Shown here: one piece after another, positions 1 to 64,000 of the stretch
Position numbering within the stretch: the stretch's first letter is position 1
Layout of the letters: each line of letters starts with the position of its first letter
Made by a program: the position numbers and the translations under genes
Source of the DNA: an uncultured Gemmatimonadaceae bacterium
Lineage (GTDB): Bacteria; Gemmatimonadota; Gemmatimonadetes; Gemmatimonadales; Gemmatimonadaceae
Assembly: GCA_963790305.1 (NCBI GenBank)
Contig: CAWBOC010000009.1
Coordinates: 64,001-128,000 of the forward strand
Length of the DNA stretch: 64,000 bases
Direction of reading: 5' to 3'
The notes under the pieces: model-generated
What the model was told of the DNA's origin: nothing
What the model saw: only the letters and a program-made list of their open reading frames with translations
The model's database searches: none

Positions 1-1585
1 TGGCTTGTGCGGATCGAAGTCCGGTGGGAGCGGCCTGCCTAACCGCTCGGACAGCGCGCCATAGGAGCCGATTGCCACAGTGTGCTGCCCATTTCGATCG
101 CATACCCAGATCGGCAGTGGCGTGCCCCAGTACCGGTCACGCGAGAGCGCCCAGTCGATGTTGTTCGTGAGCCACTCGCCGAAGCGCTTCTGTCCCATCT
201 CCGGTGGGGTCCAGTTGACGCGGGCGTTGCGCGCCAGCATGCGATCTCGATACGCCGTGGTACGCACGAACCACGAGTCGCGCGCGTAATAGAGGAGAGG
301 TGTTCCACAGCGCCAGCAATGTGGATACGGGTGTTCGATCGTCCCCGCCTTCCAGAGCGTGCCGCGATGGCGTAGCTCCTCAATGATCAGCGCGTCCGCA
401 TCCTTCACGAACTTTCCGCCGATGACGGGGAGATCCGCGGGGAACTCCCCGCGGCCGTCAACCGGCTGGAGGAAGGCGAGCCCGTGGCGACGCCCGGCGG
501 CGTAGTCGTCGGCGCCGAACGCCGGCGCCATGTGCACGATCCCGCTGCCATCTCCGGCCGAGACGAACGACTCCGTCACGATGAGCTCGTGCTTCCCCTC
601 GCCGTACGGCACCCAGTCGAGCGGACGCCGATAGCGAAGCCCTTCGAGCGCCGCACCGGGCATACGCTGCACGATGCTCCAGCGGTCGGTCCAGTCGTCG
701 CCTAACACCGCCGCCGCGCGCGCCTCGGCGAGAATGATCGTTCCCTCATTCTCGCGATCGCGCCTCACGAGCTCGAGATAGGTGAGCTCGGGATGAACGG
801 CCAGCGCGACGTTGGAGACGAGCGTCCAGGGAGTCGTAGTCCAAACCAAGACTCTACGAGAATGCGGAATGCGGGATGCGGAAGTGCTTTCACCGCTATT
901 CCGCATTCCGGATTCCGCATTCAGCTCCAAGGCGATGTAAACACTGGGATCGCGCACGTCTTCGTATCCCTGCTTGACCTCGTGGTCCGACAGCGCCGTG
1001 CCGCACCGCGGGCAATACGGAAGGATCTTGTGCCCGCGGTAGAGCAGATCCTGACCGTGCAGCGTCGCCAGCGCCCACCACACGCTCTCGACGTAGTCGT
1101 TCGTGTAGGGTGACGTACGCGTCGTCGTAATCGAGCCAGTATCCGATGCGCGCGCTGAGGCGCTCCCAGTCGGCGCGATACCTCCACACGCTCTCGCGGC
1201 AGAGCTGGTTGAACCGCTCGACGCCAATCTCCTCGATCTGCTGCTTTCCGCTGATGCCGAGCTGCTTCTCGACCTCGATCTCCACCGGAAGCCCGTGCGT
1301 GTCCCACCCCGCCTTTCGCAGGACGCGGTAGCCCTTCATCACGCGGTACCGACAGAACAGATCCTTGATCGTGCGCGAGAAGACGTGGTGGATGCCGGGC
1401 TTTCCGTTCGCCGTCGGCGGGCCCTCGAAGAACACGAAGTTCTCTCGGCCCTCCCGCGCCTCGAGCGTACGCGCGAGAATGTTCTCCTCGGTCCACCGCG
1501 CGAGCATCTCCTCCTCGAGCACACTCGGAAGCTGCTCGGGCGGGAGTGCACGATAGTGCGTGACCGGCTGGTCGACGGCGGTCAC
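1..1585 (-). CDS. ileS: Isoleucyl-tRNA synthetase, type 2 (IleRS2); 5' part, runs off the window; one frameshift near 1110
   Basis: [16 protein letters not shown] and [10 protein letters not shown] in ORF 896-1585. Manual translation past the indel at about 1110 gives [62 protein letters not shown], and stays open to base 1. Confidence 0.97.
860..922. repeat. Heptamer-armed palindrome (GAATGCG x3 / CGCATTC x3), in frame inside ileS
   Basis: GAATGCG GAATGCG GGATGCG GAA-15 nt-TTC CGCATTC CGGATTC CGCATTC; length 63 bp. Confidence 0.92.
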
Positions 1586-2506
1586 AGGCGCTCCAGGACG
1601 CCGCGCACGAGCGTGGTGAGCTGCGGTTCGGCGCGTGCGGCGACGGCGATGATTTCGTCGACCTTCGCCGGCTCCAGCGCATCGGGCAGACAGCGGTCGG
1701 TGAAGATCGAGATGCCGAGCACGCGCATCCCGGCATGCACCGCCACGATCACCTCCGGCACCGTCGACATCCCCACGACGTCGGCGCCGGCGTTCCGGAG
1801 CATGCGATATTCCGCTCGCGTCTCGAGATTCGGGCCGGTGACCGCCGCGTAGACGCCCTCGCGGAGGACCATCTTCGCGTCGACCGCCACCTCGCGGGCG
1901 ATCTCTCGCAATGCAGGATCGTACGGCTGGGACATGTCGGGGAACCGCGGGCCGAGCGTGTCGTCGTTAGGGCCGATGAGCGGGTTGTCGCCCAGCAGGT
2001 TGATGTGGTCGGCGATGAGCATCAGCTCACCCTTGTCCCACAGCGGATTCATGACTCCGCACGCGTTCGAGACGACGAGCGTTCTCGCGCCGAGCGCGTG
2101 CATCACACGCACCGGGAACGACACTTCCTGGAGCGAGTATCCCTCGTAGCGGTGGAACCGCCCCTGCATGGCGACGACCTGCTTGCCACCAAGCGTGCCG
2201 AATAGCAATCGGCCGGAGTGGGACTCTACCGTCGACAGCGGAAACCCTGGAATCGCCGCGTAATCGATCGACGCTTGCACGTCGATCTCCCGTCCCAGGG
2301 CGCCCAGTCCCGTACCGAGGATGATCGCGACGTCCGGCGAGCCCGTGTATCGAGACCGGATCGCGGAGACGGCGGCCATGATCCGCCCCAGCGCATGCAG
2401 GGCGGTCGGCGGCCGCGCCCTCCGGCGACGCGGCAGGATGCGGCGGCAAGGCGGGTGGCGCGACCGTCGCGCGCGACCCGCCCACAGGGTCCCGCGCTAC
2501 GGTCAT
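1582..2506 (-). CDS. punA: Purine-nucleoside phosphorylase (PNP/MTAP family); probable start 2506 with an indel, intact frame from 2379
   Basis: [40 protein letters not shown] motifs. ATG at 2506 overlaps the divIVA stop. Confidence 0.93.
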
Positions 2507-3066
2507 TCCTTGATCAGTGAATCGAGCCAGGCCGGCGTCTTCTTCTCTGCTCGGGGATCCTCGTAATTCTCGTTTCGCGTCGGCTCGGGCGGTCGCGCGG
2601 GCGCTGTATCGGTCGCGTCGAGCTCGGCGAGCTGTCGCTCGACGATCGCCCGAAGTTGGCCGAGATACGCGCGCCGGGATTTCTCGAGCTGCTTGAGCTC
2701 CACCTCGAGCTTCCGAATCTCACCGCGAGCCGCTTCCAGGAGGCGGTCACCTTCCGCGCGTGCCTCGCGCAGAATCAGCTGCGCCTCGCGCTCGGCCTGC
2801 TCGCGGATCTCGGCGCGCAGTTGCTGCGCGGAGATGAGGGCATCGTTCAGCGCCTTGTCGCGCTCGCGGAACGCGCGGAGCTGCTCGTGGAAGCCCTTCG
2901 CCTTCGCGTCGAGCTCCTGATTCGCTCTCGTGAGGCGCTCGAGCTCTTCCGCCACGCGGTCGCGGAATTCCTCGACGCTGCTCTTTTCATAGCCGCCCAG
3001 ACGTGCCGGCCTGAAGTCGTGGTGCTTGACGTCGACGGACGTCAGCCGAAACGAGTCGTCGATCAT
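2503..3066 (-). CDS. divIVA: DivIVA-domain cell division/polarity protein
   Basis: LTSVDVKHHDF...GGYEKSSVEEF N-terminal domain followed by coiled coil; lies between yggS and ileS. Confidence 0.88.
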   Translation of the reverse strand: MIDDSFRLTSVDVKHHDFRPARLGGYEKSSVEEFRDRVAEELERLTRANQELDAKAKGFHEQLRAFRERDKALNDALISAQQLRAEIREQAEREAQLILREARAEGDRLLEAARGEIRKLEVELKQLEKSRRAYLGQLRAIVERQLAELDATDTAPARPPEPTRNENYEDPRAEKKTPAWLDSLIKE

Positions 3067-3746
3067 CGTGGTCTCGCTCCAAACAGGACGGTACCCAGGC
3101 GAATCATGGTGGCGCCCTCTTCCACCGCGATCTCGTAGTCGTTCGACATCCCCATGGACAGCTCGAACGCAGGGTGTCCCGCGTTCTCCAACAGCTCACG
3201 CGCGTCGCGCGCTCCAGCGAACACCCGGCGCAGCACCGGCTCATCCGCGTCCAGCGGCGCCATCACCATCACGCCGCACACTCGCGCACCCGCCAATCCC
3301 GCCAGTCGCTCAGCCTCGGCCGGAAGGTCGCTCGGGGCGTACCCGCCCTTGGTCCCCTCACCGGCGACGTTCACCTGCACAAGCGCATCCACCGCGCGCC
3401 CGCGGGCCAACCCATGGTCGCACACGGCATTAGCGAGACGCGCGCTGTCCAGCGAATGCAACAGCGCAAACCGATCGACCGACTTGACCTTGTTGCGCTG
3501 AAGGTGCCCGATCAGGTGCCATGACACCGGAATGGCGACCTCGCCCATCTTCGCCAACGCTTCCTGCACCTTGTTCTCACCAATGTCCCGAAGCCCGGCG
3601 TCCCAGGCCGCGGTGACCGCGTCGGGACCGTGCGTCTTGGTCACCGCAACGATCGTAACCCGTTGCCCATGTCCCCCGCGGGCCGCGGCTGCGGCGATCC
3701 GGTCCCGCACCTCCGCCACGCGCGCCGGGAGGTGGTCAAAACTCAT
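3063..3746 (-). CDS. yggS: PLP homeostasis protein YggS/YlmE
   Basis: VAVTKT, GENKVQE, WHLIGHLQRNK, LSMGMSNDY, IRLGTVLFG. Confidence 0.96.
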   Translation of the reverse strand: MSFDHLPARVAEVRDRIAAAAARGGHGQRVTIVAVTKTHGPDAVTAAWDAGLRDIGENKVQEALAKMGEVAIPVSWHLIGHLQRNKVKSVDRFALLHSLDSARLANAVCDHGLARGRAVDALVQVNVAGEGTKGGYAPSDLPAEAERLAGLAGARVCGVMVMAPLDADEPVLRRVFAGARDARELLENAGHPAFELSMGMSNDYEIAVEEGATMIRLGTVLFGARPR

Positions 3747-3779
3747 AACGCCGTAACCTATCGGAAGTTACACGTCGAA

Positions 3780-5675
3780 TCAAGCGAACGTAGCGACGCG
3801 GTTCTCCCGCAAGGAGCCCGCAATCACCGAAGGACAACGCAGTGTGCGCGCCATGAATCGCGGCGCCCTGTCCGGTGTGTCCAAAGGCTCGCGCGCGAGC
3901 ACCTTGGCGGGAATGAGCCGTGCCGCCCGCTCCGCCAGCTGGACGTCGCGCGTTATGCCCGGTGGGCCGGGGCGGGCGTGGAAGGTGATCCCGTCGAGGA
4001 GCCAGGCCCGGGAGAGCTGCGAGCGCCGGGCACTGTCCAGGAATACGGACGCGGCGAGCGGACGCCGCTCACGCGCTGCCACGCTCGCCAATGCGCGCAG
4101 CCGCTGGCCCTGGCTCATGCGCGACGTCACCGCCTCGAGGGGCAACAGTCCATGCCGCGTCGCGACTTCCGCGCGGTACCAATCGGCACCGAGCAGCGGC
4201 GCAGTGATGACCGCGACGTCGGGACGTACCCCTTCGACGAGTTGGAGATACCAGAGCGGAAAGGAGTCGTTGTCGCCGCCCGTGACCAGAATCGCGCCCG
4301 CGGGAAGCGGAGCCAGCCATGCCCGTGCCGCGACATGCGCCAACGAGGCCTCTGGCTCGCGACGGCGGTTGGTCACGCGCCAGTTCAGCACGACAGGGAG
4401 GCACGCCACCGCGACGCCTAACCATTGAAGGCGTCGGCTCGACAGGAGACGGACCGCACCGTAGCCGGCCCACGCCCCCCACACGAAAAAGCCGAGAGCA
4501 AAAAAATAGTCCCGCTCGCGCACTTCGTGGCGATCGCCTTCCGGGATGAACGTCCACGCGTAGGACGCCCCCGCCTTGAAGTTCATGTACGCCACGAGTC
4601 CTGCGGTCGCGGACGCAAAGACGGTCATCAGCGCAAGCCAGCTTCGGCGGTCATCCCGCGCGTGCCGCACGCAACCCGTTAGGCCGAGCGCGGCGTAGAT
4701 CGCCGTCCATGGCGTCCGGAGCCACGAGGCGCCCACGGCGGCATCGAGGCCCATGGCGAACTGCCAGTCGAGATACTGAACAAGGTTGCCGAGCTGAATC
4801 CAGAGCGGCGCCTGACGAGGCCACAGTCCGCTCGGGGCATACTGGCGACGGGCGATCACATCGAGGAGCGCGGACCACGTCTCGGGATTTCCGGCATCGA
4901 GCGCGGGGTCGTGTGCCGAGCGCACGAGCAGAACGAGGACTGCCGACAGTCCGAGCAGGACGACTCCGACCATGCTCAGGGCGTCGACTCGCGCTCGCAG
5001 CCCTCCAACCGCCGCAATGATCACCCCGATCAGTATTACGGGCACCGACACCATTCCCCCGCCAGCCGCGATCACTGCTGCGCCAAGGAGCGTCATGGCC
5101 CGCGTCGCGCGCATGCTGCCGGTTTCGTCGAGAGACGCAAGCAGGATCGCCCCCGGCGCGCCAACGAGCGCGCTCATGTGAAGCGGAACGGCCAGCGCGA
5201 AGAGGTAGGCAAGGAGAACGCTCCACCTCGCGTTGCTCTCGCGTCCTGCGCGATCTCCCACCACGAGCATGGCGAGCGACAGCGCGAGTGAGGCGGCGTA
5301 CACCTCCGTCTCGGTGGCGTTCGACCACACGGTCGCCGTCACGCCGGCGCAGACTCCGGCCGCAAGTGCGGCGATGGGCTGCCGTGTCGCGCGGGCCAGC
5401 ATGGCGGCGAGCAGGGCCGCGGCGGCCGCAGTGGCCGCGGCGGAGAACAGGTTCGTCGCCAGGGCGCGGGGGAGGAGCCCGAGCGCATCGCTCCACACGC
5501 GGGCGATGAGGACGTACAGCGGGGTTCCCGGCGGATGCGGGATACCGACGGTCTCGATCGCGGCGATGAACTCGCCCGCATCCCAGAGCGTCACGGTGGG
5601 CGCGACGGTCGCCACGTACACGACGAACAGAAGCGCGCCGGCCAGGGCCGGCGCGAGCCGCTGCCGCGCGAGCAC
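3780..5675 (-). CDS. DUF2723 membrane protein (TMEM260-like GT-C glycosyltransferase)
   Basis: WDAGEFIAA..GIPHPPGTPLY, ETEVYA, RERDYFF, GDNDSFPLWY; many hydrophobic segments. Confidence 0.85.
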   Translation of the reverse strand: MLARQRLAPALAGALLFVVYVATVAPTVTLWDAGEFIAAIETVGIPHPPGTPLYVLIARVWSDALGLLPRALATNLFSAAATAAAAALLAAMLARATRQPIAALAAGVCAGVTATVWSNATETEVYAASLALSLAMLVVGDRAGRESNARWSVLLAYLFALAVPLHMSALVGAPGAILLASLDETGSMRATRAMTLLGAAVIAAGGGMVSVPVILIGVIIAAVGGLRARVDALSMVGVVLLGLSAVLVLLVRSAHDPALDAGNPETWSALLDVIARRQYAPSGLWPRQAPLWIQLGNLVQYLDWQFAMGLDAAVGASWLRTPWTAIYAALGLTGCVRHARDDRRSWLALMTVFASATAGLVAYMNFKAGASYAWTFIPEGDRHEVRERDYFFALGFFVWGAWAGYGAVRLLSSRRLQWLGVAVACLPVVLNWRVTNRRREPEASLAHVAARAWLAPLPAGAILVTGGDNDSFPLWYLQLVEGVRPDVAVITAPLLGADWYRAEVATRHGLLPLEAVTSRMSQGQRLRALASVAARERRPLAASVFLDSARRSQLSRAWLLDGITFHARPGPPGITRDVQLAERAARLIPAKVLAREPLDTPDRAPRFMARTLRCPSVIAGSLRENRVATFA

Positions 5676-5678
5676 GCG

Positions 5679-6479
5679 TTAGGCGCGGAGCTCCAGCACC
5701 GGATGCTCCCCCGTCGGACGCGGGGCGCGTCCGGCGAGCACGTCACGCAGCTGCGGCGCCGTGAGGTTGCGAATCAGCCTGCCCTGCTCCGCCACCGAGA
5801 TGATCGACGTCTCCTCCGACACGACGATGACCAGGGCATCCGTCTCCTCGGAAAGTCCAAGGGCGGCCCGGTGCCGCGTGCCGAGCGTGCGATCGGAAAG
5901 CGGTCGCTGAGAGAGCGGCAGGATGCACCCCGCCCCGATGATCATGTCGCCTCGAATGATCACCGCGCCGTCATGCAGCGGTGAGTACGGCGTGAAGATC
6001 GTCGCCAACAGATCGGCCGACACCTTCGCCTGCATTGCCGAGCCCGAGCCGACGTAATCCCCCAGTCCCATCTCGCGCTCGATCGCCAGAATCGCTCCGA
6101 TTCCCGAGCGGCAGAGGCGCTCGACGGCATCCACGATCTCGTCCGCCACCTCGGCCGCTTCCATCCGCCGGAAGATGCGCGTGAAGCGCGAGTGACCGAG
6201 ATGCGCAAGCGCGGCACGGAGCTCGGGCTGGAACACCACCACCGCGGCGAAGGCACCGTAGGTGAACACGAAGCCGAGCAGATACGTGATCATCGTGAGC
6301 TTGAGCACCCACGCCATCGCGTACACGAGCACGAGCACGATGATGCCGAGGAGCATTCGAAGCGCGCGCGTGCCATGAATGAGGAGCAGCAGCCGGAAGA
6401 TGACGTACGCGACCACGATGATACCGATCGCGTCGCGCCACCCGAACTCGAGGAATCGGAACTGATCGAGAAAGCTCAC
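5679..6479 (-). CDS. cdaA: Diadenylate cyclase CdaA/DacA
   Basis: Three N-terminal TM segments, FQPELR, LHDGA and GTRHRAA catalytic motifs, VVSEETS. Confidence 0.95.
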   Translation of the reverse strand: MSFLDQFRFLEFGWRDAIGIIVVAYVIFRLLLLIHGTRALRMLLGIIVLVLVYAMAWVLKLTMITYLLGFVFTYGAFAAVVVFQPELRAALAHLGHSRFTRIFRRMEAAEVADEIVDAVERLCRSGIGAILAIEREMGLGDYVGSGSAMQAKVSADLLATIFTPYSPLHDGAVIIRGDMIIGAGCILPLSQRPLSDRTLGTRHRAALGLSEETDALVIVVSEETSIISVAEQGRLIRNLTAPQLRDVLAGRAPRPTGEHPVLELRA

Positions 6480-7335
6480 CCGTTCTGCTCGTGCTGAAGA
6501 ATCGCCCAGGCCACGTCGAGGGCCTGCCGGGCCGCCGCGACATCGTGAACGCGGAAGATACGCGCCCCGAACGCCAGCGCCATCACGTTGGCACCCGTTG
6601 TCCCGTGCACGCGGTCCGCCGGCTCGCGGACCCCGGTGATGTCCCCGAGGAATCGTTTGCGCGAGACGCCCACGAGCACGGGATAGTCGGTGTCGACGAT
6701 CCGTGGCAGCTCGGCGAGCATCGCGAGCGAATGCTCGCTACGCTTCGAGAAGCCGATCCCCGGATCGAGCACGATCGCCTCGCGTCGAACCCCTGCGCGC
6801 TCCGCCGCCTGCGCTCGCGGCAGAAGCTCCCCGAGCACCTCACCGACGACATCATCTCCATACGTCGCGTGCTCGAACGTGGCCATGTCACTCACCCCAC
6901 CGCGGGAATGCATGAGCACGACGCCGGCCCCCGCACGCGCGCATACCTCCGCCATCCGCGCGTCCAGCCGGAACGCTGACACGTCATTGACGATGGCCGC
7001 TCCTTCCCCGAGCGCTCGTTCGGCGACGTCAGCCTTCACCGTATCCACTGAGACGACCGTCTGGGCAAACCGCCGTTTGATGCCCGCGATGACGGGAAGC
7101 ACGCGACGACCCTCTTCGGCCGCATCCACTGGCGTGGCGCCCTGCGGTCGCGTCGACTCTCCACCCACGTCGATGACGTCCGCGCCCTCGGCCACCAACG
7201 CCTCCGCGCGCGCGTGCGCCTCATCAGCGGAAAAAAAACGACCCCCGTCGCTGAACGAATCGGGGGTCACGTTGAGAATCCCCATCACCACTGGACGGTC
7301 GAGAGGGATGGAGCCGAGGGCGTGAACCCACGCCC

Positions 7336-7339
<4 letters not shown>
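6476..7339 (-). CDS. folP: Dihydropteroate synthase
   Basis: MGILNVTPDSFSDGG, DVGGESTRP, DPGIGF, SRKRF, RVHDV. Confidence 0.97.
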
Positions 7340-9317
<1,978 letters not shown>

Positions 9318-9318
<1 letters not shown>

Positions 9319-9869
9319 TACTGCAAGCTCGCTATGTAAGGCAAATGACGGAAGTTCTCGGCGTGATCCAGTCCGTATCCCACCAGGAACTCGTTCGGAG
9401 CATCAAAACCAACCAGCTTCACCGGGTACCGGAGGTGCGTGTCGACGTGCTTGTGCAGGAGAGCGCAAATATCGAGCGAACGAGGACTTCGCACCCTCAG
9501 GAGGTCCATGAGGCGGCTCAACGTCCGCCCCGAGTCGACAATGTCCTCTACAAGAAGAATGTGCTTCCCCTCCAATTCGGTTTCCGGATCGTACACCAGC
9601 TTGACGTTTCCGCTCGATTCCATCTGGTCGCCGTAGCTCGCCGCGACGAGGAAGTCCACCTGTAGCGGACGAGTGACGCTTCGAACGAGATCGCTCAGGA
9701 AGATGAAGCTTCCCTTGAGCAGCCCAAGTACGAGGAGGTCGCCCTCCGGATACATGCGCGTGATCTCGCGGCCAAGCTCAGCGACCCGTTCGGCGATCTG
9801 CTCCGCGCTGTACACGATGCGACGAACCGGACGTCCATCCAGCCGTGGATCAACGGTAGATATGCTCAC
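9318..9869 (-). CDS. hpt: Hypoxanthine phosphoribosyltransferase (GTG start inferred)
   Basis: LLKGSFIF, LLVEDIVDSGRT, FLVGYGLD; tilS-hpt-ftsH synteny. Confidence 0.96.
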
Positions 9870-11190
9870 AGCGTAACGTGACGTTCGGTCGCCCGGACCG
9901 CGCGGGTGCCGCGAGAGCGCGGCGTACACCAGGAACCCACACTACCTCTCCTCCGGCGACGACCACCGGCCAGCCACGTCGACGCGTCGCGTCAACATTC
10001 GCATCGCGAAACAGCCCCTTGAGCCGGCGTGGTTCTGTCGAGCCTTCCGGAATCATCCGGTCGCCGGGGCGCCATGCACGAACATGAAGCGGTCGATCCG
10101 TGCTCAACGCGGCGGTCCACCGATCCGTCAGCTTCTCCGCCCGAACGAACCGCCAGTCCCCCCACGTTGTGCCAGGCGCGAGCGGTGTCAGGTCAGGCGA
10201 GTCAGCGTGAACGGGGACGCGTCGCACGAGAAACCGGTCACGCTGTCGTACCACCTCGGCGCTCCCGCTCAGCTGAATTCGACCGCCGGGTGACCCTTGA
10301 ATAGTAAACGATACAAGGCGTTCCGTTCCACGGCGATCGAGCGTAACCCCTTGTCGTGCAGCGACTGCCGGCCAGAGGAAGGCGAGCGACTCAGCGTCCA
10401 GCCGAAGGAGCTTCTCCCGCCCAACCACGAGGGCGCCGTCCTGCGTCTCGATCGACAGGCAGTCGTCGATCCAGGAGTCCAGGTCGCTACGTAGCGCCGC
10501 GGCGCGACGAGACAGCTGGAGCAGCTCCCGAGGCAAAGCCGGACTCGCGCGAATGAGCGCTGGCAGCAGGTCCATCCGTACCCGGTTCCGCAGATGGCTG
10601 CGCGAACGGTTGCTCGGGTCTTCGACGAACGGCACCGACCACGTACGCCCGCACTCCGCGATCGTTTCCCGCGTCAGCGTGACGAAAGGACGGCCGATCG
10701 CCGACGGCGCGAGGAGTCCCGCGAGTCCGCGCGCGCCGGAGCCCCGCAGCGCACGCATCACGACGGTTTCGATGTGGTCGTCCAGAGTGTGTGCGGTCAC
10801 TAACCTCGCGGTGAGGTCGGCCGCGACGTTGCCGAGAAATCCCATGCGCTGCCGCCGCCACTCCGCCTCGGTGCGCGCGGGACTGCGGCTCCGTCCACTG
10901 CGCACCGTCAGGCCGAGCACGCGAGCGCGTTCGCCCACGAGCGACGCAGCGGTCGTCGCCGCGACACCGGTCCCGTGATCGAACGTGGCGACAGCCGCGA
11001 CGCTCCCGGGGGCGACGCGCGCGAGCGTCTCGAGGAGCACCATCGAGTCGCGCCCGCCGGACACCGCGACGACGAGTCGAGGTCCGCGCGCCACCTCGGC
11101 CCGCACGGCCTCGGTGGCGAGCGTGACCGGGCTCGCCCGCACCGGCCGCTGCGACGGTCGCGGGCGCCCCAGGCTCCCCCTTGCTACCAT
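9850..11190 (-). CDS. tilS: tRNA(Ile)-lysidine synthase (start uncertain)
   Basis: VAVSGGRDS, TAHTLDDHIET, EDPSN..RNRVR, TilS C-terminal domain. Confidence 0.94.
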   Translation of the reverse strand: MVARGSLGRPRPSQRPVRASPVTLATEAVRAEVARGPRLVVAVSGGRDSMVLLETLARVAPGSVAAVATFDHGTGVAATTAASLVGERARVLGLTVRSGRSRSPARTEAEWRRQRMGFLGNVAADLTARLVTAHTLDDHIETVVMRALRGSGARGLAGLLAPSAIGRPFVTLTRETIAECGRTWSVPFVEDPSNRSRSHLRNRVRMDLLPALIRASPALPRELLQLSRRAAALRSDLDSWIDDCLSIETQDGALVVGREKLLRLDAESLAFLWPAVAARQGVTLDRRGTERLVSFTIQGSPGGRIQLSGSAEVVRQRDRFLVRRVPVHADSPDLTPLAPGTTWGDWRFVRAEKLTDRWTAALSTDRPLHVRAWRPGDRMIPEGSTEPRRLKGLFRDANVDATRRRGWPVVVAGGEVVWVPGVRRALAAPARSGRPNVTLRCEHIYR

Positions 11191-11234
11191 GTCTCGATAC
11201 ATTTCCGGCTCCCACTCTCGCGCAGAGGAAAGCT

Positions 11235-11417
11235 GTGGAGACGCAAGGACCGCTCGCAGTGATCTGGGTCGCCGCCGGGCTGATCGCGTTCTATATCGCG
11301 CTGATCTGGATCAACTCACTGCTCGGCCTGTTCCTGACGCCGCTGTTCATCATCCCGCTCACGTGGCTGCAGGACAAGATGAAGAAGCGGAAAGCGAGAA
11401 AGAGTCAGAAGCGCTGA
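11235..11417 (+). CDS. Small membrane protein (60 aa)
   Basis: GAGGA RBS before a GTG start, long hydrophobic stretch, basic tail, followed by a terminator. Confidence 0.6.
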   Translation: METQGPLAVIWVAAGLIAFYIALIWINSLLGLFLTPLFIIPLTWLQDKMKKRKARKSQKR

Positions 11418-11440
11418 TCTCAGCGTATTCACGGATTGTC

Positions 11441-11476
11441 CCCGACAGGGCGGTCGCGCTCGGTCGGGCTTTTTTT
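11441..11476 (+). terminator. Intrinsic terminator
   Basis: CCCGAC...GTCGGG stem followed by T7. Confidence 0.65.
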
Positions 11477-11482
11477 GCGTTC

Positions 11483-11522
11483 AACCCCCGAAGACATCTG
11501 ACCCCTGATGTCTTCGGGGGTT
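11483..11522. repeat. Perfect 16-bp inverted repeat with a heptamer-like core
   Basis: AACCCCCGAAGACATC-tgacccct-GATGTCTTCGGGGGTT. Confidence 0.85.
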
Positions 11523-11602
11523 AGCCTGCCTCCCCTCATGACTCTTACGGCAGGTTGCTCGTCTTTTCACCAAGGTAAGCCCCCCGCACCAGGAGACCAA
11601 CC

Positions 11603-12193
11603 ATGGGACTGCTCGTCCTCTTGGTTCTCGCTGCCGGCGTCCTGTTCTGGATCGTCAGCGCGTACAACGGATTGATCAGCCTCAAGAATCAGGTCGTGAA
11701 CGGCTGGAAGCAGATCGACGTCCAGCTGAAGCGCCGGCACGATCTCATCCCGAATCTCGTCGACACCGTCAAGGGTGCGATGCAGTTCGAGCGCGAGACC
11801 CTTCAGGCGGTCATCGAGGCACGCAACCAGGCGATCGCGATCGAGCGCGGCGGCGCGGGCGTCGCCGCGACGGCACAGGCCGAATCGCAGCTGTCCGCGG
11901 CGCTGGGTCGCCTGTTCGCGGTCGTCGAGGCGTACCCGCAGCTCAAGGCCACCGGCAATGTGAGCCAGCTGCAGGAAGAGCTGACATCGACCGAGAACCG
12001 CATCGCCTTTGCGCGTCAGCACTACAACGACGTCTCCACGCAGTACAACACGAAGCAGCAGCAGTTCCCGACGAACCTGGTTGCTGGTTTGGCGAAAGCA
12101 GCCCCGGCCGAGCTGTGGGAGATCACGGATGCCGCTGAGCGGGCGGTACCGAGGGTCGATTTGTCGCTGCGCCCGGGGGCGAGGACGGCATGA
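11603..12193 (+). CDS. lemA: LemA family protein
   Basis: YNGL, WKQIDVQLKRRHDLIPNLV, EAYPQLKA, TENRIAFARQHYN, FPTNLVA; AGGAG RBS. Confidence 0.96.
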   Translation: MGLLVLLVLAAGVLFWIVSAYNGLISLKNQVVNGWKQIDVQLKRRHDLIPNLVDTVKGAMQFERETLQAVIEARNQAIAIERGGAGVAATAQAESQLSAALGRLFAVVEAYPQLKATGNVSQLQEELTSTENRIAFARQHYNDVSTQYNTKQQQFPTNLVAGLAKAAPAELWEITDAAERAVPRVDLSLRPGARTA

Positions 12194-12225
12194 GGTCCTC
12201 GAGGACCTCGAGCACCTGAAGTCTC

Positions 12226-13272
12226 GTGACCGAGCCCACCGACCTCTTCTCCCAGCAGCAGTCCAACCGTAGCCGGTCGCACTGGCTCATCGTCGGCTTC
12301 GTACTCTTCTTCGCCTGGCTTGGCTTCGGTGGCGACCTCATTCTCCTCGAGATGAGTCGCGGCGAGCCGGCGGACGCCCAGTGGGACATCCCGCTCTTTG
12401 GTCTCACGCTCACGACCTACGCAATCATCACCACGCTCTGGGCGTGGCACGCCGGCTCGGAGGCGGTGCTCCGCGCCACCGGGGCGAACGAGATCGAGCG
12501 GGCCGTCACCGAGCAGGAGCGGCTTCTCGTCAACGTCGTCGAAGAGATGTGCGTGGCGGCGGGGATGACGCGGCCGTCGATCTGGATCATCGCCGACGGC
12601 GACCCCAACGCCTTCGCCACCGGTCGGGACGAGCGAACGGCAGCGATCGCTGTGACGCAAGGGCTGCTCGATACCTGCACTCGTGATGAGCTCCAGGCGG
12701 TCATCGCCCACGAGCTGGCGCACATCAGGAACTACGACGCCCGCCTCATGACGCTCCTGGCAGCGATGGTCGGCGCGATCACCATCGTCTCGGAGTACAT
12801 GCACCGCATTCTCTTCCAGCGCGGGACGCAGCGCGCCCTCGGCGCGGTGGTGCCTCGCGGGAGAAAGAAGGGCGGCGGAGTCTTCGTCCTCCTGCTGCTC
12901 GCGCTGTGGCTGATCAGCTGGCTCCTCGCGCCCCTCATCTCGCGTCTCTTGGCGTTGGGTGTCAGCCGCAAGCGGGAATTCCTCGCCAATGCCATGAGCG
13001 CGCAATTCACCCGCAATCCGATGGCGCTCGCCAGCGCCCTCGAGAAGATCGAGCGGGCCGCGGCGCCTACCCGCTGCATCACGCGAGGCGCCGCGCACCT
13101 GTGCATCGCCGACCCGTTAGGCCGCCAGGTGAATCTCCGCGAAGGCTGGCTGGCCGACCTCTGGGGAACGCACCCACCGATGGCCCTGCGCGTCTCGCGG
13201 CTGCGCGGCATGGCGTTCCGCGACCAGAAGCGCGCGCGGCAGACCTCGGGCGAGGTCCCTCAGCTCGCGTAG
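12226..13272 (+). CDS. htpX: M48 family zinc metalloprotease, HtpX-like
   Basis: PNAFATG, AVIAHELAH (HExxH), SRKREFLA, THPP; downstream of lemA. Confidence 0.9.
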   Translation: MTEPTDLFSQQQSNRSRSHWLIVGFVLFFAWLGFGGDLILLEMSRGEPADAQWDIPLFGLTLTTYAIITTLWAWHAGSEAVLRATGANEIERAVTEQERLLVNVVEEMCVAAGMTRPSIWIIADGDPNAFATGRDERTAAIAVTQGLLDTCTRDELQAVIAHELAHIRNYDARLMTLLAAMVGAITIVSEYMHRILFQRGTQRALGAVVPRGRKKGGGVFVLLLLALWLISWLLAPLISRLLALGVSRKREFLANAMSAQFTRNPMALASALEKIERAAAPTRCITRGAAHLCIADPLGRQVNLREGWLADLWGTHPPMALRVSRLRGMAFRDQKRARQTSGEVPQLA

Positions 13273-13274
13273 CC

Positions 13275-13958
13275 TCACTCCCGAAGCAGGAACACGAACG
13301 GCTGTGAGACGAGCTGCGCAACCTTGCGGCCGCGGAACTCCGCCGGCGTGAATCGCGAGCGGCGCAGCGCATCAATGACCGCGTCGCTGAATGCGGGATG
13401 GGTCGAGGCGTCGACCGTCACGGTTTCCATCACTACGCGACCGGTCGTGTCGACCACGAAGCGCGCGCTGACCGTCCCTTCAATGTGCGCCGCACGAAGC
13501 TCCGCCGGGTATCGCGGTGTGGGATTCGCCGGATGCGGCACGACTTCGCGGTCGACGATCGCCCGGTCGACGCCAGGCTCGGCAGCTCCGCTATGCTGCG
13601 CCCGAGAACCGCGTCGCCATTCCTGGCCGGAGATCACGATCTCCTCGTCAGGCGGGTCGACGCTCTCCGGCACGTCAACGGTGAACTGCCCGATCGGCCT
13701 CGGAGGAAGCGTATGCGACGGGATTCTCCCCCGCCCCTGAGCGGCCGCCCGCGACGACGGACCGCAGTCGGCGCATTGTGGCGGGGGCGGCACTGGCGGA
13801 TGCCAGGTGATGACTGTCGCCAGTTCATCGGGCTCTATCAGGGGATGCGCCGCCACCATAGCGCCGCTCAACGCGATGGCGTGCCCAACGATGCTTGCGA
13901 TGGCGCTGTAGTGCGGCCGCGAACGCCTCGGTGAAGACTCGAGTAGCTGGGTGAGCAT
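13275..13958 (-). CDS. TonB C-terminal domain protein
   Basis: GGAGG RBS; N-terminal TM with SxxxH, Pro-rich linker, PRYPAELRAAHIEGTV..FVVDTTG..FTPA..G.KV. Confidence 0.85.
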   Translation of the reverse strand: MLTQLLESSPRRSRPHYSAIASIVGHAIALSGAMVAAHPLIEPDELATVITWHPPVPPPPQCADCGPSSRAAAQGRGRIPSHTLPPRPIGQFTVDVPESVDPPDEEIVISGQEWRRGSRAQHSGAAEPGVDRAIVDREVVPHPANPTPRYPAELRAAHIEGTVSARFVVDTTGRVVMETVTVDASTHPAFSDAVIDALRRSRFTPAEFRGRKVAQLVSQPFVFLLRE

Positions 13959-14054
13959 GGATACCTCCGAACGAGGGTTGTCATCGTTCGTCCATGCTAG
14001 AACACCCACATGATCGCGCCGTGTCGCGCGGATTAACTGTGGATGAACGCCCCG

Positions 14055-17040
14055 TTAGGATTCGTGCGCGCCCGTCGTCGCCGCCTCGGCGGACGGGGCA
14101 GCCCCCATGTGGCGCGGTATGCGCGCCGTGAACGTGCTGCCCTCCCCCGGGCGGCTCGTCACGGTGATGTCGCCACCCAGGAGCCGAGCGAGCCGCCGCG
14201 CCACGCTCAATCCGATTCCCGTTCCCGCAACGCGCCGTGAAGCCTTGTTCTCTACTTGCCAGAACGGATCGAATATCCGCTCGTGATGCTGCGGGAGAAT
14301 GCCGACGCCGGTGTCCCGCACCTCGAACCGGACATCGCCATTGTCGATCCGCGCCGTCAACACGATCTCGCCGTGATCGGTGAATTTGACAGCGTTCGAC
14401 AACAGGTTGAGCAGAATGTGCCGGACCTTTCCGACGTCGGTCTCCACCGTGACCGGCTCCGTCGGACCGTCCACGCGCAAATCGAGCCGCCGTTCCACCG
14501 CCAACGGCGCGATCACCGACGCTGCCTCGCTGATGACGGCGGTGAGTTGCGCCGACCCGGTGCGCAGCTCTTCGCGACCCGTCTCCAGGCGCGAAAAGGC
14601 GAGCACCTCGTCGATCAAGTGCAGAAGGTGATGCGATGCGTTGCGAACGCGCTCGACCTGCTGCCGGCCCGAATCCGGAATCGGTGCGGGCACTCCCATG
14701 AGGAGCAGCTCCGTGTAGCCAATGATGGCGTTCAGCGGCGTACGGAGCTCGTGCGACATCACGCCGAGGAAATCCGTCTTCGCGTGGTTGGCTACCTGCG
14801 CATCGTGGTAGAGACGCGCGTTGTCCACCGCAAGCCCGGCGCGGCGCGCGAACTCCTCGGCCAGCGCGAGGTCCTGGGTTCCGTAGCGTCGGTCCTCGCT
14901 CTCGACGATGAGCCCGATGGCCCCCCGGGTACGTCCACGCGCGAACAGCGGCACGACGATGAGCGACCTGGGGCGTATTCCGCCGAGGAAGTCGTAGGGA
15001 TCGGCGCTCAGCTGCTCGCCCGATACGCGCGGAAAATCGGCCGACGTGCGCGGCACCATTCCGGGACGTGACGGTCGAACCGGTGGAGGGTATTCCGGGA
15101 AGAGATCCGACATTCCCGTACGCAGCGCGCGGACGAGAGGGTGATGGAGCGCGGTCGGATCGGGTGCGGCGTGCAGGGCCGCGTCGATCGCGTCCGAGCG
15201 TGATGCATCACAGTGCACCGCCGCTACGCGGCGGACGTCTCCATCCACGCCAATGACATCGATGACGCATGCCTCGGCCAGGAAGGGCACCGCAAGCTTG
15301 GCGATAATCGGAAGCGTGTCCTCGTAGTCCAGCGATGCAGCGAGGATACTGCTCGCCTCGGCGAGAAAGCGGAGCGACTCCTCCGAGCGGCGCTGCTCGG
15401 TGACGTCGTACACCGTGGCGACGGCGGCGATGATCTTCCCATCGCGATCGAGGATGGGTGTCGAGCTGACAGTCACGAACCCGCGGGTGCCGTCTCCACG
15501 CGTCACCCGGAACGGCTCGCCGACGACGCGCTCGCCATGGAGAATCGAGCGCGCCAGCGGAAACTCCTCGGGCAGCAATTTCACTCCGCTCGGGGACGCG
15601 AACTGCCAGTCGGCGTAAGCGGAAATATTGGGCGAGGCGACAAAGGGGCGTCGAAGGATCTGTTCGAGCTGCTCGTTGCCGCGTACGAGCTTTCCCGTGG
15701 GCGCTTCGGCGATGATCAGCCCCGCCGGCATCTGCTGCACGATGGTGTCGAGTCGAGCCCGCTCCTCGACGAGCTCATCGAACGCGCGCTGTGCCTCGCG
15801 CCGAGCGATCTGCGACTCGTCATACAGTCGCGCACGCTCCAGCGCGAGAGCGCACTTCGCAGCCAGCCCCTGAATGAATGCGCGCTCGTCGTTGCTGAAC
15901 GCCTGCTCGGTTCGAAAGCTCAGCCCAATGGCGCCCAGTGGTCGACCGTCCACCATGAGCGGCACAGCAGCAAGGGCCTTCGTCCCGGTGATCTGCCGCT
16001 CGGTGACGAGCTGGGGATAGCGCGCGGTGAGCTCTCGATCGTTGCCGATCAGAATGGGGGTTCGCTCGCGCACTGCCTCGCTCAGCGGGAGCGGACCATC
16101 GATGGGGATGTGCTTCCACCGTTCGAGCATGTCTTCGGGATAGCCTACGGCACGCACGCGCTCCAAACGCGTCCCGTCGCTCGTGAGCATCGCCATCGCG
16201 CCTGCGTACGCCCCCAGCGCGCTGATGCCCTTGTCGACGATGATTGCCGCGACGTCGGCGGTCGTGAGGGCGCTCGAAAGCGCGGACGTCACTTCGTGCG
16301 ACGCGTGCACGCGTGCAGCCGCGCGCTCGGCATGAGCCGCACGCTGTTCCAGGTCGCGCACCTCCGACGCGAGCCGTTCCGCGCGATGCTCCAGCTCCGC
16401 CACACGCGCCTCGGCTGACGCCGCCTGCATCGCGGTCGTCTCCACGCGTTGTTCCGCGTCGGTCACGCGCTCGCGTTCATGATCGATTGCGACAGCGGCC
16501 TGCTCGCGAATTCGAACGCTGGTGAGAATCCACGCCACCTGGCGGGCGTACAGAGCCGCGACGCGCTCCTGGCGAGCCGAGAGCTGCAGCGGTCTGCGAA
16601 ACAGGGCGGCAAGCACACCGATCGATGACCCGTCCGGCGCCTGGATCGGCACGAGGTGCAATCCGCGAACGCCCGCGGCCCGTACGAGAGGTTGGGGGGT
16701 GAACGCCGCCTCGATCTCCGCGTCGCCGACCGCCACTGGCCCCCGCAGGGCATCGGCCCAAGGGTGCGCGCTGGCCGGCAAGCGCTCGAGCAGGCGGGCG
16801 TGCTCTGGGGCCAACCCGGCAGCGGCGATCAGCGTGAGTGTGTCCCCGGGATCCACGCGAAGCAGGAGCGCCTTATCAGCGTCCTCCAGAGCGGCCAATG
16901 CCGCCAGCAGCTCGCCCAGAAGGGGCTGTACCTCATCCGCGGAGCGAAGCTGGCGCAACAGCGATTCGAACGCCGTCTCCTGGGGAGACGTCGTCCGTCC
17001 GTTCTGTCGTCGCTGACTCGTGCCGTGCCTCTTCGGTCAT
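14055..17040 (-). CDS. Cytoplasmic multi-sensor histidine kinase (GAF, coiled coil, GAF, PAS, GAF, HisKA, HATPase); probable indel near the start
   Basis: MSHELRTPLNAI, NLLSNAVKF, DTGVGI, GTGIGL in ORF 14055-16958. An upstream ATG at 17040 lies in another frame. Confidence 0.92.
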
Positions 17041-17234
17041 GGCCGTCGGATGGGTGACGCGGCGGCTCGTCGATGCACGCCAAAACACGACGATACGCTG
17101 CTGTGCAGCGCAACCTCTCCGCGCGAATGGCGTCGCGCCCCACACCCAAAACGTACCGGACTGGCCCCGGCGCGTAAACGGCCCGGGGCCAGCCGCGGCG
17201 CAACGCTGCTGGGCCCCCAAATCGTCTTGCGGGA

Positions 17235-17951
17235 ATGAAAGCATACCTCCCCACGCTCATATTCGCCCTGGTGTGCGCCGCATCACCAGCTGGCCGGCCA
17301 AGCCGCCACCGGCGAAGTGTATCGAGACATCGGCAATACGCTCATGCAGCGCGGCCGGCCCGCTGACGCCGCCAAGAGTTACGCGGAGGCGCTGCGGCTG
17401 CGTCCCGATCTGCACGACGCGCGACGTGGGCTCGGAATGGCATTCATGAAGATGAAGCGCCATGACGACGCCGAACGCGAATTCCGCGACCTCGTGGCCG
17501 CGCGACCGCGGGATGCGGGCGCGCACTACTATCTCGGACGTCGCGCTGTATGCGCGTGGCGCGCACGAAGAGGCCTTGGCCTCCTATCGTGAGGCGCTGC
17601 GCCTGCAGCCGGGCCACGCCGAGGCGCGGCTCGCGGTCGTCATGGTTCTGACGGATCTGGGACGCAGTGGGGAGGCCGTCGCCGCCCTGTCGGAGACGCC
17701 TCGCGCAGGCGAGCCGGGATGGGTCACACTGAGCAGGCGCGCCCGCGCCGCCCACGTCGCGGGACGCCATGCCGAGGCCGTCTTGTTCTGGTCGCAGACC
17801 CTCGAATCCGACCCAGGCGTATTTCGTCACTCGTGGCGCAGAGCGCCTGCTGTGGAACGAGAGCGTCGCGGCCGTCACCGCGCAAAAACCGGTCACGACC
17901 GTACCGGACCCCCTAACGATCGTATCGCTCGTCCTGCGATTGCTCGCGTGA
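17235..17951 (+). CDS. Secreted TPR-repeat protein (frameshifted in this sequence)
   Basis: Signal-like MKAYLPTLIFALVCAA; TPR segments in ORFs 17317-17592, 17462-, 17769-17951 (AAKSYAEALRLRPD, ALASYREALRLQPG). Confidence 0.7.
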
Positions 17952-19537
17952 GCGTCTCTTTCACGTCTGCGGCGTGCACCCGCCTTCCCGCGCGATCGGC
18001 GACCTCCGCGCTCACTGGCGCGAGGTCGGCCAGCGCTGGTCCATTGAGCACTCGCCCCTCCGGCGTCGAACCGCGATCCGTGGCAGGGACAATCCCAGCT
18101 CTTCTCGGCGGAATTCCAATCCACGATGCACCGCAGGTGCGTGCACGTCGCGTCGCGCAGATGCAGCAGACCCCTGTCGTCGCGATAGGCAGCGACCTTG
18201 TGCGTGCCCATGCGCACGAGGCGCCCCTCGCCGCGCGCGAATGTCCTCGAACGATGACTCGCCGGGCGTAATCCAGTCGGCGTACTGGACCGCGACGTTG
18301 AGGTTCTCGCGCAGCATGTCCTTGATCGCGCCGAGCGACTTCCGACTTTGGATCGTAGAGCTCCGCCCACGGATTCTCCTTTCCCTGGGCGAGATCGGCG
18401 AGCAGAATCCCGGCGATCGTTCCGTGAGTCATTCCCTGCCCGGAGTCGGCGGTCGCCAGATAGACGTTCTCGGCGCCATCCGGATTGGGCCCGATCATCG
18501 CGAAGCCGTCAGCCGGCTCCATCACCTGACCCGACCACCGATACTCGACCGCCTCGACCATCGGGTAGCGACGACGAGTCCATTCCTCGAGACGGCGGAA
18601 GCGATCGGGTGCGTCGTCCTTCTGTCCGGTCTTGTGATCCTCACCGCCCACGATCAGGACATCGTTCGCATCGTCGAGCGGAGTGCGGTGCGGACGTAGA
18701 TGTACGGATCATCGGTATCCCAGACGAGCGCGCGCGGCACCGAGTCTTTCGGGATGCGCGCGCCGATGACGTACGTGCGATACGGCGCCATTTTCACGTG
18801 CGTCTCCACGTAGTCGCTGATCGGGGAGTTCGTCGCGACGATGAACCGAGCTCGCGGTGACGACGTTCTTGTTACGCGTCTTCACCTGCGGACGCCGCGG
18901 TTTGCCTTCGATGGAATCGACGTGAGTGCCGGTGAAGATCCGCCCCTTGCCTTTCACGATCGCGCGCGTGACGGCGGCGAGATACTCGAGGGGATGGAAC
19001 TGCGCCTGCATGCGGGAACTCGAGGCAGGGACCGCTGTCCCACGACAGCCCCGGAACTCGTGCCAGCCTGCGCCCATCGGTGAGGCCCGCGCGCTTCGCC
19101 GCCTCGAGCTCGCGATCGAGGAACTCCGGAGACTCGCGCTTGCCGAGGAACAGATATCCCGGAACACGCTCGAAATCGCACGCAATGTTCTCTTCGCGCA
19201 CGATCGACTCGATGCGATTGATCGCCGCCATGTGGCTCGCGGTGCCTTCGCGCACGCGCTTCTCGCCGTGTACGCGCTCCAGCCATTGGAATCGGTCGTC
19301 GAGCACGCAGCTCAAGTGCGCGGTCGTCCGCGACGTCTCGCCGCCGCATACCTGTCCGTCATCGAGGATGATGACGTCGACGCCCGCACGGACCAGGTGG
19401 TAGGCGGCTGTGAGACCAACGATGCCGGCACCGACGATGCACACGTCGCAGGAGAGGTCTTCCTCGAGGGCCGCGAAGGTCGGCATCTTGGTGGTGGTCA
19501 TCCACACCGACACGGTGCTTCCCGAATCGCTCTGCAT
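17893..19537 (-). CDS. FAD-dependent oxidoreductase with C-terminal Rieske domain (YhfW-like); several indels
   Basis: IVGAGIVG, GETSRTTAHL, QFHPLEYL, WSGQVMEP, GMTHGT; Rieske CTHLRC and CPCHGSRFD across frames. Confidence 0.9.
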
Positions 19538-19634
19538 GGTCGCGTCCCCAGGTTGGATATCTCGAGCGCTGCGCGGCGGCGCTGTCTGCGCCCGCGAAAT
19601 GGGCATGGCGTATGCCAGCCCGGGGGACCCAGTG

Positions 19635-20665
19635 ATGACCGTATCGCACGATGCGGTGCACGACCCAGGGTCCCCTCGCGCGGCGCTGCGAATCCGCGAC
19701 GTCGAGCCTCCACCGCGCGCCGAGATTCGCGCGCGCGACAGGCGCATCCGCGTAGGCATTGCGGCGTGGACGGAACCAACCTTGGTGAAACCTGGAGTTT
19801 TCTACCCCCAGGGCGTGACGAGCGCGGAGGACCGGCTCCGGCATTACGCCTCGCGATTCACGCTCACGGAAGTCGACTCGACCTACTACGCCATTCCTGC
19901 GCGTCAGATGGCCGAGCTGTGGGTGGAGCGTACACCGGACGACTTCGTGTTCGACGTGAAGGCCCACGCCCTCATGACCGATCACCCGACGGAGACCAAG
20001 CGTCTCCCGAAGGCGATTCGCGAGGCGCTCCCAGCTGAGCAGGCCGAGAAACCGCGCCTCTACGCGAAGGACCTCCCCGCGGACGTCCTGGACGAGGTCT
20101 GGCGCCTCTTTGGGGAGGCGCTCGAGCCGCTGCACACGAGCGGGAAGCTCGGCGTCGTGCTGCTCCAGTATCCGCCCTGGTTCCTGCCCTCGCGCGTCAA
20201 CGCCGAGGCGTTGGTAGCGGCACGCGAGCGACTCGATGGATTGCCCGTCGCGGTCGAGTTTCGGCACCGCTCATGGCTGAGCGGGCGCATGGCGACGCGG
20301 ACACCCGAGTTTCTCGCCGAGCATGACATCCCAATGGTGATCGTCGACGCCCCACCGGGGATGAAGAGCAGCCTTCCCGCCACCCCACTCGTCACGTCGA
20401 GCCGTCTCGCGATCGTGCGGTTACATGGACGGCGCGAGGAGACGTGGGAGCAGCGCAACGAGATCACCTCGGAACGGTACCGGTACCTCTACGACGAATC
20501 CGAGCTCAGCGAGTGGGTGCAGCCGGTGCTCGACGTCGCCGCGCAGGCACCGGAGACGCACGTCATCTTCAACAACTGTTATGGCAACTATGCCCCGACC
20601 AACGCCATCGAGTTCTCGGCACTCCTGCACGAGGCCCGTGCGCGCATGGGAGGCTGGACCGATGA
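19635..20665 (+). CDS. DUF72 (YecE) family protein; 3' end uncertain (ORF track runs to 20924)
   Basis: YASRFTLTEVDSTYY, FDVKA, LLQYPPWF, VEFRHRSW, VRLHGR, RYRYLY, FNNCY. Confidence 0.9.
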
Positions 20666-20964
20666 GCGAAGTGCTCGAGACGCGCGTCGTCTCGCGCAAG
20701 ACGGCGCGCGACGGCAAGCACGAGATTTCGGCCGACACCGCGGCGCGACTTCGCGCGCTTCCGTCCCCACTGAGCGTCGTCGTCGATGGCGTCGCCGACC
20801 GCGGCACGGTCGCGTCAATGCCGTGCACCTGCCGGCCCGAGGCGCACGAGCACTGGTTCGTGGAGTCGCACGCCCTGCGTTCGCTCGAGCAGGGCCGCGA
20901 AGCGACGACGTCGATCGCGGGTGACGGGCGGACGGTCACCATCCGCACGACCGCCGATCGTTAG
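20662..20964 (+). CDS. Hypothetical protein (100 aa) with CTC..HEH motif
   Basis: ATGA junction with the DUF72 gene; MSEVLETRVVSRKTARDGKHEIS...CTCRPEAHEHWFVES. Confidence 0.6.
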   Translation: MSEVLETRVVSRKTARDGKHEISADTAARLRALPSPLSVVVDGVADRGTVASMPCTCRPEAHEHWFVESHALRSLEQGREATTSIAGDGRTVTIRTTADR

Positions 20965-22872
20965 GCGCCGAGCGAGGGGTGAATGTCGCTGCGCGGCGTG
21001 AAGGTGTGTGCGGGGGAGACGGGACGCGCACGCTCGCTCATGCCCGCCTCGACGGGCCAGCAGGGCCTCCGCCTCTCGCGGCGGCACCGGGCGCGCGCAC
21101 GCGTAGCCCTGGAGCAGGTGGCATCCAATCTCGCGAAGGTGCATGCTCTGATCATCCGACTCCGCACCCTCGGCGATCGTGTCCATCCGGAGGCGCTTCG
21201 CGAGCTCGACGACCGACCGTACGATCTCCTCGCACTCCGGCGCGTCGAGGCGGCTGATGAAATAACGGTCGATCTTCACCGCCGAGATGGGAAATCGGTG
21301 CAGGTAGCTGAGCGATGAGTACCCGGTGCCGAAGTCATCGAGGTGGAGGCGAACACCGAGTGCCGCGAGCTCCCGCAGCGTCGCAAGGGTCGCGTCCCCG
21401 GTATCGACGAACAGGCTCTCGGTGATCTCCAGCGCCAGCGATTCCGGGGCTACGTTCGCCTCCCGCAGTGCTTCGGCGACGTTGGATGGGAGACGCGGCT
21501 GAAGCACTTCTCGGGGCGAGAGGTTGACGCTCACGCCGAGCGGCCGTTCCGAGGGGTAGTCGCGCTGCCAGTGGGCGAGCTGCGCGAGCGCTTCGCGAAG
21601 CACCCACCGGCCGAGCGCCGAAATCGTACCGCTCTCCTCGGCCAATGGGATGAACGATGCGGCGTTGAGCAGTCCCCGCTGCGGGTGGGCCCACCGCGCA
21701 AGCGCCTCGAAGGCAACGATTCGCCCGGTGTGGGCGTCGACGATCGGCTGATAGTGCACCCGCAGCTCTCCTCGCTCCAGTGCGCGTCGCAAGTCGTTCT
21801 CGAGCTCCATGCGAGCGCGCTCGGTCGCGCGGGAACCGGTGTCGAACACTTCGAACCGGGCCTTGCCGCTTGCCTTTGCCCGATACATCGCGAGGTCCGC
21901 ATCGCGCAGCAGCTCCTGGTGACCTTCGAGGTCCGCGCCACCGAATGCGATCCCAATGCTGGCGGTGACCACGACCTCGATCTCCTCGTTGCGCAACGGC
22001 GTGTGCAGCGCCTCCTGCATGCGCTCGGCGATACGCGTGGCATCGGTGGCATCCTTGAGGTCGTCGAGCAGCACCGCGAACTCGTCTCCGCCGAGGCGTG
22101 CCAGCACGTCGCCGGGGCGGACGCAGCTCTGCAGCCGCCGCGCGATGCTCGTGAGAAGCCGGTCGCCGGCGAGATGGCCGAGGCTGTCGTTGATCTGCTT
22201 GAACCGATCGAGATCGAGGAAGAGGAGCGCGATGGTCTGGTCAGGCCGCCGCTGCACGCGCGCAACGGCGCGCTCCAGCGACTCGAGGAAGTAGGCGCGG
22301 TTGACGAGTCCGGTCAGCGCGTCGTGCATGGCGGCGCGGCGCAGATCCTCTTCGGCGCGCTTCCGGGCGCTGATGTCGGTCATCGACCCCGCGATGCGGA
22401 CGGGACGGGCGTCGCGCTCTCGAAGCGCCAGCGCGCGCACGAGCATCCATCGCCAGTTCCCGTCGGCGTGACGCAGCCGGTGCTCGCTCTCCAGTCGCGG
22501 GGAGGTCCCGGCCAGGAGCGCGTCCATGTCGGCGCGCAGGTGCGGGGCGTCGTCGGGATGCACGCGATCGAGCCATTCGCGGGCGAGCGGCAGGAGCTCC
22601 GTATTCTCGAGGCCGAGCATCGTGCGCCACCGCGGCGAAAAGTCGCATCGGTCGCGGACGAGGTCCCAGTCCCACAGGCCGTCGTTGGCCGCGAGGGCCG
22701 CGAGCGCGTACCGCTCCTCGCTTTGCCGGAGGGCGCTGCGCGCACGCTGGAGCTTGTTGTCGAGCCGCGTCATTTCCAGCGCGCGTCGCGCGCTGGAGCG
22801 TCGCTGCCTGACGAGTGACCACAGAAGCGGTGCGCCGAGCACCGCGGCCAACGGGAGGAGTGCTACCCACAT
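20815..22872 (-). CDS. PAS-GGDEF-EAL c-di-GMP cyclase/phosphodiesterase; true stop may be near 20961
   Basis: N-terminal TM, PAS (DGLWDWD, RVHPDD), RLGGDEF, FEALARW, LDDFGTGYSSL, QGY. Confidence 0.95.
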   Translation of the reverse strand: MWVALLPLAAVLGAPLLWSLVRQRRSSARRALEMTRLDNKLQRARSALRQSEERYALAALAANDGLWDWDLVRDRCDFSPRWRTMLGLENTELLPLAREWLDRVHPDDAPHLRADMDALLAGTSPRLESEHRLRHADGNWRWMLVRALALRERDARPVRIAGSMTDISARKRAEEDLRRAAMHDALTGLVNRAYFLESLERAVARVQRRPDQTIALLFLDLDRFKQINDSLGHLAGDRLLTSIARRLQSCVRPGDVLARLGGDEFAVLLDDLKDATDATRIAERMQEALHTPLRNEEIEVVVTASIGIAFGGADLEGHQELLRDADLAMYRAKASGKARFEVFDTGSRATERARMELENDLRRALERGELRVHYQPIVDAHTGRIVAFEALARWAHPQRGLLNAASFIPLAEESGTISALGRWVLREALAQLAHWQRDYPSERPLGVSVNLSPREVLQPRLPSNVAEALREANVAPESLALEITESLFVDTGDATLATLRELAALGVRLHLDDFGTGYSSLSYLHRFPISAVKIDRYFISRLDAPECEEIVRSVVELAKRLRMDTIAEGAESDDQSMHLREIGCHLLQGYACARPVPPREAEALLARRGGHERACASRLPRTHLHAAQRHSPLARRLTIGGRADGDRPPVTRDRRRRFAALLERTQGVRLHEPVLVRLGPAGARH

Positions 22873-23049
22873 CGTCCCACCTCCCCGCGCGAAAGGGCCG
22901 GCCGCGGAGCGACCTCATCGTCGCGTCCCTCGCACGGGCCTCACTCGCTTCTAGTTAGCGAGAATCATACCCTCGCTAGGCAGTGTGGACTGCTCGCACG
23001 TCGTGTTCGTGACACGGGTCACGCGCGTTAGGTGGTTGTTCGGTACACA

Positions 23050-23151
23050 AACGGCGGAGACGTCAGATGGCAGAATCCGGAACTCAGAATTCAGCGGTTG
23101 GCAATCTGAAATCTGACATTCCGTATTCCGACGTCTGACGGCTTTGCCGTT
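23050..23151. repeat. Heptamer-armed hairpin
   Basis: AACGGCGGAG a CGTCAGA TGGCAGA ATCCGGA ACTCAGA ATTCAG ... TCTGAAA TCTGACA TTCCGTA TTCCGAC GTCTGAC gg CTTTGCCGTT; abuts the hydrolase stop. Confidence 0.8.
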
Positions 23152-24034
23152 ATCCGATGAGATGCCGTACCACGGCCTCGATCGCCGACGCATCGTAGAG
23201 CACGCGGCGGTGCCCCATGCCTCGCACGGCGTGGAGCGTCGCCCCGCGCCATGCACTCGCCAGCGCCTCCGCCTGCGAGAACGGCACCTGGCGGTCGGCG
23301 GGATCGTGCAGTATCAGCGCGCGTGCCTCGAGCGATCGCACGGCGTCGGCGCCGTCGATATCCTGAATGCCAACCCCCGCGCGGCGCCCGATGGCGGCGG
23401 CGAGACCCTCGCACCGGGCATCAGCGAAGCCGAGCAGATCGGCAAGTCGCCGCACGAACAGCCACGGCTCGGCGACGGGCGCGAGCAGTGCCGCCGCCGA
23501 CGCCGACAGGCCATCGCGAAGCGCGAGGACCGTCGCCGCTGCACCTAACGAATGCCCCACCACCGCGTCGGGCGTCCCGGTAGCGCGGGCGACCGCCGCC
23601 ACGGCGTCGGCCATCTCGATCAGTGTCGTGGTTCGACCGGTCGACCGTCCGTGAGCCGGCATGTCGAAGACCGTCACGCTTCGACCCCGCTGCGCGACCG
23701 CGTCCGCCATCGGCACCATGTCCCGACCGGTGCCTTCCCACCCGTGCGAGAAGAGCACGCGAGGGCCCTCACCCCAGGTCCACGTCACGACGCGCCTCGA
23801 CCCCGATGACACCAGCTGCTCGCGCGCGTGCGCAGGGACCGTTGGCACGTCGCGGTGCGTGAGCCGTCGCGGAAAGCAGAAGAGGAACGCGGCCTGGCGG
23901 TCGGCGGCGCGCGGCGCCACGCGCGCGAGGAGACCGAAGTAGGCGCGCATGAGGGAGATGTGAAGCGCGCCGATGCGAACGCTCGTGCTTTTTGTGCGGC
24001 GCGGTCCACGCGCGACGGCCGTCGACGTTTCCAT
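23150..24034 (-). CDS. Alpha/beta hydrolase
   Basis: HGWEG, DMPAHG, GHSLG nucleophile, HDPAD, GMGH. Confidence 0.92.
   Translation of the reverse strand: METSTAVARGPRRTKSTSVRIGALHISLMRAYFGLLARVAPRAADRQAAFLFCFPRRLTHRDVPTVPAHAREQLVSSGSRRVVTWTWGEGPRVLFSHGWEGTGRDMVPMADAVAQRGRSVTVFDMPAHGRSTGRTTTLIEMADAVAAVARATGTPDAVVGHSLGAAATVLALRDGLSASAAALLAPVAEPWLFVRRLADLLGFADARCEGLAAAIGRRAGVGIQDIDGADAVRSLEARALILHDPADRQVPFSQAEALASAWRGATLHAVRGMGHRRVLYDASAIEAVVRHLIG
23971..23992. promoter_or_regulatory. Putative TetR operator copy inside the hydrolase coding sequence
   Basis: CGATGCGAACGCTCGTGCTTTT, 21/22 identical to 24647-24668. Confidence 0.65.
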
Positions 24035-24037
24035 TGG

Positions 24038-24640
24038 TTAGCGGGCTTTGCGCGGACGGGCGCTGATGATCAGCGCCTCGAAGGCGTCGCGTGCACGACG
24101 TCCAGCCTCGGGGTCGCGCAGCAGACGCCGCGCGTGATGGTAGCCGAGGAGGATCGAGTGAAGCTGGAACGCGAACAGGTAGGGGTCGACGTCGCCGCGA
24201 AAATGACGCTCCTCGATCGCGATGCGCACCGCGCGCGCGAGCGTGTCGGTCCACAGCCGTTGGGCATCGACCAGCGCATCACGGGCGGCACCAGGCTGGT
24301 CGTCCAGCTCCACCGCAGCCGCCGTGAGGAGGCACCCGCCGGGGGCGGACTGGTGATCGGCCCAATCGATCCAGTGCGTGAACAACGCACGAAGGCGGGG
24401 CTCGCCACGGTCGGCGCGAAGCGCCGGGGTGAAGACGCTCTCTCGAAATTTCGCCGTCGCGAGCTCGAGCACGTCGAGCTGCAACCCTTCCTTGGATCCG
24501 AAGTGCGCGAACAGCCCGCTCTTCGACATCCCGTTCCGATCGGCGAGCCGTCCGATCGACAGGCCCGTCAGCCCTTCGGTGCTCGCGAGCTCGAGCGCCG
24601 ACTCCAGGATGCGTTCGCGCGTCGCTTCGCCTTTGCGCAT
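24038..24640 (-). CDS. TetR/AcrR family regulator
   Basis: TRERILESA..GLSIGRLA..GMSKSGLFAHFGSKE helix-turn-helix. Confidence 0.95.
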   Translation of the reverse strand: MRKGEATRERILESALELASTEGLTGLSIGRLADRNGMSKSGLFAHFGSKEGLQLDVLELATAKFRESVFTPALRADRGEPRLRALFTHWIDWADHQSAPGGCLLTAAAVELDDQPGAARDALVDAQRLWTDTLARAVRIAIEERHFRGDVDPYLFAFQLHSILLGYHHARRLLRDPEAGRRARDAFEALIISARPRKAR

Positions 24641-24646
24641 GGCGAA

Positions 24647-24675
24647 CGATGCGAACGATCGTGCTTTTCTGTCAA
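24647..24675 (-). promoter_or_regulatory. tetR promoter (-35 TTGACA) with overlapping palindromic operator
   Basis: Minus strand reads TTGACA gAAAAGCACGATCGTTCGCATCG ttcgcc ATG; palindromic core ACGATCGT. Confidence 0.65.
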
Positions 24676-24679
24676 GGGC

Positions 24680-25495
24680 TCATGCGCCCCACTGCCGCCC
24701 GTTCCCCGCACCACCCGCGACTTCGAGAGCGTGCGAGCTGGGGGCCTTGGACTCGTGCATGCCGAACTGGCGACGGAAGCGCTGCTGCACGACTTCGTAG
24801 CACTCGCAGGCCGCCGCTTCAAGTCCCGGGCGATTCTGGATGACGACGCGGCCATACAGGTAGCGAATGAGCTTCGCCCGCTGCAGCTCCCCGGCGGCGA
24901 CCGTCACGCTCGCCCGGCGGACGCCCAGCATCATGGCGAGGAACTGATGCGTGAGAGCAAACTCGTCGGCATGCGCGCGGTCGTGCGTCATGAGCAGCCA
25001 TCGCGCGCAGCGCTGGACCGTGGTGTGCCGCCGGTTGCACGCCACCGACTGCGCGGTCTGCTCGAGCAGGGTGTGGGAGTAGCGCAGGGTCAGCAGGCGG
25101 AGCGCGGCGTCGTCCTCGACGATCTCGCTGAATATTCTCGCGCTGATGCGAAGCGCCTCCCCCGGAATCTGCGCCAGCACCAGCATGGGGCTTCGCTCGG
25201 CGCCGAGCACGGTGCTCATGCCGAGGAGCCCTTCGTTCCCGACCGTGGCGGCTTCCACCGGCGCGCGCTGCTTGAGAACGACGAGCAGCGAGAGCACACA
25301 CCGTCGCGGAAAGTAGACGAAGTCGATGGGATCATCGACGTTCCACACGACGTGTTTCTTTGGGAGGTGAATGCTCTCGAGGTACGCCCGGATGCGGTAG
25401 TACGAGGACGCGGGCAGCATTCGGAGAAACCGATTCTCCTCGGTGTCCTGGTCGTACGCGAGAACGAGAGGAGCCGTGCGTGCGCCATTGGGCAT
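24680..25495 (-). CDS. Crp/Fnr family regulator (start uncertain)
   Basis: VYFP, TVGNEG, QSVACNRRH..QRCARWLL, LTHQFLAMMLGVRRASVT, ACECY. Confidence 0.92.
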   Translation of the reverse strand: MPNGARTAPLVLAYDQDTEENRFLRMLPASSYYRIRAYLESIHLPKKHVVWNVDDPIDFVYFPRRCVLSLLVVLKQRAPVEAATVGNEGLLGMSTVLGAERSPMLVLAQIPGEALRISARIFSEIVEDDAALRLLTLRYSHTLLEQTAQSVACNRRHTTVQRCARWLLMTHDRAHADEFALTHQFLAMMLGVRRASVTVAAGELQRAKLIRYLYGRVVIQNRPGLEAAACECYEVVQQRFRRQFGMHESKAPSSHALEVAGGAGNGRQWGA

Positions 25496-25673
25496 AGGAC
25501 TCAACTGCTCGATCTGGTGAACGAGATGCATCAGTGGCAGGGGCGCGCGGGCGTGCCGCCGAGTCCCAGCGACCGAGCGAACCGATATGGCTCCATGAGC
25601 CATTCGCCGCTATTTGCGGAAAGCGTACCACGGTCGCCGACAGGCGAACAATTGGTGGCACGAAGGGACGAAC

Positions 25674-25704
25674 AAAAAAAAGGCGCACCCCGCAGGGTGC
25701 GCCC
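25674..25704 (-). terminator. Intrinsic terminator
   Basis: Minus strand GGGCGCACCC-tgcg-GGGTGCGCC followed by T8. Confidence 0.85.
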
Positions 25705-25722
25705 ACCGTACACTCGGCTGCC

Positions 25723-25950
25723 TTACGCGCCGGGGCTCTTGTAGATCTCCTCGAGCACCGCTTCATCGCTGCGTGCCTCGGCCGACGGCAGCTCGATGTA
25801 GACGACGTTGCCCGACGGCGGGGTGCAGGCCAGCCGCATGCGGCCGCGCAGGTCCGGATAATTCGAACCCCCGCTTGGCCGCCAGGCGAGGAAGCCAACC
25901 TTCCAGTTTTGGCCCCGCTCGTCTCGCACGACTCGGTCAATTTCCTTCAT
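25723..25950 (-). CDS. Small hypothetical protein (75 aa)
   Basis: GAGGAAG RBS, ATG start, own terminator immediately downstream. Confidence 0.6.
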   Translation of the reverse strand: MKEIDRVVRDERGQNWKVGFLAWRPSGGSNYPDLRGRMRLACTPPSGNVVYIELPSAEARSDEAVLEEIYKSPGA

Positions 25951-26152
25951 GGCTTCCTCGCAAGCGCTCTAGTGGATGATGCCATTGCCCGCTTCTGCGG
26001 CATTCGTGCCTGGCGGAAGATAACCAAATCACCACCGCATCACCGGAGTTGTGTAGGGGCGGGGCGCTCGATAGGCAGCCACACCAAGCCCGCCCGAAAG
26101 CCCATTCGGAAAGACTCGAGCCAACCACCGAACAGTGATTGGCTCGTTCGAA

Positions 26153-26226
26153 TAGCAGGGGCGGGACTCGAACCCGCGACCCCGGCATTATGAGTGCCGT
26201 GCTCTAACCAGCTGAGCTACCCTGCC
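26153..26226 (-). tRNA. tRNA-Met (CAT), elongator type; CCA not encoded
   Basis: GGCAGGG TA GCTC AGCTGGTTA GAGC A CGGCA CTCATAA TGCCG GGGTC GCGGG TTCGAGT CCCGC CCCTGCT A. Confidence 0.93.
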
Positions 26227-26270
26227 AGAAACCTGAAACGGCCGGCCCTTTTAGGACCGGCCGTCTGCAA

Positions 26271-26344
<74 letters not shown>

Positions 26345-26355
26345 ATAGTGACCGA

Positions 26356-26384
26356 AAAGTAGTCCGTGCAGGGGGCTTGGTCAA
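26356..26384 (-). promoter_or_regulatory. Sigma70-type promoter for the tRNA pair
   Basis: TTGACC-17 nt-TACTTT, ending 11 nt before tRNA-fMet. Confidence 0.7.
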
Positions 26385-26387
26385 GGC

Positions 26388-26453
26388 GAATGCGAAAAGC
26401 GGAATGCGGAACCAGATGCAGTAAAAACCTTCCGCATTCCGCCTTCCGCATTC
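26388..26453. repeat. Heptamer-armed palindrome (GAATGCG family)
   Basis: GAATGCG AAAAGCG GAATGCG GAA-18 nt-TTC CGCATTC CGCCTTC CGCATTC; 4 bp past the ftsB stop. Confidence 0.9.
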
Positions 26454-26457
26454 CGTC

Positions 26458-26756
26458 TCAAGGCTCCGTAAACCGATACAAAAGCTCCTTCTCCCCCTTC
26501 ACCATCCCGAATTCCTCGCGCGCGATCCGCTCCTGCGTCGCCGCGTCGGTGCGAACCGCACGCTTGCGCCGCTCCAGCGAATCCACCAGCCGTGTCAACG
26601 AATCGATGCGCGATTGCAACCGCTCGCGACGCGTTCGCTGCCTCACGAGGTCGGACGTCCCGTATTCCCCGCCCTGCACCGCGAACACGACGATCCCCAG
26701 CACCACGGCGGCCAGCACGATGCGCTTCGCGCGAGTCTTCGCGACGCTCTTCACCA

Positions 26757-26757
<1 letters not shown>
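26458..26757 (-). CDS. ftsB: Septum formation initiator FtsB/DivIC
   Basis: TM, coiled coil, ERIAREEFGMVKGEKE; follows eno. Confidence 0.88.
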
Positions 26758-28836
<2,079 letters not shown>

Positions 28837-28837
<1 letters not shown>

Positions 28838-29775
28838 TATCGCGAAAAATGATCGTAGCCCGTGGGCGATGCAACGCGCTCGCCGCCGATCAACAGGTCG
28901 ACGCCGGCGTCACCCTGCTCCACCGTACCAATGCGCGTCAGCGGAAGCGCGAACTCGCGTTGAAAAGCGCCCGCGTCCAGCGGCGAGCGCGTCGTCACGA
29001 GCAGCTCGTACTCTTCGCCGCTCCGTTGGGCGATCGAGACGTCGGCGCCGGAAACTCGGGGGAGCGCGTCCGAATCGATCGAGATGCGGACGCCGCTCGC
29101 AGCGGCGAGATGCGCCGCATCGCCACCGAGGCCGTCGGAGATGTCGATTCCCGCCGTCGCGCCGGCGGACGCCAGCCACTGCGCCTCACGGATCCGCGGC
29201 ACCGGGCGAGCGAACCGCGCCCGCGCCTCCGGTGTCGGCTGGCGTCCCTCGCTCCAGGCGGCGATCGCGAGCGCAGGCCCGCCGAGCTGGCCGGTTATCC
29301 AGACAGAGTCTCCGGGCTGCGCACCGACGCGTCGCAGCGGCGTGGCAGCGCTCCCCACGACGGTCACGGTGATCGCGAGACGGTCGCCGCGCGTCAGGTC
29401 TCCACCCACGATCGGCGTACCCGCTGCCGACGCCGATTGGCCGATCCCCTCCGCCAACTCCCCCAGGTCGTCGAGCCAGCGATCGGACAGGGTGAGCGCG
29501 ATGAGGATGCCTAACGGCCGGGCCGCCATCGCCGCGAGGTCGCTCAGCCCCGCCGCGGTGGCGCGCCACCCAATCTCCTCCGGCGAGAGCCATTCGCGGC
29601 GAAAGTGCACGTCCTCGAGCGAAGCGTCGGTGCTCAGCACCAGCTGCTCGCCGCTGGGTACGGCAAGCACTGTGGCGTCGTCGCCGATCCCGCGCGCGCG
29701 ATCCCCCCACCGCGACATCATGACCCGAACGAGGTCGAACTCACGCCCGGGGCCGAGTGACGTCTCGTCGCTCAT
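28837..29775 (-). CDS. thiL: Thiamine-monophosphate kinase
   Basis: GIGDDA, LSDLAAM, VGGD, IDISDGL, GEEYEL, GYDHF. Confidence 0.95.
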
Positions 29776-31358
29776 GGCGGCATCCCATCGGAGCGACGCC
29801 GGATGCGTACGAGCCCGTCGCGAGTACCGATCCAGGCCACGTCGCGCGCCAGCGCGACGCTCGTCGCAGCGGCCGGCAGGCCCATCCCGACCGAAAGCAC
29901 CGTTGAACGCCCACTGGCGCGATGAATCGCGAGTGCCCCTCCCTCGCCCACGAGCCAGAGGGTCTGGCCATCCATCGCCAGGCGCGCAATCCGACGGATC
30001 GCCGCCACGTTTACCGCGCGCGGAGGGAGCACACGCCGCGTGCTGAGGTCGATCTCGATCAGCTCCGTGTCCGTCGCGACGGCGAGCACGGTATCGGTCC
30101 GGGCAAGCGCGACAATCCCGCGCGACAGGCGAGCGTCATCGATCGCCAGACGGCGCGGTGCGCTGTCGGGCGAGGCAAGCGCCAGGACCCCCGCGCCCGA
30201 TGCGATCCAGAGGGTGTCGGTCCAGAGCGCGAGATCATTGACCGCTATTCGCGGCCCGATGCCGCGTGCCGAGCGCTCGACCAACGCGAGCCCGGCCGTT
30301 GTGCCAACCCAAGCGCCGCCGGTGTGAGGGGCGACGCTGGTGACGACGTCCGACGGGAGGCCATCGCCGAGGTCCCACCGGCTGACATCGTTGTCGTCCT
30401 CCAGGTTCATGCGCAGCAGCCCGCCTGTCGTCCCGATCCATGCACTTCGCTCGCGGATGGCAAGCGCGTTGACCCGAGCTCCCATGAGCGGCCGCGACGG
30501 AGGGCCGCTGAGCCAGCGCCACCGCTGGAGATCGTTGGACGCGAAGACGAGGCCCGCGCGTGTGACGGGCGAGCCGAGCCCGGCACACCAGACGCCGTCG
30601 GCGGCGAGCGCCACGGCTCCAACGCCGGGCTCCAACAGACCGAAGGGAAGATGCTCCGCCTGATTGAAGGTGGGATCGACACGAAACAGCCCATTCCCGC
30701 GCGTGCCTAACCAGACTTCACTGCGACCGGGCGCGAGGGTCGCGGCGCTGGCTTGCCACTGTTCAACATTGTCGTCGCGGGTGAGCAAGGGAAGGAACGT
30801 CTCGAGCGACGGATACTGGCGAAACACGTCCCGCCCAGTCGGCGAGTGGAGACGGTCCTCCGGCCCCGGCAAAGCGCCAACTGGTATCGCACCTCCAGTG
30901 CGCGAGATGCGGACGACCGAAGACGCCGGCGCGCACGTAGGCACCGGCGCTGAGATCGCGCCGATCGAAGAAGATCTCCTGCGGAGTTCCCGAGACCGTC
31001 GCCGTCACCGCATAGTCCAGTCGCGGGCGATAATAGATGACCCGCCCGGTCGCGCCCACCCATACGGCATCCTCGGTGGGATCGACGGCGAGCGCTGTAG
31101 GCGAGCGCCGAAAGGTGTCGTCCATCTCCATCGGCGGAAGCCAGGCGCGAAAGAGCGCGTCGTAAATGATGACCCCGCGCGTCGACGCCGCGAACACGAG
31201 GCGCTCGCTGGCGGTGACGTGCGTGATCTCGTTATGCGCGCCAATGGTGACCTGCTCTTCACGACGGGCCGTCGTGAGCGCGGAGCGTCCTTCGGTCGCC
31301 CGCACCGCCTGCGCATCCGGTCGAGCGCCACGAGACTCGCGAGAACCCAGGCCCTCAT
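29772..31358 (-). CDS. Exported beta-propeller-type hypothetical protein (frameshifted)
   Basis: Repeated WxGTxxGL blades and DGLPSD in ORF 29772-30944; earlier blades in the 30763-31593 frame; ATG at 31358 overlaps the nnr stop. Confidence 0.65.
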
Positions 31359-32908
31359 GATTCTGCGACCGCTGGAAGCTCCAGGATCGCTGGATAGGAG
31401 GGCGGTGGCGGCGAGAAGTTCCAGGCGAGCTCGAGGCCCTCGAGTACTCTCGACAACGGAACCCCTCGCGGTGCCCGCCCGCGCGTCGCAACCTCGCCCG
31501 CCCGGCCATGGACCCACGCGGCGCACGCACCGGCGGCGAGGGGATCTGGCATTCGCGAAAGCAGCGACGCGGTAATTCCCGCCAACAGGTCACCGCTACC
31601 CGCCGCCGCGAGCGCCGGCGTTCCCGTTGCGCTCACCATCGTTCGGCCACCGGGCGCGGTGATGATCGTCGGAACTCCCTTCAGCACAACGGTTGCGTGC
31701 GTCATGGCGGCGAGGCGCTCGGCTGCCTCGTACCGGTCGCGTGCGACCGTCGCGTTGTCCTGATCGAGCAGACGCGCAGCCTCGGCGAGATGCGGCGTCA
31801 CCACTGCAGGACGGCCCTTGCACAGGCTGCCTAACGTCTTGCCCTCACCGGCGAAGACGTTCAGACCGTCAGCATCGACCACCACCGGTCCGCGCCATTC
31901 CCGCAGCAGGTCACGCGCAAGGGCGTGCGTTTCATCGGTGGCGCCGAGCCCTGGTCCGAGCAGCACGACGTGCGCCCAGGATGTGAGCGTCGCGTGAGTC
32001 GCGGCCCGTCCGTCATCGTCGACCGGCCACGCGTGGGCGAGCGCGTGCGGCTCGGCGCCCTGCACGATCGGAAGTGCCGCACGAGGCACGATGAGCCGAA
32101 CGAGTCCGATACCGCTTCGCATGGCCGCACGTGCAGCAAGCACCGCGGCCCCCGTCATGCCTCCACCGCCGCCGACGATCGCGAGACGCCCGCGAACGCC
32201 CTTGTGCGCGTCGGCGGCGATCACGGGAACCGCGTCGCGCACCCAGTGCTCGCGGACCAGCTCCGGCAACCCCTCGGCGCCCTCGCCAAGCCCAATGTCG
32301 AGCACGACGATCGTCCCGGTGTGCGCGCGTGCGGCGAGGAGTCCTCGCTTGACGGCCGCGAGGGTCAGCGTGAGATCGGCGTGGACGGCGACAGTGGCTT
32401 CGCCGGTATCGGCATCGACTCCGCTGGGCACGTCGAGCGCGACGATGGTGGCGCCTCGTTCGCGACCACGGGCCAGCTCTTCGATGGCAGCCGCAACATC
32501 ACCGCGGGGAGCACCGCGCGATCCTGTGCCGAGCAGGGCGTCGACGAGGATGCGTTCACGTCCCGTCGCCTCTTCCGCGACGATCCCGCCCGCGAGGGCG
32601 CGCTCGGCCTGGGCGTCTTCAGTTTTGGAGCGCGCCGCTTCGGTGATCGCGACGCGAATCCCTGCGGTCGCGAGAGCCCGCGCCAGCACCCATCCGTCGC
32701 CGCCGTTGTTCCCCGCCCCGGTGAAGATCTGCACACCTTCGCCGAGAAGGTGGGGGAGTCGCCGTACGATCTCCGTGGCCGCTGCGGCGCCGGCACGCTG
32801 CATCAACGCTCGCGATGGAATCCCCGAAGCCGCGGCATCACTGTCGAGCGCGGCAGCATCCGCGGCGCGGAGTACGCGGGCTGCCCGGAGGGCACCCCCG
32901 TGTGTCAC
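31355..32908 (-). CDS. nnr: Bifunctional NAD(P)HX epimerase/dehydratase
   Basis: LMQRAG, GNNGGDG, DALLGTG, DVPSG, HKG, GPGLG, DADG, TPH, GSGDLLAG. Confidence 0.94.
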   Translation of the reverse strand: MTHGGALRAARVLRAADAAALDSDAAASGIPSRALMQRAGAAAATEIVRRLPHLLGEGVQIFTGAGNNGGDGWVLARALATAGIRVAITEAARSKTEDAQAERALAGGIVAEEATGRERILVDALLGTGSRGAPRGDVAAAIEELARGRERGATIVALDVPSGVDADTGEATVAVHADLTLTLAAVKRGLLAARAHTGTIVVLDIGLGEGAEGLPELVREHWVRDAVPVIAADAHKGVRGRLAIVGGGGGMTGAAVLAARAAMRSGIGLVRLIVPRAALPIVQGAEPHALAHAWPVDDDGRAATHATLTSWAHVVLLGPGLGATDETHALARDLLREWRGPVVVDADGLNVFAGEGKTLGSLCKGRPAVVTPHLAEAARLLDQDNATVARDRYEAAERLAAMTHATVVLKGVPTIITAPGGRTMVSATGTPALAAAGSGDLLAGITASLLSRMPDPLAAGACAAWVHGRAGEVATRGRAPRGVPLSRVLEGLELAWNFSPPPPSYPAILELPAVAES

Positions 32909-33735
32909 GTCCCGATGAGCGCCGCCGCGTATCCGACGACGCGGTCGTGATTGCCGTTGATGAGACCGGAGTGCGAATACCCGACGACTTCAGCGCGCGT
33001 GTGACCCGCGCGTCGCGCGACTTCGAGGGCGCACGCGACCGGCACGCGGCCGCACATCGAGATGTGGCGAGCTCGCGTGACTTCGAGTAACCCCTCGCCA
33101 TCGAGGGCGACGATCCGCTCGAGCGCTGCTGCATCCTTGTCGGTCGACGCAGCCGCCGGCTCGTAGTGATTCATGTCGCTGCTCGCGACGAGGAGCACAT
33201 CGTCCCGCCCACTGATCAGGTCGTGGATCACGTGAGCGAGCCGGCGTGTTCGCTCCCAGTCGTCCCAGCCGAGCACGAGGGGCACGACGCGCACCGCTTG
33301 ATTGCGCATCTGGAGAAACGGCAGCAACACCTCCACGCCATGCTCCTCGGCGTGCGCGAGCGGATCCTCGATCAGGAGCGGGTGAGCCCGCTTCTGAAGC
33401 TCGGCCCCCAGCTCGACATCGGGCTCGATGTTCCCGAGCGGCGTGCGATAGGCCGTGTCGATGAGCAGGCTTCCACCCTGCCGGGTGCGACCCCTGCCGG
33501 TATGGTTAGGCGCCAGGATGAGGCACGTCGCGGGCACTTCCACGGCGGCGAATGCCGCGCCGGCGGTCGCGCCCGAGTACATGTAGCCACCGTGAGGCAC
33601 GAGAATCCCCAGCGCGCGTTTCGGCGGTGCCGTTCCCTGATCCAGAAAGCCCCGAATGTCGGCGCGAAGCCGACCGGGCAACGCCGGGTAAAACGTGCCG
33701 GACACGGCAGGCGTGCGCGACGGCAATACGATCAT
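32905..33735 (-). CDS. MEMO1-like AmmeMemoRadiSam system protein B
   Basis: PAVSGTFYP, PHGGYMYSG, PNHTG, EHGVEV..PFLQ, SSDMNHY, SMCG, VVGY. Confidence 0.9.
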   Translation of the reverse strand: MIVLPSRTPAVSGTFYPALPGRLRADIRGFLDQGTAPPKRALGILVPHGGYMYSGATAGAAFAAVEVPATCLILAPNHTGRGRTRQGGSLLIDTAYRTPLGNIEPDVELGAELQKRAHPLLIEDPLAHAEEHGVEVLLPFLQMRNQAVRVVPLVLGWDDWERTRRLAHVIHDLISGRDDVLLVASSDMNHYEPAAASTDKDAAALERIVALDGEGLLEVTRARHISMCGRVPVACALEVARRAGHTRAEVVGYSHSGLINGNHDRVVGYAAALIGT

Positions 33736-33810
33736 GCGGCGCGCCCGGGTGGAGATGAACGATGCGGCGACCCGGGAGGGTCGCCGCTCACATGCACACC
33801 CACCGCACCG

Positions 33811-34005
33811 TCACTTGTGTGAGTGGGCGATGACTCGGCCAAAGCTGATTTCACCGTTGTCGATCCGGAGATTGAACCCGCAGTCCGGGTTGCTGCACGC
33901 CCATGCCTTGTAGGTGATTGGCGCGCCGTCGCGACCGTAGTCGCTGAGTGGAAGCAAGGTGCCGTCGGTACACTTCCGGCATTTCGGCAGCTCCTTCACG
34001 TCCAT
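33811..34005 (-). CDS. Small zinc-ribbon protein (64 aa)
   Basis: GAGGAGGGGAG RBS; CRKC...CSNPDC. Confidence 0.75.
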   Translation of the reverse strand: MDVKELPKCRKCTDGTLLPLSDYGRDGAPITYKAWACSNPDCGFNLRIDNGEISFGRVIAHSHK

Positions 34006-34038
34006 GCTCCCCTCCTCACCCGTTGTCCGCTTACGTGA

Positions 34039-34425
34039 TCACACCGCCGGGACGCTGCCCCATGGATGGTGCTGTTCGAACGCCTCGTCGAACTGAAAGA
34101 CGCCGACGAAGTCATCGCGCGTATCGGTTGGTTGGCTGATCAGAAGGCCGAGGTCGACCAGCGTGAAGACAATGTCACCGAGGTCGGCCGTGGTGCGGAC
34201 CGACCAGTGGTCCAGGACCACCGGCGCCATCACGCCGTACCGCTCCAGCGCGAGATCGCGGCATGCTTCGACGAGCTCGCGACCGGAGATGTGCCGGCGC
34301 TCGGGAAGCCGTAGCTGCGAATACTCGAGGGCCGCGAGCACGAACAGGTATGCGCGCTCGTGGAAGCGCGGATCCCGCGCGCGAATTCGGTCCATGATCC
34401 CCTCTCGAAAGGCCAACTCCGCCAC
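34039..34425 (-). CDS. Minf_1886-like conserved protein
   Basis: DPRFHERAYLFVLAAL, RHISGREL, VLDHWSVRTTADLGDIVFTLV. Confidence 0.8.
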   Translation of the reverse strand: MAELAFREGIMDRIRARDPRFHERAYLFVLAALEYSQLRLPERRHISGRELVEACRDLALERYGVMAPVVLDHWSVRTTADLGDIVFTLVDLGLLISQPTDTRDDFVGVFQFDEAFEQHHPWGSVPAV

Positions 34426-34511
34426 GTCCTACTCCTCGCGTGAAACGAGCCTGCGGTCATCTCCGAGTTCCGGGCTAAGATGACGAGCGGCCCCGAATCG
34501 CACAAGGAAGG

Positions 34512-34910
34512 TCACAGGCGCAACACCCGGTCGGGCGGGGTTGCTGCCTTACGCAACGTGATGCGAAGCAGCCCGCGCTCGTACCGGGCGCGCGTCTCGT
34601 CGGCGACGACCGGGCCGGGGAGCGACACCGCCCGTTGAAACGGGCCGATACGGACCTCGCCCAGGTGATAGCGCCGCTTGCCTTGCGAGTGCTCGGGGCG
34701 CGAGCCGCTGATCGTGAGCGTCCTGCCTTCGACCGCGATGTCGAAGGCCCGATCGTCAGCGCCGGCCACATCCATGACGACGATGTACTCGTCGTGCGTC
34801 TCCATCACGTCGACGAGGGGAGAGAATGGCGCAGCGGGGAGAAACCCGATCTGCGCGTCGTTCGGCCGCGTGCCGCCGGAGGTCGGGGTCGTGCGGCGTC
34901 GTGGCGTCAC
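34512..34910 (-). CDS. Hsp20/alpha-crystallin family protein
   Basis: [42 protein letters not shown] overlaps the glyA stop. Confidence 0.85.
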
Positions 34911-36200
34911 CGGGCGGGCATCCCCGCGACAGCACGATACAACGGGAAGCCAGCGGCCAGCTCGCGCACACGCCGCTTCGCGCGCTCGGCGACGCTGGCA
35001 TCGGTTGGTGCGCGCAGCACCTCGTCGATCAGCGTAGCAATCGTGCGCATTTCCCCCTCGCCCATTCCGCGCGTGGTGACCGCCGGAGTTCCGATGCGGA
35101 TCCCGCTCGTAACGAATGGCGACTGCGTCTCCCCGGGGACCGTGTTCTTGTTCACGGTGATGTGCGCTTCGCCGAGCGCGCGCTCGGCGTCCTTCCCCGT
35201 CAACCCGCGGTTGCGCAGGTCCACCAGCATGAGAATGGTTGTCGGTCCCATCCGACACGAGCTTGAAGCCACGCTCCATCAGCGCTCCCGCGAGCGCTCG
35301 AGCATTCCCGACCACGCGACGCGCATACTCGGTGAAAGACGGCTCCATCGCCTCACGAAGCGCCACGGCTTTCGCCGCTATCACGTGCATCAGCGGGCCG
35401 CCCTGAATCCCGGGGAATATTTGCTTGTCGATCGCCTTCCCATGCTCCGCGCGGCACAGGATGAGGCCGCCGCGTGGACCGCGTAACGTCTTGTGCGTCG
35501 TCGTGGTCACGGCATCCGCGTGCGGCACCGGAGACGGGTGAAGGCCGGTCGCGACCAGACCGGCAATGTGGGCCATGTCGACCATGAGCTTGGCGCCGAC
35601 GGTGCGGGCGATCTCGCCGAACGCCGCGAAGTCGATCGTGCGGGCGTATGCGCTCGCGCCGGCAACGATCATCGCGGGGCGATGCTGCCGCGCGAGGTCA
35701 CGAAGCGCATCGTAATCGATATGGCCGGTATCTTCGCGCACGCCGTACGGCACGACGCGAAAGAATCGCCCGGAGAAGTTCACCGGAGACCCGTGCGTCA
35801 GGTGGCCGCCGTGCGAGAGGTTCATACCGAGGATGGTCGCGCCGGGATCGAGGAACGCGAAATAGACCGCCATGTTCGCCTGCGCACCGGAGTGCGCTTG
35901 CACGTTGGCGTGATCGGCCCCGAAGAGCTTCTTGGCGCGGTCGATCGCCAGCTGCTCGGCGACGTCGACGAATTCGCACCCGCCATAGTACCGCTTTCCC
36001 GGGTAGCCTTCGGCGTACTTGTTGGTCAACGGCGTGCCCATCGCCGCGAGCACGGCCGGGGAGACGAAGTTCTCACTGGCGATGAGCTCGATCCCCTCTT
36101 CCTGGCGGCGCGTCTCGGCGAGCACGGCCTCGGCGATCTCGGGATCGGCGGCGCGCAAGGCATCGAGATCGGCATCCCACGTCCAGTCCGTACCACTCAT
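34907..36200 (-). CDS. glyA: Serine hydroxymethyltransferase (indel near 35235)
   Basis: [28 protein letters not shown], then NKNTVP and SGIRIGT in the second frame. Confidence 0.97.
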
Positions 36201-36664
36201 CGGGCGTCTCCGTGTACCTCGATCTTGTCGACACGTCGCGCGTGGCGGCCTCCTTCGAACGACGTGTCGAGAAACCGCTTCACGATGTCCATCGCCTGAT
36301 CCTCGGTGAGGAACCGGGCGGGCAGCACCAGCATGTTCGCGTCGTTATGCTTGCGCGACAGCTCGGCGATCTCCGGTGACCATACCACCGGTGCTCGCAC
36401 GTTCGGATACCGGTTCGCGACGTACGACATGCCGAGCCCCGTTCCGCAGAGAAGGATGCCCCGCTCCGGCTTCGCCGCGCGAGACGCGCTGCGCGAGCGG
36501 ATGCGCCTAGTCGGGATAGTCGGTGGCGGCGGCGCTATCGGTGCCGAGATCCTCGACGTCATAGCCCGAGCGAGCGCAGACACCGGAACGAGGCGCTGCT
36601 TGAGCTCGTAGCCCGCGTGGTCACTGGCGATCGGAATCTTCTTAGGCGCCACGATGGTCCTCAT
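36197..36664 (-). CDS. rpiB: Ribose-5-phosphate isomerase B (internal compensating indels)
   Basis: [27 protein letters not shown]. Confidence 0.92.
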
Positions 36665-36683
36665 GGTGACAGACTGCAGAGTC

Positions 36684-36774
36684 AGGTGATCGAGGTGGGC
36701 GAGGATGTCGAAGGTGATCGAGGCGCTGACGCTCACCTGGATCACCTCGATATCCTCGACTACCTCGACACCCT
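36684..36774. repeat. Nonamer-armed hairpin
   Basis: AGGTGATCG AGGTGGGCG AGGATGTCG aAGGTGATCG AGG ... CCT GGATCACCT CGATATCCT CGACTACCT CGACACCCT. Confidence 0.85.
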
Positions 36775-37848
36775 ATTTGTTAGGCCACTGGGGCCATGTT
36801 TTCACTAGCGATCCGACCGCCTGAACACGCCGCTCAGCGAGTCGATCGGCAGCGTGGTACGACGGGATCGCGTCCTGCTTCGCGATCTCGAACACGGAAA
36901 GCACCGTCTCGTAGATCTCGTCGGCCTTGCGCAGCGAGCGCGCCGAGCTCCCACCCGGCAATCTCGCTGTACACGTTGATGACTCCACCCGCATTCGCCA
37001 CGTAGTCGGGAGCGTAGAGGATTTCCGCGCTCCTCGAGCGCATCCCCGTGCCGGTCCTCGAGAAGCTGGTTGTTCGCGGCGCCGGCCACGATCTCCACCC
37101 GAAGCTGCGGCATCGTCTTGTCGTTGATGATGCCGCCCAACGCGCACGGGCGCAAAGATGTCGGCTTCGACGCAATAGATGTCGTCGGGCTTGACCGGCC
37201 GTCGCACCGAAGTCGGTAACGACGCGCTTGACCCGTTCGGCGTCGATGTCGGTGACGATGAGCTTCGCGCCGGCGGTGTTGCAGCTCCTGCGCAAGGTAG
37301 TAGCCGACGTGCCCACACCCTGAATCGCGACGGCGCGGTCGCTGAGGTCGTCGTCGTCCCAGCGCCATTTCGCGGACGCCTGAATCGCGCGGAACACGCC
37401 GCGCGCAGTCACGGGCGACGGATCGCCGGAGCGATCGGTGAGCCCGGTGACATAGTCGGTCTCCATGTGGACGAAGTCCATGTCGGCGGTGCTGGTGCCG
37501 ACATCCTCGGCCGTGACGTACCGGCCGCCGAGACTCTCGACGAATCGGCCGTGCGCGCGAAAGAGCATCTCTCGGCCGAGCGTCTTGTTGTCGCCGATGA
37601 TGACCGCTTTGCCGCCCGCCGAGGTTGAGTCCGGCGACGGCATTCTTGTAGGTCATTCCGCGCGACAGTCGCAGCGCATCGACGATGGCTTCCTCGTCGC
37701 TCGCGTACTTCCAGAAGCGCGTACCGCCGAGCGCGGGCCCGAGCGTGGTGCTGTGAATCGCGATCACTCCGCGGTAGCCGGCGGAATCATCATGGCAGAG
37801 CACGACCTGCTCGTGCCCCATGGAGGCGATCGTGTCGAAGAGCTTCAC
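36773..37848 (-). CDS. ldh: Leucine/valine dehydrogenase (Glu/Leu/Phe/Val DH family); several indels
   Basis: [49 protein letters not shown] across frames. Confidence 0.92.
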
Positions 37849-37872
37849 GTGCCGGAGTGGTTAGGTGAACGT

Positions 37873-37957
37873 CGAATGCGGAATTGCGGAATGCGGAGTT
37901 GAAACTCGCGCACAGAATCGTGTTTTCAGTCGTTCCGCATGCCGTATTCCGCATTCG
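37873..37957. repeat. Heptamer-armed palindrome (GAATGCG family)
   Basis: C GAATGCG GAATTGCG GAATGCG GA ... TTC CGCATGC CGTATTC CGCATTC G; 4 bp past the acyl-CoA dehydrogenase stop. Confidence 0.88.
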
Positions 37958-37961
37958 GCCT

Positions 37962-39129
37962 TTATTTCGCATACAACTGTCTCGCAATGACAATCCGCTG
38001 GATCTCGGATGTCCCTTCATAGATCTCCGTCACCTTCGCATCGCGGAAGAGGCGCTCGACCGGATACTCCTTCATGTACCCGTAGCCGCCGAAGATCTGG
38101 ATCGCTTCCGTCGTCACCCACATGGCGGTTTCGCTCGCGAACAGCTTGCTCATCGAGCTGAACTGGGTGATCGGCTCGCCACGGTCCTTCGCCGACGCGG
38201 CGGAGTAGAGCAACGCTCGGGCCGCGGTAATGCGCGTCGCCATGTTCGCGAGCTTGAACTGGATCGCCTCGAACTCCTTGATCGGATGTCCGAACTGGCG
38301 ACGCTCCGCCGCGTAGCGCACCGAGTACTCGAGCGCCGCGCGCGCGATGCCGACTGCCTGCGCCGCCACTCCCAGTCGGCCGTTGTCCAGCGACTGCATC
38401 GCGTAGACGAACCCCTTCCCCTCGCTGGCCGAGCAGCTGGTCCGCCGGGACGCGCATGTCGATCGAAGCTGAGCTGGACCGTCGGCGACGCGCGCAGCCC
38501 GAGCTTGTCTCTCCTTCTTGCCGACGCGAAATCCCTCGAGGTCGGGGGTGACGATGAACGCGCTGATGCCGCGAGCGCCGCGGCGCTCTCCCGGGCCGGT
38601 CGGTTCGCGCCATGGCGAGGATGACGCCGGCCTGGTTGCCGCTCGTGACCCACGCCTTCGTCCCGTTGAGGATCCAGGCATCTCCGTCGCGGACCGCCTG
38701 CGTCGTCATCGCTGCCGCATCCGATCCCGCTTCCGGCTCCGAGAGAGCGAAGGCACCGAGCCACTCGCCACGCGCCATGGGCGGCAGAACCGCTGCGCGC
38801 TGCGCCTCGGAGCCGTAGCGCAGGATCATCTGCGTCGGCAGCGAGTTGTGGACACTCATCGCCACGGCGACCGAGGCATCCACGGCCGCGATCTCCTCGA
38901 GCGCTACCAGATACGTCACCGTGTCGAAGCCCCAAGCCCGTCGTACTGCTCCGGCACCATCATGCCGAGGAACCCGAGCTCGGCGAGCTTGCCGATGATG
39001 GCGGGATCCATCGCCGCCTCGCGATCCCACTTCGTCGGCGTGCGGCGCGATCTCCGAACGCGCGAAGTCCCGCGCGAGCTGCTGAATCTCCTTCTGCTGT
39101 TCAGTGAGAGGGATGAGCGCCCAGGACAT
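37962..39129 (-). CDS. Acyl-CoA dehydrogenase; several indels
   Basis: FALSEPEAGSDA, NGTKAWVT, RRQFGHPI, QIFGGYGY, EIYEGTSEIQR. Confidence 0.93.
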
Positions 39130-39138
39130 CGCGGTGGC

Positions 39139-39989
39139 TCAGTAGGTGTAGAAACCGCGACCGGACTTCCGACCGAGCCAGCCGGCGGCGACGTACTTCT
39201 TCAGCAGCGGACAGGCCCTGTACTTGGGATCGCCCAGTCCGTCCTGCAAGACCTCGAGAATCGCGACGCAGGTATCGAGTCCGATCAGATCGGCGAGGGC
39301 GAGCGGCCCCATCGGATGGTTCATCCCGAGCGTCATCACCTTGTCGATCGCCTCGGGCGTTCCTACACCCTCCATCACGCAGTAGGCCGCCTCGTTGATC
39401 ATCGGCATGAGGACGCGGTTCGAGACGAAGCCGGGCGAGTCGTTCACCTCCACCGCGATTTTCCCCAGCTGCTTGCGCGTACGCCATCACGGTCGCCGTC
39501 GTCTCGTCGCTGGTCGCCAGACCGCGAATGATCTCGACCAGCCGCATGACCGGCACGGGATTCATGAAGTGCATGCCGATCACGCGGTCCGGCCGCTTCG
39601 TGCGGCCGGCAATCTCGGTGATCGAGATCGAGCTGGTGTTCGTGGCGAGAATGGTCTCCGGGGGCGCGATCGCGTCGAGATCGGCGAACAGCTTGAACTT
39701 GAGCTCGGCATTCTCGCTCGCGGCCTCGACGACGAGCGTCGCTTCGCGTCGCGACACTGAGATCCTCGCCCACCGCAGAGGCGCTGCAGTGCCCCGTCCC
39801 GCTTCTCGGCGTCGAGCTGCCCCTTTTCCAGAAACCGCGCGAGGCTCTTCTCGATCGAGCCACGCGCCCGCGCCACAGCGTCGCCCGATACATCGACCAT
39901 CGTCACTGGGATGCTCCGCCATGGCAAATACCTGAGCAATGCCGGCTTCCCATCTGCCCCGCCCCAATGACGACGACGCGTTCCTTCAT
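39139..39989 (-). CDS. hbd: 3-hydroxybutyryl-CoA dehydrogenase; several indels
   Basis: [42 protein letters not shown]. Confidence 0.93.
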
Positions 39990-40877
39990 GCGGCTTCTCC
40001 GTCGTCGCGGCGCCGGCGGCGGAGCAGAAGTACTGCCGCGACGAGCATCCCGGCAATTGCGCCGGCGCCTCCTTCCGGACCCCACGCGCCCCCCGTCGCC
40101 CAGTCGGGGCCGCCATCGATGACACGGTAGTCGCCCACCGGCATATCCTGCCCGCTCAACGCCGTATGCAGGAAGACCGCGAGCGTGAGGTTCCAGGCGA
40201 AGTGCGCCGCGGTCGCGGCCCACAGGCTCCGTATCCGGTACACGACGGCACCGAGGAAAATGCCGGCAATCGTCACCAGAACGATCGCGCTCAGCGCCGC
40301 GTTGGGATTGAACGCGTGCAGCAGTCCGAACACGACGCTGGTGAGGACGATCGCCCCCGGCCAGCCTAACGTCTCGCGAAGGACGGCCAGCGGGTAGCCA
40401 CGAATCATGAGCTCCTCCGTCAGCGCCGCCGGCAGGAGCATCATCGTCGTCGCCAGCGCGCCGGTGTGCCAGACACCCGGTGCATCGGCCACGTCGAGCC
40501 ACCCCACGGCCGATGAGAATGATCGACGGAACGCCAATGGCGAGCGCCCCAATCAGAAATCCCGCCGCCAGCAATCGCGGGCCCGCTGCGCGTCGGTCCA
40601 GCCAGACGAAGTCCCATCCTCGGTGCTCGATGAACCGCAGGACGAAGGCGTGCGCTCCTAGAAGAGCCAGCACACTTCCCCAGTAGGTGAGGATGACGTC
40701 CAGCCCAACGACATCCGCAGGGGAAAGAACCTCGGCGCGCTCTGACGATGGTACGAGAAGCCCGACGAGTCCGAAGGCAAGCACCGCGAGAACGACCGCG
40801 ACGAGCCCGAACACGAGCAATCGCCACGGCGCGCGGAGTCTGCCGTCTGCCGAACGCAGCACCGCGCGCGCCGTCAA
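39986..40877 (-). CDS. CPBP/CAAX family intramembrane protease (indel near 40508)
   Basis: EELMIRGY, FGLLH, HFAWN, GGAWGPEG. Confidence 0.88.
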
Positions 40878-41422
40878 GCGGTCGCGCGCGGTGTCTTCGG
40901 TGAGAGCGCGGCGGCGGCGAGCACTTTCAGTAGATCGAGCGGGACGAACGGCGTTGCTCCCAGCGCAATCGCCCGTTCCGCGCTTCCGGTAAGCGCGAGC
41001 AGCTGGAGAAATCCGCCGACGTGAATCACCGCGATGCCCGCGGCGGCCGCGGCAACACGAAAGGCGAAATCACGACGCTTCGTGACGACGAGCCCGGCAA
41101 CGAACGCGGCCACCGGGTACGCCCAGAGGTAGCCTCCGGTGGGACCGAGAAGGCGTGCGAAGCCGGGCGCCCCCATCGGCGCGAACACGGGGAGGCCCGC
41201 CATCCCTGCGGCGAGGTAGAGCGCCATGCTCGTGGCTCCAGCGATGGGCCCGAGCCACAACCCGGCGAGCACCACGACCAGCGGCTGCAGCGTCATCGGA
41301 ACCGGTGTGCCCGGTATCGGGATCGCCACCTGCGACGCCGCCGCCAGGGCGACAGCGAACCCAGCCACGCCAAGGGCCGTCGTGCGCGTGTCGCGCAGGA
41401 GGAACGTCGTGCTCGTGCCCAT
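40874..41422 (-). CDS. bioY: Biotin transporter BioY
   Basis: PVPMTLQ, GLPVFA, GPTGGYL, PFVPLDLLK. Confidence 0.93.
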   Translation of the reverse strand: MGTSTTFLLRDTRTTALGVAGFAVALAAASQVAIPIPGTPVPMTLQPLVVVLAGLWLGPIAGATSMALYLAAGMAGLPVFAPMGAPGFARLLGPTGGYLWAYPVAAFVAGLVVTKRRDFAFRVAAAAAGIAVIHVGGFLQLLALTGSAERAIALGATPFVPLDLLKVLAAAALSPKTPRATA

Positions 41423-42634
41423 TAGTTCATGCGCTCCACGCTGAGGGCGACCGCGTCTCCGCCACCGAGGCAGAGCGTGGCGAGCCCGGTTTCCTCGTCT
41501 CGATCACGCATCGCGTACAACAGCGTCGTGAGCACGCGCGCGCCGCTCGCTCCGATTGGATGGCCAAGCGCGATGGCACCGCCATGCACGTTGACACGGT
41601 CCCAATCCCATCCGAGCGCCGTCCCATCGGCGATCGCTTGTACGGCAAAGGCTTCGTTCGCCTCGATGAGATCGTAATCCCCGATCTTCGTTCCGGCGCG
41701 GCTCATGAGGCGCTTCACGGCCTCGATCGGCGCGAAGAAGAGATCGCGCGGCTCCACCGCACCGGTCGCATACGCGTTGATGCGTGCCAACATCGTGAGG
41801 CCATGCGCGCGCGCATACTCTTCCGATGTCACCACCAGCGCCGAGGCGCCGTCGTTCATCGGCAATGCATTGCCGGCGGTCACCGTGAGCTCCTCGGGAC
41901 GCGCGCCGTTGCTCGCGAACGCCGGCCGCAGCTTGCCGAGCGAATCCAGGCTGGTGTCGCGCCGCGGACCTTCGTCGGTGTCCACGGCCGTGGGACCTTT
42001 CTTCCCGGGAATCTGCACCGGGACGATCTCTTCACGGAATTTTCCCGCGTCGATCGCCGCAACCGCCTTTTCGTGCGAGCGGACCGCAAACTCATCCTGC
42101 ATCTGTCCGGGAGACGCTCGCCTTCTTTGCCGTATACTCGGCGTGCCCCCCCATGTGGACGTCGCAGAAGGAGCACCAGAGTCCGTCGCGAATGACGCCG
42201 TCGACCAGCGTTTGATCGCCGAATTTGACGCCCGAGCGCAACCCATAGAGGTAATGAGGCGCATTGGACATCGACTCCTGTCCGCCCGCCACGATCACCT
42301 GCGCGTCGCCCGCCTTGATCGCCTGCGCCGCCAGCATCACCGCCTTGAGCCCGGACCCGCACACCTTGTTGATCGTGAGCGCAGACACCGTGGCGGGAAG
42401 GCCGCTGCGAATCGCGGCCTGACGTGCAGGGGCCTGGCCCACACCACCCTGTACCACGTTCCCCATGATCACTTCCTGCACGTCCTCGGCCCCAATGCGC
42501 GCGCGCTTGACGGCCTCGCGTATGGCGGTGGCGCCGAGGTCGGGGGCGCTGACCGATGCCAGCGCGCCGAGGTAGCGGCCAATGGGCGTGCGGGTGGCAG
42601 AGATGATTACCGGAGTGCGGCTGGGATCAGGCAT
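41422..42634 (-). CDS. Acetyl-CoA acetyltransferase (thiolase; indel near 42110)
   Basis: [29 protein letters not shown]. Confidence 0.95.
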
Positions 42635-42683
42635 GGAAAAAAATCTAAACGGCTGCGAGTTCGAGATGTCAGGGCGACGGCAG

Positions 42684-42826
42684 GAGCACCTTCCGAAGAC
42701 GTCAGAGGTCAGACATCAGATGTCAGTTGTCAGATAACCTACGGGGAGCCGGCTTGCGGCTCCCCGTAATGGTTTTCTGAACACTGAGACCTGACGTCTG
42801 GCCCCTGACGTCGTCGGAAGTTGCTC
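42684..42826. repeat. Heptamer-armed hairpin with a perfect 12-bp core stem
   Basis: GAGCACC TTCCGAA GACGTCA GAGGTCA GACATCA GATGTCA GTTGTCA GATAACC TACGGGGAGCCG-gcttg-CGGCTCCCCGTA ... TGACGTC TGGCCCC TGACGTC GTCGGAA GTTGCTC. Confidence 0.9.
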
Positions 42827-42828
42827 TT

Positions 42829-44980
42829 TCACTCCGGCATTGAGACAGCCGGTACTCCCGCCAATCCGAGTTGATCTATCATGAACGCGTACCTGAACGC
42901 GAGCTCTCTGAGGTTGTCGTAGCGGCCCGACGCGCCGCCGTGGCCGGCGCCCATGTTCGTCTTCAGCACGAGGAGGTTGCCGTCCGTCTTGTTGGCGCGG
43001 ATCTTCGCGACCCATTTCGCCGGCTCCCAATACGCCACGCGCGGATCGTTGAGCCCCGTCGTCACCAGCATCGACGGATACGTCTTGCCGACGTTGTCGT
43101 ATGGCGAGTACGACTTCATGTAGGTGTAGTGCTCCTTGACGTGCGGATCGCCCCACTGCTGCCACTCGCCGGCGGTGAGCGGGATCGACGCATCCATCAT
43201 GGTGTTGATGACGTCGACGAACGGCACATCGGCAACGACGACCTTGAACAGGTCGGGACGCATCGTCACTACGGCACCCATCAACAGTCCGCCGGCGCTG
43301 CCGCCGCGAATCGCCAGCTTCTCCTTCGAGGTGTAGCCCTCACGAATCGAGATGCTCCGCCGACGCGATGAAGTCGGTGAAGGTGTTCCGCTTGTTGAGC
43401 ATCTTGCCCTGGTCGTACCACCAGCGTCCCATCTCCTGCCCGCCGCGGATGTGCGCGATCGCATACACGAAGCCGCGATCGAGGAGCGACAGGTTGTTCG
43501 ACGAGAACGTCGGATCGGTGCTCGAGCCGTACGAGCCGTACGAGTAGAGCAGCATCGGACGCGAGCCGTCCTTCACCAGCGGCTTGCGATACACCAGCGA
43601 GACCGGAACCATCACGCCGTCGGAGGCCTTCGCCCACGTCCGCTCGGTGGCATACTGGGATGGATCGTATCCACCCAGGACATCCTGCCGCTTCTTCAGC
43701 TCACGCTGCTTGGTCGCCATCTCGTAGTCGTAGACCGTCGACGGGGTGACGAGCGACGTGTACACGAATCGGAGCGTGCGCGTGTCGAACTCCGGGTTCC
43801 CGCCCCACCGCACGGTGTAGACCGGCTCATCCATCGCGATGTGGTGCTCCGCGCCACTGGCGAAGTCGCGGATGCGGAAGCGCGTAAGGGCCTTATCGCG
43901 TTCCATCAGGACGAGATGATTCCGGAACACGTCGAAGTCGGCGAGGAGCACCGAGTCGCGGTGTGCGACGACCGTCGTCCAGTTCTCAGGCTTCGGATCG
44001 CGGTCCGGCGCGCGCACCAGCTTGAAGTTCGTCGCGTTGTCGTTCGTGCGGATGTAGAAGTGCGTGCCGTGGTGCTCGACCGAGTACTCCACGTTCGGAC
44101 GTCCCGCCGAGATGACCTTCGGAGCCTCCCCGGGACGGTACGCATCGATGTAATACCATGTCGACTGCGTGAAGCTCTCATCGCCGATGAGCAGGAAACG
44201 ATCGTCCTTCGTCTTGGTGATGCCGAGCCCGAACAGCACGTCGGGCTGATGATGGATCATCACATCGCTCGACGTCGGCATGCCGAGCGTGTGGCGGAAG
44301 ATGCGATCGGGGCGCTGGGCAGAATCGGTGCGCGTGTAGAACAGCGTGCGATTGTCGTTCGCCCACTGGATGCCGAAGTGCACATCATGAATCTGATCGG
44401 GGAGCATCGTGTTCCGCGCGATGTTCTTCACGACGAGGGTGAAGTGCTCCGAGCCGCTCGTGTCGACGAGGAAGGCGAACAGCCGGTGATCAGGGCTCAC
44501 CTGCGTTCCACCGAGGCGGAAGTAGCCCTTCCCTGCCGCCATCACGTTCTCATCGAGCAGCACTTCCTCGGGAGCGTCGAGCGATCCCTTCTTGCGCGCG
44601 TAAATCTGATATTGCTTCCCCTCTTCGGTGCGCGTGTAATAGAAGAAGGAATCACGACGCACGGGCACGGTGAGATCGGTCTGCTTGATGCGCCCGAGCA
44701 TCTCCTTGTAGAGCTGCTCCTGCAGCGGCGCGAGATGCTTCGTCATCTGATCCGTGTAGGCGTTCTCCGCCTCGAGATACTTGATGACGTCCGGATTCTT
44801 TCGATCGCGCAGCCAGAAGTAGTTGTCGACGAGGATGTCGCCATGAATCGTGTCCACCTTGGCGACCGGCTTCGCGAGAGGTGGCGCCGGCGTCTGCGCG
44901 ACAGTGGTCGCGAGCGGCGACAGCAGCGCGAGCGTCCACACGAGCGTGCGCGCGCGGATCGAGAACGAGGACCTACTCAT
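42829..44980 (-). CDS. ptrB: Oligopeptidase B (S9A) with signal peptide (indel near 43345)
   Basis: AGGAGG RBS; DNYFWLR, HIRGGQE, GGSAGG, NDPRV, GHGG. Confidence 0.95.
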
Positions 44981-45018
44981 GAAACCTCCTGAAAGACTCT
45001 TGGACGTGCGAAAAACGA

Positions 45019-45218
45019 GGAACCGCAGATAGCCGCAGATAGCCGCAACAACAACTGCAACCGCAGTTGGCCACGGCTGAACGCGCATAACAGCCACGGA
45101 TTGTTCCGAGTCCGGACTAGCCCTCCTCACGTGAAACATCCTGCTTTTCCGTGAAAACGGTGGCTGGCGTTTTACGCCGTTGCAGTTCTTGCGGCCTTCT
45201 GCGGCCATCTGCGGTTCC
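45019..45218. repeat. 200-bp MITE-like element with decamer-repeat inverted arms
   Basis: GG AACCGCAGAT AGCCGCAGAT AGCCGCAA..AACTGCAAC ... GTTGCAGTT c TTGCGGCC TTCTGCGGCC ATCTGCGGTT CC; inner CAGCCAC/GTGGCTG pair. Confidence 0.85.
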
Positions 45219-45224
45219 ACGGAC

Positions 45225-47207
45225 TCACGACCCCGAAGCAGCAGCGCGAAGCTCCAAAGCGCGTGTCGAAATCTCGTCGCGAACTCGGGCGATGAACTCG
45301 TCCACTGGCACGGGGACAGGATGCTGCTTCTCCCCGGCGCCGCGCACGCTCACCGCGATCGTCCCCTGCTCGGCCTCGCGCTTCCCAACCACGGCGAGAT
45401 ACGGAACCTTGAGCCGCATTCCTTCCGCGATCTTGTACTTCAGCGTCTCCGACCGGTCGTCGAGATGGACGCGGATCCCCGCCTCCGTCATCCGGCGAGC
45501 CGCCTCGGTTGCAGCATCGCGTTGCGCATCGGTGATCGAGATGACGCGCACCTGCTCCGGCGACAGCCAGGTGGGAAACGCGCCGGCGAGATGCTCGATC
45601 AGCGCGCCGATGAACCGCTCGAGCGTCCCGTAAATCGCCCGGTGGATCATCACCGGTCGATGCGGCTTGTTGTCCGCGCCCGCGTACTCCAGCTCGAATC
45701 GATCGGGAAGCTGGAAATCGAGCTGGATGGTGGGGCCCTGCCAGAGTCGCCCAATCGCGTCCCTGAACTTCACGTCAATCTTTGGCCCGTAGAAGGCACC
45801 ACCGCCAGCGTCAATACGGTAAGGAATCTGTTTGCGCTCGAGCGCTCGCTTGAGCGTATCCTCGGCACGATCCCATGCGGCGTCGTCGCCCAGCTTTTCG
45901 GGCGGCCTCGTGGAGACCTCGAAGTCCAGGTCGAACCCGAATGTCTGCCTGATGAGCCGCTCGACCTGATCGAGACAAAGAAAAATCTCATCCTCTGCCT
46001 GATCGAGCGTGCAGAAGATGTGGGCATCGTCCATCGACAGCATGCGGACGCGCAGCAGGCCATGCAGGACCCCCGACTTCTCGTTGCGATAGACGTTCGC
46101 TACCTCCGAGAGCCGCAACGGCAGATCGCGGTAGCTCCGAGGCTGCGACTTGTAGATCAGAGCGTGCATCGGGCAGTTCATCGGCTTCACGCGATACCGC
46201 ACGTTCTCCGATTCTCCCGCGCCAGCCGCCATCGGCGGATACTGGTTCGCCTCGTACAGCGGGAGATGTCCCGAGACGTGAAACAGCTCCTCGCGCGTGA
46301 TGTTCGGCGTGTACACGAGCTCGTAGCCGTTGGCGACGTTGTCGTCCTCGACCGCTCGCGAGAGCAGCCACTTGATCTTCGCCCCTCGTGGGTGCCAGAA
46401 GACCAGGCCGGGACCAACGATGTCCTGGATCGAAAAAAGATCGAGCTGCTTGCCGATCACGCGGTGGTCGCGGCGCTTCGCCTCCTCGATGCGATGCAGG
46501 TGCGTCTCGAGCTCTTCCTTCTTGAAGAAGGCGGTGCCGTAGATGCGCTGCAGCGTCTGTCGCTTCTCGTCGCCACGCCAGTACGCTGCCGCGGTCGAGA
46601 GCAGCTTGAAGTGCTTGACGTACGATGTGTCGGGCACGTGCGGTCCCCGGCAGAGATCCACGAACGGCCCGTCCGTATAGACCGAGATGACTTCGTCAGC
46701 GCCAAGCTCCTCGAGTCGTTCGAGCTTGAGCGGGTCGTCGGCGAAGCGGCGCCGCGCAGCAGGCTTGTCCACTTCCTCCCGCACGAACGGCAGCTTCTCG
46801 GCCACGACCTTCCGCATCTCGTCCTCGAACACCGCGACATCATCGGGCGTGAAGGGTCGCGTCACCTCGAAGTCGTAGTAGAACCCGTCCTCGATTGCCG
46901 GTCCAAATCCGATCTTGGCGTCAGGGCGCAGGCGTCGCACCGCGGTCGCGAGGATGTGCGCGGCCGAGTGGCGGAGCACATCGAGCGACGTCGCGTCGCG
47001 TTCCGTGAGCACTTTGAACGAGCCGCTTTCACGGATGGGTGTGGCGAGGTCCTGGATATGGCCATTCACCTCGACGGCAATCGCCGCGCGAAGCAGCCCC
47101 GCCCCGATCGAGGCGACGACGTCGCGAGGGAGAGCGCCGTGCTCGACCTCGCGGGTCGAGCCGTCGGGCAACTTCAGCGTCAGCATGTCGGTGGCGCTTT
47201 CAATCAC
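45225..47207 (-). CDS. thrS: Threonyl-tRNA synthetase
   Basis: TGS domain, RHSAAH, DLCRGPH, RDHR, KPMNCP, FYGPKID, IQLDF, HRAIYG. Confidence 0.98.
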   Translation of the reverse strand: MIESATDMLTLKLPDGSTREVEHGALPRDVVASIGAGLLRAAIAVEVNGHIQDLATPIRESGSFKVLTERDATSLDVLRHSAAHILATAVRRLRPDAKIGFGPAIEDGFYYDFEVTRPFTPDDVAVFEDEMRKVVAEKLPFVREEVDKPAARRRFADDPLKLERLEELGADEVISVYTDGPFVDLCRGPHVPDTSYVKHFKLLSTAAAYWRGDEKRQTLQRIYGTAFFKKEELETHLHRIEEAKRRDHRVIGKQLDLFSIQDIVGPGLVFWHPRGAKIKWLLSRAVEDDNVANGYELVYTPNITREELFHVSGHLPLYEANQYPPMAAGAGESENVRYRVKPMNCPMHALIYKSQPRSYRDLPLRLSEVANVYRNEKSGVLHGLLRVRMLSMDDAHIFCTLDQAEDEIFLCLDQVERLIRQTFGFDLDFEVSTRPPEKLGDDAAWDRAEDTLKRALERKQIPYRIDAGGGAFYGPKIDVKFRDAIGRLWQGPTIQLDFQLPDRFELEYAGADNKPHRPVMIHRAIYGTLERFIGALIEHLAGAFPTWLSPEQVRVISITDAQRDAATEAARRMTEAGIRVHLDDRSETLKYKIAEGMRLKVPYLAVVGKREAEQGTIAVSVRGAGEKQHPVPVPVDEFIARVRDEISTRALELRAAASGS

Positions 47208-47356
47208 GAAGAAATCCCGTGGATGACCGAGGGCGTCTCCCGCGCGAAGCGGAAGTACAGGTACAGTCCGATGAGCAGCAGCACCGCCGCGATGAGCCAG
47301 ATCACCGCGCGGCCGGCGTATCCTCGCTCCGGACGAGAGGGCTCAGGTGAGGTCAT
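47204..47356 (-). CDS. Small single-TM protein (50 aa) coupled to thrS
   Basis: Hydrophobic AVIWLIAAVLLLIGLYLYF; its TGA overlaps the thrS GTG. Confidence 0.55.
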   Translation of the reverse strand: MTSPEPSRPERGYAGRAVIWLIAAVLLLIGLYLYFRFARETPSVIHGISS

Positions 47357-47471
47357 TGCGTGATTTCGAAGGGGCGAACGGGAGGCGGTAGGTGGCCTTC
47401 TTCTTGCCTCTACTCGCGCGTACTCACCCAGAAAGCTACCCTTACGATACAACCTCCGCCACAGGGGAAGC

Positions 47472-48260
47472 ATGGCTCCATTTCGGTATCGGGACGAGGG
47501 CGAGTCTCTCGGCGGCGCTCTCGCGAAGATCGGGGTTGGTGCCGCCGCCGGTTTCGTCGTCGGCGTCATCATGGCGCAGAAGGTCGGCGGCATCTCGGGA
47601 CTCTCGTCCAGGCTTCGTGACAAGATCGCAGGCCTCGGCGGCGACGACGTCGATCGCTACCGCGTATCGCGCGGCCTCACCGCTGACGACGGCCTCGACA
47701 CCATGCTCGAGGAGCGCGTTCTCGAGGCCTTCCGCAATGATCCGATCCTGAGCGAGCGCGGCATCGATATCGGGTCGGTCGGCGAGGGAACGATCGAGCT
47801 GACGGGCTGGGTCGAGACACCGGACGAATCCGAGCGAGCGACGACGATCACGCGCGGAGTTCCCGGCATTGAGACCGTCGTGAATCGCATCATCGTTGGG
47901 GAGGAGGAAGACATGCTCGATGAGAATGCGCGGCGCCACGCCGAAGGAGACCCCGCACTGAACGAAGGGCGCTGGGAAGGTCAGCGGGTCGGAACGGGCC
48001 GCCGGCGCCAGGGGAATTCGGAGGAGCTCGACCGTCACGCGGATCCCAAGCCCGAGCTCGAGAACCGTTGGCTCGCCGAGCAGCACGCGCTCGAACAGGC
48101 GGCGGACGACACGCCGGATACGGGCGTGCGCCGCAGCACGACTCGCAAGGCGCGCCGCGGCGGCCGCGCTGACGGAAGCCCGGTCGCACCGACGGGCGTC
48201 CCGAAGGCCGACCACGTAGCGGATCCGCTCGGAGTCGAGGAGCCGCCGAGGGCGGACTAG
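47472..48260 (+). CDS. BON domain protein
   Basis: Hydrophobic N-terminus; LEERVLEAFRNDP..IELTGWV..VPGIETVVNRI. Confidence 0.8.
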   Translation: MAPFRYRDEGESLGGALAKIGVGAAAGFVVGVIMAQKVGGISGLSSRLRDKIAGLGGDDVDRYRVSRGLTADDGLDTMLEERVLEAFRNDPILSERGIDIGSVGEGTIELTGWVETPDESERATTITRGVPGIETVVNRIIVGEEEDMLDENARRHAEGDPALNEGRWEGQRVGTGRRRQGNSEELDRHADPKPELENRWLAEQHALEQAADDTPDTGVRRSTTRKARRGGRADGSPVAPTGVPKADHVADPLGVEEPPRAD

Positions 48261-48415
48261 GAGCTAGGGGTCAGGAGTCAGGAGTCAGGGATGGAAAGGC
48301 AAACGGCCGCGCAGCGCGCGGCCGTTTGCTCATCCGATGAGTGCCGCACGCGCGAAGCGCGGCGGCACCTTTCCTCCCCTGACCCCTGACTCCTGACCCC
48401 TGACCCCTTACTCCA
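48258..48415. repeat. Heptamer-armed multibranch hairpin upstream of valS
   Basis: TAGGAGC TAGGGGT CAGGAGT CAGGAGT CAGGGAT GGAAAGG ... CCTTTCC tcc CCTGACC CCTGACT CCTGACC CCTGACC CCTTACT; three internal hairpins. Confidence 0.88.
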
Positions 48416-48442
48416 GCCCGACGCTTAGACTTTTTTTCACTC

Positions 48443-51244
48443 ATGCCGAGCTCCTCCCTCGATTCCCTCTCCGCCCAGTTCGACCCTGTCGCCATCGAGC
48501 GCCCGATCTACGAGCGCTGGCGCGCAGCAGGCGTGTTTACCGCCATTGCCGCGCGATCCAATCGAGTGGGCGGGGATCGCGAGCCGTTCACGATCGTGAT
48601 CCCGCCGCCGAACGTCACGGCGGTGCTGCACATGGGGCATGGCCTCGACAACGTTGCGCAGGACGTGCTCATGCGGTGGCGCCGCATGGCCGGCGACGAG
48701 GCGCTGTGGGTGCCTGGGACCGATCACGCCGGCATCGCGACGCAGAACGTCGTCGAGAAGCTCATCTGGAACACGGAGCGGAAAACCCGGTTCGACGTTG
48801 GGCGGGAGGAGTTCGTCAAGCGCACCGAGGCGTTCGTGCGTGAAACCGGTGGAGCGATCCTGAAGCAGCTCGAGGCGATCGGAAGCTCGTGCGACTGGTC
48901 GCGCACTGCCTACACGCTCTCGCCCGAGCTGTCGCGCGCGGTGCGCGAAGCATTCGTCCGGCTGTACGAGAAGGGGCTCGTCTACCGCGGTCACCGGGTG
49001 ATCCATTGGTGCCCGCGGTGCCTCACGTCGCTGTCCGACGAGGAGGCCGAGCCGCACGAGACCACCGGCAAGCTGTACCACATCGCGTATCCGCTTGCGG
49101 ACGCGCCGGAGCGCTCGCTGGTCATCGCCACGACGCGGCCCGAGACGATGCTCGGTGACGTCGCGGTCGCCGTGAATCCGAATGACGAACGCTATCGCGA
49201 CCTCATCGGTCGCCGCGTCGTGCTGCCGATCGTGAATCTCGAGATTCCGGTCATTGCCGACGACTACGCCGATCCGGCGTTCGGCACCGGGGTCGTGAAG
49301 ATCACCCCCGCCCACGATGCGAACGACTTCGATGTCGGGATGCGGCACACCTTGCCGATGCCGGTGATCATCGATGAGCACGCCGTGGTGCGCGAGGTGA
49401 GTGATGCGCAGGGGCGCGTGCCTGACGAGCTCCACGGGCTCGATCGCTTCGAGGCGCGCGAGCGCATCGTCGAGCGGCTGCGCGCAAACGGCCAGCTCGT
49501 GAACGTCGAAACACATCACCATTCGGTTCGGCGATGCTATCGCTGCGACACCGTCGTCGAGCCGCGCCTGAGCGACCAGTGGTTCGTGCGCATGAAGCCG
49601 CTCGCCGAGCCGGCCCTCCAGGCGGTGCGCGACGGCACGATTCGCATCGTTCCGGATCGGTGGGAGGGCGTCTACGTCCACTGGATGGAGAACATCCGCG
49701 ACTGGAATATCTCGCGGCAGCTCTGGTGGGGACACCGCATTCCGGTGTGGTACTGCGACGCCTGCGGGACGCAAACCGCCAGCCGAACGGACATCGATCG
49801 GTGTCCGAAGTGCGCGGGCGCGGTTCGTCAGGATGAAGACGTGCTCGACACCTGGTTCTCGTCCTGGCTGTGGCCGCTCTCGACGCTCGGCTGGCCCGAC
49901 GCGAATGCACCTGACTATCGCGCCTTTTATCCCACGGATGTCCTCGTCACCGGGCCGGACATCCTGTTCTTCTGGGTCGCCCGCATGATCATGGCCGGCT
50001 ACTTCCTCGACGGCCGGCACGCGTTCCATACCGTGTTTCTCCACGGCATCGTGCGCGACACGCAGCATCGCAAGATGTCCAAGTCGCTCGCGAACGGAAT
50101 CGACCCCCTGGACGTGGTCAACCTGTACGGGGCCGATGCGCTGCGGTGGACAGTGGTCTCGGGGATGGGACTCGGCGTCGATCAGATTCTCGACCCGAAC
50201 AACCTCGAGCAGTCGTTCTCGCCCGGCCGCAACTTCGCCACGAAGCTCTGGAACATCGGCCGGTTCCTGTTAGGCAACCTCGGCGGCGACGAGGTGCTGC
50301 CGCTGACCGAGATGGACACGGCCCGCCTCACGCGCGCTGATCGGTGGATTCTTTCGCGGCTCAACGACGCCATCACGAACATCGAGTCGGCGTTGGGAGC
50401 CGCGCGCCCACCGCGAGGAGTCGTCGGGCGGTGGCCCGAAGGCTCGGCGCGCCTCGGCATGCGCCTCGACGCCTATGCCGAGGTCGCGCGTCGCTTCGTC
50501 TGGGACGAGGTTGCCGACTGGTACGTCGAGGTGTCGAAGGGCCGGCTTGGCGAGAATAGCCCTGACCGCGACGTCGCACGCGCCGTGCTCGTGCATGTGT
50601 TCGATCGCGCACTGCGACTGCTGCACCCGATCGTCCCGTTCATTACCGAGGCGCTCTGGCAGCGTCTTCCCGGCCGGCGCGAGGATGAGCTTCTTGCCGC
50701 GGCCGCGTGGCCGGTCGTTGACGAGCGACTGGGCGCTGTGGAGCGCGAGTTCGAGGAGGTTCGCGCCGCGGTGACCGCCATTCGTCGGCTGCGGGCCGAA
50801 TACGCGGTTCCGCCTGGAACGGTGGTGGATGTATCCCTGTCCCCGCCGGCAGAAGCGGCCGGTCTTGCCGCGGCCAACGGACGATGGGCGGAGATCGCAC
50901 TCCGTGAGGAGGCAGCGCTCATTGGCCGCCTGACGAGGAGCCGCGTGGTGATTGCCGCGCAAGCACCCACCGGTGCCGCGGCGCACGCCGTCCTCCCGAG
51001 TCATTGGTCGATCATCGTCCCGCTGGAGGGCCTCATCGATGTGAGGCGCGAATGCGAACGCCAACGCGGCGAGCTAGCTAATCTCGAGAAGCAGCTGAGC
51101 GCGCTCGGCGCTCGCCTGGAGAACTCCAACTTTCTCTCGCGCGCAAAGCCCGAGATCGTCGAGGCGGAGCGGGCCAAGCACCGGGAGTGGTCGGCGCGGC
51201 GTCTCGTCCTCGCGGAGAAGGTGAAAGCGCTGTGCGGCGACTGA
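48443..51244 (+). CDS. valS: Valyl-tRNA synthetase
   Basis: PPPNVT, HMGH, ATTRPET, ISRQLWWGHRIP, DVLDTWFSS, KMSKS, C-terminal coiled coil. Confidence 0.98.
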   Translation: MPSSSLDSLSAQFDPVAIERPIYERWRAAGVFTAIAARSNRVGGDREPFTIVIPPPNVTAVLHMGHGLDNVAQDVLMRWRRMAGDEALWVPGTDHAGIATQNVVEKLIWNTERKTRFDVGREEFVKRTEAFVRETGGAILKQLEAIGSSCDWSRTAYTLSPELSRAVREAFVRLYEKGLVYRGHRVIHWCPRCLTSLSDEEAEPHETTGKLYHIAYPLADAPERSLVIATTRPETMLGDVAVAVNPNDERYRDLIGRRVVLPIVNLEIPVIADDYADPAFGTGVVKITPAHDANDFDVGMRHTLPMPVIIDEHAVVREVSDAQGRVPDELHGLDRFEARERIVERLRANGQLVNVETHHHSVRRCYRCDTVVEPRLSDQWFVRMKPLAEPALQAVRDGTIRIVPDRWEGVYVHWMENIRDWNISRQLWWGHRIPVWYCDACGTQTASRTDIDRCPKCAGAVRQDEDVLDTWFSSWLWPLSTLGWPDANAPDYRAFYPTDVLVTGPDILFFWVARMIMAGYFLDGRHAFHTVFLHGIVRDTQHRKMSKSLANGIDPLDVVNLYGADALRWTVVSGMGLGVDQILDPNNLEQSFSPGRNFATKLWNIGRFLLGNLGGDEVLPLTEMDTARLTRADRWILSRLNDAITNIESALGAARPPRGVVGRWPEGSARLGMRLDAYAEVARRFVWDEVADWYVEVSKGRLGENSPDRDVARAVLVHVFDRALRLLHPIVPFITEALWQRLPGRREDELLAAAAWPVVDERLGAVEREFEEVRAAVTAIRRLRAEYAVPPGTVVDVSLSPPAEAAGLAAANGRWAEIALREEAALIGRLTRSRVVIAAQAPTGAAAHAVLPSHWSIIVPLEGLIDVRRECERQRGELANLEKQLSALGARLENSNFLSRAKPEIVEAERAKHREWSARRLVLAEKVKALCGD

Positions 51245-52365
51245 TCGCCCTCGCCGCGCTGCTCGCGTGCGCGTCACAGGGTGATCCGCCAGGCGGCCCG
51301 CCCGACGCGGTGCCACCCGTGCTCGTCGCCATCGTCCCCGAAAGCGGCGCCGTCAACATGCGGCCGGAGCGGGTGGAGTTTCGCTTCGATGAGGTCGTGA
51401 GCGAACGCCCGGCCGGCGCAGCGTCCCTCGACCAGCTCGTCCTCATTTCGCCGAGCGACGGATTACCTCGCGTGGATTGGCGGCGCCGGTCGATCGCGGT
51501 TCGCCCCCGGCACGAGTGGAAGGCGAACGCGGTCTACACGGTGACACTCCTGCGCGGCATCACCGACTTGCGCGGGAACGTGATGAACGAGGGCGCCTCC
51601 GTGATCTTCGCGACCGGACCGACGATTCCCGATACCCGCATTGCCGGCCTGCTCTACGACTGGGTGGCGGGAGCGCCCGCTCGCGCGGGGGCGGTCGAGG
51701 CAATCGCGCTGCCTGACAGTGTCGTGTATGTCGCGCGAACCGACACTGCCGGTCGGTTCGCGCTCGCCCACCTGCCGCCAGGATCGTACGCGCTGCGTGC
51801 GTGGATCGACGCGAACAACAACCGTGATCTCGATCCGCGTGAGGCATACGACAGCGTGGCTGTCGCGCTGCGCGATACCGCCTCGGTGACGCTGCTCGCA
51901 TTCGTCCACGATACACTCCCGCTACGCATCAACACCGTGGACGTCGTCGACTCCACGACCTTGCGCGTGGAGCTCAGCCAGCCGCTCGATCCCGAGCAGG
52001 CTCTGGACACGACACTGTTCCGTCTCACCGCGGCCGACTCGAGCGCCGTCGCACTGCGGACGGTTCTCGCCGCGGTCGCGTGGGACCGGGCGCAGGCCGA
52101 CTCGATCGCGCGCGCCGACACGACGCGTCGCCCTCCGGCACGGCAGGTGCCCCCCGCCCCACGCGACTCGGTGGTGCTTCCCCGCCCGGTGCCGGTGTCG
52201 CGCTTTGTCGTGGTAACCGCCCTGCCGCTGCAACCCGAGACGTCGTACCGGCTCATCGCCGTGGAAGCGCGCAACCTGCTTGGCCGTGCCGGCACGAGCG
52301 CGCGCGTGTTCACGACGCCGCGTCGCGCGCCTGCTGACACGACGCGACAGGCTCCGCCGCCATGA
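51232..52365 (+). CDS. Lipoprotein with bacterial Ig-like domain
   Basis: Lipobox LLA-C, then PPGGPPD.VPP, FDEVV, ITDLRGN, DANNNRDLD. Confidence 0.8.
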   Translation: MRRLIALAALLACASQGDPPGGPPDAVPPVLVAIVPESGAVNMRPERVEFRFDEVVSERPAGAASLDQLVLISPSDGLPRVDWRRRSIAVRPRHEWKANAVYTVTLLRGITDLRGNVMNEGASVIFATGPTIPDTRIAGLLYDWVAGAPARAGAVEAIALPDSVVYVARTDTAGRFALAHLPPGSYALRAWIDANNNRDLDPREAYDSVAVALRDTASVTLLAFVHDTLPLRINTVDVVDSTTLRVELSQPLDPEQALDTTLFRLTAADSSAVALRTVLAAVAWDRAQADSIARADTTRRPPARQVPPAPRDSVVLPRPVPVSRFVVVTALPLQPETSYRLIAVEARNLLGRAGTSARVFTTPRRAPADTTRQAPPP

Positions 52366-53716
52366 CCGACCCCCGGCGGGCATTGCCCAGCATCAGCGCT
52401 CTGCTCGAGAGCGACACCGTGCGCCCGCTCCTCGCCTCGGCGCCACGGGAGCTCGTGGTGAACGCCGTGCGCGATGCGGTCGCGGCCGCACGCGATGCGG
52501 TCGATGCTCCGCGTGATGCCGGCGAGTGGGGCGACGGCCATTCGTGACGCCCTCGCAATGCGGCAGCGGCGGTCGCTGCGGCCGGTCATCAATGCCACCG
52601 GCGTCATCCTTCACACGAACCTCGGCCGCGCTCCGCTCGCGACCGCGGCCGTGGAGGCGATTCGAGACGTCGCGGACGGCTATTCCAACCTCGAGTACGA
52701 TCTCGACCGTGGCACGCGCGGGTCGCGCTACGCGCATTGCGTGGGGCTGCTGCGTGAGCTCACTGGCGCCGAGGATGCGCTCGTCGTCAACAACGGCGCC
52801 GCCGCGCTGGTCCTGGCGCTGAATACGCTTGCGGAGGGTCAGCTCGCGATCGTGTCGCGTGGCGAGCTGGTCGAGATCGGGGGCAGCTTCCGCATTCCCG
52901 ACATCATGGCGAAGAGCGGAGCTCGGCTCGCTGAAGTGGGAACCACGAACCGTACGCATCTCGGCGGACTATGAGCGCGCGCTCGTGGGAGGCGGAGTCA
53001 TCGTCAAGATCCACCGGAGCAATTTTGCGCTGCAGGGCTTCGTCGCCGACGTCTCGCTGGGCGAGCTCGCGAACCTCGCGGCGCCCCGTGAGGTGCCTGT
53101 CATCTACGACCTCGGCAGCGGTCTGCTGCTCTCACTCGAGCGCTTCGGCCTAACGGGTGAGCCCATCGCAGCCGACGTCATACGCGACGGGGCGACCGTC
53201 GTCACGATGAGCGGCGACAAGCTCCTCGGTGGACCGCAGGCGGGCATCCTGCTCGGGCGCCGCACCGCCATCGAGCGCATTCGGACGAACCCGCTCACGC
53301 GAGCACTTCGTGTCGACAAGCTCACGCTGGCCGCGCTCGAGGCGACGCTGACACTCTACCGCGAACCCGCGCGCGCATTCCGCGAGATCCCGACCCTCCG
53401 CATGATCTCACACGACGTCGGCGAGCTGCGCGCGCGGGCCCGGTCGATCGCGGAACGGCTGTCGTTGCGAGGCATCGCGTGCGAGGTCGTGGAAACCGAC
53501 GCCAGCATCGGCGGCGGCTCGTTTCCAACGGCGCACATTGCATCCGCGGCCGTCGCCTTGTCTGGAAACCCCGAGTATCTCGACGTTCGCCTCCGCGCCG
53601 CGGACCCTCCCGTGGTCTCCCGCATTCTCGACGGGCGCCTTCTTCTCGATGTCCGCACCGTGCAGCCGGAGCTCGACGAGGAGCTCGCCGGCATTCTCGA
53701 GCGCGCGCTGGCGTGA
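52362..53716 (+). CDS. selA: L-seryl-tRNA(Sec) selenium transferase (indels near 52530 and 52965)
   Basis: [67 protein letters not shown]. Confidence 0.94.
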
Positions 53717-54285
53717 CGGTCTCGCGCCCCGCTGCGTTCCTCGACCGCGACGGGACGATCATCCACGACGTCGACTACATCTCGCGGCCCGACGATGTTC
53801 AGCTGCTTCCAGGCGCGGCGGAGGCGATACGGTCGCTGAACAATGCCGGCGTTCCCGTCATCGTCGTCTCGAACCAGTCAGGTCTCGGGCGCGGCTATTT
53901 CACCTACGATGATTACGAGCGCGTGCGTGCCCGGATCGAGGAGCTGCTGCATGCCGCTGGGGCGCATGTCGACGCGACATACATTTGTCCCCACCCACCT
54001 ACGACGCCGGCCGCCTGTGCGTGTCGCAAACCGGGCGTCGGCCTCTTCGAGCAGGCAGCGAAGGAGCACGGGCTCGACCTCGCTGGCTCCTGGTACGCTG
54101 GCGACAAATGGCGCGACGTGCAGCCCGGGCTCACGCTGCACGGCCACGGCTTTCTGATACGCGCTCCCTCCACACCTCCCGAGGACCTCCAGCGCGCACA
54201 GAGAAGCGGCATTGTTCGCGACTCACTAACCGATGTCGCCCGGGAGATCATCGCCACCCTTACAGGCGGGCAGAGCACGCGATAA
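53713..54285 (+). CDS. gmhB: HAD IIIA phosphatase, GmhB-like
   Basis: FLDRDGT, SNQSG, CPH..CACRKP, GDK. Confidence 0.88.
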   Translation: MTVSRPAAFLDRDGTIIHDVDYISRPDDVQLLPGAAEAIRSLNNAGVPVIVVSNQSGLGRGYFTYDDYERVRARIEELLHAAGAHVDATYICPHPPTTPAACACRKPGVGLFEQAAKEHGLDLAGSWYAGDKWRDVQPGLTLHGHGFLIRAPSTPPEDLQRAQRSGIVRDSLTDVAREIIATLTGGQSTR

Positions 54286-54296
54286 CATCTGCGCAG

Positions 54297-54989
54297 ATGA
54301 CGGCGCGGATCGCAGTGTTCGCCTCCGGGCGCGGCTCCAACCTGCAGGCCCTGTACACGTATCTCGAGCGTGCTGGTGGCGCCGAGGTGGTGCTCGTCGC
54401 CTCCGATCGCGCCGCGAGCGGAGCGCTCACGTGGGCACGTGACCATGGAATCACCACGTCGACGCTCGGCTCCGGCGGCGATGACGCGAACGCGATCCTT
54501 CAGCTGCTGGCAGCATCACGGGTCGACTGCGTCGTACTGGCCGGCTACCTCCGACTGGTGCCCGCCGAAGTCGTACGGGTGTATCGAGGCCGGATCGTGA
54601 ACGTGCATCCAGCCCTGCTGCCCGCGTTCGGTGGTTCGGGCATGTACGGCGCGCGTGTTCATCGCGCGGTCCTCGCATCGGGCGCCCGGGTGAGCGGGCC
54701 AACCGTGCATTTCGTCGACGAGGTATACGATCACGGCGCGATCATCGCCCAATGGCCAGTTCCGGTTTTCCCCGGTGACACGGAAGCGGCACTCGCCGCG
54801 CGCGTGCTGCGCGCCGAGCATTTGCTGCTGCCGCGCGTGGCACATCTCGTCGCGGTCGGTCGCGTCACCTTGAACGGCGGCTCGCGCGCAACCGCTGGTC
54901 AGTCCCCGCACGAGCGTACTGCCTTTCTCCTTGCCACACCGGAGGATGATGCTCTTGCCGAAAGCATGGCGAGCGCGGTCAACGGCTAG
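54297..54989 (+). CDS. purN: Phosphoribosylglycinamide formyltransferase
   Basis: ASGRGSNLQA, LAGYLR, NVHPALLP, TVHFVDEVYDHG. Confidence 0.96.
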   Translation: MTARIAVFASGRGSNLQALYTYLERAGGAEVVLVASDRAASGALTWARDHGITTSTLGSGGDDANAILQLLAASRVDCVVLAGYLRLVPAEVVRVYRGRIVNVHPALLPAFGGSGMYGARVHRAVLASGARVSGPTVHFVDEVYDHGAIIAQWPVPVFPGDTEAALAARVLRAEHLLLPRVAHLVAVGRVTLNGGSRATAGQSPHERTAFLLATPEDDALAESMASAVNG

Positions 54990-57016
54990 CGCCGTCGCGC
55001 TCCTCATAGTTGCGTCACCGGCGTCGAGTCAGCGCCGTGCGGTCGATGCCATCGCGACCTGGATTGCGCTCGACGCGCCGGTTGGACATGAGCAGCTCGC
55101 GACGGACATCATTCGTCGCGAGCTGCCAGGCTGGTCGCGCGACCGCACGGGCAATCTCCTCATGCGTCGCGGCACGGGAACGCCGCGCAGAGTCGTCGCC
55201 TGCGCGCTCGATCAGGGGGCGTACGTGGTTTCGGCGATTACTCCGAGCGGCTATTTGCGCCTGCACGGCTCGGGAAATCCTCGACGTCATCTGCTGTGGG
55301 ATCAGTTCCACGAGGGCCAACGCGTGCGCGTGCTCACGCGCGCGGGCGCGGTGCAAGGTGTCATCGCGGTTCGCAGCACTCACCTCTGGCGTCGTCGTTC
55401 GGCGGACACACTCATCGCATCCGTCGACGACATGTGGGTCGACGTTGGCGCGCGCAGCCCCGCCGACGTTCGCGCGCGCGGCATCGAGATGCTCGATCCT
55501 GTCGTTCGCGAGTGGCCTTCGTGGCGCTACGGTGAGTTCGTTGCCGGTCCTGGCGCGGCAACGCGCGCCGCGTGCGCCGCGGTGGCGGCCGCTTCGCGGC
55601 AAACACCGGCTGGCGGCGAAACGGTGTACATCCTCGCCGCCCAGTCGGCGTTCAACCACGTGGGACTCGCCGCGGCGCTTGCCGAGCTCGGAAGCGCCGA
55701 CACCGTGACTCTCGTCGATCCGTCGATAGGCGATACGACCGAGACTGTTCAGTCGCGACGCGCCGCCGCCCTTCCCTTCAACCTCCCCGCGGGAGTGCGC
55801 ATTCAGGCAACGATGGTGCTCGGGGCACGCTCGGCATTCCGGGGAACGCTTGCCGAGAGCATCCAGGAAGGCGATGCGCGGGTCCTACTCGGCGAAGTGC
55901 TCGAGGCGGCGGGTGTGAGCGCTACCAATGTGACGTGGCCATTCCTTCGCGGCGCGACGCCGCTCGCGACGATCGCGCCTCGGCGCGATTCACTCACCCC
56001 GGTCGCCGACTTGTTGGGGTTGCTCGCCGATGAGTATGGGGTGTCCGGACACGAGGAGCCGGTGCGCAACGCCGTGCGCAACGCACTTCCTGCGTGGGCT
56101 CGCACGATCGCGCGCGTGGATACGGCCGGCAACCTGATCGTCGCGATAGGCCCGGAGCGTGACACGGTGGTATTCGTCGCGCACCTCGATGAGATCGGCT
56201 TCGAGGTCACGTCGATATCGGCCAATGGTCAGGTTTCGCTGCGCCAACGCGGCGGGTTCTACCCATCACTGTTCGAAGGACAGCCCGCGCTCCTGCATCT
56301 CCCACCGCGACCGCAGGACACCGCGAGCTTCATCCGCGGGGTGTTCGTGCCGCGCAGGACCGTGACGTCGAAGCAGCCGCAAAACCTCACCGCCTGGTTT
56401 GGTGTCGACTCGGCGGCACTCGTCGCCCGCGGCGTGGCCATCGGACGATCGCTGACGAGCTGGAAGCGGTCTGCGCGCCTGGGCGCCACGCAGGTTCACC
56501 GCACGGTCGATCGACGACCGCGCCGGCTCGGCGGCCCTCGTGTTAGCGCTCGCGCGTCTCGACCGCACGCGCCTTCCGCGGAAGGTGATCTTCGTGTGGT
56601 CCGTTCGCGAGGAAACGGCGTTGGCTGGTGCGGCCGCTGCAGCCGCGACGTTCGGTACGAGCGTGACGCGCGTGCACGCCGTCGACACCTTCGTGTCGGC
56701 TGACTCGCCACTCGAGAGCGGACGATTCGCAGTCGCGCCCATTGGGCGAGGTGCCGTCGTGCGCGCTCTCGACAATTCGAGTATCGCTCCGCGACAGGAG
56801 GTCGAGCGGGTGGTCCGCATCGCACAGGAACAACGCATCCCGCTGCAGGTGGGCACGACCAATGGCGGGAACGACGGGTCGGTGTTCACGCGCTATGGCG
56901 TCGTCGACGTCCCGATCTCGTGGCCGCTGCGCTACAGTCACTCTCCGGCGGAGCTCATCGACCTGGGCGACGTGCATGCGCTCGCCCGACTCGTCGCCGC
57001 ACTCGCGCGCAACTAG
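54946..57016 (+). CDS. Exported tandem M42/M20-type metallopeptidase (indel near 56492)
   Basis: Signal-like N-terminus and two M42-like halves; the second has AHLDEIG, DDRAG, REE, DT, YSHSP. Confidence 0.85.
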
Positions 57017-57022
57017 TCGATC

Positions 57023-58558
57023 ATGCCGCGCGCGCTCCTGTCGGTATCGGACAAGAACGGCTTGACCGAGTTCGCTCGCGGGCTCGTCGCTCTCGGGATG
57101 GGAGCTGATCTCGACCGGCGGAACCGCGCGGGCCCTCCGCGAGGCGGGCCTGTCGGCCACCGACGTCGCGAGCGTCACCGGGTTTCCCGGAGATGCTCGA
57201 CGGTCGGGTCAAGACGCTTCATCCCAAGATTCACGGGGCGCTGCTCGCGCGCCGCGACTCGCCAGAGCACATGCGCGCGCTCGCCGAGCACGAGATTCAG
57301 CCGATCGATCTCGTGGCGGTGAATCTGTATCCATTTCGCGAGGCGGTGTCGCGTCCCGACATCGCGCCGGAAGACGCCATCGAGCAGATCGACATCGGCG
57401 GCCCTTCAATGCTCCGCTCGGCAGCGAAGAACTTTGCATCGGTGTACGCGATCGTGGATCCGAGCGACTATGCGCGCGTTCTGGCTGCGCTGGCGGCGGC
57501 GGATGATGACCTCGATCTGCGCCGCCTGCTCGCCGGGAAAGTGTTCGCGCACACTGCCACGTACGATGCGGCAATCTCGGCGTGGTTCGCGGCGCGGCGT
57601 GGCAATGTCTTCCCCGAGCACATGACGCTGGGGCTGCGAGCGCGCGCAGACCCTGCGGTACGGGGAGAATCCAGACCAGCGTGCGGCCTTTTACGTCGAG
57701 CGCTCAGGTGCTGGACTGGCGAGTCTCGAGCAACGCGGCGGCAAGGAGCTTTCGTTCAACAATCTCCTCGATCTCGAGGGCGCGTTGCTCGCGACCGATC
57801 CTTTTGGCGAGCAGGTCGCCTGCGCGATCGTGAAGCATACGACGCCATGCGGGCTGGCGGTGGGGCGCGACGCTCTCGATGCGTATCGTAAGGCGCTCGC
57901 GTGCGATCCCGTATCCGCATTCGGATCGGTGATCTCGCTGACGGTGCCCGTCGAGGAAGCCGCCGCGGAAGCGATCTCGAGCCTGTTCGTGGAATGCATC
58001 GTGGCTCCTGGCTTCTCGGAGGGCGCGGTGGAGATCCTCGGACGCAAGAAGAACCTTCGCGTGCTTCAGGGCACCGCGCCGTGGCCGCGTGCCTCGGCCG
58101 ACCTGAAGCGAGTTCGTGGTGGCTTGCTGGTGCAGGAGCGCCCGGCGGCCATGGGCGCGTACGAGACGTGGCAGGTCGTCACGCGCCGCACTCCGACCGA
58201 TGCCGAGCGTGACGACCTCCTGTTCGCCTGGCGCGCCGTCGCCACCGTCAAGTCCAACGCGATAGTGCTGGCGCGCGACGGCGCGACCATCGGGATCGGG
58301 GCGGGCCAAATGTCCCGCGTGGACGCGTCCTTTCTCGCGGTGCACAAGGCCCGAACCGCGAGCCACGCGACATCTGGCGCGGTGCTGGGTTCGGATGCGT
58401 TCTTTCCGTTCCGCGACGGCGTCGATCAGGCGGCCGAAGCGGGCATCACCGCCATCGTCCAACCCGGCGGCTCCGTTCGCGATGCCGAGGTGATCGCGGC
58501 GGCCGATGAGCACGGGATGGCGATGGTCTTCACCGGGCAGAGGCAGTTCAGACACTGA
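57023..58558 (+). CDS. purH: Bifunctional AICAR transformylase/IMP cyclohydrolase; several indels
   Basis: [56 protein letters not shown]. Confidence 0.96.
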
Positions 58559-58615
58559 GCAGGTGCTCGAGGCACCTGTTCATCGGCATCGATCTCACCA
58601 TGTACTCGAGCCTGG

Positions 58616-59332
58616 ATGCTGACCGTCGTAGCAGTCGCGGCATGCACCGCCGCACCCCGAGAGTCTTCGACTGCTGACACGAGCGCGCGAGCGCAGGAGA
58701 CAGCCATGACGACCTCGACGTCAGAGCAGGGCGCGGGGGGATGGCGCTCGCTGTTCGACGGCGCGACGACGACCGGCTGGCGCGGATACAAAAGCTCCGA
58801 TGTTCCGGACGGCTGGCGCGTCGTCGACGGCGCGCTCACGCGCGTGGGGGCGGGCGGCGACATCATCACCACGGATCAGTTCGGCAATTTCGAGCTCTCG
58901 CTCGAGTGGAAGGTGCAGCCGCGCGGGAACAGTGGCGTGTTCTATCGCGTGACCGAGGAGGGCGACAACACGTACTTCACCGGCCCGGAAATGCAGGTGC
59001 TCGATGATGCCGGTCACGCCGATGGAAAATCCCGCCTAACGTCCGCCGGCGCCAACTATGGCCTGTACCCGGCTCCCACCGGTGTCGTGCGGCCCGCCGG
59101 GCAGTGGAACGAGGCGCGCATTCTGGCCAACGGAGCGCACGTCGAGCATTGGCTCAACGGCACCAGGATGGTCGAGTACGAGCTCTGGAGTCCGGACTGG
59201 GAGAAGCGCGTGCGTGAGAGCAAGTTCGCGGCGTGGCCAAAATATGGGCGGGCCACCCGCGGACATATCGGCTTGCAGGATCACGGGGATACGGTTGCCT
59301 TCCGCAACATCAAAATCCGGGTGCTGCCATGA
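58616..59332 (+). CDS. DUF1080 lipoprotein (3-keto-disaccharide hydrolase family)
   Basis: VAA-C lipobox; [45 protein letters not shown]. Confidence 0.9.
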
Positions 59333-60590
59333 AGAGTGTGAACGCGCGACTATCGGTCATGATGTTCCTGCAGTTCTTCATCTGGGGCGCCTGGTACACG
59401 ACGATCGCCGTGTACATGACGAGCGAGGGGATGGGAACCCTCACCCATTGGCCGTACACCGTGAACCCGATCGCGGCGATCGCGGCGCCCTTCTTCGTCG
59501 GCCTGGTGGCGGACAGGTTCTTCGCGACCGAGCGCGTCTTCGGCATCCTGCACCTGCTGGGCGGAGTGGTGTTGCTCGCCGCGCCGCAAACCGTTGGCAA
59601 CTCGACGCTTTTCATCGTCATGCTGCTGCTCTACAACCTCTGCTACATGCCGACGATCGCGCTGTCGAATTCCCTGGCGTTTCACAATATCGCCGACCAG
59701 GAAAAGCAGTTTCCGCGAATCCGGGTATGGGGAACGATCGGCTGGATCATCGCCGGATTGTTCATCAGCTTTGGGCTCGCGAAGTTCGTGAGCGGCATCA
59801 AGCCGGAGGAGACGGCCCTGCCGCTCTACACGGCCGGGGTGGCGAGCCTGCTGCTGGCGGCCTTCAGCTTCACGCTTCCGCATACTCCGCCGCCGGCTCG
59901 TGGACAGGCAGTGAGTGCGCGGAGCGTCATTGGACTGGACGCGTTCCAGCAGCTGGGGAGTCGCCCCTTCTACGTCTTCATCATCAGCGCGCTGCTGTTG
60001 TGCATCCCGCTCGCCGCGTACTACAACTTCACGCAGCTCTACCTCGCGACGGCGCGCGTCGAGAACATCGCGGCGACGCAAACGCTGGGGCAGGTGTCGG
60101 AGACGGTCTTCATGTTCCTGATGCCGTTCTTCTTCGTCCGCCTGGGCGTGAAGAAGATGTTGCTGGCCGGCATGGCCTCGTGGGTACTCCGCTACGTCCT
60201 GTTCTCCCTCGGAGCACCCAATGCGGTCTACTGGATGATCGTCGGCGGCATCCTCCTGCACGGGCTCTGCTACGACTTCTTCTTCGTCACCGGCATGATC
60301 TACGTCGACAAGAAATCGACGTCGGCGATTCGCGGGCAGGCACAGGGCTTCTTCGTCTTCGTCACCTACGGCGTTGGGCATGTTGATCGGGGCGCAGGTG
60401 GCGGGGAACGTGTACAACCGCTTCCTCGCCGGGGCACCTGGCGCTGACGCTCGACCAGTGGAAGAGCTTCTGGCTCCTCCCGGCAGGATTCGCGGCAGCG
60501 GTGCTGGTCTTCTTTGCGCTGGCGTTCCACGACCGTGAGGTAGAAGCGAGGCGTCGTGCAGGACTGGCGGCGACGTCGGCTGGTCCGTAA
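59329..60590 (+). CDS. MFS nucleoside/sugar:H+ symporter (NupG/YegT-like; indels near 60380-60440)
   Basis: MMFLQFFIWGAW, ADRFF, RVWGTIGW, LPHTPP, LHGLCYDFFFV. Confidence 0.9.
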
Positions 60591-60595
60591 GTCGG

Positions 60596-60710
60596 GAACG
60601 GCAAAGAGAACAGCAATACAGAATACGGAAACGACCACGGGGAGCCATGACTGGCTCCCCGTCGGTTTTGTCTGAATTCTGAATTCTGCAGGCTGTCATC
60701 TTTGCCGTTC
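60596..60710. repeat. Heptamer-armed hairpin between convergent genes
   Basis: GAACGGCAAAGA ... CAGAATA CGGAAAC ... ACGGGGAGCCA-tgac-TGGCTCCCCGT ... TCTGAAT TCTGAAT TCTGCAG ... TCTTTGCCGTTC. Confidence 0.88.
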
Positions 60711-60713
60711 GCG

Positions 60714-61955
60714 TTACCCCTTCCATTCTCCTTTCGCGACCTTGGGCACGAACTTGTCGATATCCTTCGGCGGAAACTCCAGAGTCTTTCCGGCCTCCGC
60801 GCTCGCGTACGCCGTCATCAAGACTTTCACCACCTCGAGCCCGTCCTCGAACGTTAGGCGCGCCTTCTCTTTCCCGAGAAAGACGCGCACGAAGTGCCGG
60901 TCCTCGGCCTCGTAGCCATAGGCCGCTGCCTCGCTCGCCACCACCGGCATCAAGCCCATCTCCGCGTTCTGCTTCTCCACGAGGTCCTCACCCTCCTTCC
61001 CGCGCACCTCCCGGCTGAAGAAGAGCTTGAGTCCCGCATCGAGCGAGTTCCACTGCATCGAATACTCGGGGCCGAGCAGCTCCGCCGAGAGCCGAAGCCC
61101 CGCACCGACGAAGCTCCACGATGTCGTCGCTTCACCAAGCACGGTCAGCCCGTCGTCCGTCTCGAATTCAATGTGCACGGCGGCGAAATCTTCCGACGGC
61201 GCTGATGTGTAGTCGACCTCCTTCCCCATCCGCGTTTTCAGGAGCTTCGCGTACTCTGGGCGACTCCACTTCAGGCTCGCAATGTGGCCGGTCACCCGCA
61301 CCGGCTTGACCGAGTTGCGCGGTGCCCCCGGCTTCGTGAGGAGATGCCGGACGACGAGCGCGGAGTGGCACATCATGTCGTTGAGCACACCGCCACCTTG
61401 CAGCGTGCCGCGCCAGAACCAGGGGGCATGCGGCCCACTGTGCTCCTCGGCGGCACGCGCGAGGTACGGACGTCCCGTCGTCGCGGCGCCGCGCGCCCAG
61501 ATCAGCTGATGACCGGTCTCGACCTGCGGAGCGAAGAACTGGTTCTCGAGGTAGCCCGTGGGCACGCCGATGCGCTTGACCAGCTCCATGACCTTCTTCG
61601 CCTCGGCGACGTTCCGCGCCAGCGGCTTCTCGCACGCGATCCCCTTGAGCTTCCCTTTCCCTTTCTCGACCGCGGTGACGATCTCCTCGACGTTCTCGAG
61701 TCGCGCGTGGTTCGGCCCCGACAGCCAGATCGCGTCGATGGCGGGATCCACGACCATATCGGTGATGGTCTTGTAGGGCTTCGCGTCGCCGATGTCGAGC
61801 TCGCGCGCGAGCTTCGCGGCACCAGCGGCGTTCTTCGCGTTCGGGCTCCAGATGCCGCGAACATCCCCGTCGCGCACGGTGGTCCACCCGCGCAGGTGAA
61901 ACTTGGTGTTGAAGCCGCTGCCGACGAACCCGACACCGAGACGCTCCCCACTCAT
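60714..61955 (-). CDS. Gfo/Idh/MocA family oxidoreductase
   Basis: VGFVGSG, ACEKPLA, GGGVLNDMMCH. Confidence 0.9.
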   Translation of the reverse strand: MSGERLGVGFVGSGFNTKFHLRGWTTVRDGDVRGIWSPNAKNAAGAAKLARELDIGDAKPYKTITDMVVDPAIDAIWLSGPNHARLENVEEIVTAVEKGKGKLKGIACEKPLARNVAEAKKVMELVKRIGVPTGYLENQFFAPQVETGHQLIWARGAATTGRPYLARAAEEHSGPHAPWFWRGTLQGGGVLNDMMCHSALVVRHLLTKPGAPRNSVKPVRVTGHIASLKWSRPEYAKLLKTRMGKEVDYTSAPSEDFAAVHIEFETDDGLTVLGEATTSWSFVGAGLRLSAELLGPEYSMQWNSLDAGLKLFFSREVRGKEGEDLVEKQNAEMGLMPVVASEAAAYGYEAEDRHFVRVFLGKEKARLTFEDGLEVVKVLMTAYASAEAGKTLEFPPKDIDKFVPKVAKGEWKG

Positions 61956-62659
61956 TGTGTATCCGCCTTGTTCATAAGGTCGTAGCTCACGCCAAGCTTG
62001 CGAAGCGCTGGCTCCGGGCACCCTGCCCACGCCGGCAAGCCAGCATTCCCCTGATACTGGAGATCCTTGACCCCGATGGCGCTCGAGAAGAACCCGGCCG
62101 CCACCATGTCGCGGAAGCGCATGAAGAACGCGGATCCGGGGAGAAACTCGGGTCGCACCCGATCCGGGTACGCAATGTCATCGAGGATCTGGTGGCGCTG
62201 GGCCGCGGTCGCCGCGGCGTACGCGACGCCAAACCGACGCCGGCTCTCCGTGTCCATCCACCGCAGACCACCCCGCCACTGGATGCGGATCTCGACCGAG
62301 GTCTCGGGACTGGCGAGGTTGTGATTGAGAAACGCTACCACACCGGCCTCGGTAGCACTGCCGGAGCGCGCATCGCGTGGGATGACGTCATCGGCCAGCA
62401 CGCGCACGGTGCGAGTCTCGCGCGCGGTAAAAAACGTATTCTGTCTCGGGGCCCGCGGCGGGCGCTTGGTGTCCGTCGCCGGCTGGTTAGGCGCTTCGTG
62501 CGTCTGACGCGGAGCCTGCTGCCCTTGCTGTTGCTGTTGCCACACGAGGGCCCCCGCGAGCGGGACCGCCCCGAGCACCTTCAGCGCCGCTCGCCTGCTC
62601 AGCTCTGGCGGCTGCGGGTTCGGCGCCTCCTCACCATCGCGCTCAGTCTCGTCGGTCAT
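61952..62659 (-). CDS. Gluconate-2-dehydrogenase subunit 3 family (LacC-like) protein with Tat signal
   Basis: SRRAALK twin-arginine motif; LADDVIP..SGSATEAGV, GFFSS..GVKDLQYQGN. Confidence 0.85.
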   Translation of the reverse strand: MTDETERDGEEAPNPQPPELSRRAALKVLGAVPLAGALVWQQQQQGQQAPRQTHEAPNQPATDTKRPPRAPRQNTFFTARETRTVRVLADDVIPRDARSGSATEAGVVAFLNHNLASPETSVEIRIQWRGGLRWMDTESRRRFGVAYAAATAAQRHQILDDIAYPDRVRPEFLPGSAFFMRFRDMVAAGFFSSAIGVKDLQYQGNAGLPAWAGCPEPALRKLGVSYDLMNKADTQ

Positions 62660-64000
62660 AGCGCCCCCTGCTTGCGCTGCTCGGTGATGTAGTCGCTGGT
62701 GCGCCAGGCCAGCGCCAGGATCGTCCAGGTGGGATTCTTGTCGCACTGGGAGACGAACGGCCCGCCGTCCGTCACGAAGAGATTCTTGCAATCGTGTGCC
62801 TGCGACCACGCGTTGAGCGCGGACGCCTTCGGATCCGACCCCATGCGCACGCACCCCAGCTCGTGGATGATGCGGCCGCCGGCAGCAATTCCGTAGCCTC
62901 GCTCGCGCGTCGGCATCGGCGAGAAGACCTGTCCGCCCATCTCGGCGATCAGCGCGCGGAAGGTCTCCTGCATGTGCTTCACCTGGTTGTACTCGTGGTC
63001 GGTCCACTTCCAGTGGAAGCGGAGCACGGGGATGCCCCACTGGTCCACGACCCTCGGATCGATGTCGCAGTAGCAGTCATCGTTCGGGATCTGCTCACCG
63101 CGCCCGGAGAATCCGATCGTCGCTCCATAGAAGCGGCGGTAGTCATCCTTGAGCTTCTTGCCGTATCCACCTGCGCCCGGATAGCGCTGGATCCCGCCCA
63201 TGAATCCATAGGAAGGCTGGGAGAGCCCGCCCCACACCTCAATGTGATAGCCGCGGGGGAAGTCGAGCTTCTTGTTGTCGAGCCACCACGGCATGTACAC
63301 GTGCCCGCCGCCGACACCGTCCTCGTTATGCGGCACGTGGTCCACCATCGCCGGGATGAACCCCGCGACGTCGGTGCCGGTCGTATCGGTGAGGTACTTG
63401 CCGACGACGCCGCTGGAGTTCGCGAGCCCCTGCGGGAAGCTGGAGGACCGCGAGTTCAACAGCAGGCGCGCACTCTCGCAGGCGCTCGCCGCGAGCACCA
63501 CAATGCTCGCGCGCACGTGACGATCCTCACCGGTGGCCTTGTCGATATACGACACGCCCGTCGCCAACCCGTTGGCGCCGACGGTGACCTCGCGCGCCAT
63601 GGCGTTCGTCAGCAGTCGCAGGCGTCCGGTCGCGAGCGCGGGACGCAGCAGTACCTCAGGACTCGAGAAGTTCGCGTTGACCGAGCAGCCGCGGTTGCAC
63701 TGCCCGCAGTAGTGGCACGCCGGTCTGCCGCGGTGCGGCTTGGTGATGACCGACAGACGCGCGGGAATGCAGGTGACGCCGAGCTTGTCGCTCGCCTTCT
63801 TCACCAGCAGCTCGTAGCACCGCGGCTTCGGCGCCGGGTGGAAGTTTCCGTCGGGATGATTGCGCAGCCCTTCGACGCTCCCGAAGATGCCGACAAGGTC
63901 ATCCACCCGATCGTAGTACGGCTTGACGTCGTCGTAGCCGATCGGCCAATCGTCCCCGAGCCCGTCGTTGGTTTTTCCCCTGAAGTCGTCGGGGCCGAAG
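62656..64000 (-). CDS. GMC family flavoprotein dehydrogenase (LacA-like); 5' end outside the window
   Basis: CHYCGQCNRGC Fe-S motif, ESARLLLNS, IIHELG..RMG, KNPTWTILAL. Confidence 0.92.
   Translation of the reverse strand, partial: FGPDDFRGKTNDGLGDDWPIGYDDVKPYYDRVDDLVGIFGSVEGLRNHPDGNFHPAPKPRCYELLVKKASDKLGVTCIPARLSVITKPHRGRPACHYCGQCNRGCSVNANFSSPEVLLRPALATGRLRLLTNAMAREVTVGANGLATGVSYIDKATGEDRHVRASIVVLAASACESARLLLNSRSSSFPQGLANSSGVVGKYLTDTTGTDVAGFIPAMVDHVPHNEDGVGGGHVYMPWWLDNKKLDFPRGYHIEVWGGLSQPSYGFMGGIQRYPGAGGYGKKLKDDYRRFYGATIGFSGRGEQIPNDDCYCDIDPRVVDQWGIPVLRFHWKWTDHEYNQVKHMQETFRALIAEMGGQVFSPMPTRERGYGIAAGGRIIHELGCVRMGSDPKASALNAWSQAHDCKNLFVTDGGPFVSQCDKNPTWTILALAWRTSDYITEQRKQGAL

Follow-up and report, generated by a model that had tools for sequence, protein, structure and literature searches.

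REPINs are doublets of short palindromes that fold into hairpins and occupy persistent sites in hundreds of extragenic copies, and each REPIN family has one cognate RAYT gene that is flanked by the family's own repeats. Rickettsia palindromic elements insert in frame into protein genes and are translated as a surface loop, and the STRR of cyanobacteria are heptamer direct repeats. In Leptospira and Coxiella, intervening sequences (IVS) in 23S rRNA reportedly carry an S23p or four-helix-bundle ORF. An IVS is an insertion in a helix of 23S rRNA that RNase III cuts out. Members of the four-helix-bundle family have been described in rRNA insertions in the available part of one report (PMC11270868). 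TAACTGA heptamer direct repeats occur in cyanobacteria and Beggiatoaceae, with one inverted case among 170 sets and no hairpin design or enclosed gene in the portion of that paper at hand (PMC4679880). The nearest description is that of Rehm et al. (2015) of GGGAATC heptamer repeats of Xanthomonas where, according to the accessible text, arms of 28 nt made of four heptamers form convergent pairs that are G-rich on each strand and lie 21-135 nt apart (PMC4692102). These pairs are located 2-16 nt past the upstream gene in housekeeping operons (groES-groEL, atpA-atpG, and lepA-lepB) and repeat #15 abuts XCC0516 (PMC4692102). The same text deals with one unit in one genus, interprets the repeats as quadruplexes, and makes no link to a small gene (PMC4692102).

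The initial annotation of the window, which is the whole 64,000-nt stretch of an uncultured Gemmatimonadaceae bacterium analysed here, listed nine hairpins with periodic inverted arms and took them for a candidate undescribed system. All nine were found at their reported coordinates with 22-58 paired positions each, and refinement of the arms moved the starts at 23050, 36684, 45019, 48258, and 60596 to 23051, 36685, 45016, 48266, and 60593, respectively (Table 1). Each has two inverted arms that are pairable tandem arrays of 7-10-nt units, and the arm periods given by TRF were 7, 9 or 10. When folded as RNA, eight of the nine (all but 45016) had z values of -3.65 to -14.14 and not one of the 200 dinucleotide shuffles made for each of the eight folded as well. 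The claim of novelty stood only in part, since gene-less inverted heptamer arrays are already on record in Xanthomonas. Like the Xanthomonas repeats, as far as the accessible text describes them, the hairpins are convergent G- or purine-rich arrays close to the upstream gene end, but there are about ten families per genome here, each tied to a gene-bearing copy, and most are without G-runs (at least three G per unit), which are lacking in GAATGCG, GAGGTCGTC, AGAGGCGCT, and CAGAATT. Intergenic tandem heptamers and a patchy occurrence across phyla are shared with the heptamer direct repeats which, in the part of that literature available, are direct arrays that lie mostly upstream of start codons, unlike the hairpins here.

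Table 1. Periodic-arm hairpins of the window (window positions; z from folding against dinucleotide shuffles)
Element	Arms	Unit family	Core and ends	z	Site
860..922	860-883 / 899-922	GAATGCG	15 nt	-8.28	in frame within minus-strand IleRS-like gene, translated as loop
23051..23150	23051-23094 / 23106-23150	CAGAATT/GACGTCA	outer ACGGC..GCCGT, part of GGGAACGGCAAAGA-type ends	-3.65	arm end overlaps by 1 nt the stop of minus-strand hydrolase gene (23150..24034)
26388..26453	26388-26411 / 26430-26453	GAATGCG	18 nt, unique	-6.48	DivIC-like gene stop 4 nt away on one side, two tRNA-Met genes on the other
36685..36772	36685-36723 / 36736-36772	9-mer (GAGGTGATC / GAGGTNNTC)		-8.59	stop 0 nt away
37873..37957	37873-37897 / 37934-37957	GAATGCG	36 nt	-6.12	same-strand acyl-CoA dehydrogenase and Glu/Leu/Phe/Val dehydrogenase genes; stop 4 nt away
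42684..42826	42684-42751 / 42757-42826	GACGTCA/CAGATGT	GC-rich inner hairpin (ACGGGGAGCC..GGCTCCCCGT), then T-run	-10.94	
45016..45221	45016-45064 / 45176-45221	10-mer (CCGCAGATAG / CCGCAGATGG)	111 nt		3 nt past stop of ThrRS-like gene
48266..48401	48266-48320 / 48349-48401	AGGGGTC/AGGAGTC	GGAAAGG, hairpin A, CTCATCNGATGAG, hairpin B, CCTTTCC; common to 21 copies	-14.14	5 nt past BON-domain gene stop, ahead of ValRS-like gene
60593..60713	60593-60647 / 60652-60713	GGGAACGGCAAAGA / CAGAATW	inner terminator-like hairpin and T-run	-9.03	convergent genes; 0 nt to minus-strand stop, 145 nt to plus-strand stop

The eight intergenic copies, said to lie within about 10 bp of a stop codon, were found at -1 to 5 nt from the stop with our own gene caller. 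The copy at 860 is more than non-intergenic, as the IleRS-like ORF reads through it in frame, and the DPSVY..LE and LVWTTTPWT motifs flank it in each of the six genomes compared. In this it resembles the Rickettsia palindromic elements, unlike which most copies here are extragenic, and the likeness is one of description.

Well beyond the window, hundreds more copies were found, and the genome holds a total of about 498 gene-less periodic-arm hairpins with a period of 7 in 236, 9 in 210, 8 in 23, 10 in 14, 11 in 13, and 6 in 2. An inverted partner within 400 nt was present for 442 of 662 period-7 arrays and 412 of 820 period-9 arrays compared to only 5 of 252 period-6 arrays, the pairing score threshold being 13 and the 99th percentile of the reversed but not complemented control being 11. 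Of the 498 elements, 491 have a purine-rich 5' arm, and the orientation is uniform inside every unit family. Proximity to stops also holds genome-wide, with 283 of 498 elements within 10 nt of a stop as against 2.9% of random positions, and 449 of the 3409 called stops, or about one gene end in eight, carry a hairpin. In tandem gene contexts (n=187), a hairpin lies a median of 4 nt from the upstream stop and 41 nt from the next start, and convergent stops flank 107 of the 498 elements. The hairpins are not ordinary terminators. A T-run of at least 4 within 12 nt past the 3' arm was found in 18 of the 449 oriented elements (4%), and a GC-rich stem followed directly by a U-run, as in an intrinsic terminator, is formed only by the inner hairpins of 42684 and 60593; the statement that the window copies lack clear U-tracts does not apply to these two.

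GAATGCG is the commonest unit, with 107 copies, and the next largest families have 87 and 81. Multi-copy families have near-identical arms and in some cases near-identical cores: identical 23-nt arms occur with unrelated cores at about a hundred sites, a core of about 70 nt is common to 21 copies with 92-100% identity, and a family of about 190 nt with terminal inverted repeats has 9 copies. One dispersed element sits nested within the arms of another hairpin, and inner modules such as GAGGGCTCCGA..TCGGAGCCCTC are found inside differing outer arms. The ends of the elements are themselves palindromic (e.g. CTAG...CTAG) and because of this a target-site duplication is indistinguishable from the repeat.

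It had also been suggested in the initial annotation that small four-helix-bundle and GxxExxY genes are often flanked by such arms, of which the window copies would be the empty forms, no such gene being in the window. All the TIGR02436 (four-helix-bundle) and TIGR04256 (GxxExxY) genes of this genome are indeed outside the window. Periodic inverted arms bracket the 6 TIGR02436 genes without exception; among the 4 TIGR04256 genes they bracket 3, the fourth being at a contig start where its arm is cut, and the arm-to-arm span of the bracketed genes is 468-784 nt. A full cassette is one small gene between inverted arms of 3-5 tandem 7-10-nt units. Each of the ten genes has its own unit, which gives ten families with one gene-bearing copy each, and these copies follow the same post-stop placement rule; the 10-mer unit of 45016..45221, for example, also brackets the GxxExxY gene at C9:843178-843645. 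When the gene-less hairpins were compared with the ten gene units, 435 of 498 could be assigned to a family but only 24 of 498 when the arms were shuffled, and independent TRF clustering recovered the same leading units. The window copies are therefore empty forms of the cassette, as had been supposed. As in MITEs, terminal inverted repeats are common to the gene-bearing element and to multiple dispersed copies, and by analogy the gene-less copies would relate to the gene-bearing ones as a miniature derivative relates to the full element or a REPIN to its RAYT. Of 29 four-helix-bundle loci examined in relatives of the same order, 27 have arms, mostly of period 7, whose scores exceed those of all 198 control small genes. 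For the genome's four-helix-bundle protein, the best match in the structural database is the XCC0516 structure 2gsc (E 4e-19). To our knowledge, neither TIGR02436 nor TIGR04256 is a known transposase family, and we know of no catalytic activity for the four-helix-bundle fold. The cassettes resemble the 23S IVS in their long stem, made by inverted ends, around an optional small gene of the same protein family (TIGR02436 / PF05635), in having gene-bearing and gene-less forms, and in their sporadic distribution across taxa. Unlike the IVS, they lie past the stops of ordinary genes and once in a coding loop rather than in rRNA, and they have tandem 7-10-nt arms, GxxExxY as a second gene family, and hundreds of gene-less copies; the two 23S genes of the genome (3045 and 3016 nt) have no periodic-arm insertion.

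Among genomes of the same genus, (GAATGCG)x3 occurs 44 times in this genome, 3 and 6 times in two others, and not at all in the remaining six; it was found in one of 16 other genera of the family, and the reversed control gave 0. At least 122 loci were present across many phyla, in the same hairpin polarity: a downstream partner was found at 30 and an upstream one at 2. In five same-genus genomes the orthologous sites were usually occupied, with nearly all evaluable ones filled, but the relatives have non-identical hairpins or empty sites and not identical hairpins at the same loci. Often the family at the occupied site is another one, for which the genome in question has a matching gene-bearing copy. 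Two sites, at 36685 and 37873, lack a hairpin in G003 and are occupied by other families in G001, G004, and G008. At 37873 these are GGGCCAA in G001, CTGCGTA in G004, and CTGCGAA in G008, and a four-helix-bundle gene with GGGCCAA arms is present in G001, one with CTGCGTA arms in G004, and one of each kind, CTGCGAA-armed and CTGCGTA-armed, in G008. At 42684, on the other hand, all five relatives have the same family. Overall, a matching gene-bearing copy exists in the same genome for 19 of the 28 hairpins of the relatives' orthologous regions, compared to 0 of 28 when shuffled. The match was low in G001 (4 of 9 hairpins) and G003 (1 of 4); families can exist without a gene-bearing copy, or the copy may be unassembled. 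The strong sharing of sites would be expected under a host function or a strict site preference no less than under selfish persistence. These relatives, which are 73-91% identical in the aligned window pieces and too distant for exact junctions, showed no transposition event, target duplication or excision footprint.

A probable explanation, as far as sequence comparison can carry it, is that the nine hairpins represent the gene-less form of a selfish element, here called the periodic-arm hairpin cassette, that is present about 500 times in the genome. As selfish DNA, the elements would reach gene ends where a hairpin is tolerated, by being copied there or by overwriting the site, and slippage plus template switching between the arms would keep these periodic and self-complementary. 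One-base unit changes are present in all units of both arms, which we take as concerted evolution of the arms. The encoded protein may recognise the arm of its own cassette, in single-stranded or hairpin form, and promote copying or maintenance of the element, or it may process the RNA, as the initial annotation supposed of trans-acting factors; both mobility and the action of the protein are what we infer. On host transcripts the hairpins probably behave as tolerated stem-loops, in analogy with the IVS of 23S rRNA. A more specific version, which is possible but doubtful, is that each protein reads its own periodic arm in a sequence-specific manner and drives a transposase-less copy-and-overwrite to its own family. 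One subunit would read one 7-10-nt unit of the purine-rich 5' arm in an extruded or transcribed hairpin, and the protein would convert any resident gene-end hairpin to its own family. This would explain why sites persist despite family switching, why hairpins track the gene-bearing copies of their own genome, why the polarity is fixed, and why there are two huge families of tiny genes of 'unknown function', including the ORF of the 23S IVS.

It is unlikely that the hairpins are RNA structures that serve the host at gene ends (a terminator, a REP-like 3' stabiliser, or an RNase III site between cistrons) and both arise and change in place by slippage, with the small genes as unrelated passengers. 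Such a role would suit the placement 0-10 nt past stops and between convergent stops, the filling of the same intergenic sites in most relatives, the inner GC-rich hairpin and T-run that one family retains at the same site across the six genomes, and the cores, of which 108 of the 231 that are at least 20 nt long fold by themselves at -10 kcal/mol or better. It sits poorly with the scarcity of T-runs past the stem and with the mismatches, as G:U did not exceed A:C on the sense strand (226 vs 209 in 220 one-directional elements, p 0.44), and the copy at 860 is translated within an essential-type gene. Evolution in place, moreover, cannot yield identical 23-nt arms around unrelated cores, and the families are patchy within one genus, each with a gene-bearing copy that has the same arms. 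There is also little chance that the small genes are the mobile part and that periodic hairpins already in place are the targets into whose loops they home, as into 23S rRNA helices. Members of the four-helix-bundle family are known from rRNA-helix intervening sequences in the part of the report available (PMC11270868), and the nested element and the inner modules shared by different outer arms are what homing might leave. If homing were random by family size, however, the largest families would offer most targets, and the probability that all ten genes are in different families is about 2e-5, a figure that is partly circular because the arms of the gene-bearing copies served to define the ten families. 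Homing also does not explain why gene and arm are paired again in relatives (AGGGGTC-armed genes in G000, G004, and G008 and GGGCCAA-armed ones in G001, G006, and G007), or where hundreds of identical hairpins came from.

Very improbable, in our view, are regulatory repeats that form quadruplexes or i-motifs, as proposed for the Xanthomonas GGGAATC arrays. Here too the purine- or G-rich strand is always the 5' arm, in the same convergent arrangement as in the accessible account of Xanthomonas (PMC4692102), and some units have G-runs, e.g. AGGGGTC and GAGTGGG; but the four units named above, that of the 107-copy family among them, have no run of three G, and pairing of arm to arm is far more stable than in shuffles. 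We give hardly any credence to a system of the REPIN/RAYT or IS200/IS605 type or to a retro-mobile element copied through RNA, in spite of the hairpin-doublet form, the copy number in the hundreds, the one protein-coding 'master' per family, and the long-lived sites. The four-helix-bundle protein is related to Avd, a reverse-transcriptase partner, by a match to NF033474 that is below the cut-off of that profile (E 7e-7). What speaks against such a system, besides the periodic arms and the other protein folds, is that this 94%-complete genome had no match to the Y1 (HUH) transposase of RAYTs (PF01797) or to the reverse transcriptase RVT_1 (PF00078), when the controls matched 6 and 3 of 14 reference genomes, respectively.

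The purine-rich 5' arm, the post-stop and pre-start distances, the rarity of T-runs, the family switching at orthologous sites, and the translated copy at 860 are newly seen here. If the hairpins are selfish cassettes, about one gene end in eight of this genome bears a selfish hairpin, and these hairpins belong to a cross-phylum class of elements that is unnamed in the literature searched. Two very large families of small uncharacterised proteins would thereby gain their first functional context, as would the unexplained ORF-bearing intervening sequences of 23S rRNA, and the published 'quadruplex' repeats of Xanthomonas would have to be reinterpreted. Annotators would also be warned not to take such stems for terminators or regulatory sites. 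The fixed polarity of the arms and the way in which hairpins track gene-bearing copies offer testable handles on the mechanism.

The hairpins are real and abundant. All nine that the initial annotation had reported in the window, named here by their start positions, were present at 860, 23050, 26388, 36684, 37873, 42684, 45019, 48258, and 60596, and the periodicity claimed for their arms held, with Tandem Repeats Finder (TRF) calling a period of 7, 9 or 10 in the arms. When the left half of each hairpin was aligned locally with the reverse complement of its right half, 22-58 positions were paired (n = 9), and RNA folding gave z scores of -3.65 to -14.14, with none of 200 dinucleotide shuffles as good for any of eight hairpins (all but 45019). 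The source genome, G000 (4.31 Mb, 66% G+C, 13 contigs), in which the window is C9:64001-128000, was scanned for TRF arrays of period 6-11 with their reverse complement at most 400 nt away, and a partner was accepted at an ungapped score of at least 13, the 99th percentile of a reversed, non-complemented control being 11. Such a partner was found for 442 of 662 period-7 arrays, 412 of 820 period-9 arrays, and 5 of 252 period-6 arrays. Once arrays were merged, G000 held 498 elements, so that the further copies proposed to exist outside the window are indeed there. A stricter TRF-pair method gave 340 elements in 58 unit types, the commonest being AATGCGG (74) and ACCCCTG (46). Since the strict method recovered only four and the looser one only six of the nine known hairpins, 498 is an underestimate.

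The elements sit at gene ends. Stops were accepted by a home-made caller based on codon log-odds if the last 60 codons scored best of the six frames, which gave 3409 stops in G000. The closeness to stop codons claimed for the window extends to the whole genome, as 283 of the 498 elements have a stop at most 10 nt away compared to 2.9% of random positions, and 342 have one at most 30 nt away compared to 4.3%. A stop is overlapped by 132 elements, 107 have stops on both sides, and 449 of the 3409 stops are served by an element. In tandem-gene contexts (n = 187) the upstream stop was at a median distance of 4 nt and the next start at one of 41 nt, and the stop was nearer than the start in 164. 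The 129 elements found more than 100 nt from any accepted stop include some in divergent contexts, some whose stop was missed, and about 18 that possibly lie within open frames. Three of the nine window hairpins have GTTAGG(C/T) about 25 nt away or closer, at 23027, 36779, and 37860, and two tandem tRNA-Met (CAT) genes (26152-26345) adjoin hairpin 26388.

The arms also have a polarity. The unit strand that forms the 5' arm is constant within every unit family, and this arm is purine-rich in 491 of the 498 elements and pyrimidine-rich in four, with G exceeding C in 469 and C exceeding G in 17. Because a palindrome is identical on both strands, this bias is an intrinsic handedness and not an insertion orientation. 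The tandem word (GAATGCG)x3 has equal handedness in other phyla, where by a strict test the partner lay downstream at 30 and upstream at two of 122 loci.

Among 449 oriented elements, only 18 have a run of at least four T after the 3' arm, and the canonical terminator was rejected. Selection on the RNA of the sense strand was likewise rejected, as G:U mismatches numbered 226 in the sense and 209 in the antisense-only direction (220 one-directional elements, p 0.44). A search of sequencing runs gave just four from soil, two of them recorded as RNA, and each had 5-9% of the sequence words, in the form of contigs. Copy 860 cannot be a terminator. Here Pfam tRNA-synt_1 matches a pair of ORFs that overlap on the minus strand, one at 896..1585 (profile 2-140) and the other at 1..1227 (from profile position 137), and the latter runs straight through the hairpin. 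In G000 and five relatives a long ORF reads from ...DPSV(Y/F)..LE through a hairpin-encoded peptide into ...LVWTTTPWT; the peptides differ among the six genomes, and the differences between the gap lengths (71, 77, 44, 83, 74, and 74 nt) are multiples of three. It is seen directly from the sequence that GAATGCG and its complement have no stop codon in any frame, and at this site G008 and G004, two same-genus genomes, carry GATTGCG units, one base per unit away from GAATGCG. The IleRS-like gene of G000 is itself split between two overlapping frames on the minus strand, with the junction near 1090-1101, and in the five relatives the region is a single ORF of 679-1340 codons stop to stop; the split stems either from an indel in the assembly or from a frameshift that arose recently. 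As to known mobility systems, genome searches found no RAYT/Y1 transposase and no RVT_1 reverse transcriptase in G000, and neither of its 23S rRNA genes holds an intervening sequence or armed insertion. In an alignment of 3053 columns these two genes (G000:C9:615825-618869 and G000:C6:138470-141485) differ in 148, small indels at helix tips among them. This divergence is unusually high for one genome, and the assembly could combine several strains, or an operon could have been acquired by transfer.

Copies enclosing a small ORF, which the initial annotation had suggested looking for, were found at C5:70534, C9:843183, C10:203198, and C7:189542. The long-range search for arm pairs with cargo genes (spacing 250-6000 nt) gave 84 pairs in G000, most of them merely adjacent complete elements. 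NCBIfam identified the ORFs between arms as TIGR02436 (four helix bundle protein) and TIGR04256 (GxxExxY protein), of which G000 has six and four genes, respectively. The suggestion that such genes are often flanked by arms of this kind was borne out in G000, as periodic inverted arms bracket every one of the six four-helix-bundle genes and, of the four GxxExxY genes, three. The GAATGCG-armed four-helix-bundle gene is in the region C10:203511-203726, and the CCGCAGATGG-armed GxxExxY gene is at C9:843253-843588.

Gene-bearing cassettes of G000 (contig coordinates) and state of the hairpin sites (window positions) in same-genus genomes
Feature	Location	Arm unit or state
Four-helix-bundle cassette	C5:70534-71055	AGGGGTC/AGGAGTC
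Four-helix-bundle cassette	C7:167315-167847	GAGTGGG
Four-helix-bundle cassette	C7:227884-228421	GAGGTCGTC
Four-helix-bundle cassette	C9:163271-163781	CAGATGT/CAGAATT
Four-helix-bundle cassette	C9:787676-788209	AGAGGCGCT
Four-helix-bundle cassette	C10:203200-203840	GAATGCG
GxxExxY cassette	C5:638842-639336	CACAGAGG
GxxExxY cassette	C9:843178-843645	CCGCAGATGG
GxxExxY cassette	C5:741630-742413	GCATCCAGGTTCAAAGTTGGGACGCGGATT-type ends and period-9 GCGGATNNN
GxxExxY gene	C5:72-419	arm cut by contig start
Hairpin sites	36684 and 37873	G001, G004, G008: hairpins of other families
Hairpin site	37873	G004 CTGCGTA, G008 CTGCGAA: one-base difference in all units of both arms
Hairpin site	42684	same family in five of five relatives
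Hairpin site	48258	family kept in four relatives, core inverted in G001; G003: another family
Hairpin site	45019	G008: same 10-mer arms; G004: CGCAGAGG-type family; G001 and G006: CGCAGATGA-type arms; G003: only right arm recognisable
Hairpin sites	26388 and 23050	relatives: ACGAGGA-type or other units; G000: GAATGCG or CAGAATT

The arm units of the gene-bearing copies are those of the gene-less families in G000. With one or two mismatches tolerated per unit, 435 of the 498 elements could be assigned to one of the ten gene-arm units compared to 24 of 498 with shuffled arms; the unassigned ones are mostly further unit variants, and the others form a few small families for which the assembly has no gene-bearing copy. 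The ten genes fall in ten different families, which has P ~2e-5 if genes were dropped randomly by family size, a value that is partly circular because the families were defined from the genes' own arms. Independent TRF-pair clustering yielded leading units identical to the gene-arm families. Gene-bearing copies also follow the placement of gene-less ones, and in most of them a stop is 2-18 nt away. In six to seven of nine gene-bearing cassettes the small gene runs antisense to its host neighbours, and in one it runs sense; the numbers are small, and such an orientation would imply an own promoter and an antisense relation to read-through transcripts. At C7:189542-189910, the core between GAATGCG arms is 298 nt long and contains an ORF of 86 codons that is weakly CopZ-type metallochaperone-like (E 3e-4, below the cut-off), and this could be captured cargo or two abutting half-elements.

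The families are dispersed in the genome. In the AGGGGTC family, 21 copies have a common core of about 70 nt at 92-100% identity, in the order GGAAAGG, hairpin, CTCATCNGATGAG, hairpin, CCTTTCC, and this core is found in both orientations. A family of about 190 nt with long terminal inverted repeats has nine copies in G000, and two of these are nested in a hairpin of GAACTGC type, with its arms on either side. In the GAATGCG family (71 by exact and 107 by fuzzy count), arms of a constant length, about 3.3 units, surround unrelated cores of 6-60 nt, and a subfamily carries an inner module. Adjacent elements had a unit in common in 41 of 485 pairs compared to 27.7 ± 4.5 by chance.

To compare filled and empty sites, five same-genus genomes were aligned with the window over its full length, and identity in the aligned pieces was 73-91%; site 60596 was not placed in these alignments. 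Empty sites of the kind looked for do occur, as 36684 and 37873 are empty in G003, with gaps of 24 and 5 nt. At 48266-48401 the two-hairpin AGGGGTC-family core of G001 is inverted relative to G000, G004, G008, and G006, and recombination between the inverted arms would give this. The families at orthologous sites match gene-bearing copies within their own genome: G004 has CTGCGTA-armed and GATTGCG-armed four-helix-bundle genes, G008 has CTGCGAA-armed and CTGCGTA-armed ones, and G001 has a GGGCCAA-armed one. Hairpins of the orthologous regions that matched a gene-bearing copy of their own genome were 5/5 in G004, 9/10 in G008, 4/9 in G001, and 1/4 in G003, and in the shuffled control 0/28. Taken together, these data show that sites persist while families switch, and that the resident family tends to be one whose gene-bearing copy that genome holds.

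The same design is found well outside this genome. (GAATGCG)x3 has 44 matches in G000, six in G006, three in G001, and none in six other same-genus genomes. Of 16 further genera in the family, one has the word, and the reversed control had no match anywhere. Species genomes from many phyla nevertheless contain it at 122 or more loci, frequently within a hairpin built in this way. The four-helix-bundle family was found in 36 of 41 genomes sampled from the order, and 27 of 29 loci (one per genome) had flanking inverted arms that scored 33-135, the maximum among 198 small control genes of G000 being 29; these arms were mostly of period 7 with very diverse units. G001, G003, G004, and G008 together have 46 genes of both families, and most of those not cut by contig ends have periodic arms.

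In the literature, Rehm et al. 2015 (PMC4692102) describe Xanthomonas GGGAATC arrays that have arms of 28 nt and make up 70-75 convergent pairs. The arrays follow the upstream gene at a distance of a few nt within housekeeping operons and are interpreted there as quadruplex formers. Their 'convergent' arrangement, as given there, matches the arm polarity of the G000 elements. Repeat #15 of that paper's table adjoins XCC0516, the far side of which is absent from the table, and among solved structures that of XCC0516, 2gsc (five chains), matches the four-helix-bundle protein of G000 best (E 4e-19). For the GxxExxY protein, sequence search gave no solved structure at E <=0.01. Two further papers describe the TAACTGA repeats of Beggiatoaceae as direct arrays ahead of start codons (PMC4679880) and the four-helix-bundle family as known from rRNA intervening sequences and functionally uncharacterised (PMC11270868). 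The tandem GAATGCG word was not found in a literature search, and searches by gene-family names, chiefly of titles and abstracts, returned no link of gene-less hairpins or repeat arms to these genes.

The hairpins are best read as gene-less members of periodic-arm cassettes, which in their full form have a gene of the four-helix-bundle or the GxxExxY family. There is good indirect support for the view that they are selfish and that copying or conversion takes place between sites at gene ends. We infer, in a form that can be tested, that the four-helix-bundle and GxxExxY proteins may be the readers of their own arms.

Follow-up and report, generated by a model that had tools for sequence, protein, structure and literature searches.

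A heptamer-armed hairpin lying in frame within ileS of a Gemmatimonadaceae genome occupies a site whose repeat unit changes by lineage across the genus

The essential isoleucyl-tRNA synthetase gene (ileS) at the start of the window, the whole 64,000-nucleotide stretch of soil-bacterial DNA analyzed here, carries a 63-bp hairpin with arms of tandem heptamers, and the same ileS site is occupied in all congeneric genomes by inserts built of other heptamers. We consider it probable (roughly 0.7) that this hairpin is a miniature copy of a larger element at an inherited site, that it has been rewritten by the heptamer family active in the lineage, and that it is translated and tolerated. The comparison set comprised nine genomes of the genus, namely the one studied here (G000; 4.3 Mb, 94% complete) and eight congeneric genomes (G001-G008).

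The two arms of the ileS hairpin are 24 nt each (Table 1). The frame of ileS, which lies on the minus strand, remains open and free of stop codons throughout the element, and the encoded peptide sits directly before the WTTTPW motif. A sequence-only reading of this DNA had described a dispersed palindromic repeat in frame within ileS, 63 bp long and without a stop codon, that supplies about 21 residues just ahead of the Thr-rich motif of the editing domain. Its coordinates, sequence and length were borne out, as was its placement in the encoded protein, and the family members it had named at 26388 and 37873 are real. Matches to GAATGCGGAATGCG with at most two mismatches numbered 12 in the window compared with 0.84 expected, a count reached in none of 100 shuffles. 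On the mRNA strand the 63 nt folded at -36.8 kcal/mol (z -7.3) and none of 200 shuffles was as stable, while the opposite strand gave -44.3. An Rfam search of the window returned two tRNAs only, and the hairpins matched no family.

Table 1 Positions of the ileS hairpin, its parts and related features in the window.
Feature	Position	Strand	Remark
Heptamer-armed hairpin element, 63 bp	860..922	.	In frame in ileS; 21 residues read on the minus strand
Arm 1, GAATGCG GAATGCG GGATGCG GAA (plus strand)	860..883	.	3' arm on the mRNA strand
Loop, 15 nt, separating the arms	884..898	.	
Arm 2, reverse complement of arm 1, 92% complementary	899..922	.	
ileS, 5' part	1..1585	-	Gene extends past the window start to about C9:62290
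Extra base breaking the ileS frame	1106..1110	-	Absent in 3/3 relatives aligned there
GAATGCG-family intergenic copy	26388..26455	.	Starts 3 nt past a stop codon
GAATGCG-family intergenic copy	37873..37956	.	
Second-family hairpin, GGGGTCA/GGAGTCA arms, conserved centre	48265..48414	.	Orthologous in G004 and G002

Structural modeling of the loop, as the sequence-only reading had proposed, placed the insert between two beta strands (residues 49-63 and 85-91), with no secondary structure and with pLDDT below 50 at residues 68-81. The model supports the view that the insert forms 21 residues, predicted to be disordered, within a loop of variable length. A stable stem-loop in a coding region, here with GGA codons in its arms, bears a superficial likeness to the bypass elements of phage T4 gene 60 and of yeast mitochondria, and the insert might be skipped by the ribosome or removed from the RNA rather than translated. 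Bypass or excision would require neither a length of 3n nor the absence of stop codons, yet all 35 inserts at evaluable orthologous sites (ileS, metH, E1_dh and DUF1800) are in frame and stop-free while varying in length. Furthermore, the complement of GGGGTCA units in runs of at least three carries TGA in every frame, and this stop-bearing family is kept out of genes, with only 1 of 47 strict hairpins inside even a crude stop-to-stop ORF. We consider an untranslated insert very unlikely.

The ileS gene of the G000 assembly contains two +1 frame changes, and an error in the element or gene, or a dead ileS, could be suspected on this ground. Both changes are single extra bases without counterpart in relatives, one being that in Table 1 and the other lying at C9:63461, and they were read as errors because eight sites in the window show a +1 in G000 that is lacking in every aligned relative. 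Errors of the +1 kind occur in the window roughly once per 7 kb. The extra base listed in Table 1 is absent from near-identical contigs in two of three covering public runs (run X5 lacks the deletion) and is probably an assembly error. No contig from the public runs spanned positions 856-912 in identical form, parts of this stretch being uncovered, the best run contained 0.21 of the sampled words, and there was no RNA run among those listed. Against an artefact or pseudogene stand the presence of a single ileS copy in the G000 genome, the eight other independently assembled genomes with hairpins at the same ileS site, and a soil contig from public runs that covers both ileS flanks and carries a variant insert (51 letters replaced by 66, +15), which together make this explanation extremely unlikely.

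The ileS hairpin belongs to an abundant family. At least 120 paired elements of the GAATGCG family were found in G000 using a strict pattern, with heptamer arms in common and unrelated centres. Seven-periodic blocks numbered 538 in the whole genome and 103 in contig C9, compared with 3 after triplet shuffling of C9, and adjacent blocks formed 129 inverted pairs versus 9 direct ones, the G-rich arm being 5' in 125 of the 129. Flank identity of these pairs was at chance (0 nt in 76, 1 nt in 42, 2 nt in 9 and 3 nt in 2; n = 129), giving no indication of target-site duplication, and no target motif for the hairpins was seen. Copies range from 41 to 146 bp and include every remainder modulo 3; the earlier proposal that three heptamers per arm preserve the frame naturally thus had to be abandoned, and lengths of 3n inside genes are ascribed to selection instead of arm architecture. 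Arrays of GAATGCG, like their complement, are free of stop codons in all six frames, which would make in-frame coding copies possible provided that selection retains only those with a 3n length and a stop-free loop. Six further in-frame coding copies were found in G000 beyond ileS. Pfam domains flanked both sides of the hairpin, or spanned it, in six of ten ORFs tested (MetH, DUF1800, GNAT, E1_dh, NagB/PIG-L and ABC ATPase), while two of the remaining ORFs were ambiguous and two had no family. ORFs C9:238349 and C9:527076, having no Pfam family, were dropped as non-genes.

Intergenic hairpins begin a median of 4 nt downstream of stop codons, and 34 of the 47 GGAATGC hairpins located beside the 3' end of a crude gene lie within 10 nt of the stop. 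At the site orthologous to the first intergenic copy in Table 1, G002 has no element and both G004 and G003 have a hairpin of the GGAACGA type; at the second, a TACTGCG-type hairpin (G004), a GGGGCCA-type hairpin (G002) and a remnant (G003) were identified. The empty site in G002 is clean and without target duplication, which shows the hairpins to be discrete units that are gained or lost without duplicating their target. Arm growth in situ by slippage was rejected as the whole story on account of this empty site and of the cassettes with the same arms described below.

Within ileS, an insert was present at the identical site in 8/8 congeneric genomes, where it is built of other heptamers (GATTGCG in G008, GGAACGA/GGACCGA in G002 and G007, GGACCGA in G003, and others). 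The loop between DPSVY and WTTTPW measures 31 aa in G000 and 22-39 aa in the congeneric genomes, compared with 15-26 aa in 91 of the 97 loci beyond the genus that could be evaluated. Its DNA forms a hairpin in six of the nine genomes, G000 included, and a decayed hairpin in the other three (G005, G004 and G001; z about 0), with strong hairpins kept despite sequence change in four of the nine (z -4.2 to -5.6). The G004 insert corresponds to that of G008 with an internal 33-nt deletion. The check for a shorter or non-palindromic loop in relatives, proposed by the sequence-only reading, accordingly left the claim of a palindromic insert standing. No unoccupied ileS site was seen among the nine genomes, and for this reason the insertion event itself was deduced from other genera. 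On this sequence comparison, the insert does not represent a private, recent event; every genome of the genus has the site filled, and its unit changes by lineage. Genome-wide match counts differ between species for GAATGCG (421 in G000, 215 in G006, 151 in G001), GATTGCG (266 in G002, 198 in G004), GGACCGA (222 in G003) and NACTGCG (535 in G008, 257 in G004, 184 in G005), and most hairpins at orthologous sites use the family that is abundant in their own genome. The ileS unit in G002 and G007 differs from their dominant genome-wide family. Slow compensatory evolution was rejected as the main cause since units track genome-wide families.

Orthologous sites in other genes are also occupied by other units, in 8/8 genomes for metH, 9/9 for E1_dh and 9/9 for DUF1800, and the metH hairpins reach z <= -2.5 in all eight. 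The metH linker is unchanged in length in hairpin-free genera, and at this site the hairpin took the place of native sequence instead of being added to it. These shared sites could alternatively be insertion hot spots that each lineage acquired independently, in which case the ileS, metH, E1 and DUF1800 hairpins would be neither inherited nor rewritten. This is the direction in which the intergenic sites point, with unrelated families by species and one site empty, as do the GAATGCG-type hairpin that a distant genus carries at the same metH site (G045, z -7.0; none in 15 of the 17 genera scored) and the ileS-loop expansions that other genera have of their own (a hairpin in L035, a direct heptamer array in L023). 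However, hits at the same codon would be needed in four genes and at least four lineages, with 35/35 sites occupied, the relationship between the G004 and G008 inserts points to descent, and neither target motif nor target duplication was seen. We regard independent acquisition as unlikely.

Somewhat less likely again is that the hairpin is kept by selection for a role in the ileS transcript or DNA, either by making the ribosome pause between the Rossmann half and the editing domain or by giving RNase III a site, which would couple mRNA life to translation. The persistence of strong ileS and metH hairpins and the start of intergenic copies so close to stop codons would agree with such a role, and RNase III is described, in the available text of Warrier et al. 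2016 (PMC4990558), as cutting the 28-bp stem of S23p-bearing 23S rRNA intervening sequences. Conversely, three of the nine genomes retain the gene with a decayed hairpin, most Gemmatimonadaceae have no ileS-loop hairpin, and a unit that tracks genome-wide families is not expected from selection at a single locus.

The arms of the family also bracket genes. S23p-type proteins (PF05635) are four-helix bundles and relatives of Avd, an accessory protein of diversity-generating retroelements, and in G000 one such gene lies between inverted GAATGCG arrays (C10:203194-203843). Inverted arrays bracket 4/6 PF05635 loci in G000, one per hairpin family, and both sides of 19/30 loci across the genus, compared with 0.23% of random intervals; a divergent PF05635 subfamily has arrays on both sides in 6/9 loci, with units that match the genome's families. 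Cassette proteins cluster by heptamer unit and not by genome, with identities of 91% for TACTGCG (G008/G004) and 70% for GATTGCG (G002/G004), compared with 51-53% between different units in one genome. No cognate cassette for GGACCGA was found in G003 despite its 222 matches. The family is consequently not a plain MITE, the bracketed ORF being a feature of the family and the ileS copy itself gene-less.

RAYT/Y1 transposase (PF01797) was not found in the 94% complete G000 genome, and in the three of nine genus genomes that have PF01797 genes none (0/3) is bracketed by heptamer arrays, one having a single upstream array; it was rejected as the mobilizer. Reverse transcriptase (PF00078) was likewise not found in G000, so templated retro-rewriting would have no enzyme at hand. 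Larger intervals from G-arm to C-arm were rejected as transposons as no transposase was seen in them; the interval C9:409231-410560 contains EF-Tu, and genes for an alcohol dehydrogenase and an E2 acyltransferase lie in the wider C10:203000-206500 region. Among the shorter intervals, three are S23p cassettes.

Under the preferred reading of an inherited and rewritten site, the 63 bp would be a gene-less miniature of an element whose full form brackets an S23p-type gene with inverted GAATGCG arrays, and it would occupy a naturally length-variable loop of IleRS between beta strands, ahead of the WTTTPW editing motif. The ribosome would read through the hairpin to produce a disordered 21-residue peptide that is tolerated but not needed. 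The ancestor of the genus would already have had an occupied ileS site, and the hairpin would later have been repeatedly overwritten or re-seeded by the family active in each lineage, presumably by ectopic conversion or re-insertion and not by slow compensatory change. A broader reading, which we hold to be possible though doubtful, is that S23p-type proteins are sequence-specific partners of heptamer arrays, each variant maintaining its own hairpin family by copying or rewriting. Such a process would need neither RAYT nor reverse transcriptase and could reach essential genes, loops of IleRS, MetH and other enzymes would be recoded per lineage by a mechanism acting on DNA and not by selection on protein, and the same system would put hairpins a few bases from stop codons.

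In the open-access article texts searched, no account was found of heptamer hairpins in Gemmatimonadota, of their in-frame translation or of a genome-wide link to S23p. The present case extends in-frame palindromic repeats, so far a curiosity of Rickettsia, to a free-living soil phylum with a different repeat architecture, and, if the preferred reading holds, peptide loops of essential enzymes can change together with the repeat family of the genome. It also links three puzzles until now described apart, namely abundant bacterial heptamer repeats, S23p/Avd-like four-helix bundles and rRNA intervening sequences, and it offers the testable hypothesis that each protein variant has a single heptamer unit as its cognate. 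Annotators should avoid taking such inserts for frameshifts, pseudogenes or misassemblies.

Among known systems, Rickettsia palindromic elements (RPEs) are in-frame palindromes in unrelated housekeeping genes (Ogata et al. 2000, via the MITE review PMC10969869), and the accessible part of that review describes about 100-150 bp, sequence-conserved families and a conserved encoded peptide. The hairpins described here similarly lie in frame in unrelated housekeeping genes (ileS and six others), in loops compatible with the fold. They differ in their tandem-heptamer arms, variable centre and Gemmatimonadaceae host, in the rewriting of the unit between species at fixed sites and in arms that also bracket a protein gene; with 63 bp and unrelated centres the ileS hairpin falls outside the RPE families as these are described. 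The sequence-only reading had invoked the same process with another family, of which the RPE as nearest behavioral analogue stands; its interpretation needed correcting as regards the genus-wide site and the arms around S23p-type genes. Regarding MITEs, terminal inverted repeats are present here and target-site duplication is absent, and the longer forms with the same arms carry a PF05635 gene and no recognized transposase.

In Xanthomonas, heptamer repeats of the unit GGGAATC are described, in the available text of Rehm et al. 2015 (PMC4692102), as arrays of few units. Each genome has 70-75 convergent inverted pairs of them, for the most part between genes and 0-50 bp from stop codons, with 7-11% overlapping ORFs. 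They resemble the present repeats in their GG(G)A-type tandem heptamers and in convergent pairs near ORF ends. They were interpreted as G-quadruplex formers (PMC4692102), a reading that cannot be transferred to GAATGCG because this unit has GG only and lacks the G3-4 tract, although the GGGGTCA family of G000 would qualify. The same text makes no mention of translated in-frame hairpins, rewriting at orthologous sites or a link to S23p. In the REP/REPIN-RAYT system, as far as the available account goes (Nunvar et al. 2013, PMC3686654), a genome holds several hairpin-repeat families, each flanking its own cognate gene, and a given family is confined to particular strains or lineages, with variants replacing one another. 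Dispersed hairpins, multiple families, a cognate gene flanked by its own repeats and lineage-restricted replacement are all shared with the present system. In contrast, the cognate gene here encodes a PF05635 four-helix bundle and not a Y1 transposase, and the arms are tandem heptamers without a GTAG head instead of doublets of 20-40 nt imperfect palindromes.

Finally, the 23S rRNA intervening sequence (IVS) found in Coxiella burnetii, in the portion of the account available (Warrier et al. 2016, PMC4990558), has an S23p ORF within terminal inverted repeats whose pairing gives a 28-bp stem, and GACAGAT tandem heptamers that adjoin the ORF and vary in number by strain. The likeness extends to a PF05635 ORF inside inverted repeats, the heptamers and a seat in an essential gene without loss of function. 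Intervening sequences of this kind are characteristically placed in helix 25 or 45 of 23S rRNA. However, the IVS described there lies in rRNA and is excised by RNase III, whereas the hairpins in G000 show no sign of excision and number in the hundreds, mostly gene-less and located past stop codons or in frame within protein genes.

The sequence-only reading had described a stop-free 63-bp palindrome lying in frame within ileS (isoleucyl-tRNA synthetase), and this was borne out by its two complementary arms and by the minus-strand ileS frame, which stays open across the element. The two intergenic copies that it had grouped with this element are hairpins of the same kind (Table). The window contains 12 double heptamers (≤2 mismatches), with 0.84 expected, and 0 of 100 shuffles had as many. 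The predicted RNA fold of the ileS element has -36.8 kcal/mol for the mRNA strand (z -7.3) and -44.3 kcal/mol for the opposite strand (z -9.0).

In the source genome (G000; 4.31 Mb, 13 contigs, 66% G+C), whose contig C9 supplies the window as positions 64001-128000, ileS is single-copy and spans three frames, with an extra base close to window 1106-1110 and a second at C9:63461. Both conserved flanks stay in one frame across the element. The 1106 letter is missing from near-identical contigs of the public soil sequencing runs X1 and X2; run X5 spans the place but shows no deletion there. As the extra base is absent from relatives and from the X1 and X2 contigs, the two breaks are read as assembly errors rather than as signs of a dead gene. 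Eight extra bases break reading frames in the window (~1 per 7 kb), always as insertions in G000, in homopolymers and elsewhere. At seven of these sites three congeneric relatives could be aligned, all without the base, and at window 57637 the sole aligned relative (G004) also lacked it. Unpolished long-read assemblies typically show such an all-insertion pattern of errors extending beyond homopolymers. No identical 63 bp was found on independent contigs among the soil-run contigs compared with the ileS region; one X2 contig carried both ileS flanks with 66 other letters replacing 51, a frame-preserving change of +15.

Table. Coordinates of hairpins, cassettes and associated features (C numbers, contigs of G000; G002-G004, congeneric genomes)
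Feature	Location	Unit or remark
ileS element	window 860-922	GAATGCG GAATGCG GGATGCG GAA + 15-nt loop + complementary arm
Arms of ileS element	window 860-883, 899-922	24 nt each, 92% complementary (repeat finder)
ileS flanks on X2 contig	window 755-846, 898-964	
Second extra base in ileS	C9:63461	
Extra bases in G000	window 1110, 35235, 40508, 42106, 43349, 52530, 52962, 57637	
Intergenic hairpin	window 26388-26455	G000 GGAATGC; G004 and G003 GGAACGA; G002 cleanly empty (TGAA next to ACCT)
Two tRNA genes	window 26153-26344	directly adjoin 26388 hairpin
Intergenic hairpin	window 37873-37956	G000 GGAATGC; G004 TACTGCG; G002 GGGGCCA; G003 remnant
GGGGTCA conserved-centre subtype	window 48265-48414; C1:154367, C5:703885, C5:861200, C6:364090, C6:372519	window 48265 hairpin common to G000, G004 and G002, centre included
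Solitary short array	window 60670-60691	TCAGAAT family, GTCTGAATTCTGAATTCTGCAG
Nested-palindrome GGAATGC hairpins	C2:9213, C2:103370, C2:186407, C5:99082, C6:279307, C8:54024	
EF-Tu gene (tuf)	C9:409231-410560	separate GAATGCG hairpin on each side
DUF1800 in-frame hairpin	C10:146893-146980	left arm GAATGCG, right arm GATTGCG-type
PF05635 cassette	C5:70659	GGGGTCA
PF05635 cassette	C7:167475	GGAGTGG
PF05635 cassette	C9:163389	TCAGAAT
PF05635 cassette	C10:203511	GAATGCG

All 40 relatives searched carry ileS. Outside the genus, the DPSVY-WTTTPW spacing is 15-26 aa in 91 of 97 evaluable loci (one row is the unpublished G015, from another genus, and the result is unchanged without it) and 28-48 aa in the remaining six; within the nine-genome genus itself (G000 and its congeners G001-G008), the spacing is 31-39 aa except in G004 (22 aa). 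The Thermus thermophilus enzyme (1ILE) is alignable on both sides and has a shorter loop. In an AlphaFold model built from a 29-sequence alignment (mean pLDDT 80), the insert (residues 64-84) is predicted to lack secondary structure; it lies between strand 49-63 and strand 85-91, and pLDDT drops under 50 over residues 68-81.

The DNA of this loop differs among the congeneric genomes. G008 has a hairpin of GATTGCG units, and G004 has the same type minus a 33-nt internal stretch (a deletion); G002 and G007 have hairpins of GGAACGA/GGAATGA/GGACCGA, G003 one of GGACCGA, and the loops of G005, G001 and G006 are degenerate. Scored against 500 codon-order shuffles, G000, G008, G002 and G007 have a strong hairpin (z -4.2 to -5.6; 0-2 of 500 shuffles as good), G003 and G006 have a moderate one (z about -2.5), and G005, G004 and G001 have lost it; none of the 14 scored loci from other genera reached z -2. 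The ileS loop of G016 (locus L023), from another genus, contains a repeat-derived expansion with a direct array of AAGGTCT x3, and that of L035, from a Gemmatimonadaceae MAG, a long hairpin (-73 kcal/mol) whose 5' arm is G-rich.

Other genes of G000 also contain hairpins. When ten long hairpin-spanning ORFs were checked against Pfam, six were supported as genes with an internal hairpin: MetH (where it separates the homocysteine and pterin domains), a DUF1800 gene, a GNAT acetyltransferase, an E1 dehydrogenase (E1_dh), a NagB/PIG-L fusion and an ABC ATPase (where it separates the two ATPase domains). Two were ambiguous (an HlyD/ABC junction and a region past an M1 peptidase domain), and two were dropped for want of a Pfam family. 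Same-site hairpins are present in 9/9 genus genomes for both E1_dh and DUF1800, and at the metH linker in 8/8 evaluable genomes (z -2.5 to -8.3), G008 being left out because a contig end cuts inside the repeat. Among 17 further scored genera, the metH linker is of similar length and 15 lack the hairpin; the distant genus G045 (L183) has a GAATGCG-type hairpin at the same site (z -7.0), whereas the hairpin of G048 is purine-rich (z -3.5). Taken over ileS, metH, E1_dh and DUF1800, all 35 evaluable sites are open and in frame despite their differing lengths. That the ileS insert would be translated has indirect but strong support: across nine genomes, none of the length changes at the four sites disrupts the frame or brings in a stop, a restriction that neither bypass nor excision would impose.

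The units at these fixed sites are mostly the abundant units of the respective genome. GAATGCG is the site unit of G000, G006 and G001 and has 421, 215 and 151 matches genome-wide there (9-29 elsewhere); GATTGCG is that of G002, and of G007 at metH and DUF1800, with 266 matches in G002, 198 in G004 and 117 in G007. Sites in G004, G005 and G008 are mostly NACTGCG (three units; 257, 184 and 535 matches, 0-16 elsewhere), and those in G003 GACCGAG (GGACCGA, 222 matches, ≤27 elsewhere). Exceptions are the ileS units of G002 and G007, a minor family in their own genomes, the E1 hairpins of G007 (GGAATGA type) and G005 (GGAATGA/GGAGTGA-like), outside the types counted genome-wide, and the DUF1800 hairpin of G000, whose two-type arms would be expected from partial conversion. 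Orthologous intergenic sites likewise give a picture of turnover (Table). Since units mostly track each genome's active family, hairpins at occupied sites would have to be either re-seeded or overwritten with sequence from other copies. Compensatory drift, acting locus by locus, was rejected as the main cause, as it would not track the genome's family.

A strict-pattern search of G000 returned 120 arm-loop-arm elements of 41-146 bp with conserved arms and unrelated centres. A 7-base periodicity detector, independent of unit sequence, found 538 seven-periodic blocks (103 on contig C9 versus 3 after triplet shuffle), with adjacent blocks forming 129 inverted and 9 direct pairs; the 5' arm was the G-rich one in 125 of the inverted pairs. 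Two families are large, GGAATGC (58, plus 6 GGATTGC) and GGGGTCA (47), with minor families besides. Flank identity was at chance level in the 129 inverted pairs, and hence no target-site duplication was found. By crude gene calls, 34/47 GGAATGC and 28/43 GGGGTCA hairpins lie ≤10 nt from a stop codon, and hairpins begin a median of 4 nt past the stop. At several convergent gene pairs, a class that shadow ORFs may inflate, both genes stop at the two feet of a single hairpin, and sometimes the palindrome's terminal TGA serves as stop for both. Repeated GAATGCG is stop-free in every frame (GAA, TGC, GGA, ATG, CGG, AAT, GCG), as is its complement (CGC, ATT, CCG, CAT, TCC, GCA, TTC); the complement of GGGGTCA contains TGA, and a run of at least three such units is unreadable in any frame. 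One GGGGTCA subtype has a conserved centre of two GC-rich stem-loops around a small palindrome, CTCATCNGATGAG, for which an Rfam search of the window gave no match. Some GGAATGC hairpins enclose a second palindrome (GTAAGACC...GGTCTTAC) and often, within it, a third (GAGGGCTCCG...CGGAGCCCTC), as if elements sat in one another's loops.

The hairpin families are matched by genes of PF05635, the S23p-type four-helix-bundle family. Four of six PF05635 loci in G000, one per hairpin family, form cassettes in which the gene is preceded by a G-rich array and followed by the complement of that array. Across the genus, arrays lie on both sides of 19 of 30 PF05635 loci examined, and 0.23% of 200,000 random 315-bp G000 intervals are so bracketed as background; G003 is a counter-example, with no arrays around its lone PF05635 locus. 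The gene of the C10 cassette falls in a divergent subfamily (41 bits, above cut-off) and has one frame change in G000 of the type common in this assembly; the G004 gene is intact. Its homologues are flanked by GATTGCG in G002, by TACTGCG and GATTGCG in the two cassettes of G004, by TACTGCG/AACTGCG, RRCTGCG and GGAACGA in G008, and by GGAACGA on one side only in G001. With the C10 gene as query none was found in G003, though GGACCGA hairpins abound there. Cassette proteins cluster by unit, not by genome: TACTGCG proteins of G008 and G004 are 91% identical and GATTGCG proteins of G002 and G004 70%, while those of two different-unit cassettes within one genome are 51-53% identical.

Overall, the finding is real, goes beyond one insertion event and has only part of an explanation. 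The favoured reading of the ileS element is a miniature, without the gene, of the GAATGCG-armed S23p cassette; the element would sit, and be translated, in a loop tolerant of length change. Neither a RAYT nor a reverse transcriptase was found in G000, and the Y1 genes present in 3 of 9 genus genomes are not bracketed by heptamer arrays; by inference, hairpin breakage followed by repair from ectopic copies is a possible route. PF05635 resembles Avd, which binds nucleic acids as an accessory protein of diversity-generating retroelements (PMC10053308); this likeness is compatible with PF05635 proteins binding the arrays and goes no further.

A literature search turned up nothing published about such hairpins in Gemmatimonadota, about their translation or about a genome-wide tie to S23p. 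The system resembles Rickettsia palindromic elements in behaviour (PMC10969869), paired GGGAATC heptamers of Xanthomonas in architecture and placement near stops (PMC4692102), and REP/RAYT in the way repeat families pair with a cognate gene and switch lineage by lineage (PMC3686654). In cassette design it resembles the S23p-bearing 23S rRNA intervening sequence, in which RNase III cuts a 28-bp terminal stem and tandem heptamers adjoin the ORF (PMC4990558). The ileS hairpin system is a variation on known kinds, with a testable candidate mechanism.
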